A stretch of 63,863 bases of DNA, the filler included, from Chiloscyllium plagiosum (Eukaryota), in assembly GCF_004010195.1 (NCBI RefSeq). It is 7 parts of 7 records of this genome, joined end to end, with 100 filler letters (N's around TTAATTAATTAA, not from the genome) between each part and the next. Parts side by side here need not be neighbours in the genome. Positions count along the whole stretch, not along the records: positions 1 to 18,752 come from NC_057748.1; positions 18,853 to 49,509 come from NC_057757.1; positions 49,610 to 51,878 come from NW_025179341.1; positions 51,979 to 53,553 come from NW_025162370.1; positions 53,654 to 56,117 come from NW_025181379.1; positions 56,218 to 58,096 come from NW_025173499.1; 1 more part is not named here. The stretch is one strand, 5' to 3'. The position numbers and the translations under genes are program-made. Each line of letters begins with the position of its first letter. The stretch's first letter is position 1. Below are positions 1-63,863 of this stretch, piece after piece. The notes below the pieces were generated by a model. The model was not told the origin of the DNA. It did not search any database and saw only the letters and a list, made by a program, of their open reading frames with translations.

Positions 1-188
1 GGTAAAAACAATGACTGCAGATGCTGGAAACCAGATTCTGGATCAGTGGTGCTGGAAGAGCACAGCAATTCAGGCAGCATCGAGGCCTCGGATTTTGCCT
101 GTCCTCGGATGCTGCCTGAACTGCTGTGCTCTTCCAGCACCACTGATCCAGAATCTGGTTTCCAGCATCTGCAGTCATTGTTTTTACC
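1..188. repeat. Palindromic element with 81-bp inverted arms (1-81 / 108-188)
   Basis: The arms are reverse complements with one mismatch. Same family as 301-531, but the central ribozyme-like core is absent. Confidence 0.9.
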
Positions 189-300
189 TCTAAGGTTTCT
201 TAGATTGTTAACTAGAATGAGCCAATTGTCTCATGAGGAATAGTTGGACAGACTGTGCTTGTTTGCGCCGGTGTTTAGAAAAGTGAGGGATGATTAGATT

Positions 301-531
301 GCTGGAAAAGCGCAGCAGGTCAGGCAGCATCCAAGGAGCAGGAGAATCCACGTTTCGGGCATGAGCCCTTCTTCGGGAAGGGTAGGTCAAGGGTAGGTAA
401 TTCCTGAAGAAGGGCTCATGCCCGAAACATGGATTCTCCTGCTCCTTGGATGCTGCCTGACCTGCTGCGCTTTTCCAGCAACACATTTTTCAGCTCTGAT
501 CTCCAGCATCTGCAGTCCTCACTTTCTCCTA
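301..531. mobile_element. Palindromic Penelope-like-derived non-autonomous element with target-site duplication, inserted in a CR1 fragment
   Basis: Inverted arms ~301-379 / ~401-479, each with a hammerhead-like core (CTGAAGAAGGGCTCATGCCCGAAAC). Direct repeat GATGATTAGATT flanks it at 289-300 and 532-543. Confidence 0.75.
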
Positions 532-929
532 GATGATTAGATTGCACTGTGTACAATCCTGTGAATGGTCTTGACAAGGTAGATGTGGAAAGGATGTTTT
601 CTTTTGTGGGTCAACCCAGAACAAGGAGGGTGGGGCCACTGTTTTATTAATTGGGGGAGGTAAATATCGATTGAAAGGATATAGATATTGATTGGGAGGA
701 GGTGGATATTGAACGGGAGAGGGTGGATATGGATTGGGAAGTGGTAAGTATTAATTGAAAGGGGAATTCTAGTGGCACAGTGGTAGTGTCCCTAATCTCT
801 GCACAAAATTGGACTAATGGCAATGGTATCTGTTTAGTTCCTTTAACACTAACAATCTCTGAGACAGACCTGACCACAGAATAAATTTTACACACACATA
901 ATGAATTTTCAAATTCTTCTCAAAAAGAA

Positions 930-1135
930 AACCCAAATACTGAGGAAGCTGGGAAGCTGAAATTAAAACTAGGAAATGCTGGAGAAACTCAGCAGGTCTG
1001 GCAGTACCTGTGGAGGCAGAAACAGGGTTAAAGTCTTGAGTCCATTCTGAAGAAACCATTATGGACTCAAAATATTAACTCCATCTCTCTCTATTTGACA
1101 GACACTGCTGAGTTTTTCCAGCTCTTTCTCTTGTT
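930..1135. repeat. Old degenerate copy of the palindromic element
   Basis: gctggagaaactcagcagg ... ctgctgagtttttccagc inverted arms around a decayed CTGAAGA core. Confidence 0.55.
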
Positions 1136-1164
1136 ATTCCAATATTCTCTGTTATTACAGCTCC

Positions 1165-3055
1165 TTCGGCTCTTGATCTGTGGAACCAATCTGAAGCCCA
1201 TCTAGCCTACACTATTCCATTATCATCCATATATTTATCCAATGACCATTTAAATGCCCTTAAAGTTGCTGAGCCTACTACTGTTGCAGGCAGGGCATTC
1301 CACACCCTTACTACTCTCTGAGTAAAGAAACTGCTTCTAGCATCTGTCCTATATCTATCACCCCTCAGTTTAAAGCTATGGCCCTTGTGCTAGCCATCAC
1401 CATCCAAGGAAAAAGGCTCTCACTGTTCACCCTATCTAATCCTCTGATAATTTGTATGTCTCTATTAAGTCACCTCGTAACCTTCTCTCGAATGAAAACA
1501 GCCTCAAGTCCATCGGCCTTTCCTCATAAGACCTTCCCTCCATACCAGGCAACTTTCTAGTAAATCTCCTCTGCACCCTTTCCAATGCTTCCACATCCTT
1601 CCTATGATGCGGTGACCAGAACTGTACACAATACTTCAAGTGCAGCCGGCACCAGAGTTTTGTAAACTGCAACATGACTTCATGGTTTCAAAACTCAATC
1701 TCTCTACCAATACCATACGCCTTCTTAACAACCCTATCAACCTTGGCAACTTTCAGGGACCTAAGCAAATGGACTCCAAGATCTCTCTGCTCATCCATAT
1801 GACCAAGAATCTTACCATTAGCCCAGTACTCTATATTCCTGTTACTCCTTCCAAAGTGAATCACTTCACAATTTTTTGCATTTAACTCCATTTGTCAGCT
1901 TTCAGTCCAGCTCTGCGGCTTATGTATGTCCCTCTGTAACCTGCAACATCCTTCCGGACTGTCCACAACTCCACCGACTCTAGTGTCATCCACAAATTTA
2001 CTAACCCATCCTTCTACGCCCTCATCCAGGTCATTTATAAAAATGACAAACAGCAGTGGCCCCAAAACAGATCCTTGCAGCACACCGCTAGTAACTGTGC
2101 TCCAGACGAACATTTCCCATCAACCACCACTCTCTGTCTTCTTTCAGTTAGCCAATTTATGATCCAAACTGCAAAATCCCCCTCATTCCCATGCTTCCCC
2201 ATTTTCGACAATAACCTACTGTGGAGAACCCTATCAAATACCTTACTGAAATCCATATACAGCACATCAACCACTTTACTCTCATCCACCTATTTGGTCA
2301 CCTTCTCAAAGAACTCAGTAAGGTTTGTGAGGCATGACCTACCCTTCAAAAAACCATGTTGACTATCCCTAATAAAATTATTCCTTTCTAGATGATTATA
2401 AATCCTATCTCTTATGATCCTTTCCAACACATTACCCACAACCGATGTAAGGCTTACTGGTCTATAATTACCAGGGTTGTCTCTACTCCCCTTCTTAAAC
2501 GAGGATGCAACATTTGCTATCCTCCAGTTTTCTGGCATTATTCCTGTAGACAATGATGACATTGGGGCGGCACGATGGCACAGTGGTTAGCACTGCTGCC
2601 TCACAGCGCTAGAGACCCGGGTTCAATTCCCGCCTCAGGTGACTGACTGTGTGGAGTTTGCATGTTCTCCCTGTGTCTGTGTGGGTTTCCTCCGGTTTCC
2701 TCCCACAGTCCAAAGATGTGCAGGTCAGGTGAATTGGCCATGCTAAATTGCCCGTAGTGTTAGGTAAGGGGTAAATGCAGGGGTATGGGTGGGTTGCGTT
2801 TCGGTGGGTCGGTGTGGGCTTGTTGGGCCGAAGGGCCTGTTTCCACACTCTAATGTAATCTAATCTAATCTAATAAAGATAAAAGCCAAAGGCTCTGCAA
2901 TCTCCTCCCTAACTTCCCAGAGAATCCTAGGATAAGTCCCATCTGGCTCAGGGGATTTATCTATTGTCACACTTTCCAGAATTGCTAACACTTCCTTATG
3001 AACCTCAATCCCATCTGGTCTAATAAACTTCATTTCAGAATTCTCCTCGGCGACA
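1165..3055 (-). mobile_element. CR1-clade (HER1-like) LINE ORF2 fragment, degenerate
   Basis: RT motifs in minus-strand ORFs: NYRPVSLTSVVG, QHGFLKGRSCLTNL, VLYMDFSKVFD, QGSVLGPLLFVIFINDL, SKFVDDT. Interrupted by a SINE. Confidence 0.9.
2564..2873 (+). mobile_element. HE1-type V-SINE (tRNA-derived), nested in the LINE
   Basis: A/B-box head (tggcacagtgg; gggttcaattcc), V-domain tgtgtggagtttgcatgttctcc, and (taatc)n tail. Confidence 0.85.
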
Positions 3056-3139
3056 TTTAATTGGCATATTTTTGACAATTCTAGGATTAGATTTAAGGTT
3101 AGTATTAGACACTGGGAAAGAGTATTCAACGTTTAAGAT

Positions 3140-3522
3140 CAGTTTTTTTTATTTCAAAGGCACACTATATTCATAAGACTATCTTGATGTACATACATAG
3201 TCATTAAAGCAGTTCGGTTCTGTACAGTAGCAAATGAAGAAACAAACATTGGAGTTTAACCCTATTCAACAAACAAACCCAAGGCATTTATTACTTGTAC
3301 AACACTAACATTTATGTATACTTGAGGCACTGGCAGAATCCGATAACTGAACAGACCCCCCCCCCTATTTAACTTCATCAGATCAGGTCTTACCCATTGC
3401 GCTTTGGCAGCTGCTGCCCCAAGCTTTAGTGCGCCCCTCAGCACGTTGTCCTGGATCTTTGAATGTGCCAGTCCACAGCAATTAATCTGGAAGACCCAGA
3501 CCAAAGAGCGTCTTTCACTGGA
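3140..3522 (-). mobile_element. Tx1/L1-clade LINE 3' fragment
   Basis: LAHSKIQDNVLRGALKLGAAAAKAQW; homologous to 8755-9310; A-rich tail. Confidence 0.6.
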
Positions 3523-3849
3523 TTAAATTTAAGATTTGTGTTGCACACTGGGAAATAGTGTTAGGGCTGGGTTTTGGGTTGAGGTGAGTCAAGGGGAAAC
3601 AACTGTCTGAAATTCTTTTATGGTAACTTATTAATTCCGAAACTAATTAGTAATTAATTAATACTTTGAAAACAAATTAAAGAGATTAAAAATATGCTCC
3701 TTGTTAGAAAAGGTTCTAGCTCCTGTTAACATATGTAGATCGACAAACGTAGGAATTGCCAATTCAAATCTCGTTGATTGGTGGCATAGAATCAACAAAT
3801 TATTTTCATTTGCTCTCATCTCTTAGGCAATGTCATAAATCTTGAAGTT

Positions 3850-4470
3850 TGGTGGCATTTAGTACACTTGTCTTTATTTGTCAGTGCATTGAGTATAGGA
3901 GTTGGGAAGTCGTGTTGCACCTGAACAGGACATTGGTCAGGCCACTCTGGGAATACTGCATTCAGTTGTTGTCTCTCTCCTATAGGAAAGATGTCGTTAA
4001 ACTTGAAAAGGTTCAGAAAATAATTACAAGGATATTGCCGGGGTTGGATGGTTTGTAGGGAGAGGCTGTGGCTATTTTCCCTGGAGCATCAGAGGCTGAG
4101 GGGTGACCTTAATGAAGTTTATGAAATAATGAAGGGCATGGATAAGGTGAATAGCCAAGCCTTTTCCCCAGGGTAGACGGGTCCAAACCCAGAGGGCATT
4201 GGTTTAAGGGGAGAGGGGAAAGATTTAAAATGGACCTAAAGGGCAACTTTTTCAGGTAGAGGGTGATGCCTGTATGGAACAAGTCAGAGGATGTGGTGGA
4301 GGCTGATACAATTACAACATTTAAAAGGCATCTGGATGTGTGTATGAATAGGAAGGGTTTAGAGGGATATGGGCCAAATGTTGGCAAATAGGACTAGATC
4401 AATTTTGGATATGTGGTTGGCATGGATGAGTTGGACCGAAGGGCCTTGCTGTACACCTCTATGACTACAA
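3850..4470 (+). mobile_element. CR1 LINE 3' end
   Basis: RTLVRPLWEYC...RGDL-type C-terminal motifs and ctatgact tail. Confidence 0.85.
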
Positions 4471-4896
4471 ATAAATGGGCTAAAGATCTGGGCAGAACCT
4501 GCTGGAATCAAAAGAAAAAGTTTTCATCATCCTCGATCAGCTACATGGTAAATATTCAGATTGCACAAACCAATTTCAACCAACAGCATCAAACTCCGGG
4601 CAATAACAATAAATAGAAAACTGAACCTTTTGAAGTGGCTAAAACTAATCAACAATTTTTAAAAAATGCAGGAAACAACAAAAAGAAAGTTCAGTTTGTG
4701 CATACATTATTGCAAAATAGGTTTTATTTATTAAGTTATTTTGTTCAAACCCTAAGTCTGGACATTCTAAAATTCAGTTAGAGACAAATAAACACATTAA
4801 GAAAAATTCTTAAGTATTTTTGTAGAGTTTAAGGAGAAAAAGCTGCCATCTTGTGACAATGATCTGTAATTACATTGGTGCAACATTGGATTTTCA

Positions 4897-5244
4897 TAGA
4901 ATCCGGATAGTGTGGAAGCAGGCCACTCAGCCCATTGAGTCCACATGGACCCTCTGAAGAACATCCCACCCAGACCCAACCCCTTACCCTATCCCTGTAA
5001 CCCTGCATTTTCCATGGCTAAACCACCTAGCCTGCATATCCATGGACACTAAGGGCAATTTAGCATGGCCATTCCACCTAACCTGCAGATCTTTGGACTG
5101 GGAGGAAACCAGAGCACCTAGAGGAAATCCTCGCAGACACAGGGAGAATGTGCAAGCACCACACAGACAGTCGCCCGAAGGTGGAATCGAACCCGGGTTA
5201 CTGGTGCTGTGAGGCAGCAGTGTTAATCACTGAGCCACCGTGCC
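4897..5244 (-). mobile_element. HE1-type SINE
   Basis: Reverse complement of the 2564-2873 element. Confidence 0.85.
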
Positions 5245-5357
5245 ATTTTCCATTATAAAATTGAACCCAGGGAATTTGCATTAAGCTATTTTCAAACTTA
5301 CATCAAACTATTTTCATTTACTCTGATCTCTTAAACGATGTTATAAATCTCGAAGTT

Positions 5358-5668
5358 TGGCGGTGAAGAAGGCATTTGGTATGCTTGTCTTTATTGGTCA
5401 GTGCATTTAATATAAGAATTGGGACGTCATGTTGCAGCTGAACAGGACATTGGTTAGGCCACTTTTGGAATATTGTGGTCTCCTTGCTATAGGAAAGATG
5501 TTGTTAAATTTGAAAGGGTTCAGAAAAGATTTACAAGGATATTGCCAGGGTTAGAGAGTTTGAGCTATAGGGAGAGATGGAATAGTCTGAGGCTATTTTC
5601 CCTTGAGCGTCAGAGGCTGAGGGGAGACCTTATAGAAATTTATAAAATCATGAAGGGCATAGATAAAT
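5358..5668 (+). mobile_element. CR1 LINE 3' fragment
   Basis: WSPCYRKDVVKFERVQKRFTRILPGL...RLRGDLIEIYKI. Confidence 0.85.
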
Positions 5669-6679
5669 ATTAATAAATGTAAATGTAAAAATAGTTATCA
5701 TATACAGTAAGAATATGCCATCATGAACATTCCAATCGGGTGTATTTTGGTTCATTGATATGGATGAGATGTTTATTTTATGGAAATATTGGGAAACATG
5801 CTCATCACTGAGGAGAGCTGTATAATTTTTCATTCTAAATGACTCCAGCTAAGGTAGGCCCCTCCCACCTGGGCAAACTAAATATAGATTATTTATGATA
5901 TCTACAACACATGCTCCACTGAGGTAATATACACTTTTTATTAACGTGTTTCAATGGATTTCAAGTGACAGTGAGGAAGAAAGAGTTAAGTTCTAAGAGG
6001 ATATAAAAGGATTGCTCAGATGGGCAGATCAGTTGCAGATGGAATTTATCTGCAATAAATGGGTTGATGCACCTCAGAAGAAAGAACTATACAAGAGAGT
6101 ACTCAACGAATGGCAGGTCACTGGGAAGCTCAGAGGAGCAGAGGGAACTTGGGACGTTTGTCCAGTTTTATATGCAAATTATCACACTTTTAATTCGGCT
6201 ATTTATTCAGAAATCTCACAGACAATCAAGTGCTGAAACTATTATTTAAACTTTATTAGATGAGACCCCTCAAGCAAGCAAGATCAGCCTCACAACCCAA
6301 CTTTGCTATTACCCAATTAATGGTGGAACTCAGCTACAATTCCAACAAGCAGTGTCTGTGTCTGGATGTGTCCAGGGTTCGAATCTCATTGAGCATTGTT
6401 CTCCTGAGTTCTGCTCCAGGAATTCTGGAATTGAATTCTAATCTGATTTTCCATCCTTCAAGTTTGTGGTGTGATGGTATTAATATTTTTTTAGATTCTT
6501 TCATCCACAATATTGATTACTCCTCTGTCACCATCAAGTCTGCAGCTTGCCTTCTTATCAGAAGCAGCTTCTCTGTTCCTTGTTATATTGTCTGTTGAAG
6601 GCACAGCTTTCCTGGTGATTAATTCTTTAAATTCTTCTATAGAACAATCTGTTGTCCTTGCAGCATAAAACAGCCAGTT

Positions 6680-7988
6680 ATAGAGTCATAGAGATGTACT
6701 GCACGGAAACAGATCCTTCAGGGAAAAGACTTTGTCTATTTATCCTATCCATGCCCCTCATGATTTTATAAACCTCTATAAGGGCACCCCTCAGCCTCCG
6801 ACGCTCCCGGGAAAATGGCCCTAGCCTATTCAACCTCTCCCTATATCTCAAATCCTGTAACCCTGGCAACATCCTTGTAAATCTTTTCTGAACCCTTTCA
6901 AGTTTCACAACATCTTTCCGATAGGAAGGAGACCAGAATTGCATGCAATATTCCAACAGTGGCCTAACCAATGTCCTGTACAGCCGCAACATGACTTCTC
7001 AACTCCTGTACTCAATACTCTGACCAATAAAGGAAATCATACCAAACCTTCTTCACTATCCTATCTACCTGCGACTCAACTTTCAAGGAACTATGAACCT
7101 GCACTCCAAGGTCTCTTTCTTCAGCAACACTCCTAGGACTATTAAGTGCACAAGTCCTGCTAAGATTTGCTTTCCCAAAATGCAGCACCTCACATTTATT
7201 TAAATTAAACTCCATCTGTCACTCCTCAGCCCATTGGCGCATCTGATCAAGGTCCCGTTGTAATCTGAGGTAGCCTCCTTCGCTGTCCACTACACCTGCA
7301 ATTTTGGTGTCATCTGCAAACTTACTAACTATACCTCTTACGCTCACATCCAAATCATTAATATAACCGATGAAAAGTAGTGGACCCAGCACCGATCCTT
7401 GTGGCACTCCACTGGTCACAGGCCTCCAGTCTGAAAAACAACCCTCCACCACCACCCTCTGTCTTCTACCTTTGAGCCAGTTCTGTATCCAAATGGCTAG
7501 TTCTCCCTGTATTCCATGAGATCTAACCTTGCTTACCAGTGGGGTTCCATGGGGAACCTTGTTGAACACCTTGCTGAAGTCCATAAAGATCACGTCTACC
7601 GCTTTGCCCTCATCAATCCTCTTTGTTACTTCAAAAAATTCAATCAAGTTTGTGAGACATGGCTTCCCATGCACAAAGCCATGTTGACTGTCCCTAATCA
7701 GTCCTTAGCAATCCACATGTAAATCCGATCCCTCGGGATTTCCTCCAACAACTTGTCCACCACTCACGTCAGGCTCACCGGTCTACAGTTCCCTGGCTTG
7801 TCCTTACCACCTTTCTTAAATAGTGGCACCACGTTAGCCGACCTCTAGTCTTCCGGCACCTCACCTGTGACTATCAATGATACAAATATCTTACAAGGGG
7901 CCCAGCAATCACCTCCCTAGCTTCCCACAGAGTTCTAGGGTACACCTGGTCAGGTCCTGGAGATTTATCCATTTCTATACGTTTCAAA
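6680..7988 (-). mobile_element. CR1 LINE ORF2 fragment
   Basis: VTSGVPQGSVLGPLLF, SKFADDTK, YRTLVRPLLEYC. Confidence 0.9.
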
Positions 7989-7989
7989 G

Positions 7990-8725
7990 TTAAAAATCAC
8001 ACAACACCAGGTTATAGTCCAACAGGTTTAATTGGAAGCACACTAGCTTTCGGAGCGACGCTCCTTCATCAGGTGGCAATGGAGAGCTCAATCCTAACAC
8101 AGAATTTATAGCAAAAATATACAGTGTGNNNNNNNNNGGTTTAATTGGAAGCACTAGCTTTCGGAGCGCCGCTCCTTCATCAGGTGGCAATGGAGAGCTC
8201 AATCCTAACACAGAATTTATAGCAAAAATATACAGTGTGGTGTAACTGAAATTATACATTGAAAAATTGATTGTCTGTTAAGCCTTTCATCTGTTAGAAT
8301 GCAGTGATAGTTTCACTTCTTTCATGTGTAAATCACAAAACCTTTTTTTAAAAAGTTGCATTCTCAGGTTAGTTGTTAACAATGGTGATAGCTAGACAAT
8401 ATGCTGAAGGTGTTAGCCCCCTGTGTTTTCTGTCTATGCCATGATATTTAGATTGATTCTAATCTAAAAAGTGAGATAACGGAGTTTTACATAAATTCAT
8501 GCAGTTTTTGAGCAAAGTACAATACAACCCTTGTTGGGGGTTGTGAGTGTGAGAAAGTATATGTGTGTGTGTGTATGTGTGTATAGGAGAGCCTGTGTGT
8601 GTGAGAGAGTGTGTGTGTGTGTAGTGAGTGCAGAGTGTCTTAAGTCTGTGACGGGGTGCATCTGAGAGTGTGGGAGTGTGTGTGTCTGTAAGGGTGTGTG
8701 TGGCTGTCTGTGTGCGCGTCTGTCC
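7990..8725. mobile_element. Penelope-associated shark repeat with hammerhead core and (GT)-rich tract
   Basis: Homologous to 57020-57275 in the opposite orientation. Carries CTGATGA-hairpin-GAAAGCT. Confidence 0.55.
8041..8075 (-). ncRNA. Minimal type I hammerhead ribozyme-like motif
   Basis: Minus strand: cac CTGATGA a GGAGC-gtc-GCTCC GAAA GC T A gtg. Intact core, 5-bp stem II, stem I cac/gtg, palindromic AGCT stem III. Repeated at 8152-8186 across a 9-N gap. Confidence 0.65.
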
Positions 8726-8754
8726 TTGTTCCTTCACAACATATTTCAAACAGT

Positions 8755-9310
8755 TTTTTTTTAAATTTCCAAAATATACTTTATTCATAAAAATATCTTT
8801 ATACGGACATTGTCACTGAAGTATTTCAGTTCTGTGCAGTAGCACATGAAGAAACAAACAAATATTGGAGTTTGACTCTCTCTAGGAAACAAACCAAAGG
8901 TATTGTATAAGATTATTTTTGCATATATTTGAGGCACCAGGAGGGTCTGATAACTGAACAGACCCCTATTTAACTTCAGGCTGAACGATTTCAGACAATG
9001 GTCTTTCCCCACCACCCCATGGCAACAGCTGCCCCAAGCTTTAGTGCGTCCCTCAGAACATAGTCCTAGACCTTGGAATGTGTCAGTCTGTAACACTCAC
9101 TCGGGGTTAACACCTTGCTCTGGAAGATCAACATGTTTTGGGCAGACCAAAGAGCATCTTTCACCGAGTTGATGGTACTCCAAGCACAGGCGAAGTTTAT
9201 CTCGGTGTGCGTCCCGGGGAACAGACCATAGAGCACAGAGTCCGGTGTCACGGAGCTACTCGGAATGAAGCTTGACAAAAACCAATGCATCTTTCTCCAG
9301 ATTTTCTTTC
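8755..9310 (-). mobile_element. Tx1/L1-clade LINE 3' fragment
   Basis: VLYGLFPGTHTEINFACAWSTINSVKDALWSAQN...ECYRLTHSKV. Confidence 0.65.
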
Positions 9311-9372
9311 AGTTATTGCTGCTTCTTTCAAACACTATCACAGATGCTCCTCTTTCTTCATTACCACAGATC

Positions 9373-10800
9373 CCTGAAGGTGGTAGGACAGGTTAGTAGT
9401 GTAGTTAAGGATGCATAATGGACACTTGCCTTTATTGTTCAGGGCTTAGATTATAAGAGCAGGGCAGTGATGTTGGAGTCGTACAGAACTTAGATCACAG
9501 CTGGAGTAGTGTGTGTGGTTCTGGTCCCCACACTATAGGAAGGATGTTTTGCACTGGAGGGGGTGCAGAGTAGATTCACCAGGATGTTGCCTGGGACGGA
9601 GTGATTTGGCGATGAAGAGAACTGGATAAGCTTGAGGTGTTTTCTTTGGAGCAGAGAAGGTTGAGGGGGAACCTGACAGCAGTGCATAAGATTATGAGAG
9701 GCGTGTTCCCCTTAGTTGAAGGGTCAATAACAAGGGCATCATTTTAAAGTGAAAGGCAGGTGGTTTAGAGGGGGCTTGAGAAAAAACATTTTCACCTAGA
9801 GGCTGATGGGGGTCTAGAGTGCACTGGAGAGTAGTTGAGGTGGGAAACCTCACAATCTTTAAAAAGTACTTGGAGGAGCATTTGAAGTGTCATAAACTTA
9901 AAACTATGGGCCTAGTGCTGGAAAATAGGGTTAGTGTAGGTAGAACTGTATTTTTGGCAGCACAGATACAATGGGTCAAAGGGGCTCTTCTGTACTGTAT
10001 AATCATATGATTCCATAATTCTAGATATGAGGTTACTCCAAATCACTAAAACTCAGTGTTTGGGGAATCAAAAAGACCATCAACCATTATCTGAAGAGAT
10101 CTGGAATAAAAGAAGGTGGACATGATTCAGGTCCATTGTATCCTGAAGGTGGATAGTGGTCAAGAAGGCATATGGTATGCTTGCCTTCATCGGACGGGGT
10201 ACTGAGTATAAGAGCTAGCAGGTCATGTTAGAATTATACAAGACTTTGGTTCGGCTGCATTTAGAATACCGTGTACAGTTCTGGTCACCACATTACCAAA
10301 AGGATGTGGACACTTTGGAGAGAAGGTTTATGAGGATGTTGTCTGGTATGGAAGGTGCGAGCTATGAAGAGAGGTTGAGTAGGTTAGGATTGGTTTCATT
10401 AGAAAAAAGGAGATTGAAGGGGGATCTGATTGAGGTCTACAAAATCATGAAGGGTATAGACAGAATGGATAGAGATAAGCTTTCTCACAGGGTGAGGGAT
10501 TCAATGAGAGGTCATGCTTTCAAGGTGAGAGGTGAAAAGCTTAAGGGGGATACATGCAGAAAGTACTTTATGCAGAGGATGGTAGGTGACTGGAATGCAT
10601 TGTCAGCAGAGATAATAGAGGCAGGCAGGGCAGATTCTTTCAAGGTACATCTGGACAGATGCATGAGTCTTTGGGAAACAGAGGGATACAGATGCTTAGG
10701 AATTGGGCAATAGGTTTAGACAGTGGATTTGGATCAGCTCAGGTTTGGCGGGCTAAAGAACCTGTTCCTGGGCTATAAATTTTTTTCTTTGTTCTTTGAT
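9373..10800 (+). mobile_element. Two adjacent CR1 LINE 3' fragments
   Basis: LYKTLVRLHLEYRVQFWSPHYQKD...RLKGDLIEVYKIMKG. Confidence 0.85.
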
Positions 10801-10863
10801 GCTACAGACATATAAAAAGTGAAGTTGCTATAGTCCCAGAGGACCATGGGCTGTTGTCTCATC

Positions 10864-10894
<31 letters not shown>

Positions 10895-11274
10895 TGACGG
10901 GGGATGGGGGTGGTTTAACCTGAGAGTCACCACAATTCCAGCGCGGGGAAAGGTTGAGAAGCAGAGTCCTTCATGGTAATCTCAGCCAATATGGGAATTG
11001 GACCACATAAAGCCATGGCTAGACCCCCATTCTGAGAAGTGCTTTTTGATTTGTGTGTGAAGAGGGATATGTTGGGTTTGAGGTGTTGCAATACTCAGAA
11101 CATGAGTGGCATGAAACGTGTCAAGATTATGAGCACAGATGCATGATCTTGCCAAAGCAGATGCTTGCCAGGGAGGTGACAGATAAGTCATTTGATAGAT
11201 GATGGATAAAAGATAGATAAAATTTGGAATATTAGATAGCAGTGTCATTAACTCCATGTAATCTAGGTTTTAAA

Positions 11275-12385
11275 AAAATTATTTGTGGGATGTGGGTGTT
11301 GCTGGCATTTATTGTCCATTCCTAGTTGTCCTCGAGAAGGCGGGGGTGAGCTATTTTCCTGAACCATTGCAGTTCACCTGCTGTGGGTTGACCCACAATG
11401 CCATTAGGGCAGGAGTTCTAGGATTTTGATCCAGTGACAGCGAAGTAACAGTGATATATTTCCAAGTCAGGATGGTGAGTGGCTTGGAGTGGAATTTGCA
11501 GGGGTTGGTATTCCCATGTACCTGCTGCTCTTATCCTTCTGTATAGAAGTGTTTGTGGGAGTGGAGGGTGCTGTCTAAGGATCTTTGATGAATTTCTGCA
11601 GTGCATCCTGTAGATAGTACACACTGCTGCTACTGAGTGTTGGGGATAGAGGAAGGGGAAGCTTGTGGATGTATGCCAATCAAGCGGGCTGCTTTGTCCT
11701 TGATGATGTCAAGCTTCTTGAGTGTTGTTGGGGCTACACCCATCTAGGCAAGTGTGGGAGTATTCCATCACACTCCTGACTCATGCCTTGTAGATAATGG
11801 ACAAGTTGTGGGGAGTCAGGAGGTGAGTTACTTGCCACAGCCTCTGACTTGGTCTTGTAGCCAACTGCGAGCTTGTTGCAATTCCAGTTGAGTTTCTGGT
11901 CAATGATAAGCCCCTAGGATGTTGATAGTGGGGGCGTCAGTCATAGTAACACCATTGAATGTCAAGGGACGGTAGTTAGATTGTCTCTTATTGGAGGTGG
12001 TCATTGTCTGGCATTTATGTGGTGTGAATGTTACTTGCCACTTGTCAGCCAAAGCCTGGATATTGTCCAGATTGTATTGCATTTGGACACGGACTGCTTC
12101 AGTATCTGAGGAATGGTGAATGGTGCTGAATATTGTACAATCTTCAATGAACGTCCCCACTTCTGACCTTACGATGCAGGGAAGGTCATTGAGGAAGCAG
12201 CTGAAGATGGTTGGGTCAAACCCTTGTGAGGAGTGCAGAGATATCCTGGAGCTGAGATGACCTGCCTCCAACAACCACAACCATGTTCCTATGTGCCAAG
12301 TACGATTCCAACCAGCAAACAGTTTGCCCCAATATCCATTGATTCCAGATTTGCCAGGGCTCTTTGATGCCTAACCGAGTTGAAT
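11275..12385 (-). mobile_element. L2/CR1-like LINE RT fragment and 3' end (second family)
   Basis: PTIFSCFLNDLP...FIEDCT...LDNIQALADKWQVTFTPHKC; 3' end shared with 27120-27480, 28300-29030, 32360-32690 and 38420-39030. Confidence 0.75.
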
Positions 12386-12689
12386 ATGGATTGGATCCAA
12401 TCAAGGTGACAGTGGAGATTGCGGGCTTGAGCTTGGAGCTTGTCTGCTCTGACCCACACCCCCCTCCCCCTTTAATTTTGTTTCTCTTTCACTTTCTTTT
12501 CCTCTTTCACTACTCCTTTTCTTAGTTTAATTCGACATACCTTCGACAAAGTGTGACTCCGTGCGGCGCAGAGGATTGTGAAGGAGGAGAGCAAGCCAGC
12601 ATGGGGGAGCCGAGTTCAATGTAGCAGCGAGAGAGGTCGCTGGTATCGAGGGTGGTCATCCCAAGCGATGACGAGAGCAGGAGCGGGCA

Positions 12690-12990
12690 GGAGGGGCAGG
12701 GAGGCTGAGATCGAACCCAGGGCGGGTGTGAGACTGAATCCAGAGTGGGGGGAGGGGTGAGTTTGAGCCGGGTTGGGGGATGGGGTGAGATCGAGCCCCG
12801 GGTGGGGTGGTGTGGGGGTGAGATCCAGCCCGGGGCAGAAGGTGGAGGGCAGAGGGGGTGGTGAGATTGAGCCCAGGGTGGGAGGAGATGGTGGGATCAT
12901 GCCGGGGGCGAGGAGTAGGGGGAATGGGATTGAGCCTGGGTTGAGGTACGGGTGAAATCGAGCCCGAGGCAGGGAGGGTGGTGAGATTCC
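12690..12990 (+). repeat. G-rich degenerate tandem array (~30-33-bp unit, core ggtgagatcgagccc)
   Basis: About nine visible units, running into an HE1 V-domain fragment at ~12990-13050. Confidence 0.7.
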
Positions 12991-13144
12991 AGTCTCAGGC
13001 AACTCTCTGTGTGGAGTTTGCACGTTCTCTCCCATGTCTGTGTGGGTTTCTGGCAGGGGAGGTGCTGAGTGTGTGGGGGAGGACCACCTGATGTTGTTGT
13101 GGGCCTGGTCAAAATGGCCATCAACAGATTTAGGCAATGGGTTG

Positions 13145-14130
13145 TGGACGTGGCAGTGAAGAAGGAATTTAGTACACTTTCCTTTCTTGATCAATGCATT
13201 GAGTACAGCAGTTGGGAGGTCATATTGCAGATGACCAGGACATTGGTTAGGCCACTTTTGTAATATTGGGGTCTCCTTGCTATAGGAACGATGTTGTTAA
13301 ACTTGAAAGGGTTCAGAAAAGGTTTACAAGGATGTGGCTAGAGTTGAAAGTTTTGAACCATAGAGAGAGGCTGAAAAGACTGGGATGTTTTTCCTTGGAG
13401 CGTCAGAGGCTGAGGGGTGACCATATAAAGGTTTATAAAATCAAGTGGGGCATAGATACGGTGAAGAGCCAAGGTCTTTTGCCCAGGTTCGGAGAGTCCA
13501 AAACTAGAGGGCGTTGATTTAAGGTGAGAAGGGAAAGATTTAAGAGGGACCTAAGGGGCAATATTTTCACGCTGAGGGTGTTGCGTGGATGGAACAAGCT
13601 GCCAGAGGAAGTGGTAGAGGCTGGTACAATTACAACATTTAAAAGGCATCTGGATGGGTATATGAATAGGAAAGGTCTCGAGCGATAGGGGCCACATGCT
13701 GGTCAATGGGACTAGATTAACTTAGGCTATCTGGTCGCATGGATGAGTTGTATCGATGACTCTATGACTCTAAAGGGCATATTTTTAAGGTGAGAGGAGA
13801 AAGATTCAAAGGGACCTGAGGGACAGCAATTTTATACAGAGGGTGGTTCATGTGTGGAATGAGCTGCCAGAGGAATTGGTAAATGCAGATACAGTCACAG
13901 CATTTAAAGGATATTTGGGCAGGTACATGGATAGGAAAGGTTTAGAGGGATATGGGCCAAACGCAGACAAATTGGACTAGTTTAGTTTGAGATGTCTGGT
14001 ATGAGTTGGACTGAAGGGCCTGTTTCTGTGCTTGATGACTCTATGACTCTAAATAGTTATTGCTGACCAGCACAGACTGGATGGGCTGAAGGGCCTTTTT
14101 CTTTGTTGTAGACTTTATGTCTCTATGACT
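13145..14130 (+). mobile_element. CR1 LINE 3' ends (tandem)
   Basis: KLERVQKRFTRM...RLRGD motifs; ctatgact tails at ~13760 and ~14040. Confidence 0.85.
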
Positions 14131-14599
14131 GTATATATCCAATTTAATACAAATAGCTTCCAGGTATAAAAATAAGCTCACAAAGAAATGATTTGCATTC
14201 ATATGGTAGTTCAGAATGAATCCAAATCCTTCTCAACCAAGGAGATTAGTGTAGTTACTGTTGTACAATGGGGTGAGTGGATGGGGGAAGAAGTGAATAT
14301 ATCTTCATAGTTGGAAAACTCCATGGACAAGATGGTAAGTGGATGTGTTTAGAGGCAGTATAACAGTAGTAAACCTGAAAGAGGATTTGGTCAAGAGTTA
14401 ATATTCAGAGATGAGTGCCCATTGGGACTTCCTGTGATATTGGGACCAATAATTGCATGATAGTATAGAACCTAGACATTGTTAAAATGGAGAATGAGAT
14501 TGGAGCTTCTCACCTTGCACTTCTCAGGATTAAAAGTCAAAACAACCAATTTTCTTCCTGTACAAATCATTATTTCCTTTCTAAATGTGATTTTCTTGA

Positions 14600-14836
14600 G
14601 TTTCAGTCCTGGTATGTCAAGGTGAAAAAGTGATTGGAACCAGATGGAACTCATTGATTATGAGATCCCTGATTGGGATTGGGCCAATCAGGGAGTTGTG
14701 GCTGACAGATATAAACAGAGGATTCAGAGAGTCTCCTGACTTCAGGGGACTGACTCTGAACTGGCTAGCCACGATCAGTGTACAGTGCATAGGGGGTGAC
14801 CTGGTGACAGGATATAGGCCTCTGTGCAGTTATTTT
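14600..14836 (+). mobile_element. Probable solo-LTR remnant with CCAAT and TATA boxes
   Basis: CCAAT 14684-14688 and TATAAA 14710-14715 in LTR-U3-like spacing. The LTR identity is inferred. Confidence 0.35.
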
Positions 14837-15354
14837 GCATCCCATGTCCCACTTTAGCAACATTGGAGCCAGGTTGGTAGACATGGGCCACAATAAGAAC
14901 TGAATCTTAAATTAGCATGATCTTTGTGCATCAGAGACTGGTTTGTAAATGACTTTGTTTCCATTGTAGTCAGATTATTGTCATGGCCGGAAACCAGATC
15001 GAGGTTATACTTATTGTCATTGCATCATATTCTGACTTATTTAAAAACTTCTTTTCTAATACGTAAAAATCTATCGTGAACTTTCGCAACCGGATTGATT
15101 CTGCCAGTCTGAGTTGGGCGGATGTCAGAGTAGCAACCAGAAACCAGATTTCACAATCTCAGTGTGACCTTGAAGTCGCTCAGTCCCCAGGCCACTCGGG
15201 GGTTTCAGTGGAATCAGCACTTTAGTGTGAATACCTAAGCAGCAGGCTGATGTGCAGTGTTGTTGTGGCTGTGGAAACTGAGTGAAACCGCAAACTCAGA
15301 AAAGCCACGGGCCAAAGAAGCCGAGTGTGTAGGTGAAGCGGCTCAGAGACCAGC

Positions 15355-15394
15355 ATGAACAGCTTGCAGAGGGTCATCTTGATGTGGCTGAATT
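15355..15394 (+). CDS. Leader exon of the VJ-type gene (MNSLQRVILMWLN)
   Basis: ATG in AGCATG context, hydrophobic core, and consensus phase-1 donor GTAAGT at 15395 that matches the phase of the V exon. Confidence 0.65.
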
Positions 15395-16489
15395 GTAAGT
15401 ATTGCATCTACCCAACTGGGTTACTGATCCAATTGCTTCATTACTTCTCCCCATCTTCTTACTGTCCGTTGCGCCCATGCATTTGTGAAAACATCTATTT
15501 ATTCAATCATTCATCAATTGGATCCCAATTTCTAAATCCGCTGGATTGCCACCACTGATTTATTGGATCCCAACAGCACTGTTCATGTGCCTTCAGCTCG
15601 AAGGCTGCAGTGCTTTAAGAAGTTGGCTCAAGGAAATTTGGGGGTGGACGATAAATGCTAGTCCAGCCAGTGATATGCGCATCCAACAAGTAAGTCGACA
15701 AAACTGTACCCATTGCATGAAAATTATAAAATAGGAAGAAAATTGGCCATGATCTAGATGCATGGCAGAGCAGCATTGATAGAGTCTGATAGAGTCATAG
15801 AGATGTACAGCACGGAAAAAGACTCTTCAAACCAACTCGTCCATGCTGATCAGATATCCTAAATTAATCCAGTCCTATTTGCCAGCATTTGGTCCATCTC
15901 CCTCTAAACTCTTTCTGATTCACCCATCCAGATACCTTTTAAATGTAATTATTCCTATTTCCAATGTTAATTAGATTATGGCCTCTGTCTTTCTTAGATC
16001 CCTGTCTTAATCTTTGGATCTAGCTATACTGTTAACACTGTTCATTGGTTCCCCTTAGAGTTGTAGCAATATTTCATAATGTTATGCGAGTTTAAAGACG
16101 AAATGCGCAATTTGAAAATGCTGCACAAATATGGTTGGCGTTTGCATGTTCACCTTCGGGAACATTGGGGGAGAGTAGGGAGGTGATCACCAAATGGTTG
16201 AACTATGTTTGAAAATATATAGACTCCTTTCCTTGGTCCTCAAGTGGAACTTGAAACCAAGATATTAGACTCATTAACTGAGACACAGTTCATGTATCTG
16301 AAGACCACCCTATGTTACAAGTGGGGAACTTAAAAGTTGCCCCTTAAGTCCCTTTTATATCTTTCTCACAAATCATCATGGCAAGTTGAGGGTGGATTTA
16401 TAATAAGGTAGGCAGAGACTACAGCCATGTCCCCGGTTTCAGATATTCTTGTCACCCTCTTAATGTTTACTTGTTTCTTCTGAATACAG

Positions 16490-16828
16490 ATAATTGCATC
16501 ATGGCACGGACTTCGTGGATAGCAGCGCTGTCTGGAGAGACAGTGAGCCTGGGATGTGAGATTCAAAATAGTTCAGATCTGCTGTACTGGTTTGTGCAAT
16601 TTCCCAGCCAGTCTCCAACTTCACTGTTATATCACCATCGCACCGGCATCACCGCCACTTACTTTAATGGTTTCGGGTCTCGTTTCTCTCCCTCGTTTGA
16701 TTCATCCACTCAAAGCTCTCAGCTAAGGATCACAAATGTCAGTGTTTCAGACACTGGGAACTACTACTGTGCTTTCAGAGTACACGGTGAGATGAGATTC
16801 GGGACAGGAACCATGCTAACAGTAACAG
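16490..16828 (+). CDS. Single-exon, germline-joined VJ-type Ig V domain (TCR-like, non-rearranging IgSF); gene truncated by the end of the segment
   Basis: GETVSLGC-x10-WFVQ...RFS...LRITNVSVSDTGNYYC-AFRVHGEMR-FGTGTMLTVT. Acceptor tacag at 16485-16489, phase-1 donor GTAAGA at 16829. No V-J intervening DNA. Confidence 0.9.
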
Positions 16829-17329
16829 GTAAGAAAGTGACCACTCTCTCACCTGAACACAGTTTGCTCTAAAAGATTAAAATCTCCGAGGAATGTAGAC
16901 TTGAGGTAGAGAGATCTTTGAGGTGTTACAAACAGGTCCAGAAGATAATCAAGGAGATTAAGAGAATGCTGGCCTTTATTATCTTCAGTACTAAAGGCGA
17001 GAAGGTATGTTTCAATTGTACAGAGCCTGGTTAGATCATACCTGGAATCACTGTGAGCTGTTCTGGGCGCTACACCTCAGAAAGGAGATATGGATCTCAG
17101 TGGGTGCGCAGGATCTATTTACCAAGCTTATCTCCAAGACCGAATTAAGTGGAGAGATTGCACTATTGTTATGTATTGACAAAATTGTGACAATTCAGTA
17201 GGAGGTCACTTAGCCCCCTGTCTCTGTACGGGCTCTCCAAATGAGCAAATCACTCGCTGCCATTCTCCCACCTTTTTCCTGTAACCCTGCACACTCTTCT
17301 TTTATATATAACCGTCTAATTCGAGATAA

Positions 17330-17545
17330 ACACCAAAAGAGCTGCAGATGCTGTAAATCAGAAACATAAACAGAAATCACTGGAAAAGCTCAGCGGGTCT
17401 GGCAGCATCTGTGGAGAGAAATCAGTTAACATTTCAGGGGGGTCAGTTCTGAGGAACGGTCACTCGATCGGAAACATCAACTTTGATTTCTCTCCGCAGA
17501 TGCTGCCAGACCTGCTGAGCTTTTCCAGCAATTTCTGCTTTTGTC
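17330..17545. mobile_element. Palindromic element (intronic) with hammerhead-like core
   Basis: Arms ctggaaaagctcagcgggtctggcagcatctg / cagatgctgccagacctgctgagcttttccag. Confidence 0.75.
17445..17482 (+). ncRNA. Minimal hammerhead ribozyme-like motif
   Basis: agtt CTGAGGA a CGGTC-actc-GATCG GAAA CA T C aact. Stem I agtt/aact. Stem III palindrome decayed from ACGT to ACAT. Confidence 0.5.
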
Positions 17546-17949
17546 TAATTCTAGCTTCAATCTCGACTGAAGCTCCCACCATCATAAACAGTGTCTTAAA
17601 CATTTGCTGCAATAAAAAGATCTTCCTAATGCCGTTCCTTTTTACTGATTACTCTAAACCTGTCCCCCCTCATTCTCGCTTCTGTTACTGAACAGGAACT
17701 CCCTGTCTCATCTGTGCAGACCTCTCATGCTTCTAACAGGTCCTCTCTCAGCTTTCTTCCCTTCAAGAAGACTGGTCCTAACTTTTCCAATCCACCTTCA
17801 TTCCTGTTCCTCATCTTGGAACAAGTTCTATTCAGCTTGACTATACTCTCTTTGAAACCTTCACATCTTTCAAGTGTGCAGCCCAGAGCTGAGGCTAGAC
17901 TAGTGTCTTGTAGAAGTTCAGCATAACCTCTTTGCTCTTGTATGTCCCT

Positions 17950-18345
17950 ATGTTGCCAGAGTTGGAGGGTTTGAGCTATAAGGGAGAGGCTGAATAAATT
18001 GGGGCTGTCTTTAGAGTGTCAGAGGCTGAGGGGTGACCTTATAGAGATTTATAAAATCATGAGGGGCATAGGTAGGGTGAATAGCCAAGGTCTTTTCCCC
18101 TGGGTAGAGGAGTCCAAAACTAGAAGGCATAAGTTTAAGGTGAGAGGGGAAATATTTAAAAAGGAGCTTGGAGCAACATTGTCACGCAGAGGGTGGTGCA
18201 TGTTTGGAATGAGCTGGCAGAGGAGGTGGTGGACGCTGGTACAATTACAATATTTAAAAGGCATTTGGATGGGTATATGAATAGGAAGAGTTTAGAGGGA
18301 TATGGGTCAAATGCTGGCAAATGGGCCTAGATTAAGTTAGGATGG
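17950..18345 (+). mobile_element. CR1 LINE 3' end
   Basis: RLRGDLIEIYKIMRG...SKTRRHKFKV. Confidence 0.85.
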
Positions 18346-18366
18346 AGGACAGGAAAACTTTCTGGC

Positions 18367-18752
18367 TGTTAGAGCTGCTCCTTTTTTTTGAGGTATTTTA
18401 GGTGTTGTTCCTCGAATTCCAAGAGCAGCAATTACTGTTTTATATGCTGTTCCATTGTTTTGGAACTTTGGAAAAAAAAGTCAAAACAACAGCAGTTTAA
18501 AAGGGAGAAGAGCAGACAAAGGAAGCACATGGCGAGGACAGTGCAGGAGAGAGAGAGAGAAAAAACCTGCACAGTTACCGCCTTTGCTGTTTGAATTCGT
18601 GTATCGCTGGACATCGGAGTGCATCTGGGAAAATTAACAAACAGTGAAATTCACAACTAATCTTGGAGGAACTGTTGGGCGAAGTTCACAGCACAGAATC
18701 AGATAAGTTAATTGTTGTTTTAAGTCTGTCCAAGAGAAAGGCTGCAGTAGTG
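18367..18752 (+). mobile_element. Possible LTR, truncated by the end of the segment
   Basis: Starts tgttagagctgctcctt, similar to the start of 41918-42551. Confidence 0.3.
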
Positions 18753-18852
18753 NNNNNNNNNNNNNNNNNNNNNNNNNNNNNNNNNNNNNNNNNNNNTTAA
18801 TTAATTAANNNNNNNNNNNNNNNNNNNNNNNNNNNNNNNNNNNNNNNNNNNN
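18753..18852. other. Artificial contig spacer
   Basis: 44 N + TTAATTAATTAA (stops in all six frames) + 44 N. Confidence 0.97.
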
Positions 18853-19445
18853 TATTTCCCGGTACATGTTGCGCCCCTGGTCCTGACCACTGTTAGGAGG
18901 TCTGTACATAACTCCCATTATGGTTTTTTTGCCTTTGTGTTCCTCAATTCCACCCGCACAGACTCCACATCATCCGACGCTATGTCATTCAGTGTCATAG
19001 ATTTAATTTTGTTCTTAACTAACAAGGCAACCTCGCCCCCTCTGCCCACCTCCCTGTCTTTTCGATAAGTCCTGACCCCCCTGTAACCACGTCTCTGTGA
19101 TGCCTACCACATCATAATATTCATGATGATCTGTGCCATTAGTTCATCTGCTTTGTTACGAATGCTACGAGCATTCAGGTAAAGTGCCTTAATGCTAACT
19201 TTCTTATCATTAGAGATATTGGAAGTCATAAGATGTCCTAAGTTATCCTTCCTTTTTGCTGCATTCCTAGTCTGCCTCAAGTTTAAATCTGCCTGCACAT
19301 ATGCTATCCTGCTGCTTATCTTTCCATTTAACTCCATACTCCCTGTCGCTTTCACTTTCCCTTCCCCCCCAACTCAAAAGTTTAAAGTCCTACTGACCAC
19401 CCTATTTATCCTCTTCGCTAGAACATTGGTACCTGATCGGTTCAA
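18853..19445 (-). mobile_element. CR1 LINE ORF1 end / ORF2 APE endonuclease N-terminus
   Basis: GTNVLAKRINRVVSRTLN (ORF1 end) and KALYLNARSIRNKADEL (APE motif I). Confidence 0.8.
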
Positions 19446-19562
19446 TGTTGCTTGAATTGCTAAAATGTTTAAGTCTTTCTGTTTACCACTGCTGTCCACA
19501 ATTAATGCATCATACACCATGCTTATTTTATGAATTAAAAATAATCTGTTTATTATAAGCAA

Positions 19563-20020
19563 GATCTAGACATTATCCAGGCTTGGGCTGACAAGTGGCA
19601 AGTAATATTCACATCACACAAATATGACCATCACCAATAAGAGATAATCTAACCACCTCCCCTTGACATTCAGTAGTGTTACCCTCGCTGAATTCCCCCC
19701 ACTATCAACATCCTGGAGGTTACTATTGACTAGAAATTCAATTGGACTTGCCACATAAAACACAGCAGCTGCAAGAGCAGGTCAGAGACTAGGAATACTG
19801 CAGTGAGTAACTCACCTCCTGACTCCCCACAGCCTGTCCACCATCGACAAGGCACAAGTCAGGAGTGTGAGGGAATACTCCCACTTGCCCTGGATGGGGG
19901 CAGCTCCAACAACACTTGAGAGGCTCAACACCATCCAGGGACAAAGTAGCCCCCGATTGATTGACACCGTGTCCGCAGACATCTAGTCCCTGCACCACCT
20001 ACGCTCAGTAGCAGCAATGG
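19563..20020 (+). mobile_element. L2/CR1-like LINE fragment (second family)
   Basis: IQAWADKWQV motif; homologous to 11275-12385. Confidence 0.7.
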
Positions 20021-20029
20021 GAGCAGTCA

Positions 20030-22220
20030 CACTGTTGGGTGTACCCCAGACAGCCAGTGGGAAATAGGGGAGCAGATGTGTAGACAATTCACCGAGGTGT
20101 GTAAGCATCTTAGCAGGTTAATTATATTGAGATTGACCCAAGTACCAGCCCAACATGTTCCCTTTGGGGTGAAATGTAAAAGCAACAAGGATGTCCAGAA
20201 ATTTTCAGGACTGGAGAAACAGGAAAAGAGAGATATCGATGAGTTAGAAAGGGAGCAAAACACTGGAGCGATATAGGAAGTATGGGGGGACGGGGAAGGT
20301 GGGATACTTAAGAAAGCAATTGGGAGAGCACAGAGGAGGAATGAGAAAACCCTGGCTGGTAAGATTAGGGAGAATCCCAAGATATTTTACAGGTAAATCC
20401 AGAGGAAGAGGATAACCTGGGAAAGGATAGGGTCTATTAGAGAGCAAGGGGACAATCTGTGCATGGAGCCAGAGGTCTTTGGGAGAGTGTTAAATGAGTA
20501 TTTAACATCTGTCTTTATTTGGGAGAATTTGTAAATGTGGACTGTGAAGTCTTCAACTGATTTTTATAGGGAGTAAAGACACATTGGAGGTTTTGGCATG
20601 GATAAATCTGGATGAGATGTATCCCAGGCTGTTTTGGGAGGTGAGGGAGGAAATTACAGGGGCCCTGACCCTAATCTCCAATTCATCTCTCACCAAGGGA
20701 AGGCGCCAGAGGACTGGCGGTTCCACGTTACGAGAAGGGTGACTGAGACAGCCCAGGGAGCTACAGAGCAGCGAGTCTCAAGTCAGTAGTAAGGAAACTA
20801 TTGGACAAAATAGTGAAGGAGAAAATAAATCTCAGTTTAGAGAAGTAACGCTTGGTCAGGGATAGTCAGCCATCAAAGCTGGTCAAGTTTTTCGAGAGAG
20901 GTGACCAAGACTTTGGATGAGAGTTGTGTGGTTGATGTAGTTTATATGGATTTCAGGGTTCCCAAACTGAAATGGTCCCATTTGGCCCATATCCCTCTGA
21001 ACCTTTCCTACCTATCCACGCGCCTTTTAAATGTTGTCAATGTACCAGCCTCCACCACTTCCTCTGGCAGCTCATTCCATACATGCACCACCCTCTGGAT
21101 GAAAACGTTGCCCCTCAGGTCCCTTTTAAATCTTTCCCCCTCTCATCAGTCTCTAGTTTTAGACTCCCCTACCTTGGGGAAAAAGGACCTTGTCTTTTCA
21201 GCCTATCCCCACCCCTCATGATTTTATAAACCTCTGCAAGATCACCCCTCAGCCTCCAATGCGCCAGGGAAAAAAGTCCCAGTGTAGACCTCTCTCCCTG
21301 GATTTCAGCAAGGCTTTTGAGAAGACCCCACATGGGAAACTGGCAAAGAAGAGAAAAGCACATGGGATCCAGAGTATTGGCAAGTTGGATCCAAAATTGG
21401 CTCAGTGGCAGGAGTCAGAGGGTGGCTGTGGAAGGCTGTTGACCTGACTGTAGCCCAGTGTGTAGCGATGTACCACAGGGATCAGTGCTGGGTCCCATAC
21501 CGTTTGTGATGAGAAGTCGGAAAGTAAGTAAGTTTGGAGATGACACGATTGTCTGAATGGGTGACAGTGAGGAGGAAGGTGTTAGGTTACAGGAGGATAC
21601 ACACGGGTTGATCAGATGGGTGAATCATTGGTGGATGGAGTTGGGATATTCTTCGGAGGGTCGATGTAGACTTGTTGGGCTGAAGGGCCCATTTCCAGAC
21701 AGTAGGGATTCTAATTCTGAAACCGTGGTAAATGTGAGGAGATACACTTTGGAAGAAGGAACAAATCCTGGGAGTACTCAATGAATGGCAGGAAGCTCAG
21801 AGGGATGGAGGGATCTTGGGGATCCCTGAAGGTTAATGGGGTGTTTAAGAAGGCAGACGGGACATTTGCCTTTATCAGTCGTGGCACAGATTGCAAGAGC
21901 AGGGAGGTCACGTCAGAGCTAGACAGTGCTTCGGTGAGGCCACAGCTGGAGTACTGTGTGAAGTGCTTTCCCCCCCACACTGCAGGAAGGATAGAGTCAT
22001 ACAGCACAGAAAAAGACCCTTCGGTCCAACTCATCCATTCCGATCAGGCTTCCCAACTGAAATGGTCCCATTTGGTCCATATCCCTCTGAACCCTTCCTA
22101 CCCATCCAGATGCCTTTTAAATTCTGTCAATGTACCAGCCTCCACCACTTCCTCTGGCAGCTCATTCCATACCCGCACCACCCTCTGGATGAAAAAGTTG
22201 CCCCTCAGGTCCCTTTTAAA
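20030..22220. mobile_element. Mosaic of old plus-strand CR1 with two nested minus-strand CR1 3' ends (~20959-21282, ~21992-22220)
   Basis: VDVVYMDF / DFSKAF, QGSVLGP and VRPQLEYCV motifs. Confidence 0.75.
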
Positions 22221-22254
22221 TGGTGTCAGCTGGAACATTGATACTTAGGCTTAC

Positions 22255-22578
22255 CACAAGCAATGACACTGCCCAGACAAATTCTCCTTGTGGAAGAGGT
22301 GGTTAAGTCAGTGGCCGAGAGTCGGGAGGGCGATATTGATAAAGATAGCCAACGGGCAGATGGGCACCTGACGTTGCCAGGTTCCCCGTCCATCGGGCAG
22401 GGCGGGAGCCAGACTGGCACCATCGCTGGCGTTAATGCCAATGGAGGGTCACGTGCACAAAGGGAGCCAGTGACGTCTGTTAATCCAAACCCTCCCCCTG
22501 AACTTCCATACCCGGTTTTGCGCCAACGTTGACGATGATACCCAATGTCGCTTGCAGGATGTTGAGTGGGCGCTGGAA
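22255..22578 (-). other. Exon-like 324-nt unique segment, possibly a decayed IgSF domain
   Basis: Acceptor ttcctctgttcag and donor G|GTAAGC; open in the phase-1 frame, but with no clean domain signature. Confidence 0.25.
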
Positions 22579-25500
22579 CTGAACAGAGGAAAGCCTTCAT
22601 CAAACAAAAAGGGAACCTGCTGTGGGGTTCACCACTGCCCGTGACTGCTCAGGATCCTGTGGTGAACTGTTAAATTCCAGGCTAACACGATCTTGGTCGT
22701 ACACCACCCTCCCCCTTCCTCCCCGATACTCCCAGCACCAAGCTCAGAAAGAGAGAATGTTTTGACACAATGAGCACAAGACAGAGCATAGGGATTTGCT
22801 GCAGTTTAATTCATGACTGGCCACTGATAAATTAAATTCTCTCTTCGAACTGCACGAACAATCCCTTCCTTCAGGGTGAGGTGGGACTGTTTGCATCAAA
22901 CTGCTTGTTTCCAGGTCAATCAAGCTGATGTTGAACATAGTAGCGTAGAATCACAATGGATGAGAAAAATAACAAATCTGGCTGGGATAGAAATCACATG
23001 CAGATACAATTTAATCGGTAGACTTGCGAGAACATTCCAACATCAATTCAGGCCCACGAGATCTCTTGCTTGGAGGTTCTGGTTTTAGGTTATTCATCTG
23101 TAGATCTGAAAGTAGAGGAAAACCATGGGTGAGCAATGGAGATGGAGCAAGGAGATACTGGTGTGCGAAAGCTTGGCTCAGTTTGTGAAACATTAGGAAG
23201 GCGGAGAGAGAGAGAGACAGAGAGACAGAGACAGAGTGAGGGGGAGAGGAGAAGAGAGAGAGACAGAGACAGAGGGAGAGACAGAGGGGGAGGGAGAGAC
23301 AGAGANNNNNNNNNNNNNNNNNNNNNNNNNNNNNNNNNNNNNNNNNNNNNNNNNNNNNNNNNNNNNNNNNNNNNNNNAGAGAAAGACAGTGGTGGGGGTT
23401 GGGGGGTGGGGGGGGGGGGAAGAGGTTGGGCTGTTTGATTTAGAAAAGAGCAGTTCAGATCAGGATGTGGGCTGGGAAGGCAATACAGTGGTCCCTGCAA
23501 TGGATGATCCTTTTGCTGATCAGGAAACTGCTCTTCAGTCTGCCTAAGGAGGCATAGAGTGACTCGCTCTCAATCATAAAAGTCTCTGACTTTTTCATAG
23601 ACATAGAGTCATAGACACTTCATGAAAAAGAACGGCTTGCGAAAGAGGGGAAGTAAACTGGATTTCTTCGGGTTTCAAATGTTTCTTACTGCACAGTCCC
23701 TGCTTCTTCAGAGATCCAATGTTTTCTGACTAAATGTAGAACATAGAACAATACAGCGCAGAACAGGCCCTTCGGCCCTCGATGTCGTGCCGACCTGTGA
23801 ACTATTCTCAGCTTGTCCCCCTACACTATCCCAAAATAATCCGTGTGCTTATCCAAGGATTGTTTAAATCTCCCTAATGTGGCTGAGTTAAGTACATTGG
23901 CAGGTAGGGTATTCCACACCCTTACCACTCTCTGAATGAAGAACTTGCCTCTGACATCTGTCTTAAATCTATCACCCCTCAATTTGTAGTTATGCCCCCT
24001 CGTACACANNNNNNNNNNNNNNNNNNNNNNNNNNNNNNNNNNNNNNNNNNNNNNNNNNNNNNNNNNNNNNNNNNNNNNNNNNNNNNNNNNNNNNNNNNNN
24101 NNNNNNNNNNNNNNNNNNNNNNNNNNNNNNNNNNNNNNNNNNNNNNNNNNNNNNNNNNNNNNNNNNNNNNNNNNNNNNNNNNNNNNNNNNNNNNNNNNNN
24201 NNNNNNNNNNNNNNNNNNNNNNNNNNNNNNNNNNNNNNNNNNNNNNNNNNNNNNNNNNNNNNNNNNNNNNNNNNNNNNNNNNNNNNNNNNNNNNNNNNNN
24301 NNNNNNNNNNNNNNNNNNNNNNNNNNNNNNNNNNNNNNNNNNNNNNNNNNNNNNNNNNNNNNNNNNNNNNNNNNNNNNNNNNNNNNNNNNNNNNNNNNNN
24401 NNNNNNNNNNNNNNNNNNNNNNNNNNNNNNNNNNNNNNNNNNNNNNNNNNNNNNNNNNNNNNNNNNNNNNNNNNNNNNNNNNNNNNNNNNNNNNNNNNNN
24501 NNNNNNNNAGATGGAGAGGTCAACTACAAGAGGGAGCTGATTCGAGGTGTGAGGATAAAGTTTAGGGAAGAAGTGAGGGGAAAGTTTTGCACACAGAGGG
24601 TGGTGGGTGCCAATGGAGGTGGTGAATGCAGGCATGCTAGTAATGATTAAGGTGTATCTTAATGGACGCATGAACATGGACAATAAGTAATGGATCTAAA
24701 TAAGGGTTAGGAATTGGTGCAGGATTGGTGGGCCTGTTCCTGTGTTGTATTGTATTATATCAGTAAATAATTACCCTAAGATCTTTCTGTTTGTGTGAAC
24801 TACCCAGTGTCCTGCCATTCATTAGAGACTCCTTCACCTTGCTTCTTTTTTCAGAATTGAAGTATATAAAATTTTGAGGGGCATGTCAGAGTCATTCCTG
24901 ATGAAGGGCTTTTGCCCAAAAAGTCAATTTTTCTGCTCCTCAGATGCTGCCTGACCTGCTGTGCTTTTCCAGAACCACTCTAATCTCCAGCATCGGCAGT
25001 ACCCACGTTCACCTGGATAGTCAGAGTCCCTTTCCCCAGAGTGGAAATATCAAATATGAGAGGACATACCTTTAAAGAGAAGGGTGCGAGGTAGTTTAAA
25101 AGACATGTGAGAAGGAAGGCTTTTGTTCAGAGTCATGCCTGGATCATGTGACCAGGCCAGGTGATAGAAAAAGATACAATAGCAAAGTTGAAGAGGCGTT
25201 TAGACAAATGCATGACCAGGCAGGAAATTGAGAGATACCAATCATGTACAGGCAGCTGGGATTAGATTAGAATGGCAAGATGGTCAGCATTACCCACCTT
25301 TAAGACTTTCATTAGAACTGACCTAATATCTCTTTCTAGGGTTTTGAGTCAGATTTATGGAGGCTTTTTCCCTACCTCCCAGGTATGCCCTCTCATATTT
25401 GGTATTTCAACTGTGGAGATGGAGAGGTCAACTACAAGAGGGAGCTGATTCGAGGTGTGAGGATAAAGTTTAGGGAAGAAGTGAGGGGAAAGTTTTGCAC

Positions 25501-26586
25501 ACATACGGTGGTGGGTGCCAATGGAGGTGTGAATGCAGGCATGTTAGTAATGATTAAGGTGTATCTTAATGGACACATGAACATGGACAATAAGTAATGG
25601 ATCTAAATAAGGGTCTCGGGCGCTGTGAGGCAGCAGTGCTAACCACTGTTGGCTGCTTCATTACATGAAAGGCTCCACGTAAATATAGAACAAAATGAGA
25701 ACAAGGCTAAAAGAGTGACACACTGCCTCAGCTTTTCCACTTGCACTTATCTGGATACAAATGCAAGAATGCCAAATTTATGACAACAGTTTACACTGCC
25801 AAGTACTTATTGGTTTGCACTGTGGGAGGAATCCTATGCAGACATAGGAAAAACATGCAAACTCTACACAGCCAGTTGTTCAAGGATGGAATCAAATTCA
25901 GGTCCCTGGTGCTGTGTGGTAGGAGAGTTAACCATTGGGCCACCATATTTGCAGAGGCTCTGACGCCACCAATAAACTATGGGGAGCTTATAGTTCCCCC
26001 AGATGATTTCTCCCTTGGTAACGTTTCAGCCAATCACAGCCAACCCATCAACCAATCCCCAGCAACCTTTCCTCCAGTCGAAAAAATGAGGTGGTCAGAG
26101 GTGCTAGATAAACACAGTGCACTGTATCTAAAAGGGAGATGTGTTGCCTAAGCTTTTACCTCGTGCACTCATCCGGATACCAACACACGAATGCCAAATT
26201 TATGGCAACAATTCATAGTTCGGTTGGTAGGGGCAGGGAGGATGTTGCTTGGTTGGCACTTCTGCCCTGATTAGCCTGTTCCTGTGTTGTTGCTGTCTCC
26301 ACAACCTGTCCATCCTTGGGTCACCTTCTGGGGACTTACTCAAGTGAACCTGTATTGCATTTGGGTTCACTGAACTCTTGATGGCTGTAGTTTTCAGAAT
26401 TCACAGGCCCAGCGACGTGAGAGGGAGGCCATTTGGCCCAATAGCATGGTGCGTGCCCTCCTGTCAGCCCGGGCTCCATAGCACTTCACTTTCTGCTGCT
26501 TCATTCTCCCACCTCCCTCGCACCCCCCGTTACCTTCTTCTCTTTAACACATGCACGCCAATCGCTTGTGACAAGAACGCGTGTGC

Positions 26587-26592
26587 TTTATT
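26587..26592 (-). terminator. Candidate poly(A) signal of the B7-like gene
   Basis: AATAAA on the minus strand in unique sequence, ~1.2 kb past the stop codon. Confidence 0.3.
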
Positions 26593-27784
26593 TTTAGATG
26601 AGACAGACAATAGGTTTACAAACACAGTGGGTGTTGTACCACTGAGGCCAACCACTGCTACTGTAAGCAGTCATACGAGTCATGCATTATATCGAACTGT
26701 CCAATGACTGACCGCGGTTGACCCCCGAAATGTACATGCACATCGTATTGCAATATTCACCCTTTTCTCTAAACAAATAATTTACCGTTTAAATATCAAA
26801 CTCCTTGTACTATCTGAAGGCTTTTGAAGAAGCTAGCCGGTTCAAGGGTACTTAAGGATGGTGAAGCTCACCATTGGCACACAGGAAAAATTAACAGACC
26901 CTCTCTACCCATTGGCTTATCTCTCTGTCGATTTTTGATTTATTGGTTCACGGGATGTGGGCATCACAAGCTTTTTTGGCTTGTGTGAACTCAGTTGATT
27001 TGCCATACAGTTTTGTGCCAACAGTGAGGGTTCACTCCAGCTGAGATTACCACAGAACGATCTCCCGGTCTCCTCACAGGAGACATGCTGACCCTCAGGT
27101 TAAACCACCACCCAATTTTTCTTATTGCCCGCCCCTAGTTGCCCCTTGAGAAGGTGGTGGAGAGCTGCCTTCCTGAACCGCCGCTGTGGGTTGACCTGCA
27201 AATGCTCTTAGGGATGGAATTCCAGGATTTTGACAAAGTGGCACTGAAGGAAGGGGCGATATATTTCCAAGTCAGAATGGTGAGTGGCTCGGAGGGGAAC
27301 CTGCAGTGAGGTTGGTGTTTCCATGTATCTGCTGCCCCTGTCCTTCCAGATAGAAGTGGTCATGGGTTTGGAAGGTGCTGCCTGAGGATCTTTGGTGAAT
27401 TTCTGCACTGCATCTTTTAGATGGTACAAACTGCTGCTACTGAGCGTCGATTGTGGAGGGAATGGATGCTTGTGGATGGAATTAAGTCTTGGTTAACAAC
27501 TTGTGTCTTACCCCATGGTACCCAACATCCCAAATTTCATAACAACTCTCCACCCCTCCCCCCCCCCAACACTGAATGCATTCAACTCAAACAAAATCCT
27601 TTGGCTTCTTGTCTTGAATATTCTCACGACTGAACTCCCCCCAACCCACAAGCTTCAGTGGACAAGGAGAATTCTGATGCTTTAGAGGCTGTGTTCTGAG
27701 ACTCTCCAGCCAAGGCTGTGGGAGGAAGGAAGGCAGACCCCAGATGTCCGGATCACGGAAGGTGGGCTGGAGGAGGAGTGACCA

Positions 27785-27852
27785 TCATGTTAGAATCTTC
27801 ATCAGTGGTAGGAGCAAGACTGTTATCCATGTGGAGAGATGTGCATAGGCCC
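27785..27852 (-). CDS. Terminal coding exon of the B7-like gene: GPI-signal-like tail (G)AYAHLSTWITVLLLPLMKILT*
   Basis: Pyrimidine-rich acceptor ttgctttcctctttgttcaaacgtttag. The phase-1 frame gives a hydrophobic C-terminus with no cytoplasmic tail. Confidence 0.65.
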
Positions 27853-28299
27853 CTAAACGTTTGAACAAAGAGGAAAGCAAGTCTTTAGTAAGAGCAACAA
27901 TATGTACAGAAAGAATGTAAGAAAGTAGGAGCAGGCCTGAGGCCATTTGTCCCCTTCAGCCTGGTCCATAACTTCAGGACAGATTACTACTTTGAAGCCA
28001 ATGTTAAATCAGGCTTGGGTGAGACATTGCAATGTGGTAAAACCTGTTATTGGAATGCATTCATGGAGTGACAGAGTCATACAGCATGGAAACAGGTCCT
28101 TCAGCCCAACTTACCCGTGCTGACCAAGATCTTAGTGAAAAGTTCAACCTGAGCCATGTAAGGACCTAGAGGTGAAGTTATAATTCTGGATAATTAATGT
28201 CACCTACATGAACTCTCCAGAAACATGAGTCAAATCCAACAATAGCAGCTAAAGTATGTGGAGGCAAAATCCATTTTAACTTTTTTTTTCCCTCATTCT

Positions 28300-29030
28300 A
28301 TCACTGGGTGTGGATATCGCTGGCTGGGCCCAGCATTTATTGCCCATCCCTAATTGCCCCCTTTGAGAAAACAGCGGTAAGCTGTCTTCTTGAACCACTG
28401 TACACACAGTGCCATTCTGGAGTTCCAGGATTTTGACCCAGTGACATTGACGTTATATTTCCAAATCAGGATGGCGAGTGGCTTGGACGGGAACTTGTGA
28501 TAGGGTTAGGCTTAGGGTTTGGGTTAAGGTCTGGGTTAGGTTAGGGTGCAGGTGGCGGTGCTCCCATGTCCATGTCCTGACTGATATGAAGTGGTTGTGG
28601 GTTCGGAAGGTGCTGTCTGAGGATCTTTGCTGCAGTGCATCTTGTAGATGGTACAAGCTGCTGCTACTGCATGTCACTGGTGGAGGGAGTGGATGTTTGT
28701 GGATATGGTGCCAATCAAGCGGGCTGCTTTGTCTTGGATGGTGTTGAGCTTCTTGAGTATTTCTGGAGCTGTCTGTCCAGGTAAGTGAAGAGTATTCCTG
28801 CACACTCCTGACTTATGCCTTGTGGATGGTGGACTGGCTTTAGGGAGGCAGGAGGTGAGTTATATGCTGCAATATTCCTAGGCTCTGACCTGGCATTGTA
28901 GCCACTGTGTTTATCCAACTTGGCTTCTGGTCAATATTAACCTCCATGATCATATTGGTGGGAGATTCACTGATCATCTTGCCAACGAATATCAAGAGGT
29001 GATTGTTGAATTCTGCTGCTGATGGTCTCT
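28300..29030 (-). mobile_element. L2/CR1-like LINE 3' fragment (intronic)
   Basis: Same family as 11275-12385. Confidence 0.7.
28501..28547 (+). repeat. Degenerate telomere-like (TTAGGG)n insert
   Basis: tagggttaggcttagggtttgggttaaggtctgggttaggttagggt interrupts the LINE consensus seen in other copies. Confidence 0.55.
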
Positions 29031-29628
29031 GAGGTATGACAGAATAGTTCATTGGTTTAATGACTAGCATTCTGAACTTTGAATCCAGCAATCCGAGTTT
29101 GAATCTCAGTGGAACCTCAACTTGTTTTGTCCTGGCACCTGTTTAATTTGTGAGTGGCATAGTTGTTAGCCTCAGGCAACTATCTGTGCGGAGTTTGCAC
29201 GTTCTCCCCATGTCACACTGGGTTTCCTCCGGATGCTTGTGTTTCCTCCCACAGTTCAAAGATGTGGTAGGTTAAGTTAGGTGGATTGGCCATGCTAAAT
29301 TGCCCATAGTGTTACGTGCATTAGTCAGGGGAAATGTAGAGTAAATAAAGGTCCGGGTGGGTCGGTATGGACTGAATGGCCTGTTTCCACACTGTAAGGA
29401 TTCGAAGATTGCTAACCTCAGTGAAAGTGATCAGGACACTATGGAGCTTCATGCAAAACTTCACTTTCCTCTCTGATCTCTTTCACGCATGAATATTAAA
29501 TAGAGATCTGCTCTCCAACACTAAACCTCACGTCTCTTATTAAAAATAAATGCAACCTGGACCATCAGACCATCGCCTGTGGGATCTTCCAATGAACCGG
29601 TCGCCTGCTGGATTTCCCATGTTAAAAA

Positions 29629-29942
29629 GGGGAGGCGATGGGCCAATATATTGTCGCTGGACTGTTAATCCAGAGCCGCAGATAGTGTTCTGGGGAACTG
29701 AGTTCAAATCCTGCAATGGCAGATAGAGGAATTAGAATCCAATAAAGAATCTAGTGATGACCATGAATCCACTGCCACCTTTTGGGAGGATAAAAAACAT
29801 CTGGTTCACTTATGTCCTTTAGAGAAGGAAACTGCCATCCTTACCTGGTCCAGCCTACATGCCCAGACCCATAGCAATCTGGTTCACCCTTCACAGCAAT
29901 AAATGCTCACCTAGCCAGCGACACCCTCACTCCATGAATTAA
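29629..29942 (+). mobile_element. tRNA-derived SINE with a MetaSINE-like core
   Basis: B box gagttcaaatcc; core ctggttcacttatgtcctttagagaaggaaactgccatccttacctgg; tail shared with the L2-like LINE. Second copy at 37619-37945. Confidence 0.65.
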
Positions 29943-30046
29943 GGAAAGAAACAGTGACTGTATTTCAGCAAAGAGTCCTATTGACGGGTACGCTGAGGTT
30001 GGGGGTAAGGACTTATACGCTGCAACAGAATCAGAATCCTGCTTAC

Positions 30047-30406
30047 CTGAGTTCACAGTTAGCTGCAGCAAGGCACAGACAGTGGAACGTTGCTCTGCTC
30101 TCACGTAACAGGTATAGTTCCCAGAATCGGTGCTCCTCAGTTCTCGGAGCTGCAGAGTCACATTCCCCGTTTGATCCCAGTTAGGAGGGAGAGCTGTGCG
30201 GCCTTTAAAGCTGTCGTCCTGCTGTCCCTGCATCTCGCCCCCTCGCCTCTCTGCATGCACGATCAGGGGATAGTCACGATGTGCCTTTTGCCAGGACACC
30301 AACAGCTTATCGAGCTGCCCCTCGGGCCTAAAGTAACATGGCAAATAAATCGTGCCTCTCTGCATAGCCATCACGGGCTTTACATTTTCTTCACACTGTA
30401 TGGCCT
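30047..30406 (-). CDS. B7/butyrophilin-like IgV domain exon
   Basis: IYLPCYF...LLVSWQK...IVH...QQDDSFKGRTAL...GNVTLQLRELRSTDSGNYTCYV...LQLTV. 360 nt, phase 1-1, acceptor ttcctttgcag, donor GTAAGC. Confidence 0.92.
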
Positions 30407-30744
30407 CTGCAAAGGAAAGGAATAAATTCAGTCAATATTGAGGGTGCACTACTCTCAGTATAACTCCACACTATGAAAGCCCCACCTTCTTAATCTCGGC
30501 CTTTGCATGAGATATGCCGACCGTCAGAGTAAATCCATTAGCAATTGTTTCTCTCCAATGATAGAGCAGGACTATGGTCCTCTGGGACTGAGATGACTTT
30601 AGTTTTACCTTAACCCATGTCAGACTGCTTACCAATCTATCTGTCACCATGTCTAACTCTCGCTCAGGGTTTCTATCCAACTTGGTCTCACTTTCATCAA
30701 TTCCGTCTGACTCTCTACCTTCGCGCTGTTTCTCCATCAGCCTT

Positions 30745-30935
30745 TCACTCCCAGGACAGGGACAGCATGAGGTTAGAAACAGATTAGAGCTCCCTCTACA
30801 CTGCCCCTGATCAAACACTCCCCAGGACAGAGACAGCACGGTGACAGATACAGAGTAAAGCTCCCTCTACACTGACTGCCATCAAACACTCCCAGGAACA
30901 GGGACAGCACAGGGTCAGATACAGAGTAAAGCTGT
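30745..30935. repeat. ~70-bp tandem repeat (about 3 units)
   Basis: cactcccaggacagggacagcac...cagagtaaagctccctctacactg units; fragments also occur downstream of the Cmu4 and C-kappa exons. Confidence 0.75.
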
Positions 30936-31036
30936 CCACTTGCACATTTACAGGGAGCAGGAACATTCCCTGAAATGTCTTTGTGCAGTTCTCGGTTATG
31001 GGGGAAGAGAGTGGGAAGGGCAGCCATCTATCTTAC

Positions 31037-31100
31037 CTGGTAAGGAGTCTCCGACCAAGAAGAGAAGGCCGAGCATCAATCCGAAATGCATGGCAGTCAT
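31037..31100 (-). CDS. Leader exon of the B7-like gene (MTAMHFGLMLGLLFLVGDSLP)
   Basis: Signal-peptide-like, with phase-1 donor G|GTAAGA. Candidate upstream acceptor tcactttttcag (AG at 31272-31273). Confidence 0.85.
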
Positions 31101-33424
31101 TTCTTTATTCACAGGAGACAAGTCTGAGTCCGGAGTCAGAGATATATTTGTCAGTGCAGTGTAAGTCAATGCTGGTCCACAGTGAAACCACAGAAACCAG
31201 TACGCTGCTTGATCTCAGGAAGTTGTACAGTGTCACAATCTGTTTGTTCACAGTTTTGATAAGGCCCTTTCCTGAAAAAGTGAATCATGAGTCAGTAATA
31301 CAAACAGAAAGCTCAATTTCCAAGGAGACTGTCAACCAAAAAAACAACGGCTCTTCCGCAATAGGAGTGCTCAACCTACAGAATGCAAATGCTCCAAGAT
31401 ATGTCATGCAGATTAACTGAATATGGGATGAATGTATCGGTGCAGGCTTGGAATGCTAAAGGGTCCGTTCCTGTGCTGTATTGTCCTTTGTACTTTGGCA
31501 TGTTGTTCGGGGTTCACAAGAATAATCCCCTGGATGAAGGGCTTGTTATGGGGAGTGGTTGAGGAGTCTGGGTGGAGATTACAAGGATGAGGGTGGGTGG
31601 GATCTGATTGAAACATACAGAATTCCAAGAGGTCTGGATAGAGTGGAAATAGAGACGGCATTTCCATCGGTCAGAGAGACTAGGAACTGAGGGCACAGCC
31701 TAAGGGTAAAGGGGTGGACTGAGATGGGGAGGAATTTCTTCAGCCAGATGGTGGTGGCTCTGTGGACCTCATGGCCACAGAGAGCTGTGGAGGCCAAGTC
31801 ATTGAGTGTCTTGAAGCCAAAGTTAAGTTCTTGATTAGAAAGCGGGTCATGGGTTATGGAGACAAAGCAGAAGAATGGGGTTGAGAAACATTTCAGCCAT
31901 GATCGAATGGCAGAGCAGACTCAATGGGCTGAATGGTCTAATTTTGCTCCTCTACCTTATGGCCTAAACAAGGGATTAGTGCTGTTGTGGCACAGTAATA
32001 GTGTCCTTATCTCTGGGCTTCACGCTCCCCCAATCCCTACTCCAGTGGTGTGTAATGACTCCTCAGAACTGATTTGCATAGAAAGTATCTCTGAAAGCAG
32101 GGGGGGATTTGGTCATCCTTTATAAATGACTGGTTAAGTCTCGCTTCATGAATGTGTGTCTCAGTTTCTCTGCCAGACACATGAGGCTTCATCTGCAGTG
32201 CCTAGTCCTGGAGTTCACTATCCTAAGCTTCTCTATTTCTGCTTCCTTGAATACAATCTTCAAAACTAAACTTTTTGGCTAAGCTGTCTGTCACCTGTTA
32301 GTATTTCCAAACCCCTCACAACCCATGCTACCATTTTCCTTGATCCTTGGATTCTGAGGAGCAAAGGTCCCCAGACAGCACCTTCCAAAGCCACGACCAC
32401 TTTCATTGAGAAGGACAAGGGCAGCAGATACATAGGAACACCACCCCCTGCAAGTTCCCCTCTGAACCCCTCACTATTCTGACTTGGAAATACATTGGTC
32501 ACTCCTGTAGTGTCACTGGGTCAAGTTGCTGGAATCCCCTGCCTAAGGGCATTGTGGGTCAACCTATCACATGTGGACTGCAGCGGTTCAAGAAGGCCGC
32601 TCACCCCCACCGACTGGAGGGGCAATTAGGGATAGGGTGAGAAAGGCCAGGCCCACCCAGCCAGTGCTGCCCACATCCCATGAGTGAAGGCAAAATAAAT
32701 CTCTGCAGCGCCAGCCTCCTGCAGAGCACGTGAACTGGCCTGTTTTTTTAAAAATCAGGTCAAAGGGTGCTATGCAAATGCACGTTCAATGCCGCTCAGA
32801 GCACAGAATCAAGCAAACCGGTGAATGGCTGAGCGGGATGGGTAAAGAAAATCAAGCCAGACTCCTTTTAGGGACAGTGGGAAACTCTCCAACACTGAGC
32901 CCTGTGCTGGCCCTTCATCCTCACTTGACCCCATGGGAGTGAGCTGTGAGGCCTATTGAATGATACAGAAGCAATTCTCTCAGAGCAAGGCATCTCTGTG
33001 GACCGTGCTCAATGGCCTCACTCAGACAGGGGGAAGTGGCATGCATCTCGGCCTATCTCGGTGCCAGTGATACCAGAGTAGTTGTTAATTCTAAACCATG
33101 AGGTTGGTAGTTCCCAGCAAGATTTGAAGGGACATCTGGGGCAAAGGTGAGATGATGGGTACTGGTGACCGATTAGCCACAACCCTCATCCCATATCCCA
33201 CCCTCCCTGTTCCAAGTACTTCATGGGGCTACTCTGGGGTGGGGGACGGTGCTACATAAATGCAACCGCTCGCCCCTGTGAATCAAATCACTTCCCCGCA
33301 CCCCGGGCTAGACCAGAGTTAAGACACCCCCAGGGGCCCAGTATTGGGGAGCAACACTATGTGGGAGATTGAAGGAGCTGGAAAGGTGTTACAGCAGAAA
33401 TGAAGTCCACTGTCCCGTTCTTTC

Positions 33425-33860
33425 ACAGAGTCTTAGAGATGTACAGCACAGAAACAGACCCTTCGGCCCAACTCGTCCATGCCGACCAGATACCCTAACC
33501 TAATCTAGTCCCATTTGCCAGCACTTGGCCCATATCCCTCTAAACCATTCCTATTCATGTTCCCATCCAGATGCCTTTTCAATGCTGTAATTGTACCAGC
33601 CTCCACCTCTTCCTCTGGCAGCACATTCCATACCCGCACCACTTTCTGGGTGAAAAGGTTGCCCCTTTAGTCTCTTTTATAGCTTTCCCCTCTCACCCTA
33701 AACCTATGCCCTCTAATTCCGGACTCCCCCACCCCAGGGAAAAGACCTTCTATTTACCCTATCCATGTCCCCTCATGATTTTATAAACCTCTATAAGGTC
33801 ACCCCTCAGTGTCTGACTGTCCAGGGAAAACAGCCTCAGCCTGTTTAGCTTCTCCCTATT
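33425..33860 (-). mobile_element. CR1 LINE 3' end
   Basis: Reverse complement of the 3850-4470 type. Confidence 0.85.
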
Positions 33861-33994
33861 CTTCCCTTGTCTCAATTCTAGATCAGGCCACTCTTTCTCT
33901 CTCTCTCTTTTCCTCTCCCTCTTACTCTTTCAGCCTGGAAACGATTGGAGTTAATTTCAGAAACAGATCCCAAATTAGCTAAAATCATACTTAC

Positions 33995-34200
33995 ATCAAG
34001 CAGGGAGAAACAGGGCTTCCTCTGAAGAGTGGGTCAAGGAGGTAGGGTACTGGAGCCGATTGCAAAGCAACATTCAATACCGACCTGTTGTCAAAATTGA
34101 GTGGACTTTTTTGCTACCGGAGGCTATTTTATGCTGAGTCCTGCGTGTTTACGCGAGAAACCTCGTCATTGGCTGCGTAGCAAAACGGGAAATCTCAAAC
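33995..34200 (-). promoter_or_regulatory. Candidate promoter and non-coding first exon of the B7-like gene
   Basis: kB-like GGGAAATCTC 34187-34196; CCAAT/TGACG ~34164-34172; CATAAAA 34127-34133; Inr-like TCAATTT 34094-34100; donor GTAAGT 33989-33994; locally CpG-rich. Confidence 0.45.
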
Positions 34201-34432
34201 CCGATGACTTCTTTCACATTAACACAAACGCCTGTGGTTTGCAAAGGAAACCAGACAAGTCTGCGTGTGCTCTGACAGGCAGTTTGTAAATGAGGCAGAC
34301 CGAGGAAGGGGGAAAAGATCCCCACATGGAACAAAGTGTGGCTATTTGCCTGTGATGTGGAAAATACCAGCTCATCACATTCCCAGGCTGGGAGAGTGAG
34401 AGAATGGGGACGGTGGGGTCTGGAAATGACAC

Positions 34433-35300
34433 CAGGGATGTGGGGAGAAAGCGGGGCAGTGGGATTAATTTGAGATAGGTGCAGGGATGTGGGGAGAGAT
34501 CTGGGTAGTGGGATTAATTTGGAATTTATGCAGGGATATGGGGAGGAAGCCGGGCAGTGGGATTAATTTGGGTTTGATGCAGGACTATGGGAGAGAGTGG
34601 GACAGTGGGTTTAATTTGGGATTGCTACAGAGATGTAGGGAAAGGGTGGGGCAGTGGGATTAATTTGGGATAAATGCAGAGATGTGGAGGGATTGTGGGG
34701 CAGTGGGATTATTTTGGGACAAGTGCAGGGGTGTGCGGAGAGAACTGGGCAGTGGGATTAATCTGGGATTGATACAGAGATGTGGGGAGACTGTGGGGCA
34801 GTGGGATTAGTTTGGGGATTCCTACAGGACTATGGGGCAAGAGCAGGGCAGTGGAATTAATTTGGGATAGATACAGCGATGTGGGTAGAGAGAGGGGCCG
34901 TGAGATTAATTTTGGATTGATGCAGGAATGTGGGGAGATCCTGGGGCAGTGGGATTAATTTGGGATTAATGTGGGGAGAAAGTGGGGCAGTGGGATTAGT
35001 TTGGTGATTGGTACAGGACTATAGGGAGAAAGTGGGGCAGTAGGATTAATTTGGGACAGATGTAGTGATGTGGGGTGAGAGCAAGGCAGTTGGATTAATT
35101 TCGGGATTGATACAGGGCTATGAGAGAGCTCTAGGCAATGGGATTAGTTTGGAATTGATGCAGGGTACAGGAGAGTGTTGGATAGTTGGATGTTTGGGGA
35201 TTGATACAGGGCTGTGGAAGAGTACGGGGTAGGGAAGATTAGGTTAGGATTGATACAGGGCTATGGGGCAAGAGTGGGGCAGTGGGATTAGTTTGGGAAT
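34433..35300 (+). repeat. G-rich minisatellite, ~49-bp unit, ~17-18 copies
   Basis: Recurring gggcagtgggattaatttgggattgatacagggatgtggggagag. Confidence 0.9.
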
Positions 35301-35729
35301 TTTTACATGTAATATCCTCCAATGTTACTGAGCCTATGTTTAAATAGCCTGCTGAGTCTAACAGTTGGGCTGGACCGGGAAATATGTTGCTGTGTTATTT
35401 GATAGCCCCCAGTATCCCGGGATACTGATGTAACTGCTTCAGAATATCCTGAAAATGGGGTCAATGAGTGTTTCTCCATGGACATAGGTTGGTGGGGGAG
35501 GGTGAGGATGCGGGATGGGGTGGGATGTTTATGCTCAGGCCTGCTCCTCGGATGCTGCCTGACCTGTTGTGCTTTTTCAGCGCCACTCTAGTCTAAACTC
35601 TGAGTGTTTCTTGTTTGTGAAGCTGATTAGAAAAGAAGTTGAAATGCTCCTTTTGCAAATGGTGCTGATAATTTCCATTGAGCAGAGATAAATTGGAGAT
35701 GCTTTCTGAACTGTGTAACCACATGAACT

Positions 35730-36285
35730 GCACACACGCACATGCACACACACACACACGCACGCACGCTCACACACACTCATACACATGCATGCATGCA
35801 CTCACACACGCACATACTCACTCATACACATGCACGTACGCACACACACATGCACGCATGCACACACACTCAAACTCACACACATGCGTGCGCACACACA
35901 CATACCATCACACATGCTCACACACTCACACAAACACAAACATACATTCACACACACTCACACATACAAACACACACCCACATTCACACACACACTCTCA
36001 CACACATGCATGAACACACTCACACGTGCACATTGACACACAAACAGACTCACACACACACATTCACACACACTCTCACACAAACACACTCATATGCATA
36101 CACACGCATTGTCACACCCACGTGCACACATACACTTTCACATACTCACACACATGCATGCACACACACACGCATGCTCACACATACACACACACACACA
36201 CTCATGCACATATTCATACACACACTCACACGGACACATAAATTCACACCCAGACATACACAATCACGCACTCGCACACACACAA
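35730..36285. repeat. Degenerate (CA)n microsatellite
   Basis: Visible directly in the sequence. Confidence 0.95.
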
Positions 36286-36639
36286 ACTCGAATTGTTTGA
36301 CCATATTTTTGCATTTATGATCCTTCCCCATATCTAAACAACAATCAGATCTCTCTGACTGTATATCTCTCATCACTTTTGAAGGCAGCTGTGTTGTGGC
36401 AGATGTAAATCTTTTGTGTCTCACTGTCCAGCCGCTGTGTATCAGGAAGTGAGGGGGGGAGGGGGCTGTGTTTGTAATGAGGGGAGATGCTCCCAATTCT
36501 GACTCCGGAACACCATGGTGAAAACTGCTGGCATTGGGAGGCTGTACTGCTGGAGGTGCAGGGAATCATAACGGAACTTTGAGAGATTAGAGCTGCACAA
36601 AGGCACTTCTGTTTGCAGAAAGCTGTAAATGCTGGATAT

Positions 36640-37160
36640 TCTGATTTTATTAATGATTGTCAGATGTACTGAGATACAGTGAAAAGTACGGTGCTAACCA
36701 GGCAAATCATACCTTACTCAAATACATCAGGGTAATAGAATGCAGAATACAATGGTACAGCTGCAGGGAGACAAAGATCAACTCTACTATATGAGAGGTC
36801 TTTTCAAAAGTCTGATAACAACGGGGGAGAACATGTTCTTGAATCTGTTGGTACATGTTTTCAAACTTTTGTACCTTCTACCCAATGGAAGAGAATAGAA
36901 GTGCTTATAACCAGGGTGGGAGGGGTCTTTGATGACGTTAACTGCTTTTCCGAGGCAGTGGGAAGTGTGGATGCAGTCAATGGATGGGAGGCTGGTTTGT
37001 GTTATAAACTGGGCTGGGTCCACAAGTCTGTCATTTCTTCAGGTCTTTGGCAGAGCAGTCGCTATACCAAGCTGTGATGCATCCAGACAGGAGGCAATCT
37101 CTGGTGCACCTGTAAGAATCCTTGCAGGCATGCCGAATTTCTTTAGCTGTCTGAAGAAGT
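36640..37160 (-). mobile_element. Rex1/Babar-type LINE 3' fragment
   Basis: IKDPSHPGYKHFYSLPLGRRYKSLKTCTNRFKNMFSPVVIRLL; related tail at ~41060-41235. Confidence 0.7.
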
Positions 37161-37618
37161 GGAGCATATTTGAAATCACAATGGAAAATACAGCAACATT
37201 TTAACCTCAGAAACCTCCATGGTCAATTTACCATCAGCCTTTAACAGTTCGCAATGAACAGTGGAAAGCTCACATTCTGCAAAGCTCTTTCGTTTTTGCT
37301 AAAAGTTAAACAATATTTTATCATCTGGTTAGAAGTGACACCATTAGTTGCACTGTGACAGAGAATCACGTTTGAGTGTCCTTAAGAGGGCTGTCGAATG
37401 AGTCTTTTGAACATTCTGCAGAGACTATAGTTGCGATTTGCAAAGCCTAGACTAGGCAGAATGAGATCGACTGACTCTTGCTTTGTTGCTGCTGTCTGCT
37501 AACATTGGAAAGATTCGGGGAAACTCACAGGAGAGAAGACCGAGGTAGACATTGAATTGGGGCCTTCAAAATCTCAAAGGGGTTTCCATCGAGTCAATGA
37601 GGAGTTAGACCAGAAGAC

Positions 37619-37945
37619 GGGGAGGTGATGGCCTAATGGCATTTTCACACCAATAACTAATCCAAGTAATTCTCTGGGGACCTGCTTTGAATCCTGCCAC
37701 CAGGAGATGGTGGAATTTGAATTCAATAAAAATCTGGGATTTAAGAGTCTAACCATGACCCATTGCCAAATTTGATTGAAGAAATATCTGACTTACTAAT
37801 ACTGTTTAAGGAAGGAAATCGGCTGTCCTTACCCTGGACCACATGTGACTTGCAGCCCCACGGCAGTGTAGTTGACTTAAATAGAGATGGGCACTAAATA
37901 CTGGCCTGGCCAGTAACATCCATATCCCATGGATGAATGAATTTA
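37619..37945 (+). mobile_element. tRNA-derived SINE (MetaSINE-like)
   Basis: Homologous to 29629-29942. Confidence 0.6.
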
Positions 37946-37964
37946 AAAAAAAGATTAAGACGTG

Positions 37965-38260
37965 GAACAGTAGGGTGGCATGGTGGTTAGCACTGCTGCC
38001 TCACAGCGCCAGGGATCCGGGTTCGATTCCATCCTTGAGTCACTGTCCGTGCGGAATTTGCACATTCTCCCTATGCTTCTGTGGGTTTCCTCCAAAGCTG
38101 TGTAGGTTAGGGTGGATTGGCTGTGCTAAATTGCCCCATTGTGTTAAGAGATGTGTAAGTTAAGTGGCTTTAGCCATGGGAAATGTAAGGCTACAGGGGA
38201 TGGTTTGGTGTGGACTTGTTAGGCTGTATAGCCTGTTCTCACACTATAGGGATTCTATGG
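37965..38260 (+). mobile_element. HE1-type SINE
   Basis: A/B boxes and V-domain. Confidence 0.8.
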
Positions 38261-38419
38261 AGAATTAGGCCATTTGGCCCATCAGCTGTGCTCTGCCATT
38301 TGATCATAACTGCTATGTATCTCAACCTCATTTTTCTCTTTCCAGCTGGCAGGAGGCGTTATTACCTGACAATAGGTTAGAAGTGAGGGGGGAGTGTCCT
38401 TTGTGTATTTTTCTCACTG

Positions 38420-39030
38420 GATGGAGGTGTCTCTGGCTGGGCCCAGCATTTATGGCCCCATCCCTAATTGATCCTTGAGAAGGTGGGGGGGTGAGCTTCC
38501 TAATTGAACCGTTGCAGTCCGTGTGGTGTAGGGAAACCCATTCAGTGCTGTTAGGGAGGGAGTTGCAGAATTCTGACCCAGTGACACTGAAGGAACAGCC
38601 GATATATTTCCAAGTTGGGATGGTGAGTGGCTCAGAGGGTATCTTGCAGGGGCTGGTGTTCCCATGTAATCTTCTGCCCTTGTCATTCTGGATGGAAGAG
38701 ATTGCAGGCTTGTACTGCCAGAGCATCTTTGGTGAGTTATTGCGGTGCATCTTATAGATTCTACTGTTGGTACTGAGCGTCGATGGTGGAGGGAGTAGAT
38801 GTTCGTGGATGTGGTGCCAATCAAGTGGGCATTGCTTTATCCTGGATGATGTCGAGCTTCCTGAGTATTGTTGGAGCTGGCCCCATCCAGGCAAGTGGAG
38901 AGTATTCCCTCACCCTCCTGAGTTGTGCCTTGTCTATAGTGGACAGGCCTTGGGGAGTCAGGAGGTGCAATATTTGTGGAGTCAGGAGGTGAGTTACTCC
39001 CTTCAGTGTTCGGGAGTCAGGAGGTGCATT
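38420..39030 (-). mobile_element. L2/CR1-like LINE 3' fragment
   Basis: Same family as 11275-12385. Confidence 0.7.
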
Positions 39031-39394
39031 GCTGTTTTAAAATTCTAGCCTATGGTTCACAGGGAGAACTCATCTTGAAACACATGCCATATGATCTTGC
39101 CCATCTATTGGAGTTAGCCAGGCCGGACTCTGAATGATTTTGAACTATTGAGAGGCTGTGCTTGTGACTGGATGGGTCTCTTTCCAGCTCCTGGGATGAA
39201 AGCCGAAGCATTGAAGTCCCACTCCAAAGAGCTGAACAGATAAAACAGGCTGACTCCTTACAATACCACACTCACTGTCGAATATGCTGTTTCCCGAGAT
39301 GAGCCTTCATCTGATCCACTTGACTGGCTGTGCTGACATCATGAACAGCAAATGTGTTCTCTCCAGTGTCTTTAATCAGTGGATGAACTGGCAC

Positions 39395-40840
39395 TGGTGC
39401 AGAGGAGGTTCACGAGGTTGATTCCAGAGTTGAGAGGATTGGTAACGAGGAGAGATTGAGCAGACTGGGACTATACTCATTGGAATTTAGGAGAATGAGG
39501 AAGGATCTTGTGGAAACATATAAAATGATGAAGAGAATAGATAAGATAGAAGCAGGAAGTTTGTTTCCACTGGTGGGTGAAACTAGAATGAGGGGGCACA
39601 GCCTCAGAATGAGGGGGAGCAGATTTGGGACTGAGTTGAGGAGGAACATCTACCCCCAAAGGATTGTGAATCTGTGGAATTCCCTGCCCAGTGAAGCAGT
39701 TGAGGCTACCCCGTAGAATGTTTTTAAGGCAAAGACAGACTTTTGAACAGTAAAGGAAGTAAGAGTTATGGCGAGTGGGTGGGTAAGTGGAGCTGAGTTA
39801 TTGAGTCATAGAGATGTACAGCACAGAAACAGACCCTTCGGTCCAACTCGTCCATGCCAACCAGATACCCCAACCCAATTAGATTCCCTACAGTATGGAA
39901 ACAGGCCCTCCAGCCCAACAAGTCCACACTGACCCTCTTAAGAGCAACCCACCCAGACACATTCCCCTACCCCATATTTTTCCCTGACTAATGCACCTAA
40001 CACTATGGGGCAATTTAGCATGGCCAATTCACCTGATCTGCACATCCCACAATTGTGGGAGGAAACCAGAGCAAACCCACACAGACATGGGGCAAATGTG
40101 CAAACTCCACACAGACAGTCACCCAAGGCAGGAATCGAACCTGGGTCCCTGGTACTGTGAGGCAGCAGTCTCTTTTATATCTTTCCCCTCTCACCCTAAA
40201 CCTATGCCCTCTAGTTCTGGACTTCCCCACCCTAGGGAAGAGACTTTGTCTATTTATCCTATCCATGCCCCGCATGATTTTATAAACCTCTATACAGTCA
40301 CCCCTCAGCCTCCGATGCTCCAGGGAAAACAGCCTCAGTTGATTCAACCTCTCCCTGTAGCTCAAATCCTCCAACCCTGGCAACATCCTTGTAAATCTTT
40401 GTTGAACCCTTTCATGTTTCACAACATCCTTCCAATAGGAAGGAGACCAGAATTGCACACAATATTCCAAAAGTGGCCGAACCAATGTCCTGTATAACTG
40501 CAATATGACCTCCCAACTCCTGTACTCAATACTCTGATCAATAAAGGAAAGCATACTGAATGCCTTCTCCACTATCCTGCGACTCCACTTTCAAGAAGCT
40601 ATGAACCTGCACTCCAAGGTCTCTTTGTTCAGCAACACTCTACAAGACCTTACCATTAAGTGTATCAGTCCTGCTAAGATTTGCTTTCCCAAAATGCAGC
40701 ACCTCGCATTTATCTCAATTAGACTCCATCTGCCACTTTTCAGCACATTGGCCAATCTGTTCAAGATCCCACTGTCGTCTGAGGTAAGCTTCTTCGCTGT
40801 CCACTCCGCCTCCAATTTTGGTGTCATCTGCAAACATACT
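39395..40840. mobile_element. CR1 3' end (+, ~39395-39800) and CR1 fragment (-, ~39803-40840) with a nested HE1 SINE (-, ~39878-40168)
   Basis: LYRTLVRPLLEYCVQFWSP and related motifs; SINE reverse complement. Confidence 0.85.
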
Positions 40841-41829
40841 TCATGAAAAAGTATGTTCGTGAAAAAGTGAGTTCGTGAAAAAGTGAGTTCGTGAAAAAGA
40901 TCAATCATGATTTTATTGAATGGTGGAGCAGGCTCAAAGGATCAGATGGTCTGTTCTTGCCTTGTATGTTTTATGTTCATCCCTCAATCCAAAATTGATT
41001 AGATTAGCGGAACTTGCTATGCATAAATTGGGACACAAATTGTGCATTTTTAAATTGATTTGATTTATTGTTGTCACATGTACAAGCTTATTTTGCGAGC
41101 TATCCAGACAAATCATACCTTACATAAGTACGTCGGGGTAATCGAACAGAATGCAGAATATAGGGTTACAGCTGCAGAGAAGGTGCTGAAAATAATATAT
41201 AAGAGGACTGTTCGTAAGTCTAATAACAGTGGGGAAGGATGGAATTCATACTATAAATGAAAAGCCTCTGTTTTGAAACAACATTGGCATCTCTGTGTTT
41301 TGACTGAAATCTTTGAGTGGGGCTTGAACCCGTGACATTCTGACTCAGAGGGTTACAAGTTGAAAGCAGGACGTTCCAGGGAGTGCTCCAGTGGCACTCG
41401 GGGTTTATGATGGACTGGAAAGGCAGTTCCTGGAAACCTCAGTTGCAACATGATGCTGAATCATCCAAAGCACATGAAGTAAAGCTGCAGTCACGCCAGT
41501 CTCCTGTGACTCTCTTGCCCAATAAGTTTTCAGAAGGAAGCAAACATTTTCTGATGTTATGACATCAATTTCCCGTTTCTTTGCTTTCACTTATGAATCT
41601 GGGCATTCTTCCTCAGTCAGTGGTGGGATTCCCAGATTTTCAGAAATGAGGGTAATCAATAATTTGCAGCCCCACTCCTCCCCTCCTCACTCTGTCTCAC
41701 CAGCTCTTCTCTGAGCATGTGATATCGTGCAATTCAACCTTTCTTCTGTCTTTCTCTTTCCCTCCTTCCCTTTCTCTTTTACTGCCTCTCACACAAACAC
41801 TCTTTTTCACTTTCCCAGCAATAGAGACA

Positions 41830-43365
41830 GAGTCATAGAGCCATACTGCACAGAAACAGACCCTTCAGCCCAACTTGGCCTTGCTGACCAGATATCCTAA
41901 ACTAAACAAGCCCCATTTGTGATGATGCTGCTCCTCTAACAAGATTCTGTTGTTTTTAATTTATTTTTCAGGAGGTTGTTAAGACACGTTTGGAGAGAAG
42001 TATGGGTTTTAGGGCCAATTTGATTATAGCTAACAGATACTTCCTCAGGCAAAAAGCTTTTACATTGAAAAAGAACACTTGTACAATGAAAGGGGAGTGA
42101 CCATTTCTCCCAGCTCAGCTTTTCTCTGGTTTGATTTGGTTTTGGCAAGTTGGCTATTCACTGAAATCAGTCAGGCAGTTCGAGGCTACATAGAATTGCT
42201 ACATGGAAGAGGTGTTTTATGCTGCTAACTCTCTCTCTCCTGTAAATTTTTATGTTTGACTTTATCTTTTGTGCCAAGGGGTATTTTTGGGGATTGTTGC
42301 ACGTATTGGGAACAGCATCCTTAAGTTGGTATAATCTGCTGGGTTTTCGGATAGGTTACGTTTTTCTGTACTCTTTTCTCTTTTGCTTGTGCTTAATTCG
42401 GTAATCTTGGAAATAAATGCTGTTTTGTTTAAAACTGAGTGGTTTGACCAGCTGCATCACTCCCTGTTTACACCTACTTAAAACAACTCGCAAAGTTAGG
42501 GTCTGAGCTACTTCTTTGAATGTTTGAGTGGGTCTGGTCTGAGTCCAAACAGCTTTTAGCCCTTATCTCTCTATACCCTTCCTATTCATGTACCCATCCA
42601 GATGCCTTTTGATTGTTGTAATTGTACCAGCCACTTCCTCTGGCAACTTGCTCCATACATGAACCACCCTCTGTGTGAAAAAGTTACTCCTTAGGTCCCT
42701 TTTAAATCTTTCCCCTCTCACCCTAAACCTATGCCCTCTAACGTTTGACTCCCCAACCCTGGGGAAAAGACCTTGACTATTCGCCCTATCCATGCCCCTC
42801 ATGATTTCATAAACCTCTATAAAGTCATCTCTCAGCCTCCGAGGCCACAGGGAAAATAACCCCAGCCTATTCAGTATCTCCCTGTGGCTCAAACCCTCCA
42901 GTACCGGCAACATCCTTGTAAATCTTTTCTCCACCCTCACAAGCTTAACAACATCTTTCCCATAGCAAGGAGACCAGAATTGAATGCAAGTGGCCTAACC
43001 AATATCCTGTAGAGCCATAACATGACCTCCCAACTCCTGTTCTCAATGCACTGACCAATAAAGGCAAGCATATCAAATACCTTCTTCACTATCCTGTTTA
43101 CCTGTGACTCCACCGTCAAGGAACTATGAACCTGCACTCCAAGGTCTCTTTGTTCAGCAACACTCCCCAGGACCCTAACATTAAGTGTATAAGTCCCGCC
43201 CTTGTTTTTATTACCAAAATGCAGCACCTCACATTTATCTAAATTAAAATCTATCTGCCAATCCTCAGACCATCAGATCAAGGTCCCATTGTAGTCAGAG
43301 GTAACCTTCCTCACTCTCCACTAGACCACCAATTTTGGTGACATCTGCAAACTGACTAACCATAT
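41830..43365 (-). mobile_element. CR1 LINE 3' fragment interrupted by an LTR-like insert
   Basis: RFTRMLPVLEGLSHRE...RGHRFRVRGERF. Confidence 0.85.
41918..42551 (+). mobile_element. Probable solo LTR
   Basis: ~630-bp insert with TG...CA ends (tgtgatg...ccaaaca) that splits the LINE tail; AATAAA at ~42412. Confidence 0.5.
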
Positions 43366-44629
43366 TGCCTTGTTATCTAATGAGCAAAGTGTTCTGCATC
43401 TTGTATCTGTTGGAGTTTAGCTGAATGAGAGACCAACCTTACTGTCAGAAGTAAGGTTTTGATGTACCATAGGCCTCTAACATCCCTTTTCCAGAGTCTT
43501 TAAGGTTCAGTCGGTAAACATTCAGCAGTATGGTGCTAATCAAAGGTTTTAAAGATAAATTCACGTGGGAAGGTGGGGTGAGGTGCTGGTGGAGTGGGAA
43601 TGCAACAACAACATCCCGCATTCATGTAGCATGCCAAGATATTTCACAGGAATGATCTCAGCGGACACATCCTCTCATGGGAGAGTTCAGGACCGGGGAC
43701 ACAGTAAAGGAGCACCATTTTAAGCACGAGATAATGAGGAATCTCTTCTCTCAGAGGGTTATAGTATTTGGAACTCATTGCCGCAGAGAGGGGGCCATGG
43801 AGGCAGAGTCCTTGTGTATATTGAAAACTGAAACTGTTAGATTCTTGATCAAGGGTTACGGCAGGAAGATGGATGTGAGGAATTTTGAGTCAGCCATGAT
43901 CCTATCGCATTGCGGCAGAGGCTCAAGGGGATGAATGGCCTGCTGCTGTTCCTATTTCTAATGCTGGTTGATGTTTGTCTCCGAGCCACATAAAGTGGTG
44001 ATGGAGGATGTGGCAAAATATTTGGTTCAGACATTGGTCTTAAGGAGCGATACTGAGATAGAGAGAGAGAGAGAGAGAGAGATAGAGACGGGGAGGGAAT
44101 CCCAGAGGTGGTATCATAACTGAAAAATCTGGGGCTACACGAGACTTCAGAGACAGTTAGATTCCAAGGTAACATGATCAAATCCATTGACCATGGCTTG
44201 AGAGCACTGAGGCTGGAGAACATGTGAGTTCAAATGGTGGCCACTGGCCACTTCCTTCTGGATTTGGGATGTTAAACCGAGGCCCAGTCAATTGGTCATT
44301 GAAGGCCTCTTTTGAACAAGCGAGGTTGGGGTCGGGGGATGACATAATCTCAGTGGCTTGCCTACAGTTTACCATGTACCGCCATGTTCCATTGTCTCTG
44401 ACCCCTGAAAACACAATGCTGAGCCATCCTTGTGAACTGCAGTAGCTAGAGTCGTGGACTTCCTAAAGTCAGGGACCGGTTTCACCTTCCCTTGTAGAGT
44501 CTGAGAGCTCCATACAACTCAGAAAAAAGGCTCACTTCGGCCCACTGAATCCATGCCAATCAAAAAGCAACCATCCAACAATTCTTAATCCCATTTCCCA
44601 GCACTTGGCCCATAGCCTTGTATGCCTTG

Positions 44630-44902
44630 GGGTGGCAACAGTGGTTAGCACTGCTGCCTCACAGCGCCAGGGTCCCAGGTTTGATTCCAGTCTTGTGCAA
44701 CTGTCTGTTTGGAGCTTGCACATTCTGCACAGGTTTCCTCCCACATTCCAAAGATGTGCAGGTCAGGTGAATTGGCCACGCTAAATTGTCCATAGTGTTA
44801 GGTGCATTAGTAAGAGGCGGGTGGGTTACTCTTCAGAGGGTCGGTACAGACTTGTTGGGCTGAAGGGCCTGTTTCTGCGCTGTAGGGACTCTAATCTAAT
44901 CA
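44630..44902 (+). mobile_element. HE1-type SINE
   Basis: A/B boxes, V-domain, taatc tail. Confidence 0.8.
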
Positions 44903-45304
44903 AATGCACATTTCAATGTTTGGAATGTAGACAGTAAAGCACAGGGGCAGGCCCTTTGACCCATTTACTTCTTAAATGTAATGAGGGTTTCAGTCTCTAA
45001 CCACCCCCCCCCCCCCCCCAACCCCCCCTTCCAACTGGTTAGTTTCAGATTCCCAACAGCCCCTCTGGATGAAACCACTTTCCCCATATTCCCTCTAATC
45101 CTCTTGCCCCTTACTTTCAATCTGTGCCCCTTAACATTTTATCCATCTCAATCATGTCCCTGTCTGCTCCAAGAAGCGCAACCTCAGTCCGTCCAAACTC
45201 TCTTCATAACTGAAACTCTTCAGCCCAGCCAACATCCTGGTACATCTGTCCACACAGGGCAACATCCTGGTAACTCTGCTCTGAACACTCTCCAGTGTTT
45301 ATTA

Positions 45305-46195
45305 CAGAGTCATAGAAACGTACAGCGTGGAAACAGACCCTTCGGTCCAACTCGTCCATGCCAACCAGATATCCTAAATTAATCCAGACTCATTTGCCAG
45401 TACTTGGCCCATATCCCTCTAAACCCTTCCTATTCATATACCCATCCAGATGCCTGTTAAATGCTGTAATTGTACCAGCCTCCACCACCTCTTCAGACAG
45501 TTCATTCCATACACGCACCACCCTCTGCATGAAAACATTGCCCCCTCAGGTCCCTTTTAAATATAGATTTGATTTCATACAGTGTGGAAATGGGCCCTTC
45601 GGCCCAACCAGTCCACACCGACCCTCTTGACTAATTGGACCCACAGACCCATTTCCCTCTGACTAATTGACCTAAGACTATGGGGCAATTTAGCATGGCC
45701 AATTCACCTTTGGACTGTGGGAGGAAACCCGCACAAACACAAGAAGAATGTGCAAACTCCACACAGACACCCGAGGCTGGGATTGAAGCTGGGACCCTGG
45801 TGCTGTGAGGCAGCAGTGCTAACTACTGCGCCACTATGCCACCCCTTCCCTCTGACCTTAAACCTGTGCTTTCTGGCATTTGATTCCCTTACCACAGGGA
45901 AAAAGACATTGGCTATTCACCCTGTTCATGTCCCTCATGACTTTATAAAACTCTGTAAGGTGAGTCCTCAGCCTTTGACGTTCTAAGGAAAATATTCCAG
46001 CCTATTCCGCCTCTCCCTGTAGCTCAACCCCTCTAACCCTGGCAACGTCCTTGTAAATGTTTTCTGAATCTTTTAAAGTTTCACAACATTTTTCCTACAG
46101 CAGGGAAGACCAGAATTGTGCACTTAACTTCAAAAGTGGCCTAACCAATGTCCTGTACGGCCACAACATGTTCCCCCAACTCCTGTACTCAATCC
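45305..46195 (-). mobile_element. CR1 3' fragment with a nested HE1 SINE (~45565-45842)
   Basis: Homology to other copies in this window. Confidence 0.8.
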
Positions 46196-46633
46196 GATTC
46201 TCATTGGAAAACTACTTTCATTTAGCGAACCTCTGAACGAACTTCCTCTGAACAGAGAGCTGTTATAAAAGAGGTTGTTGATATGAATCTCCATGTGAGG
46301 AAGTCAGCTGTTACAGTGTGATGCTGTGCAAATCAGGGACTGTTTATATCATCCGGTTTTCAACACTGACAGCTGATTTAAATGTAAACTTGGAATTCAC
46401 TTGCTTTACCAAATGTCACCTGATGCTGAATCATCAGTGAGAGGAAGGAAGTATGGATGTTGCAAATTTATAATAGTTATGTTTTCTCCCAAGCATGAAG
46501 TGACGTGACTCATCTGGATTGGTTACACTCTAGCATCTTAAGTGGGCTATTTAAAGAACAGTTTGCAAAAAAGGCTTCAGAGCAAGTTCTTGAAGGTCAG
46601 AGGTGTTCAATAGGAATTGCTGATTTTGTTTTT

Positions 46634-46890
46634 AGATTAGATTCCCTACAGTGTGGAAACAGGCCCTTCAGCCCATACCAACCCTCCAAACAGTAACCCC
46701 ACTCAGACCCTGAATGATGCATCTAGCACCATAGGCAATTTTAGCATGGAGGCCTGTAGGAGGAAACCGGAGCAAACCCACACAGACACAGGGAGAATGT
46801 GAAAACTCCACACAGACAGCCGCCCGAGGCTGGAATCAAATCTGGGATGCTGGTGCTATGAGGCAGCAGTGCTAACCACTGAGCCACCCT
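46634..46890 (-). mobile_element. HE1-type SINE
   Basis: Reverse complement of the HE1 head and V-domain. Confidence 0.8.
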
Positions 46891-47133
46891 ACTGAACAGA
46901 TCTTGGTAATAAACAAACATGTTTGAATAAGGGCTCAGCATAAAGATGCACACACATGAGAATTTTATTCCAGCCTGTGAAAATAGGTGTAATTTCAGTA
47001 CAATGTCTCCTCTGAAAAACAGCACCTCCAACCTGCATTCACCTATCACTACCTCACCATTCCCCCCCACCCAAAACTCTCCCCCGCCCCACCACCCCCT
47101 CCCTTTATCTGCAGCTCCCCTACCCCCACCCCT

Positions 47134-47168
47134 GGTCCTGAAGAAGGGTTACACCCGAAACGTTGACT
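47134..47168 (+). ncRNA. Minimal type I hammerhead ribozyme-like motif (best-preserved copy)
   Basis: ggtc CTGAAGA a GGGT-tac-ACCC GAAA CG T T gact. Intact core, stem I gtc/gac, palindromic AACGTT. Confidence 0.65.
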
Positions 47169-47397
47169 TCTCCACCTCCTGAAGCTGCCTGTCTTGTTGT
47201 TTTCTTCAAGCCCCCTGCCTGTTTACCTTGGATTCCAGCAACTGCAGCTTTTTTTTGCTCCAACTATGCAACATTCCGTCGCCAATGCACCAGGAAGACC
47301 CAATCTAGAGCTTTGTACACAAGACACTGAATATGGGATTTATACCCCAACCCTCCAGACTAAGAGGTTAGAGTGCAATTAACTGAATGCCAAAGCA

Positions 47398-48342
47398 GTC
47401 ATAGAGTCATAGAGTCTTAGAGCCATAGAGATGTACAGCATGGAAACAGACTCTTTGGTCCAACCCGTCCATGCTGACCAGATATCCCAACCCAATCTAG
47501 TCCCACCTGCCAGCACCCGGCCCATATCCCTCCAAACCCTTCCTATTCATATACCCATCCAAGTGCCTCTTAAATGTTGCAATTGTACCAGCCTCCACCA
47601 CTTCCTCTGGCAGCTCATTCCATACCCATGCCATCCTCTGCATGAAAAGGTTGCCCCATATGTCTCTTTTATATCTTTCCCCTCTCACCCTAAACCTATG
47701 CCCTCTAGTTCTGGACTCTCCGACCCCAGGGAAAAGACTTTGTCTATTTATCCTATCCATGCCCCCCATAATTTTGTAAGCCTCTACAAGTTCACCCTTC
47801 AGCCTCCGACGCTCCAGGGAGCCTGTTCAGCCTCTCCCTATAGCTCAAATCCTCCAACCCTGGCAACATCCTTGGAAATCATTTTTGAACCCTTTCAAGT
47901 TTCACAACATCTTTCCGATAGGAAGAGACAAGAATTGCATGCAGTATTCCTACAGAGGCTTAACCAATGTCCTGTACAGACGCAACATGACCTCCCAACC
48001 TCTGTACTCAATACTCTGACCAATAAAGGAAAGCATACCAAATGCCTTCTTCACTATCCTATCTACCTGCAGCTCCACTTTCGAGGAGCTATGGACCTGC
48101 ACTCCAAGGTCTCTTTGTTCAGCAACACTCCCTAGGACCTTACCATTAAGTGTATAAGTCCTGCTCAGATTTGCTTTCCCAAAATGCAGCACCCCGCATT
48201 TTTCTGAATCAAACTCCATCTGCCACTTCTCAGTTCATTGGCCCTTTTGGTCCAGATTCTGTTGTAATCTGAGGTAACCCTCTTCGCTGTCCACTACACC
48301 TCCAATTTTGGTATCATTTGCAAACTTACTAACTGTACCTCT
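47398..48342 (-). mobile_element. CR1 LINE 3' ~950 bp
   Basis: FADDTKIG through to the ctatgact tail. Confidence 0.9.
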
Positions 48343-48711
48343 TGGCTGCAATAAATGAAAATTGACAATCTTATGAGCAGAGTTTGGTTTGGTTTAGGGA
48401 TCAGATTACTTGTATGTTGGACATTTCATGTTAAAAAAATTGAAATATAGCAACAGGATAACCATGTGAGGAGCATGTTTATTGGTTGCATTGTTCGATT
48501 CCTTCATCATGTGTCAGTTGGGAGATCTGTCACTAGGTGCCATTTCAATCTTTTTTATAAACTTTCACCTGACAAAGAAATTTAAATTATAGATTTAACC
48601 TGTTGTGTCGGTACAGAAATTGCCCCTAAATGAGTGCCAATAGGAGTCTCTCAACTCCTACTATCATCTTATCGAGTCTGAACACTGGAAAATTCAGTTC
48701 CACAAGGCAAG

Positions 48712-49105
48712 TATTTTCCCTGGAGCATCAGAGGCTGAGGGGTGATCTTATAGAGGTTTATACAATCATGAGGGGCATGGATAGGATAAATAGACAAGGT
48801 CTTTTCCCTCAGGTGGGGGAATACAGAACGAGAGGGCATTGGTGTAGGGTGAGAGGGGAAAGATTTAAAAGGGATGACTGTTTCACACAAAGGATGGTAT
48901 GTATATGGAATGAGCTGTAGGAGGAAGTGGTGGAGGCTGTTACAATTACATTTAAAAGGCATCTGGATGGGTATATAAATAGAAAGGGTTTAGAGAAATA
49001 TGGGCCAAATGCTGGCAAATAGACTAGATTAGGTTAGGATATCTGGTCAGCATTGCCGAGGTGGACTGAAGGGTCTGTTTCCGTGCTGTACATCTCTATG
49101 ACTGT
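48712..49105 (+). mobile_element. CR1 LINE 3' end
   Basis: RLRGDLIEVYTIMRG. Confidence 0.85.
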
Positions 49106-49509
49106 CTGACAATTCCCTTAGCAGCCACAAGAGGTCCCAGTACATGGTGTTGCCTCAGGGAGGCCCAGCAATAGAGGTTGTCGTAGAGCGCAAATGCAAA
49201 ATTCAGTTTAGCGGAATGCAGTCTTTTTCAACTTGAGGATTAAAATACAAGAGTACACACCTATGAGCAGTTCTTATTCAAAATATGTCAGAGGAAATGC
49301 AGCAAAGAATGATGCCTGGGCACCAAAGGTTAAGTTACAAAGAGTGTTTACAAACTAGGGTTACATGCTCTGCAATTTTTGGTGGTAAAGGGCTGATTTG
49401 ATTGAAGCTTTCAAAATATACAGAAGAACATGTACAATCAATTTAAAGAAAAGGAAATATTTCTACTGGTTGGGAAGTCATCAGCTGGGGGCAGAGAGTA
49501 AAAAGTTTG

Positions 49510-49609
49510 NNNNNNNNNNNNNNNNNNNNNNNNNNNNNNNNNNNNNNNNNNNNTTAATTAATTAANNNNNNNNNNNNNNNNNNNNNNNNNNNNNNNNNNN
49601 NNNNNNNNN
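49510..49609. other. Artificial contig spacer
   Basis: 44 N + TTAATTAATTAA + 44 N. Confidence 0.97.
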
Positions 49610-50203
49610 AACAATGACATAAATTAGAGAATGACATCACACAAAATACGCAAAGTATTTTTGATCACGTTAAATATAATGAACAGAATTTCCATGGCTG
49701 TTCACCGCTCCTGTAACACTTTAGAACTCTGCAAAGATAATAATAATTATTTATTATAATTTGTCCAAAATTGGGATGTGATGTGGCAGTCTGTGTGACC
49801 AGCAGCACTTGCACCTAAGGGTTATGAACATGGAAATGAGCTCATTATATTCAGATTACTCTTGTCACAAGTATCAATAGATGGTCTTAAGTGAGAGACA
49901 AACTCTGAAAGAAAGGTCATTCCATGGGTTACATGATGGTATCTTCGATGATTTTACTTTTTTCACAGGTTTCACTTGTTACAAAGCCAGTGTTCTTTAG
50001 GAATAATTACACAGGGTATGTTATAGGTAATCACAAATGCTTTCACAGATCAAAATACATCAACAATAGTAAGCATCGTTTCAACAATTGTTGGAGTTGC
50101 CATTTTGAAGGTGGTGTCTTCACCCTGTGAAGGAGTAATCTGAAGATTGGCTGTTTGTATCATAAAAAGGCATTTTTCATTGACTTTGATTTTTGTTTCA
50201 TAG

Positions 50204-50512
50204 AAGATACCGAGTGCCACCCTAACATCGTTAAAATCCTCCCACCACCAGTAGAACAAGTCTTACTGGAGGCGACGGTGACGTTAACCTGCGTTGTGTC
50301 CAATCTTCCTTCTGGAGTCAACGTGACCTGGAAACAAGAAAATAAGCCTCTGAAATCAGAGATTGCTGAGCAGCCTGGACAGAATCCCGACAGCGTGATC
50401 AGCAAATTAGACATTTCTGCTGAAGCCTGGCTGAGTGGCGTTACTTTTGAATGTGTGATGTACCATCAGAATCTACCGACTCCGCTGAGAGACTCCATCC
50501 ACAAGGAGAAAG
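50204..50512 (+). CDS. IGHM: IgM heavy chain Cmu3 exon (copy 1)
   Basis: [22 protein letters not shown]...[10 protein letters not shown]...[12 protein letters not shown], typical of shark mu; tttcatag acceptor, GTGAG donor, phase 1-1. Confidence 0.92.
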
Positions 50513-50967
50513 GTGAGCGGTGAGACTAAAACACAAAGGATCCCATGTGTAATCCAGATCCAGTTACATCAATGGCTGGCTTTGATTGGGAATGAACCAA
50601 CACCGTTGGGAGCATTAATGATGCATCTGAAGGCAGGATAGCTCAGTAGAATTAAGAAAAAGATGGACCAAAGGATATTGTATTCTTATTATGTCAGGTA
50701 AACTGGGAAGAAGCCTGGGTTGTGACGTCACCATCAGCAATGACAAATGGACAGAATGCCCTCGTTGTGGGCTGGAAACATGGAGGCAACTTTCACATTA
50801 AACTTTCCTTTTTTTTACTGAACAGTATGTGTACCATACTGATCCTTTAAAAAAACGAAAGTGAATAAATCCCAAATTAAACATGGCGTATTTTAATATT
50901 TAGTGAAGTCGTGATATTGGTTCAGGATGTTTTTGGTTGATTTATATTTGTCTCAAATATTCTGCAG

Positions 50968-51359
50968 TGATTAATCCGATGGAACCATCAGTGTCGGTCC
51001 TCCTGCCACCAACAGAAGAAATCTCCGCTCAGAGGTTTCTCTCCCTCACCTGTTTAGTGAGAGGTTTCTCCCCCCGAGAGATCTTCGTCAAGTGGACAAA
51101 CAATGACAAGCCGGTGAATCCCAGTAACTACAAGAACACTGAGGTCATGGCGGAGAGCGACAACACCTCCTTCTTCATGTACAGCCTGTTATCCCTTACA
51201 GCGGAGGAGTGGGCCAGCGGTGCTTCTTACTCCTGTGTGGTGGGACATGAAGCGATTCCATTGAAGATCATCAACAGAACAGTCGATAAATCCAGCGGTA
51301 AATCGAGTTTCATAAACATTTCACTTGTACTGATGGACACTGTTAATTCATGTCAATAA
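50968..51359 (+). CDS. IGHM: IgM Cmu4 plus secretory tailpiece (copy 1)
   Basis: [17 protein letters not shown]...[17 protein letters not shown]...[14 protein letters not shown]. Internal membrane-form donor G|GTAAAT at 51298. AATAAA at 51355-51360. Confidence 0.95.
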
Positions 51360-51878
51360 AAATCTCAAAGTTGCATTTAATAATTCAACAGAAGTAATGA
51401 AGTTTTTTTTTCCTCCAGCTGTGAGTTAAATACTGAATTAGTTGTTTCCCACTCTGACTTACATTCCATCTGTGTAGTTAACGTGGATTCTTCACAGGTC
51501 TAGGACGAGTGTCTTGTGCAGTTAATGTTCTCTGTTCAGATACACCCTCGGTCAGAGATAGAGTAAAGCTCACTCATTGCAGGATTCCGCCAAGTAACAT
51601 TTCCATCCTAAATCCCTCTGTGACAAAATCTGACAATGTCCATTTTATGTCAAGGGTAGGGCACGAGTTTTGAACTTAGTGTTTTTGATTCCCCCGATTG
51701 GACATTCTTACAAAATCCATGTCAGTTTTAAACTGCCAAATTACACCAATTGGAAATGTAAATTTAAGACACTTTAAAATTAAATTTGATTGCAACATAC
51801 CAATCGTAAAGAGTGCAGAACAGTTTGAATGTAACCTTTGTTTCAGGGGAACTGCCAGGGATCTTGCGCCAGCGCATG

Positions 51879-51978
51879 NNNNNNNNNNNNNNNNNNNNNN
51901 NNNNNNNNNNNNNNNNNNNNNNTTAATTAATTAANNNNNNNNNNNNNNNNNNNNNNNNNNNNNNNNNNNNNNNNNNNN
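51879..51978. other. Artificial contig spacer
   Basis: 44 N + TTAATTAATTAA + 44 N. Confidence 0.97.
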
Positions 51979-52862
51979 GAATAACTGGGTACCAAGGACT
52001 GACCCCTGTAGCATGACAATTGGTAACTACCTGCCATTCAGAAAAAGACTTGTTGTGTCTGTCCTGCCAACCAGTTCCCAATCCATGTCAGTACATGACC
52101 CCCAATCCTCTTGTTCGTTGGGATTTCCCTGATTCAGTTGAATATATTTCATCCTGTCAGATCTTTGCTTTCCTCAGGTCCTGTTCAATGTCACCCCTGC
52201 ATTTTCTATCCTCCTCTCAGCTTTCTGCAGGTTTGATCTCCAGATAACCAACATCACCTTCCCTGTTTAGTCTTCCCTACTCTGCTGCCTTTTGACATCC
52301 CAGGCTGAGAGTCTATATCTGGGAGTCCCACACATACTCATTGTGGGAAAAGATTCTGAACAATCTTTGTCTCATCCTTCGAGGCCTCCCACTGCCCTGA
52401 CCCTGATTTTCCATCATGTACTTGGTTTCAGTCCACTTTTGCTAAATCACTGCACAGTTCAGTAAGATATTTCATTCCCAAATGAAATTTTTTACACTTG
52501 CTCCATTGTTCTCCATTTCCATCCGTACTCTCAATCTCACTGAGTTCTGATCACTGTCACTGAAATGCTCCCCCATTGATAGCCCTTCCAGCTGCCCATA
52601 TTCATTCCATAAACAATGGTCCAAAACTGTCCTTTCTCTTTCACCATCACCTTCTCAGGGGCAATTAGGAATGGGCAATGAATGCTGGACCTGGCAGTGA
52701 CTCTCATATCCCAAGAAGCCATTTAAACAATACCTGTTCTTTTGTCGGGGTTTATTCTGTATTGACCACAAATGTTCAATAAGATTGTATTGCCAGTGAA
52801 TATACTGAGAGTCAAAATCCATTTGTTTGGCAGGGATTAAAATTGTTTCTCTTGTCTTTCAG

Positions 52863-53186
52863 GCCGTGAGAACTCCCAGCTCAAGCTGACCCTGCTGCCC
52901 ACCTCCCCGGAGCAGGTCAATGTCAAGGGCACTGCCACCCTGGTGTGCCTTGCCAATCACTTCTATCCCGATGAGCTGGAGGTGCAGTGGAAGAAGGACG
53001 GTGCAGTCATTTCGGACGGGGTTCAGACCAGCAACTACCTGCGAGCTTCGGACAGCACCTACAGTGTCAGCAGCCTGCTGACCCTCTCTGGGTCTGACTG
53101 GGCGTCCAACGCTCGCTTCTCCTGTGCCCTCACCCACGTGACCCTCCCGTCTCAGAAAGAACATCAGGAGATCAGAATGTGTGTAG
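52863..53186 (+). pseudogene. IGKC: Ig kappa (shark type III / NS4-like) light-chain C exon with a frameshift near the 3' end
   Basis: KGTATLVCLANHFYPDE...QTSNYLRASDSTYS...NARFSCALTH. The ancestral end LRKNIRRSECV* (TAG 53184-53186) is out of frame after ~53150. Confidence 0.8.
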
Positions 53187-53553
53187 ATTGTTTGAGACAG
53201 TCCACAGAGGAGACACAACTTTACTTAGAACAGGGCTGAGCTGGCAGGACAAAGGTCATTGTTAGCACTGAATTTCAACTCTCTTCCTTCTCAGAACTGC
53301 TCAGAGATATGTCTGAGGTTTGGATGTTGAAGTAGGTCACTGCGACAATGTCGAGAGACTTTACGCTATGTCAAACCTCATGCTGTCCTTGTCCGGGGAG
53401 TGTTTGATGGGGAAGTGTTGACTGTATGTCGAGTAAAATCTCTTGAAGTTGCTGAAGACTGTCAGCTACACAAAACAATGTGACCCTTAGAAGTCTCTGC
53501 TTCAGTAAACCAGACCTTTCGGGCGGCACGGTGATGCAGTGGTTAGCACTGCT

Positions 53554-53653
53554 NNNNNNNNNNNNNNNNNNNNNNNNNNNNNNNNNNNNNNNNNNNNTTA
53601 ATTAATTAANNNNNNNNNNNNNNNNNNNNNNNNNNNNNNNNNNNNNNNNNNNN
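53554..53653. other. Artificial contig spacer
   Basis: 44 N + TTAATTAATTAA + 44 N. Confidence 0.97.
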
Positions 53654-53713
53654 TTGTGGTGTACCATCAGAATCTACCGACTCCGCTGAGAGACTCCATC
53701 CACAAGGACAAAG
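53654..53713 (+). CDS. IGHM: IgM Cmu3 exon, 3' end only (copy 2)
   Basis: [19 protein letters not shown]|GTGAG, nearly identical to copy 1. Confidence 0.85.
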
Positions 53714-54169
53714 GTGAGCGGTGAGATTAAAGCACAAACGATCTCATGTGTAATCCAGATCCAGTTACATCAATGGGCAGGCTTTGATTGGTAGTGAACA
53801 AACACTGTTGGGAGCATTAATGATGCATCTGAAGGCAGGAGAGCTAAGTAGCTGATTCAGAAAAAGATGGACCAAAGGATATTGTATTCTGATTAAGTCA
53901 GATAAGGTGGGAAGAAGCCAGGGTTGTGACGCCACCATCAGCAATGACAAATGGACAGAATGCTCTTGTTGTGGGCTGGAAACTTGGAGACAACGTTCAT
54001 ATTAAACTTTCCTTTTTTTACTGAACAGTATGCGTACCATTCTGCTCCTTTAGAAAATGAAAGTGAATAAATCCCAAATTAAACATTGCGTATTTTAATA
54101 TTTAGTGAAATTGTGATATCGGTTCAGGATTTTTTTGGTTGATTTATATTTGTCTCAAAGATTCTGCAG

Positions 54170-54561
54170 TGATTAATCCGCTGGAGCCATTAGTGTCGGT
54201 CCTCCTGCCACCAACAGAAGAAATCTCCGCTCAGAGGTTTCTCTACCTCACCTGTTTAGTGAGAGGTTTCTCCCCCCGAAAGATCTTCGTCAAGTGGACA
54301 AACAATGACAAGCCGGTGAATCCCAGTCACTACAAGAACACCGAGGTGATGGCGGAGAGTGACAACACCTCCTTCTTCATCTACAGCCTGTTATCCATTA
54401 CAGCGGAGGAGTGGGCCAGCGGTGCTTCTTACTCCTGTGTGGTGGGACATGAAGCGATTCCATTGAATATCATCAACAGAACAGTCGATAAATCCAGCGG
54501 TAAACCGAGTTTTGTAAACATTTCACTTGCACTGATGGACACAGTTAATTCATGTCAATAA
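54170..54561 (+). CDS. IGHM: IgM Cmu4 plus secretory tailpiece (copy 2)
   Basis: Open frame ending [20 protein letters not shown]. Intron and 3' flank are colinear with copy 1. Confidence 0.93.
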
Positions 54562-56117
54562 AAATCTCAAAGTTGCATTTAATAATTCAACAGAAGTAAT
54601 GAAGTGTTTTTTTTTCCTCCAGCTGTGTGTTAAATACTGAATTAGTTGTTTCTCACTCTGACTTACATTCCATCTGTGTAGTTAAAGTGGATTATTAACA
54701 GATCTGTAACAAGTGTCTTGTGCAGTTAATCTTCCCTGATCAGATACACCCTGGGTCAGAGACAGAGTAAAGATCACTCATTGCAGGATTCCACCAAGTA
54801 CCTTATCCATCCTAAATCCCTCTGTGACAAAATCTGACAATGTCCATTTTATGTCAAGGGTAGGGCACGAGTTTTGAACTTGGTGTTTTTGATTCCCCCA
54901 ATTGGACATTCTGACAAAATTCATGTCAGTTTTAAACTGCCAAATTGCACCAATTGGAAATGTAAATTTAAGACACTTTAAAATTAAATTTGATTGGAAC
55001 ATACCAATCGTAAAGAGTGCGGGACAGTTTGAATGTAACCTTTGTTTCTGGGGAACTGCCAGGGATCTTGCGCCAGCGCATGAGTTGACAGAATGCATCT
55101 TCACTTTCACACCAAAGAGAATCAACAGATAAGTTGTTGTGGAGCAGAGGGGAGGGGAACGATGAATGGTCTGTCCTCTTGCTCCCTGTGCAGAGTTTTC
55201 ATGGTGGATGTCCTCTGTAATGTCACCCAGTTGCGAACAGGAACAGTCAGCTTCTGGCTTACTGTCCAAAGATTTTACATTTCCATGCAAAACAATACCT
55301 TTGAAGCATGTTAGACACGCTTGGCTCTGTTAAAAAATGATAACATTGATTCCCATAATCCAAAACTGGTGTTTGCATCGTCCCAGTTTGAATTCCATAC
55401 TTTTGTCTCGGTTTTCTGGAGCACATGGGATCAATTCTGGTATTTGAATACCTGATATCATTTTGTTTCACATACAAAACACAAGTAGACATTTTCTAAT
55501 AAACATATTCAGAAATGTTATCTCTGGGGCAGTGGGGATTTGAACTCACGCCTTTTCTCTCAGAGACAGAAGTTCTATCACTGCAACAGAGGAGTTGCTC
55601 ATAAAATGCGTATCTCTCCACGACGATGGGAAATGTTTCCTGCAACACCAAGGTGAAATCTAATTATGGGAAATGCATTAAAATTAAAACAATAAATTAG
55701 AATAATGAAAATTGCAGTCTGGTATAAGAACAGATACAGAGAGATGATCGCAAATACACACGTAATGACACATATATGGGCTCTCATCTCAAGACACATA
55801 TTTCTGTGCACACTCAAATGTGCATATAGATAAGATGTCACACACGCATACTCGCACAGAGCCACACATGCAAGTGGTACTTGAACACTCAGCTAAGCTC
55901 ATACAAAAACTCACATACACCGAAAGAAAATCATTTGCACAAATGAACAGGAGTACTCACATATAACCATGAGAAACATCGACACACAGTAACACACAAA
56001 TGGGCATGAATACATATACATTCATACAGCACAATGCGTACAGACATACACGTATGAACACACAGACACAAATTCCGAAAAAGGTCCTCCCACATGTCAA
56101 CTCACACAGGCACGTAA

Positions 56118-56217
56118 NNNNNNNNNNNNNNNNNNNNNNNNNNNNNNNNNNNNNNNNNNNNTTAATTAATTAANNNNNNNNNNNNNNNNNNNNNNNNNNN
56201 NNNNNNNNNNNNNNNNN
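56118..56217. other. Artificial contig spacer
   Basis: 44 N + TTAATTAATTAA + 44 N. Confidence 0.97.
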
Positions 56218-56626
56218 TCTGGTCTCTGCTTCCCTCTGTCACTCTCACCCTCTCCCTGCCCCTCTCTGTCTCTCCCTCAATCATGTCTTTCTTCTTCTCT
56301 GTTTCTTTCATTCTGTTTCTCTCTCTGAGATGTGTCCAGCTGGGCTCGGGAGGTTTGTCAAATTTATTTTTTGATATTAAATCTTGCAGTCATTCTTCAC
56401 ACATGGCCATGGAGTGTAAGAGGAAAACTTGAGGCCTTCTGTGAGCGGTGGACACCACAGGGACTGGAATGTGTCGTGGACAGTGACAATCCCAGCATGG
56501 GGTAATTTGTTCAGTTTCATTTATATATTACTGTGTTTGTATCAGTTATAAGGAGGTGTGTCTATTATTATGTATAACATATAATTATGAATGTATCAGT
56601 ACAGGAGGTGGTGCTGTGTGTATTGA

Positions 56627-56654
56627 GGTTTTTGTACGGCTCTATATCACTGTG
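56627..56654 (-). other. Recombination signal sequence, 12-bp spacer
   Basis: CACAGTG atatagagccgt ACAAAAACC: consensus heptamer and nonamer. Confidence 0.97.
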
Positions 56655-56936
56655 TAGAGGGTAGCTGTTATACTGCTGACAGTAATAGTCAGCGACATCA
56701 TCATTCTGAACGTTGCTGATTGTCAGGGTGAAACTGGTCCCTGATCCACTGCCGGTGAATCGATCGGAGACTCCTGTGAATCGAGTTGCTGTATAATAGA
56801 CCAGGAGAGAGGGTTTCTGACCTTCTCGCTGCTGGTACCAGCTAACCCACTTGCTAACAGATTTACTGGCCGTACAGGTGATGGTTGAAGTCTGGCCCAG
56901 TCCCACTGACAGCACCGGGGGAGACTGGGTCATGAT
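56655..56936 (-). pseudogene. IGKV: Unrearranged Ig kappa V segment; open frame, but leader and canonical acceptor not found
   Basis: [21 protein letters not shown]...[13 protein letters not shown]...[13 protein letters not shown]...[11 protein letters not shown] followed by a 12-RSS. Confidence 0.8.
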
Positions 56937-57019
56937 GTGGCACAGACAGCCTCACAGGGAGTTAACACCTTCAATACCTTATCTGAGCCGACATGACACC
57001 AATTGTTAAAGAGAATGTA

Positions 57020-57275
57020 ACTTTTAAAAAACGTTTTACAATTTACATATGAAAGAACTGAAACCAACATGGTCATTCTAAAAGGTGAGCGACTTAACAA
57101 ACAATCAGGTCTTTTTCAATATATAATTCCAGTTACATCACACTGGAAACTTTTGCTATAAATTCAGTGTCTTATAATCTTATTCTCCATAACCACCTGA
57201 TGAAGGAGCAGTGCTCTGAAAGCTAGTGCTTCCAAATAAACCTGTTGGACTATAACCTGGTGTTGTGTGATTTAT
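57020..57275. mobile_element. Penelope-associated repeat (same family as 7990-8725)
   Basis: aaacctgttggactataacctggtgttgtgtgatttt terminus shared with 7990-8030 in reverse complement. Confidence 0.6.
57194..57228 (+). ncRNA. Minimal hammerhead ribozyme-like motif
   Basis: cac CTGATGA a GGAGC-agt-GCTCT GAAA GC T A gtg. Confidence 0.55.
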
Positions 57276-58096
57276 AACCAGGATAACATTGGAATGGTCA
57301 TGTTTGGAGTCCCCATGACATTGCTGAGATTTTCAGTGGCTGATCTTTGTGATGTGGAGGATATGGGGCTCAGATCAGCCTCAAAGATGAGGCTAAAATT
57401 GTAAAGAGTTTGGTTGAGCAGCGGACAGTGCTCAGGGAGAGGGATGGAGTTTATACCAGGATCTGAAGGGGATGGCTTTGATCTTCCCAATGTGTTTCCC
57501 AGTGAGCCTGGCTCCTCAGTCCTGACTGCTCTTAGCTGCTGTGATTGTCACTGATTGGACACTTATTATTAGAGATTCTAACCACAGCAGAAAGCCCCAG
57601 TGTAAAAAATAACTGCAAAGACTGTCAGAGCGCAAGGTTGAAACTTCACCAAGAGAGGAAGTGAAAGAAGGATCTCGGAGCAGCTGGACATTTGTTACTG
57701 AGACGGGAGAAAACTGTGAATTGTCTGAACTCCCTGGAATCTGACAGCACAGGAGGAGGCCATTCAGCCCATCGTGCCTTTGAATGACCCAATTAGTCCC
57801 ACTGCTCCTCTCTCTCCCCATAACCCAGCAAATCTTTCCTTTTCAGCTCAATCTCCAATTCCCATTTATAGACCTGGGGCCACAGAATGAGACTGTCCTG
57901 AAGCTGGTTCCAAATTGGCATCTCATTCATTCATTGGGAGACAAACTGCCTGGGCTGGGAAATGGAGCTCAGGACCCTGAACATTCCCTCTCCCCTCCTG
58001 AGGGACACTTCATTTGGTTTGTATATTCACTCGTGGGAAGTGTGCTTCAAAGGCTGGGCCAGCATTTTTTACCCTGTCCCTAGTTGCCCTTGAGGA

Positions 58097-58196
58097 NNNN
58101 NNNNNNNNNNNNNNNNNNNNNNNNNNNNNNNNNNNNNNNNTTAATTAATTAANNNNNNNNNNNNNNNNNNNNNNNNNNNNNNNNNNNNNNNNNNNN
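58097..58196. other. Artificial contig spacer
   Basis: 44 N + TTAATTAATTAA + 44 N. Confidence 0.97.
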
Positions 58197-58879
58197 AATT
58201 TTAAATCTCTGACAATTTCCAATTGAAAAATCCCAATCATCATATGTTATTAATTTAACACTATACTTCCCTGGAATAAAGCAATATAATGTGTGATTGC
58301 CTTGCTAAAAATGCGGGAAGCTTCATTCCTATTGTATGATTAAGAAATAGCTCTGTCCATTCAGTGAAAACACAGTCAAATCACACAAAAGGAAACCATG
58401 TCATCTTGTGTAGACACACAAGTGCCTCAAATAATTTTCAATTCTTCCAGTGGTTGTTTGAATCTCTGGACAGGTGTGGAAGTGTCAGACTTTTTATATC
58501 GCCTTGAGAAACTAGTTGTCATCAGTGTATTTGAATTGCTGAAGTTTGTGTGGTATTAGCACATTCACAGCGCTGTTAGGAAGTGAGTCCCATGGCTGTG
58601 ATTGAGGAAGAGGAAACAGGCAGAGAAATAGTTGAGAGTCAAGTTGAAGTCTGATTTGGAGGAAAGCTTTCAGGAGAAGCATTTACAAGCATGTGCGCCC
58701 TTATCCTCAAGGATCACAATGTTGGAACATGCTTCCGAAGGGACATGTCAGCAAACTGGAAGCTGAAGAAGGCACCTCGGCCCCTCTAGAATGCTATTCC
58801 ATTCATGGGATCATCATTAATCTTGCTGCTCACCAGTCTTCCCAACATTCGATAACATTGAACCTGATTGTTTAATGTT

Positions 58880-61005
58880 CAGCAAAAGAATCGTGAACCT
58901 GTGGAATTCTCCACCACAGAAATTGATTGAGGACAAAACATTAAATGATTTCAATAAGGAGATAGATTCCTTCAATCCTTAAAAAAGTGCTACGGATATG
59001 TGGGAGAAAGGGAAACAGGCTACAATATTGGTTGAAAGCCATGAATACATTGAATGGGGCATGGTTTGTAAGTTTGCACGTAACACCAACATTGGTGGTA
59101 TAATTGGCAGTGAAAGTCATCTAAACATACAATGAGATCTTGATCAGCTGGGCCAATGGGCTGAGGAGTGGCAGATGGAGTTTAATTTAATTGAATACGA
59201 AGTGTTGTTCTTTGAGAAGACAAATCAGGTCACAACTTAGAGTTAATGGTAGGGCATTGGATAGTGATGTAAAACACAGGGCCCTGAGATTCCAGACTCA
59301 TAGAGTCTTAGAGTTAATGGTAAGGCGCTGGGTAGTGATGTTGAACACTGAAGACCCTGAGGGTTCAGACTCATAGATTCCTGAAAGCGTCGTCTCAAGT
59401 ACCTAGTGTGTTGAAGGTGTTTGGCACATGTACCTTCATTGGTCAGAGCACTGAGTGCAGGAGTTAGGGCTTCATGTTGTAACTGTCCAAAACATTGGAA
59501 TGAACTGCCAGAGGAAGTGGTAAATGCAGAGATAAGTTCAACATTTAGAAGACATTTGAACAGCTACAGGAACTGGATAGGTCTGGATGGATATGGGCCA
59601 AAGGCAGGCAAGTGGAATTAGTTTAATTTGGGAACTCTGGTCAGCATGGATGAGCTGGACCAAAGGAACTGTTTCTGTGCTGTACGACTTTATGGCTCAC
59701 TGACTTTATGGTGGAGTAGGCTCAAAGTTGGAAGGTGGTGAGCAAGTGAGGGGCTAGATTGGGCATGTGGGAGAGTTTGGGCTGGTAGGCTGTGAGGTGT
59801 TGGCTGGCTGCTGGGTAAGCTTGCATGCACTCTGTCTGGCAAGGTGGCATCAAGGTAAATGGTAATGGTCACAGGATAATTTGTTCGAATTCTGCTTGGT
59901 AGGTGAGGGGTAGTTTGAGCTGAAATGCAGGAGGTCTGTCTTTGCCAGGTTGGTTTATGGAAAGGAGGGCAGGATGCCAGGCTGGTTAGTGTAGAGGTGG
60001 GCAGAGTGCCAGGATGTTTCGGGGGTGTAAGGTCACTTTAATGAAGTGACAGGTGGACGTGTTGTCAAAATGCAAAGCTCGGAGTCTGGCAAAATCGTCG
60101 GTGGTAAAGCACAGATGCGAAAGGAGCTAGGATGCAATGTGCACTGGTTGACTTGGATAAGATGAGAGGTCAGTGATCAAGGGCTGAGGTCATGTCTTGG
60201 GTAGTGGGCTTTTGTCTGAGGTTGTGAAAATGATGGTACCAGGTCCAGTCAGGGCCAGATTCACCATGGGCCAGGTGCAGGGCGGCAGGAGTGTAGATGA
60301 GTGAAAGGAATTGAGATCATATGTCCATCTGGAATATAGAATATAGAACATTACGGTGCAGTACAGGCCCTTCAGCCCTCAATGTTGCGCCTACCTGTGG
60401 AGCCAATCTGAAGCCTATCTATCTTACACTATTCCATTTTCATCCATTTGTTTAACCAATGACCTTTTAAATTCCCTTAATGTTGGCGAGTGTACTATTG
60501 TTGCAGGCAATGTGTTCCATGGCCCTACTACTCTCTGAGTAAAGAAACAACCTCTGACATCTGTCATCTATGTCCTCTCCTGCTAGCCATCACTATTCAA
60601 GGAAACAGACTTCCACTGTCCACCCTCTGTTTATCTTTTATATCTCAATTAAGTCACTTCTCAACCTTCTTCAGTCAAACAAAAACAGCCTCAAGACCCT
60701 CATCCTTTCCTCATTAAACCTTCCTGCCATACCAAACAACATCCTGGTAAACCTCCTCTGAACTCTTCCAAATCTTCCACATTCTTTCTATCATGTGGTG
60801 ACCAGAACAGTCCACAATACACCCAAGTGCAGCCACACCAGAGTTTTGTACAGCTGCTGCCTAACCTCGTGGTTCTGAAACTCAGTCCCTCTATCGATGA
60901 TAGCCAACACAAAGTATACCTTCTTAACAACTCTATCAAACTGGCTGGCAACTTTTAGGGATCTATGTGCATGGACACCGAGATCTCTCTGCTCAGCTAC
61001 ACTAC
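58880..61005. mobile_element. CR1 fragments in the presumed J-Cmu1 intron (+ ~58880-59695; - ~60335-61005)
   Basis: WAEEWQMEFN, AEQRDLGVHAHRSLKV and LYKTLV motifs. Confidence 0.75.
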
Positions 61006-61960
61006 CAATATGGATTGCCTTGGATGTGTTTCGTGTGATAGGGGTTGTGTGTTCCGGGCATGAATGGGTGTATAGCAGGGTAGGGTTTGTCAATGTGAGT
61101 GGGAATTTAGGTCTCGACAGAGTAAGTGCAGTGGTTAGTCTGAAAGATGATGTTTGCTGGTGAACTGCGTGTCAGTTTGATAGTTATTAAAGTTAAAGAT
61201 TACTTGTTCATTTCTCAAATCATATTTACATAAATACTCAGCTGTAACACTCCAAAGTCGCTGAACCTTAATGGTCCTCCAATTTTCAGAGGCCTCCAGA
61301 ATTCAGAGAATTGTAAATGAGATGTTTCAACTTCCAGACAATTGGCAAGAGTTCAGCCGTGACAGCCATCCTCCCCGTCCCAGTGCTCAGCTCCTGCCTG
61401 TCCTGCTGCGGCAGTGACCTTGCTCCCAGAGAGAACATTCTGCCTTGCATTGATAAGTGAGGAAGGCTCACTGGACCTGATTTCCAAATATGGGGACGGC
61501 AAACACAGTCAGGGTTAACTGTAGCATAATAGGGTAGGGGAATGGGTCTGGATGCGTTACTTTTCAGAGGGTGGGTGTGGACTTGTTGGGCCAAATGGCC
61601 TGTTTGCACACACTGTAGAATTTCGATGAATCTGCATTTCCTTGGTTTGTATTTTGTGAAACTTCTCTGCTCTTCACAGCAATCCAGTGAAAGTGTCCGT
61701 TGGTGAGATCTTCAAACAGTTACTGGGGTGGGATCAGGATGTTCTTCTTCCGAAATTATATGGCAATGGTCAAGGTCGAGGGCATGTTTCTAAAGAGTGA
61801 ACCAATGATCATGATCAGCAACTGGTAGGAAACAAAAATAAACCCCAGTTATGCTGTCGACTTCAGCGGGAGCATACTGGCAAACGTTTACAGCTGAGGA
61901 TACATTTGATAAGGTCAAATTAACAGAAACTAACATGCTCAATTGGTCATTCTGTTGTAG

Positions 61961-62266
61961 AGACACCATCTCCCCCCACGCTTTATGGCCTGGTCTCCTC
62001 CTGTCAGGAACACAACACCGGTTCTGCAATCTTTGGTTGTTTGGCGATGGACTATTCCCCTGACGTCACGAAAGTAACCTGGAAGAAAGGTGGGGAGCTA
62101 ATCACGACTGGATTGAAGACTTACCCATCAGTGAAAAACAAGAAGGGAACCTACACCCTGAGCAGCCAGTTAACCCTGCCCGAGTCAGCGGTAGGTTGCC
62201 CCAGCAAAATCTACTGTGAGGTTCAACACAGCGGGTCACACAAGAGCAAAGAAATGCCATGTCCAG
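61961..62266 (+). CDS. IGHM: IgM heavy chain Cmu1 exon
   Basis: [15 protein letters not shown]...[11 protein letters not shown]...WKK...[24 protein letters not shown]...IYCEVQH...MPCP. 306 nt, phase 1-1, tgttgtag acceptor, GTACGT donor. Confidence 0.93.
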
Positions 62267-62339
62267 GTACGTGTTGTGGGAACTGAGATAAACAGAGCAT
62301 CTGGGATTAATATGAATAAGGCATTATTTATAACCGTTT

Positions 62340-63863
62340 TCACAGAATCACCTTATACAGCACAGGAAAAAAAGCCCTTTGATCCATCCAGTTCATGCCT
62401 GTCAATAACAGCCACCTAACTATTCCAGTCTCATGTGCCAGCACATGATCCATTGCCTTGTGTGACTTGCCTTTGCAAGGATGCACCTCAATACTTCATA
62501 CTTATTATGAGGGGCTCAGTTTCTACATGACTTATAGGTGCTGAGCTCCAGGCTAACACCACCCTCTGTTTGATTTTGTTTTCCCCTGAGATCCACTTGG
62601 AACCTCCTGGCCTTACCTTCACCCTATGCCCCTGAGGCATTGTTCTCTCCATCAAGGGGAAAGGTTTCATTCAGTTTATCCTGTCTATGCCTAAAATAAT
62701 TCTAGACATCATGATCATCTTCTCCCTAATTCTCCTCTGCTCCAAGGAAAACCCCTGTCTACCTAATCTAGTTTCATAACTAAAACCCTCCAACCCAGGC
62801 AAGATCCTGGCAAATCTCATCAATACTGCCTTCAGTGTAAACACATTCCTTCCATAACATGCACACAACGCTTCAGTATGGTCTAACCAGTGTTCTATTA
62901 AGTTCCAGTATCATCTCACCACTCTTCATTGTCAATGTCTAGGCTAATAAAAGCAAATATCCTCCCACTTTCTTAGCCTCTTTATCCAGACAACACAGTT
63001 CTGTAGGGGTTCGGTGGGTACATGCACCAAAGATCCTCAGGCCTTTCCAGGGTTCCACCATTCAAAACGTCATACTTCACAGATTCTTCTTCCGAATTAC
63101 ATCACCGTACAATAATCCAGAATAATTTCCATTTGCAACTTCTCTTCACAAAGAACCAATCCTTGTATATCCTCTTGCAATCTAAAGCCATTTTGCTCAT
63201 GACTTACCAACATGACTGTTTTCATTTCATCTATGAATTTACTGGTTAATCCTGCTCAATTGGAGTCTCAATCATTGGTATGTAAGAGAAATAGCAAGGT
63301 AATCATCACCAATCCCTACAGAACACCAGGAGACATAGATTTCCAGTCACGCAGACACCCGATGACTATTATCCTCTGCTCGCACCACTCAGCCAGTTCT
63401 AGATCCAATCTGTCAAATTAACTCGGATCCCATTGGTTCTGATTATTGCTATCATCTGGACATCGAGTTGTCTCTCTGAAACCTACTATCAAATTGTTAC
63501 ACATGACTTCTCTCAATAAAACCGTGCTGAAAATTGTTGATTTATCTTCCAAATTAAGACTAATTTCACTTCTCAATAGTTTCCTACCACTAAGACTAGC
63601 TTGACTGATCTGTGTTTTCATTATTTATCCCTTCCTTCGTCCTGCATAACAGTGCAACGTTGGCTGATCTACACTCACTTGGCTCAACTGCTGTGGCCAG
63701 ACATGAATTCTAAATTATTGTCAGCGACCCAACTATTTCATCCTTTGCATCGCTCAACCGCTTGGTCTACTTTTCATCTGCCCTGGAAATATAAACACTT
63801 TTCATTCAGCAAGACAAAACAGAACATCACATCATGTGTCCTAATTTCTGAAAACTACATCAC
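62340..63863 (-). mobile_element. Old, highly degenerate CR1 LINE
   Basis: RILPGLEGFSYETRLGR...SLEQRRIR remnants. Confidence 0.6.

Follow-up and report, generated by a model that had tools for sequence, protein, structure and literature searches.

The window, that is, the whole stretch of 63,863 nucleotides of Chiloscyllium plagiosum (assembly GCF_004010195.1) that was analysed, very probably contains at least eight minimal type I hammerhead ribozyme motifs, four intact and the others decayed, in short dispersed repeats, which are likely 5'-truncated pLTRs of Penelope-like elements (PLEs) and which would cut RNA weakly, as dimers or with protein help. The copies form two unrelated groups: one has the palindrome ACGU and one downstream box, the other has the palindrome AGCU and another box. 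The initial annotation had interpreted the motifs as minimal hammerheads of PLE origin carried by several families of shark repeats; this agrees with the insertion anatomy of the copies, the RT/GIY-YIG ORFs that lie next to related motifs in other organisms and a carpet-shark peptide link with weak E-values.

Hammerhead motifs of the window

We scanned the window with a strict descriptor of the minimal type I hammerhead, using 40 dinucleotide shuffles of the window as the control. Four intact hammerheads were found, and none in each of the 40 shuffles. A covariance model (R1), built from 19 non-window loci of other organisms, retrieves eight copies at E<=0.0015 (the four intact and four decayed ones; the next match has an E-value of 0.86), a result which is partly circular, since the loci were fetched with a window-derived pattern and the rows were chosen for pairing. 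Three intact copies belong to the AGCU family (family C): 8041-8075 on the minus strand (predicted cut after 8044; R1 E 7.6e-9), 8152-8186 on the minus strand (predicted cut after 8155; E 4.7e-10) and 57194-57228 on the plus strand (predicted cut after 57225; E 7.9e-8). The fourth, 47134-47168 on the plus strand (predicted cut after 47164; E 2.2e-9), belongs to the ACGU group (family E) and is followed by a diverged version of the downstream box of that group. The architecture annotated initially at 8041, 47134 and 57194 (full core, extra A, stem II of 4-5 bp, GAAA, palindrome, UH and stem I of 3-4 bp) is exact, and the cuts that it predicted from the sequence after 8044 and 47164 are correctly placed; stem II of 57194 reads GCTCT with a G10.1-U11.1 pair, not GCTCC. 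The intact 8152-8186 and the decayed 343-382 copies, both on the minus strand, were absent from its list.

The core (CUGANGA...GAAA...UH) and the type I topology are found in the four intact copies, and the core also in 17445-17482 (plus strand, family D; R1 E 4.3e-4). This last copy had been listed as one of the same architecture, and its intact core and stems of 5+4 bp do conform; its stem III, ACAT, is not palindromic and its 10.1-11.1 pair is C-G versus the conserved G-C, so it is classed as a decayed copy. The decayed family A hammerheads lie at 398-437 (plus) and 343-382 (minus), both at E<=0.0015, and that of copy G at 24892-24931 (plus, E 0.0015). Thus the decayed copies previously placed at 401-432 and 24898 were recovered, while the one placed at 1049 reaches only E 9.8 (copy B, near 1047, heavily decayed), which is not significant alone, and is assigned by its common downstream box and inverted arm. 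In all nine copies parsed, the additional nucleotide that follows A9 is an A; it had been compared with that of a natural viroid hammerhead, and is standard in the min-HHRs of metazoan PLEs (PMC4209133). The 10.1-11.1 pair is G-C in the copies at 8041, 8152, 47134, 404 and 379 and G-U in 57194. In the intact copies stem III is a palindrome with no helix III loop (AGCU in three, ACGU in one), and the palindrome is lost in the copies at 17445, 404 and 24898. Inside the motif, the variants listed for family C records are confined to loop II and the CpG at 11.1. As for covariation, the between-family stem changes that had been pointed out are present (both-side changes: 16 observed vs 8.4 shuffled, with part of the MAFFT alignment out of register), but only some three independent families contribute them, which does not suffice to claim significance.

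It is hardly conceivable that a descriptor so short and degenerate picked up these motifs by chance. The loose pattern alone averages 15 matches in the shuffles, and the Rfam scan of the window returned no hammerhead family among 16 matches at E<=10; this reading is nevertheless refuted by the strict scan against the shuffles, by R1 E-values down to 1e-10 and by the palindrome enrichment outside the window described below, and the motif keeps a fixed position within the repeat families. Predicted folding in context gives a stem I pairing probability near zero for the intact copies, and the motif of fold-back copy A is buried in its predicted fold. Dimer energies were also computed: the nearest-neighbour model prefers other dimers over the double-hammerhead fold, from which nothing is concluded because the model omits core contacts.

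Insertion anatomy and the link to Penelope-like elements

The copies are 90-450 nt long and non-coding. Outside the AGCU family, the family D fold-back insertion (17326-17542) carries the decayed hammerhead on its tail-less arm and a tail on the minus arm, and is flanked by a target duplication of 12 bp with one mismatch (at 17314 and 17543). The family A fold-back (299-531) contains two outward-facing decayed hammerheads and a tail on the plus arm only, between duplications of 14 bp (at 289 and 532). Copy G is a single end piece (24892-25019, plus) which begins about 4 nt before the core of its decayed hammerhead, with a weak candidate duplication of 9 bp (at 24885 and 25020). There are also an old fold-back copy with the decayed hammerhead near 1047 (copy B, 945-1140), a fold-back element of its group cut off downstream of the hammerhead position and lacking the motif (1-188), and a short fragment with the ACGU-group downstream box alone (35530-35590, plus). 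Two features of PLE insertions are thus found: inverted 5'-truncated copies (1-188, 299-481, 978-1122 and 17364-17544) and, in copies A and D, the optional tail on one arm only. Target duplications were seen in three of the eight copies tested (A, D and G) and in none of the other five; random flank pairs match the A and D scores in 5/300 trials and the G score in 24/300.

The AGCU family is represented by two 5'-truncated elements. That at 7988-8441 (minus strand) has a tail-less 3' end adjoining a (CA)n-rich tract and is likely the 3' non-coding end of a Neptune-type PLE; that at 56938-57278 (plus strand) shares 76-84% identity with the copy at 8 kb. The 8152-8186 motif sits in a near-duplicate of the 8041 copy (102/104 nt, with one substitution and one 2-nt indel), and the two motifs are 111 nt apart. 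As a 9-N gap (8129-8137) separates the near-duplicates, the pair may be a real tandem or an assembly overlap. At 7985-7990, some family C records carry the tail and others lack it. Two outside loci, L010 and L022, have 43 nt in common with family C at 86-91%. The L022 ORF retrieves as a query proteins with RVT_1/PF26215 and a CX4CXXC linker, and its homologues P0001 and P0002 carry the CX2-5CxxC linker before GIY-YIG characteristic of Neptune/Nematis. The AGCU family is likely Neptune-type. The family C pattern gave no match in viral contigs.

The window-derived pattern was also run on outside metagenome loci, with any [CG][CG] allowed in stem III. Stem III is palindromic in 56 of the 62 matches and in 38 of 44 sequence clusters (binomial p 4.7e-7), and a stem I of at least 3 bp is found in 19/38 palindromic vs 0/6 non-palindromic clusters. 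A PLE RT/EN protein match at E<=1e-4 is present in 7/61 of these loci, and Pfam GIY-YIG or RVT_1 in three of the 24 ORFs scanned. Within the window, PLE proteins used as tblastn queries had no significant match, none of 120 frames scanned contains a GIY-YIG domain, and an endonuclease C-terminal relic upstream of three intact loci was not significant (best score equalled in 12/200 shuffles). The absence of an RT and GIY-YIG ORF is as expected, because the copies are truncated ends; it makes the link to an autonomous shark element indirect. Two named predicted carpet-shark proteins carry a peptide read from the repeats, the match spanning 14-15 residues with weak E-values. Searches with ACGU-group repeat peptides retrieved no longer PLE ORF at E<=0.001; three weak protein matches to such peptides were rejected as host isoforms.

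The short and fold-back copies could instead be independent non-autonomous elements, either non-LTR retrozymes or MITE-like, spread through circular RNAs cut by the ribozyme. The copies concerned are indeed short (90-340 nt) and non-coding, and target duplications flank some of them; the spacing between two family C motifs is small, and tandem retrozymes are reported from one chondrichthyan genome in a preprint (10.64898/2026.07.22.740005). However, the window has no tandem array except the pair across the N gap; length, centre and tail-bearing arm vary between copies; the Rfam scan found no tertiary-loop canonical hammerhead in the window; and an inverted copy with a one-sided tail is the published PLE pattern (PMC8557442, PMC3846280). 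We regard this alternative as improbable.

Under the preferred reading as PLE ends, autonomous elements with RT and GIY-YIG elsewhere in the genome would have copied their own RNA, and target-primed reverse transcription would usually have halted early, leaving the repeat ends. Pairing would have been selected in active master elements, and the single copies would now be decaying, often at CpG. Stem III would form only between two copies, through the palindrome.

A polyadenylation site in the AGCU family

In one poly(A)-primed RNA run (one sample of a related species, duplicates not collapsed, with most reads perhaps supplied by few loci), 1262 reads terminate in a poly(A) tail, 29-32 nt 3' of the cut predicted for the AGCU family. 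A total of 1704 first mates were aligned, and these 1262 poly(T)-bearing loose read ends lie at 8012, 8015 and 8138. The ends are preceded by an A(A/U)UAAA signal, with the hexamer 12-15 nt upstream. At the 8041 copy the signal is ATTAAA (8032-8027, minus strand) and the poly(A) addition sites, which are shown for the family and not for this copy, are positions 8015 and 8012, with a GU-rich stretch downstream; other copies have AATAAA, and one lies downstream of the 57194 hammerhead (57235-57240, plus strand). No genomic A run is present at the poly(A) sites of the window copies. Polyadenylated sense RNAs read through the predicted cut intact, and no pile of RNA ends was seen at the cut in this one run, a type of library which would lose both products. 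The ACGU group has no comparable signal.

These data raise the possibility of a tail-removing switch, in which the AGCU-family hammerhead would cut some 10 nt ahead of the poly(A) signal and so deprive element or host transcripts ending there of their tail. The poly(T)-bearing ends, the hexamer, the GU-rich stretch and the lack of a genomic A run are in its favour, and Clec2 offers a mammalian precedent (PMC6765202). On the other hand, the reads come from a single run and sample, the drop in depth across the cut is small (1408 to 1252), the ACGU group lacks the signal, and the cleavage of PLE min-HHRs is weak in published work; we consider such a switch unlikely. Across other taxa, a poly(A) signal downstream of PLE hammerheads was more frequent than in shuffles (7/18 and 12/37), yet nearly as frequent on the opposite strand (6/18 and 9/37), and a general association was rejected as evidence. 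It is similarly doubtful, though conceivable, that the AGCU terminal repeat unites a hammerhead and a poly(A) site in one cassette, in which cleavage triggered by dimers or by a protein would turn a tailed mRNA tail-less and dispersed copies would supply shark genes with poly(A) sites carrying an off switch. The position of the site 3' of the cut, as seen in this run, suggests a polyadenylated RNA end which is not the retrotransposition template. Since genomic copies reach at least 25 nt past the poly(A) site, the template for insertion would likely be a read-through or tandem RNA primed internally, as has been demonstrated for the anole PLE.

Comparison with known systems

Min-HHRs in the pLTRs of metazoan PLEs were described by Cervera & de la Pena 2014 (PMC4209133), and every feature named here for the shark motif is already present there: the type I core, the unpaired nucleotide between 9 and 10.1, G10.1-C11.1, the palindromic 15.2-16.2 and the short helix I. 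The genomic arrangement is also alike, with several families per genome, mostly solo copies and some opposite-strand pairs 100-700 bp apart. The shark motifs differ in helix II (4-5 bp vs 7-8 bp in Schistosoma) and in their host, a cartilaginous fish; no shark term was seen in the text consulted or in two supplement files of that study. A literature search covering openly accessible papers found no report of a shark PLE hammerhead or of a PLE hammerhead with a poly(A) site next to it. As a class, the shark motifs add a host lineage only, since PLE min-HHRs have already been reported from fishes, coelacanth, frog and reptiles.

Insertions of EN+ PLEs have a pLTR, an adjacent inverted 5'-truncated copy, an optional tail of 30-40 bp and a short TSD (Craig et al. 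2021, PMC8557442; Arkhipova et al. 2013, PMC3846280). The shark fold-backs with a one-arm tail and duplications of 9-14 bp, and the optional tail of the family C records, resemble these; unlike them, the shark units are just 90-450 nt with no ORF. The accessible text of PMC2377424, PMC3846280 and PMC8557442 has no 'polyadenyl' passage, though poly(A) tails are mentioned, for a Chlamys element, in a figure legend of PMC8557442. Non-LTR retrozymes (Li et al. 2026, 10.64898/2026.07.22.740005; PMC7761336) are likewise non-coding, hammerhead-bearing and pLTR-related, but they are head-to-tail tandem units each with a hammerhead, whereas the shark copies are solo or inverted, with one pair across the N gap.

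In the Poseidon element PAc of Anolis (Frangieh et al. 2024, PMC11167929) the hammerhead also lies in the pLTR upstream of the element 3' ends, of which two alternatives define the tail, and RNA-seq ends are likewise absent at the cut site. The PAc hammerhead was assayed, being protein-assisted and not needed for insertion in vitro, whereas the shark motifs are predictions from sequence; the available text on PAc mentions no poly(A) site, unlike the AGCU family. A 2020 review (PMC7761336) still describes the role of PLE hammerheads in vivo as a mystery, and the AGCU poly(A) site just 3' of the predicted cut, seen in one run, is a concrete candidate for such a role, either tail removal or 3'-end control. 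A likeness in this respect is the Clec2 3' UTR hammerhead of mammals (PMC6765202), whose cut site is also upstream of a polyadenylation signal; that ribozyme is discontinuous, domesticated and of shown activity, whereas the shark motif is minimal, repeat-borne and predicted.

Hammerhead motifs in the window

Based on the strict descriptor and on parsing against hammerhead numbering, intact minimal type I hammerheads are found at 8041-8075(-), 47134-47168(+) and 57194-57228(+), the last with a G10.1-U11.1 pair. A fourth strict-descriptor match, 8152-8186(-), lies within a 102/104-nt near-duplicate that adjoins a 9-N gap and may be either a real tandem or an assembly overlap. When the window was dinucleotide-shuffled 40 times, the same descriptor matched nothing, compared with these four. 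The initial annotation had also presented the copy at 17445 as a hammerhead: its core and stems are kept, but with ACAT as the stem III sequence and a C-G pair at 10.1-11.1 it is classed as decayed. Its stem II (17453-17470) is fully paired with a closing C-G pair, and the opposite arm suggests a different pair; the C-G closure is either an unknown subfamily or a chance double change.

The Rfam scan of the window gave no hammerhead match. With a covariance model whose 19 source loci come from other organisms, eight window copies score E<=0.0015, the next best being at E 0.86 (33 matches in all). The motif and covariance scans bear out the motifs of the initial annotation, and its decayed copies are recovered in part, that near 1049 scoring only E 9.8. 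As sequence motifs, the window hammerheads are real.

Repeat groups, insertion anatomy and stem variation

The hammerhead-bearing copies fall into two groups with different downstream boxes, ACGU and AGCU (named by stem III palindrome), in line with the several subfamilies first proposed; all pieces of the two groups account for some 3% of the window. The ACGU group comprises copies A (299-531), B (945-1140), D (17326-17542), E (47134) and G (24892), and pieces without the motif at 1-188 and 35530. Its members have a common box about 17-25 nt 3' of the motif; four show a fold-back structure, A and D have a terminal extension on one arm only, and the start point is about 4 nt 5' of the core in G and both arms of A. 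Target duplications are found for A (14 bp), D (12 bp, one mismatch) and G (9 bp), with random flank pairs scoring as high in 5/300, 5/300 and 24/300 trials, respectively; they are absent at the remaining five of the eight copies tested. Fold-backs, one-arm extension and short duplications resemble the insertions of endonuclease-bearing Penelope-like elements (PLEs), which according to PMC8557442 and PMC3846280 are marked by a truncated copy in inverted orientation, a 30-40 bp tail on one side only and short target duplications. The centre of fold-back A (380-399, 21 nt) belongs to neither arm and contains a short direct repeat; it may be filler introduced during the strand switch.

The AGCU group (family C) has copies at 7988-8441(-) and 56938-57278(+), with their own downstream box, unlike that of the ACGU group, and about 250 nt of common upstream sequence. 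The latter copy adjoins, on the opposite strand, a light-chain-like V exon (56571-56951, -) whose recombination signal, at 56654(-), has a 12-bp spacer. Other immunoglobulin-domain exons are at 16390-16869(+), 29910-30431(-), 50131-50520(+), 50907-51356(+), 52841-53236(+), 54109-54558(+) and 61924-62283(+); taken with it, they comprise V-set exons, the light-chain-like V and C1-set exons, one of the C1-set exons having IgM constant regions as its nearest match. Separate pieces of the assembly are linked by 100-bp spacers of one and the same make-up (44 N, 12 fixed letters, 44 N) at 18753-18852, 49510-49609, 51879-51978, 53554-53653, 56118-56217 and 58097-58196, and adjacency across these spacers therefore cannot be relied on. 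Fragments of a reverse transcriptase domain (Pfam RVT_1) lie at 2293-2586(-), 7222-7704(-) and 11903-12370(-), and repeat families D4-D19 represent numerous copies of another LINE-like 3' end; neither gave a PLE protein match, and both appear CR1/L2-like. At 34369-35307 and 35724-36320 there are a 49-bp minisatellite and an extended GT-rich tract.

Concerning stem pairing, the window alignment, partly out of register and representing about three independent families, has 16 both-side changed cells versus 8.4 in shuffles. In the outside alignment, whose rows were chosen for pairing, 89% of cells are paired, with 43 both-side changes. Among the family C reads and contigs listed (reads filtered at 85% identity), motif variants are confined to loop II and to C11.1, where change at a CpG gives G-U, while most reads differ in the bases immediately 5' of stem I. 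This pattern, which is not an R-scape result, fits constraint in master elements.

Relatives and RNA of family C

A pattern taken from the window motifs, which allowed any [CG][CG] as the two stem III letters and did not require stem I, matched 62 times at 61 metagenome loci, none of them indicated as shark DNA by blastn. Stem III is palindromic in 56/62 matches and in 38/44 after clustering (p 4.7e-7); stem I of at least 3 bp occurs in 19/38 palindromic clusters versus 0/6 others. Seven of the 61 loci have a PLE RT/endonuclease protein match, and 3/24 ORFs chosen for scanning contain Pfam GIY-YIG or RVT_1. Marine metagenome PLE loci resemble family C in the hammerhead (L010/L022, 86-91% identity over 43 nt) or the downstream box (L020), a likeness that could reflect either deep conservation, convergence or horizontal transfer. 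The L022 ORF retrieved two proteins with PF26215, one also with RVT_1, both with a CX4CXXC linker, a type given as a mark of Neptune/Nematis in PMC8557442. No PLE coding relic was found in the window. The ACGU-group box of copy D (17487-17545) sits 3' of a pyrimidine tract and CAG, and its peptide occurs in NCBI-predicted CRAT-like and GLE1 isoforms (P0003/P0004) that bear the names of two carpet sharks, Stegostoma tigrinum and Chiloscyllium plagiosum. The combination points to exonisation via a 3' splice site. Together with the immunoglobulin exons, this peptide indicates that the host is probably a cartilaginous fish.

Family C DNA is present in sequencing runs under four organism labels; of two runs mapped for RNA, one yielded no reads that could be placed on the family. 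RNA was read from 2% of one poly(A)-primed single-cell run (one sample of a related species, organism B); only 141 of the 3846 reads placed on family C reach at least 99% identity, so the reads come from other family members. Poly(T) loose ends, as listed, lie at 8012 (522 reads), 8015 (439) and 8138 (301), out of 1704 first mates; the counts include duplicates and pool element transcripts with host transcripts ending in a copy. They place sense-transcript 3' ends 12-15 nt past an ATTAAA/AATAAA hexamer, before a GU-rich stretch and 29-32 nt past the predicted cut. Such ends could also derive from genomic copies ending in A runs there; no A run occurs at this position in the copies of the window. 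The ACGU group has no poly(A) signal of this kind. A cross-taxon link between hammerhead and downstream poly(A) signal was rejected, having failed the opposite-strand control.

Across the predicted cut, read depth goes from 1408 in the bin that stops there to 1252 in the following one, and among the ends listed for this run none pile up at the cut; much captured RNA is therefore uncut. Cleavage is not thereby refuted, since a poly(A)-primed library would lose cut products. A tail-removing role for family C is a possibility. Genomic records of family C stop at 7985-7990 or run on into a common tail, at least 25 nt past the poly(A) site, and so the insertion template was likely read-through RNA. 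This accords with the internal priming and dispensable cleavage of the anole element, as described in PMC11167929.

Proposed mechanism and known systems

The window copies are most likely dead ends of PLE insertions, with pairing maintained in active master elements. Independent, retrozyme-type spread of the copies is unlikely because there are no tandem arrays. The stem III palindrome would allow helix III to be built between two copies, and cleavage would be weak or protein-assisted, as drawn from PMC4209133, PMC6765202 and PMC11167929.

Neither a report on shark PLE hammerheads nor one on a poly(A) site beside them was found among the papers listed in the literature searches. A 2026 preprint (10.64898/2026.07.22.740005) covers one chondrichthyan genome, and its families could overlap those of the window. 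The window hammerheads belong to an already known kind: for vertebrate genomes, Cervera & de la Pena 2014 (PMC4209133) describe multiple hammerhead families that have the extra nucleotide, G10.1-C11.1 and the palindrome and that occur as solo copies and as pairs on opposite strands, and the window motifs resemble these PLE hammerheads in the three motif traits and in forming several families.

Follow-up and report, generated by a model that had tools for sequence, protein, structure and literature searches.

An apparently unstudied, fast-evolving shark variant of the B7/butyrophilin superfamily with a single V domain and a predicted GPI anchor

Introduction

Classical B7 proteins combine an N-terminal IgV domain with an IgC domain, a transmembrane (TM) helix and a cytoplasmic tail. 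A locus of the bamboo shark Chiloscyllium plagiosum (RefSeq assembly GCF_004010195.1) encodes an IgV domain of the B7 type but none of the other three parts, which raises the question of what kind of protein this is and how such a lone domain could act. The original prediction, made from the DNA alone, saw a single V domain of B7/butyrophilin (BTN) type in a Thy-1-like format, possibly an undescribed ligand.

The window, meaning the whole stretch of DNA that was analyzed, is 63,863 nucleotides long and consists of seven pieces; the gene lies in the piece at 18853-49509, taken from NC_057757.1. Adjacency of the pieces is uninformative because identical 100-nt spacers (N44-12nt-N44) join them. 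Other pieces of the window carry Ig/TCR exons, as does the shark antigen-receptor complex (available text of PMC12227049 and PMC7677710). Linkage of the gene to this complex was considered and rejected, as the joins look artificial and no such gene is present in the full Table S1 of PMC12227049; the gene names and accessions searched are likewise missing from the supplements of that paper.

Gene structure and surroundings

The coding sequence, 492 nt including the stop codon, is distributed over three minus-strand exons and specifies 163 aa (Table 1). Both splice donors read CAG/GTAAG and both acceptors are AG with a pyrimidine-rich tract. The product is letter-identical to RefSeq XP_043539611.1, named 'myelin-oligodendrocyte glycoprotein-like' in the same species, which confirms the three phase-compatible exons of 64, 360 and 68 nt originally proposed.

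Table 1. Features of the gene, in window positions.
Feature	Position	Strand	Description
Exon 1, coding part, 64 nt	31037..31100	minus	ATG and signal peptide, residues 1-21
Intron 1, 630 nt	30407..31036	minus	GT-AG, phase 1
71-nt tandem repeat	30746..30933		Within intron 1
Exon 2, 360 nt	30047..30406	minus	B7/BTN-type IgV, residues 22-141
Intron 2, 2194 nt	27853..30046	minus	GT-AG, phase 1, repeat-rich
Exon 3, coding part, 68 nt including TGA	27785..27852	minus	22-residue GPI-type signal
Two candidate AATAAA polyadenylation signals	26587..26944	minus	Starts at 26944 and 26592

The signal peptide has a hydrophobic core with a Kyte-Doolittle 11-residue mean of 2.72 and would be cleaved near residue 21/22. 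Exon 2 matches the Pfam V-set (E 4.8e-8), with the canonical residues C45, W60 and C121, an extra cysteine in the A strand (C26) and another in the G strand (C132), and it closes on the candidate omega residues N140-S141. These four are the cysteines of the translated protein, and the two N-glycosylation sequons that had been noted lie at N103 and N118. Exon 3 encodes small residues, a short spacer and about 13 hydrophobic residues before the stop codon.

Exon 3 is the first of 70 downstream phase-1 acceptors yielding a short hydrophobic terminal peptide. When the tails of five distant relatives were compared with it by tblastn, the Stegostoma tail matched at 78% (E 9e-5), that of Heterodontus at 62% (E 0.003), that of Heptranchias at 44% (E 0.049) and that of Scyliorhinus at E 0.48; the Mustelus tail gave no match. 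Four tails thus lie below E 1 and three below E 0.05. For these two reasons exon 3 is judged to exceed chance expectation, and the three-exon gene is taken to be real and intact, its splice junctions being predicted. In a word search of sequencing runs, none of those listed as containing the gene was recorded as RNA, and four runs presumed to be RNA contained 0.12-0.17 of the words, which does not bear on the junctions.

The original prediction found no C-domain exon in intron 2, of which 42% is repeat by self-match within the window. With 182 Ig proteins and four C1 exons as queries, that absence extends to the whole 30.6-kb piece, in which these queries found no Ig match outside exons 2 and 3; no TM exon was found in the piece either. 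Two candidates were discarded: a second match at 36844-37114 corresponds to the retroelement-like tail of a query protein (P0104) and is not an Ig exon, and an Ig-like regex match at 22648-22228 had no tblastn support.

A single-domain family in sharks

The gene belongs to a family of 10 full-length members of 162-181 aa from nine shark species, the bamboo shark included, which we take to span four orders. The members come from two Chiloscyllium, Hemiscyllium, Rhincodon, Stegostoma, Heterodontus, Heptranchias, Scyliorhinus and, as two copies, Mustelus. In addition to XP_043539611.1, the RefSeq models are XP_072447375.1, XP_060710793-5.1, XP_020392472.1, XP_048380300.1, XP_067879632.1, XP_067828264.1, XP_078061827.1, XP_078061640.1 and XP_072349651.1, under inconsistent automatic names (MOG-like, CD276-like, nectin-2-like). 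The family counts exclude P0002, P0005, P0006 and P0084, which are redundant or partial. In every member a signal peptide is followed by a lone V domain and a tail of 24-28 residues, and an identical V-to-tail junction occurs in two GenBank GCC/GCB records (P0005, P0084), which presumably come from a pipeline other than that of RefSeq.

Word-index protein searches were restricted to 65-293 aa and gave 3 hits out of 15 candidates, 12 out of 7667 and 9 out of 3622. Among the best 150 of 1881 matches of a word-free search, the five single-domain proteins above 40% identity were all 142-165 aa long. Neither in the 65-293-aa searches nor among those best 150 matches was there a V-C-TM relative, or a member from rays, chimaeras or bony fish. 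The family may perhaps be limited to sharks.

These observations bear on the possibility that the model misses exons of a transcript that really encodes a V-C-TM protein of B7/BTN type. A further exon could be hidden in the 500-N gap at 24009-24508 or beyond the end of the piece, 9 kb downstream, and errors can be common to gene models. Yet all 10 full-length models, from nine genomes, end alike, exon 3 is conserved, the five single-domain word-free matches above 40% identity are as short as described and no C exon was found in the piece, so this alternative is considered highly improbable.

In the V domain, the two closest members are 89 and 84% identical to the bamboo shark protein; identity is 63-64% for the whale and zebra sharks and drops to 40-50% outside carpet sharks. 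Against the rough yardstick of the >80% similarity quoted for Ig/TCR C domains (available text of PMC12227049), the family V domain counts as fast-diverging. The records found mostly show one copy per species, with a duplication in Mustelus. Sequons vary from 1 to 6 per member, N118 being retained in 8 and N103 in 7 of the 10. Two of the three epaulette-shark isoform models (X2, X3) end 1-2 residues past the domain and have no tail; their products would be secreted.

The family forms one clade with support 98/99 in a tree of 66 rows, built from the 10 members, the best domains from the 40 highest-ranking other proteins and every domain with cysteines in both the A and G strands, a tree that holds no named human B7 sequences and whose long branches meet at the base.

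The V domain is of the B7/BTN/MOG type

The single B7/BTN-type V domain of the original prediction was borne out by sequence comparison, in which B7-H3, B7-H4, MOG and BTN are the top PDB matches of both phmmer and profile searches. Profile scores were 56.7 bits for MOG, ∼55 for BTN3A, 52.5 for a single B7-H3 V domain, 50 for BTN2A1, 48.7 for B7-H4, 46.7 for CAR and 43 for PD-L1; the four-Ig form of B7-H3 reached 100.7 bits with two domains contributing. An AlphaFold model from nine sequences is an IgV domain (pLDDT 78.5, pTM 0.68). The fold search gave CAR (Z 16.2, rmsd 2.0, 112 aligned), B7-H6 (Z 15.9, 2.1, 113), B7-H3 (Z 15.6, 1.8, 110), VSIG4 (15.4) and nectin-3 (15.4); the top Z values are tied, so that families are not ranked by fold, and Thy-1 and CD160 are not among the matches listed. 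Going by sequence, the domain is of the B7/BTN/MOG type, with no single member assignable as orthologue. NCBIfam gave no match.

Membership among non-rearranging VJ-type receptors (UrIg/NKp30) was rejected, because the J-type G-x-G motif is missing: the G strand of the bamboo shark protein (128-140) has no glycine, and C132-A133 occupy the G-x-G location in all 10 members.

B7-H3/CD276, B7-H4/VTCN1, BTN3A/BTN2A1 and MOG are thus the best sequence matches among solved structures and have the V-set fold in common with the shark protein, which differs from them in having no IgC domain, TM helix, cytoplasmic tail or B30.2 domain and in carrying the extra A-G cysteine pair. Relative to butyrophilins and MOG, the BTN-type IgV domain is present, whereas the TM and cytoplasmic region (B30.2, heptads, the second hydrophobic segment of MOG) is absent.

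The tail is predicted to direct GPI anchoring

A GPI-type tail without a cytoplasmic part had been claimed for the bamboo shark protein, and the same sequence pattern recurs in all 10 members. Each chain ends 24-28 residues past the last strand with no cytoplasmic segment after the hydrophobic stretch, and each has small omega and omega+2 residues 20-27 residues from its end. The candidate omega site coincides with the end of the last strand. The tails fit the GPI signal as set out in the available text of PMC7125958, except that the hydrophobic stretch is shorter (∼13 residues, against roughly 20 in that description). A GPI-tail rule is passed by 10 of 10 members and by 3 of 168 other Ig proteins, the rule having been set after the family was seen and the background being mostly fragments and TM proteins. 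In the ESM Atlas, Thy-1 clusters account for 5 of 30 matches of the full protein (best 0.91, 165 of 256 features, guide value 170), whereas the V exon alone has no Thy-1 cluster among the matches listed; the likeness therefore stems from the ends of the protein. GPI anchoring through the predicted tail is regarded as very probable.

GPI anchoring has been claimed for B7-H4 and teleost CD80/86, though the literature searched yielded no confirmation, and B7-H4 has also been argued to have an uncleaved C-terminal membrane anchor without a cytoplasmic part. The shark tail could be such an uncleaved anchor, or the protein could be mostly secreted, as a helix is modelled at 147-162, the best 19-residue hydropathy reaches 1.58 in whale shark and 1.78 in zebra shark, and tail-less isoform models exist. 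The helix, however, has a low pLDDT of 55-60; hydropathy, which ranges from 1.04 to 1.78 across the 10 members and is at most 1.58 in nine, falls to 1.04-1.26 in four of the distant ones, which is not enough for a TM helix to be stable; and the small omega triad is kept in 10 of 10. An uncleaved anchor or a mostly secreted product is accordingly rated as unlikely.

An extra cysteine pair predicted to link the first and last strands

Cysteines 26, 45, 121 and 132 are invariant in all 10 members. The model, examined for the A-G pair that the original prediction had singled out, places C26 in the opening strand (residues 24-26) and C132 in the final one (128-140), as anticipated, and the disulfide itself stays a prediction. 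In the modelled F-G hairpin, a turn of two residues joins strands 117-125 and 128-140, a register in which C132 would sit opposite C121, at the position packing on an A-strand residue. In antibody V domains, this G-strand position packs against A-strand residue 4, which we take to correspond to C26. A second disulfide between C26 and C132 is thus considered likely, with good confidence.

Among 358 non-family domains, 10 combine an A-strand cysteine with a cysteine 11 residues past the F-strand cysteine (all from eight related teleost proteins and so not independent), 22 have only the A-strand cysteine, none only the G-strand cysteine and 326 neither. These teleost proteins, named 'BTNL2-like/CD276-like' (such as XP_047242614.1, XP_041841755.1 and XP_029932724.1), share the cysteine positions of the shark protein but are multi-domain, with multiple V domains, and group apart from the family in the tree (support 90/82 for their own branch). 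Given that separation, the A-G pair is probably convergent and is not unique to the gene.

A Thy-1- and CD160-like format

The Thy-1-like format of the original prediction stands as a description of build and does not extend to the domain. Thy-1 (CD90) is a single V-type domain with a GPI anchor and no intracellular part (available text of PMC6497726). The shark protein resembles it, in its sequence features, in having a single V domain and a GPI-type signal in its own last exon. It is unlike Thy-1 in its B7/BTN-type V domain, its C-strand tryptophan and its 76-residue spacing between the B- and F-strand cysteines. In Thy-1, this spacing is shorter and the second bond joins A' to the C-terminal cysteine. 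Thy-1 is not among the sequence matches listed for the shark protein, and as a thy-1-like gene with a name of its own (LOC122541132) exists in the bamboo shark, the gene studied here is probably not Thy-1 and alike in format only, the two having been compared through gene names.

An equally good precedent for the format is CD160, a GPI-anchored single-IgV protein of immune co-signalling that has two disulfides and occurs in several splice isoforms, and whose second bond (Cys35-Cys42) lies within the domain and is not of the A-G kind (available text of PMC6355189). CD160 is likewise not among the sequence matches listed. In other chordates, the Atlas contains clusters of B7-like V proteins of 150-205 aa, which suggests that the single-V build may not be shark-specific.

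Proposed function

The favoured reading, to which a probability of about one half is given, is that this GPI-predicted single V domain of B7/BTN type works in trans, being the ligand of an Ig-type receptor on immune cells; with no cytoplasmic tail, it would have no signalling of its own. After removal of the signal peptide near residue 21/22, the hydrophobic tail would be exchanged for GPI at N140 or S141, leaving the lone V domain on the outer cell surface. The predicted C26-C132 bond would pin the first strand to the last and so stabilize a V domain lacking a C-domain partner, and the GFCC' face would engage the receptor. Q61 and R124 do not vary among the 10 members and R128 is retained in nine of them, while the domain as a whole diverges fast; canonical topology would place all three on this front face. 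Shedding by phospholipase, and tail-less splice forms like epaulette-shark X2 and X3, may provide soluble decoys. CD28-family receptors are numerous in sharks, and most of their ligands have yet to be assigned (available text of PMC11599192); these chondrichthyan receptors are candidate partners.

The same GPI-anchored V domain could instead function in adhesion or in rafts on neural, epithelial or red cells, in the manner of Thy-1, CAR or MOG, and not as a lymphocyte co-signal. In the fold search, CAR, nectin-3, VSIG4 and P0 score level with B7 members or just below them, MOG is the top single-domain profile match, and Thy-1, in the same format, works through cis and trans partners (available text of PMC6497726). 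In the profiles, however, B7/BTN outscores CAR by up to 10 bits, and the V-domain identity of only 40-50% between orders, together with the Mustelus duplication, also speaks against an adhesion role. Fast divergence and duplication are more typical of immune genes. An adhesion role is a serious alternative, though less probable than the trans-ligand reading.

Fast divergence, together with the variable sequon number and the predicted soluble forms, would also suit a sheddable surface decoy or pathogen receptor whose evolution is driven by microbes and not by a host receptor. Invariant Q61 and R124 on the putative front face suggest a conserved partner instead, and the gene is mostly single-copy, so that microbial pressure seems a quite improbable explanation.

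The trans-ligand reading has a more specific and more tentative form, in which the family is a shark-wide, unnamed branch of B7/BTN whose GPI-anchored, disulfide-stapled V domain, with its soluble forms, might be the ligand or decoy for an orphan CD28-family receptor or a gamma-delta TCR V domain.

Significance

The Thy-1/CD160 format, the B7/BTN domain type and the gene annotation are already known. The ligand was originally supposed to be undescribed, which holds for the literature and not for the databases: RefSeq models with automatic names exist in nine sharks, while no paper on the gene, or citing any of six family accessions, was found by a search outside of which most subscription immunology journals lie. 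The available text of PMC10751288 and PMC6795676 does not mention such a gene under the searched terms, and the gene name is not among the rows listed of a bamboo-shark single-cell marker table (PMC11372145). The shark gene is thus conserved, fast-evolving and annotated but apparently unstudied, and represents a variant within the B7/BTN superfamily that has the Thy-1/CD160 format.

A natural A-G cysteine pair that apparently arose twice in fish offers a model for stabilizing lone V domains. The small, conserved and easily expressed B7-type domain provides a bait for pairing CD28-type receptors of sharks with their ligands. If the specific form of the trans-ligand reading is true, co-signalling can operate without an IgC domain, a TM helix or a cytoplasmic tail.

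Immunoglobulin-superfamily exons across the window

Each of the seven pieces joined in the window carries an Ig-superfamily exon (7/7). The pieces are separated by identical spacers, and neighbourhood across these spacers is likely artificial. Within one piece, a block of ∼190 nt occurs twice beside a 500-N gap, possibly as an assembly overlap.

Positions of exons and other features in the window
Feature	Position	Strand	Remark
V exon continuous with J-type F-G-x-G segment, then splice donor	16490-16829	+	V-set E 1.3e-15
C1-set exons	50131-51359; 54109-54561	+	last exon with secretory-type tail, in two near-identical copies
Ig light-chain-like C1 exon	52863-53190	+	final codons apparently frame-shifted
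V exon	56568-56951	-	apparently unrearranged
C1 exon	61924-62286	+	
Open frame past exon 2 of the B7-like gene	29907-30046	-	46 codons
Duplicated block	24510-24700; 25418-25610		
100-nt spacers	18753-18852; 49510-49609; 51879-51978; 53554-53653; 56118-56217; 58097-58196		N44, 12 nt, N44

The VJ-type exon lies on a piece other than that of the B7-like gene and reads as a germline-joined or non-rearranging VJ exon that is UrIg2/NKp30/TCR-like. The C1-set exons are presumably IgNAR-like, and we take the minus-strand V exon to be kappa-like and the single C1 exon to be CH1-like. The light-chain-like C1 exon appears, from its reading frame, to be a pseudogene or an assembly error.

Possible alternative ends of the B7-like protein and additional cysteines in its family

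Past exon 2, the B7-like reading frame stays open into intron 2, and this extension is weakly hydrophobic at its end. Intron 2 also holds several acceptors, use of which would yield tail-less forms resembling the epaulette-shark X3 isoform model.

Beyond the four shared cysteines, the family members from Heptranchias and Heterodontus (records P0053 and P0065) carry additional ones, 7-8 in total, of which some lie within the tail spacer and one adjoins the G-strand cysteine. An A-strand cysteine paired with one 11 residues after the F-strand cysteine also occurs in teleost BTNL2/CD276-like V domains (P0011, P0036, P0039, P0063, P0064, P0148, P0172 and P0175), which lie on a branch apart from the shark family.
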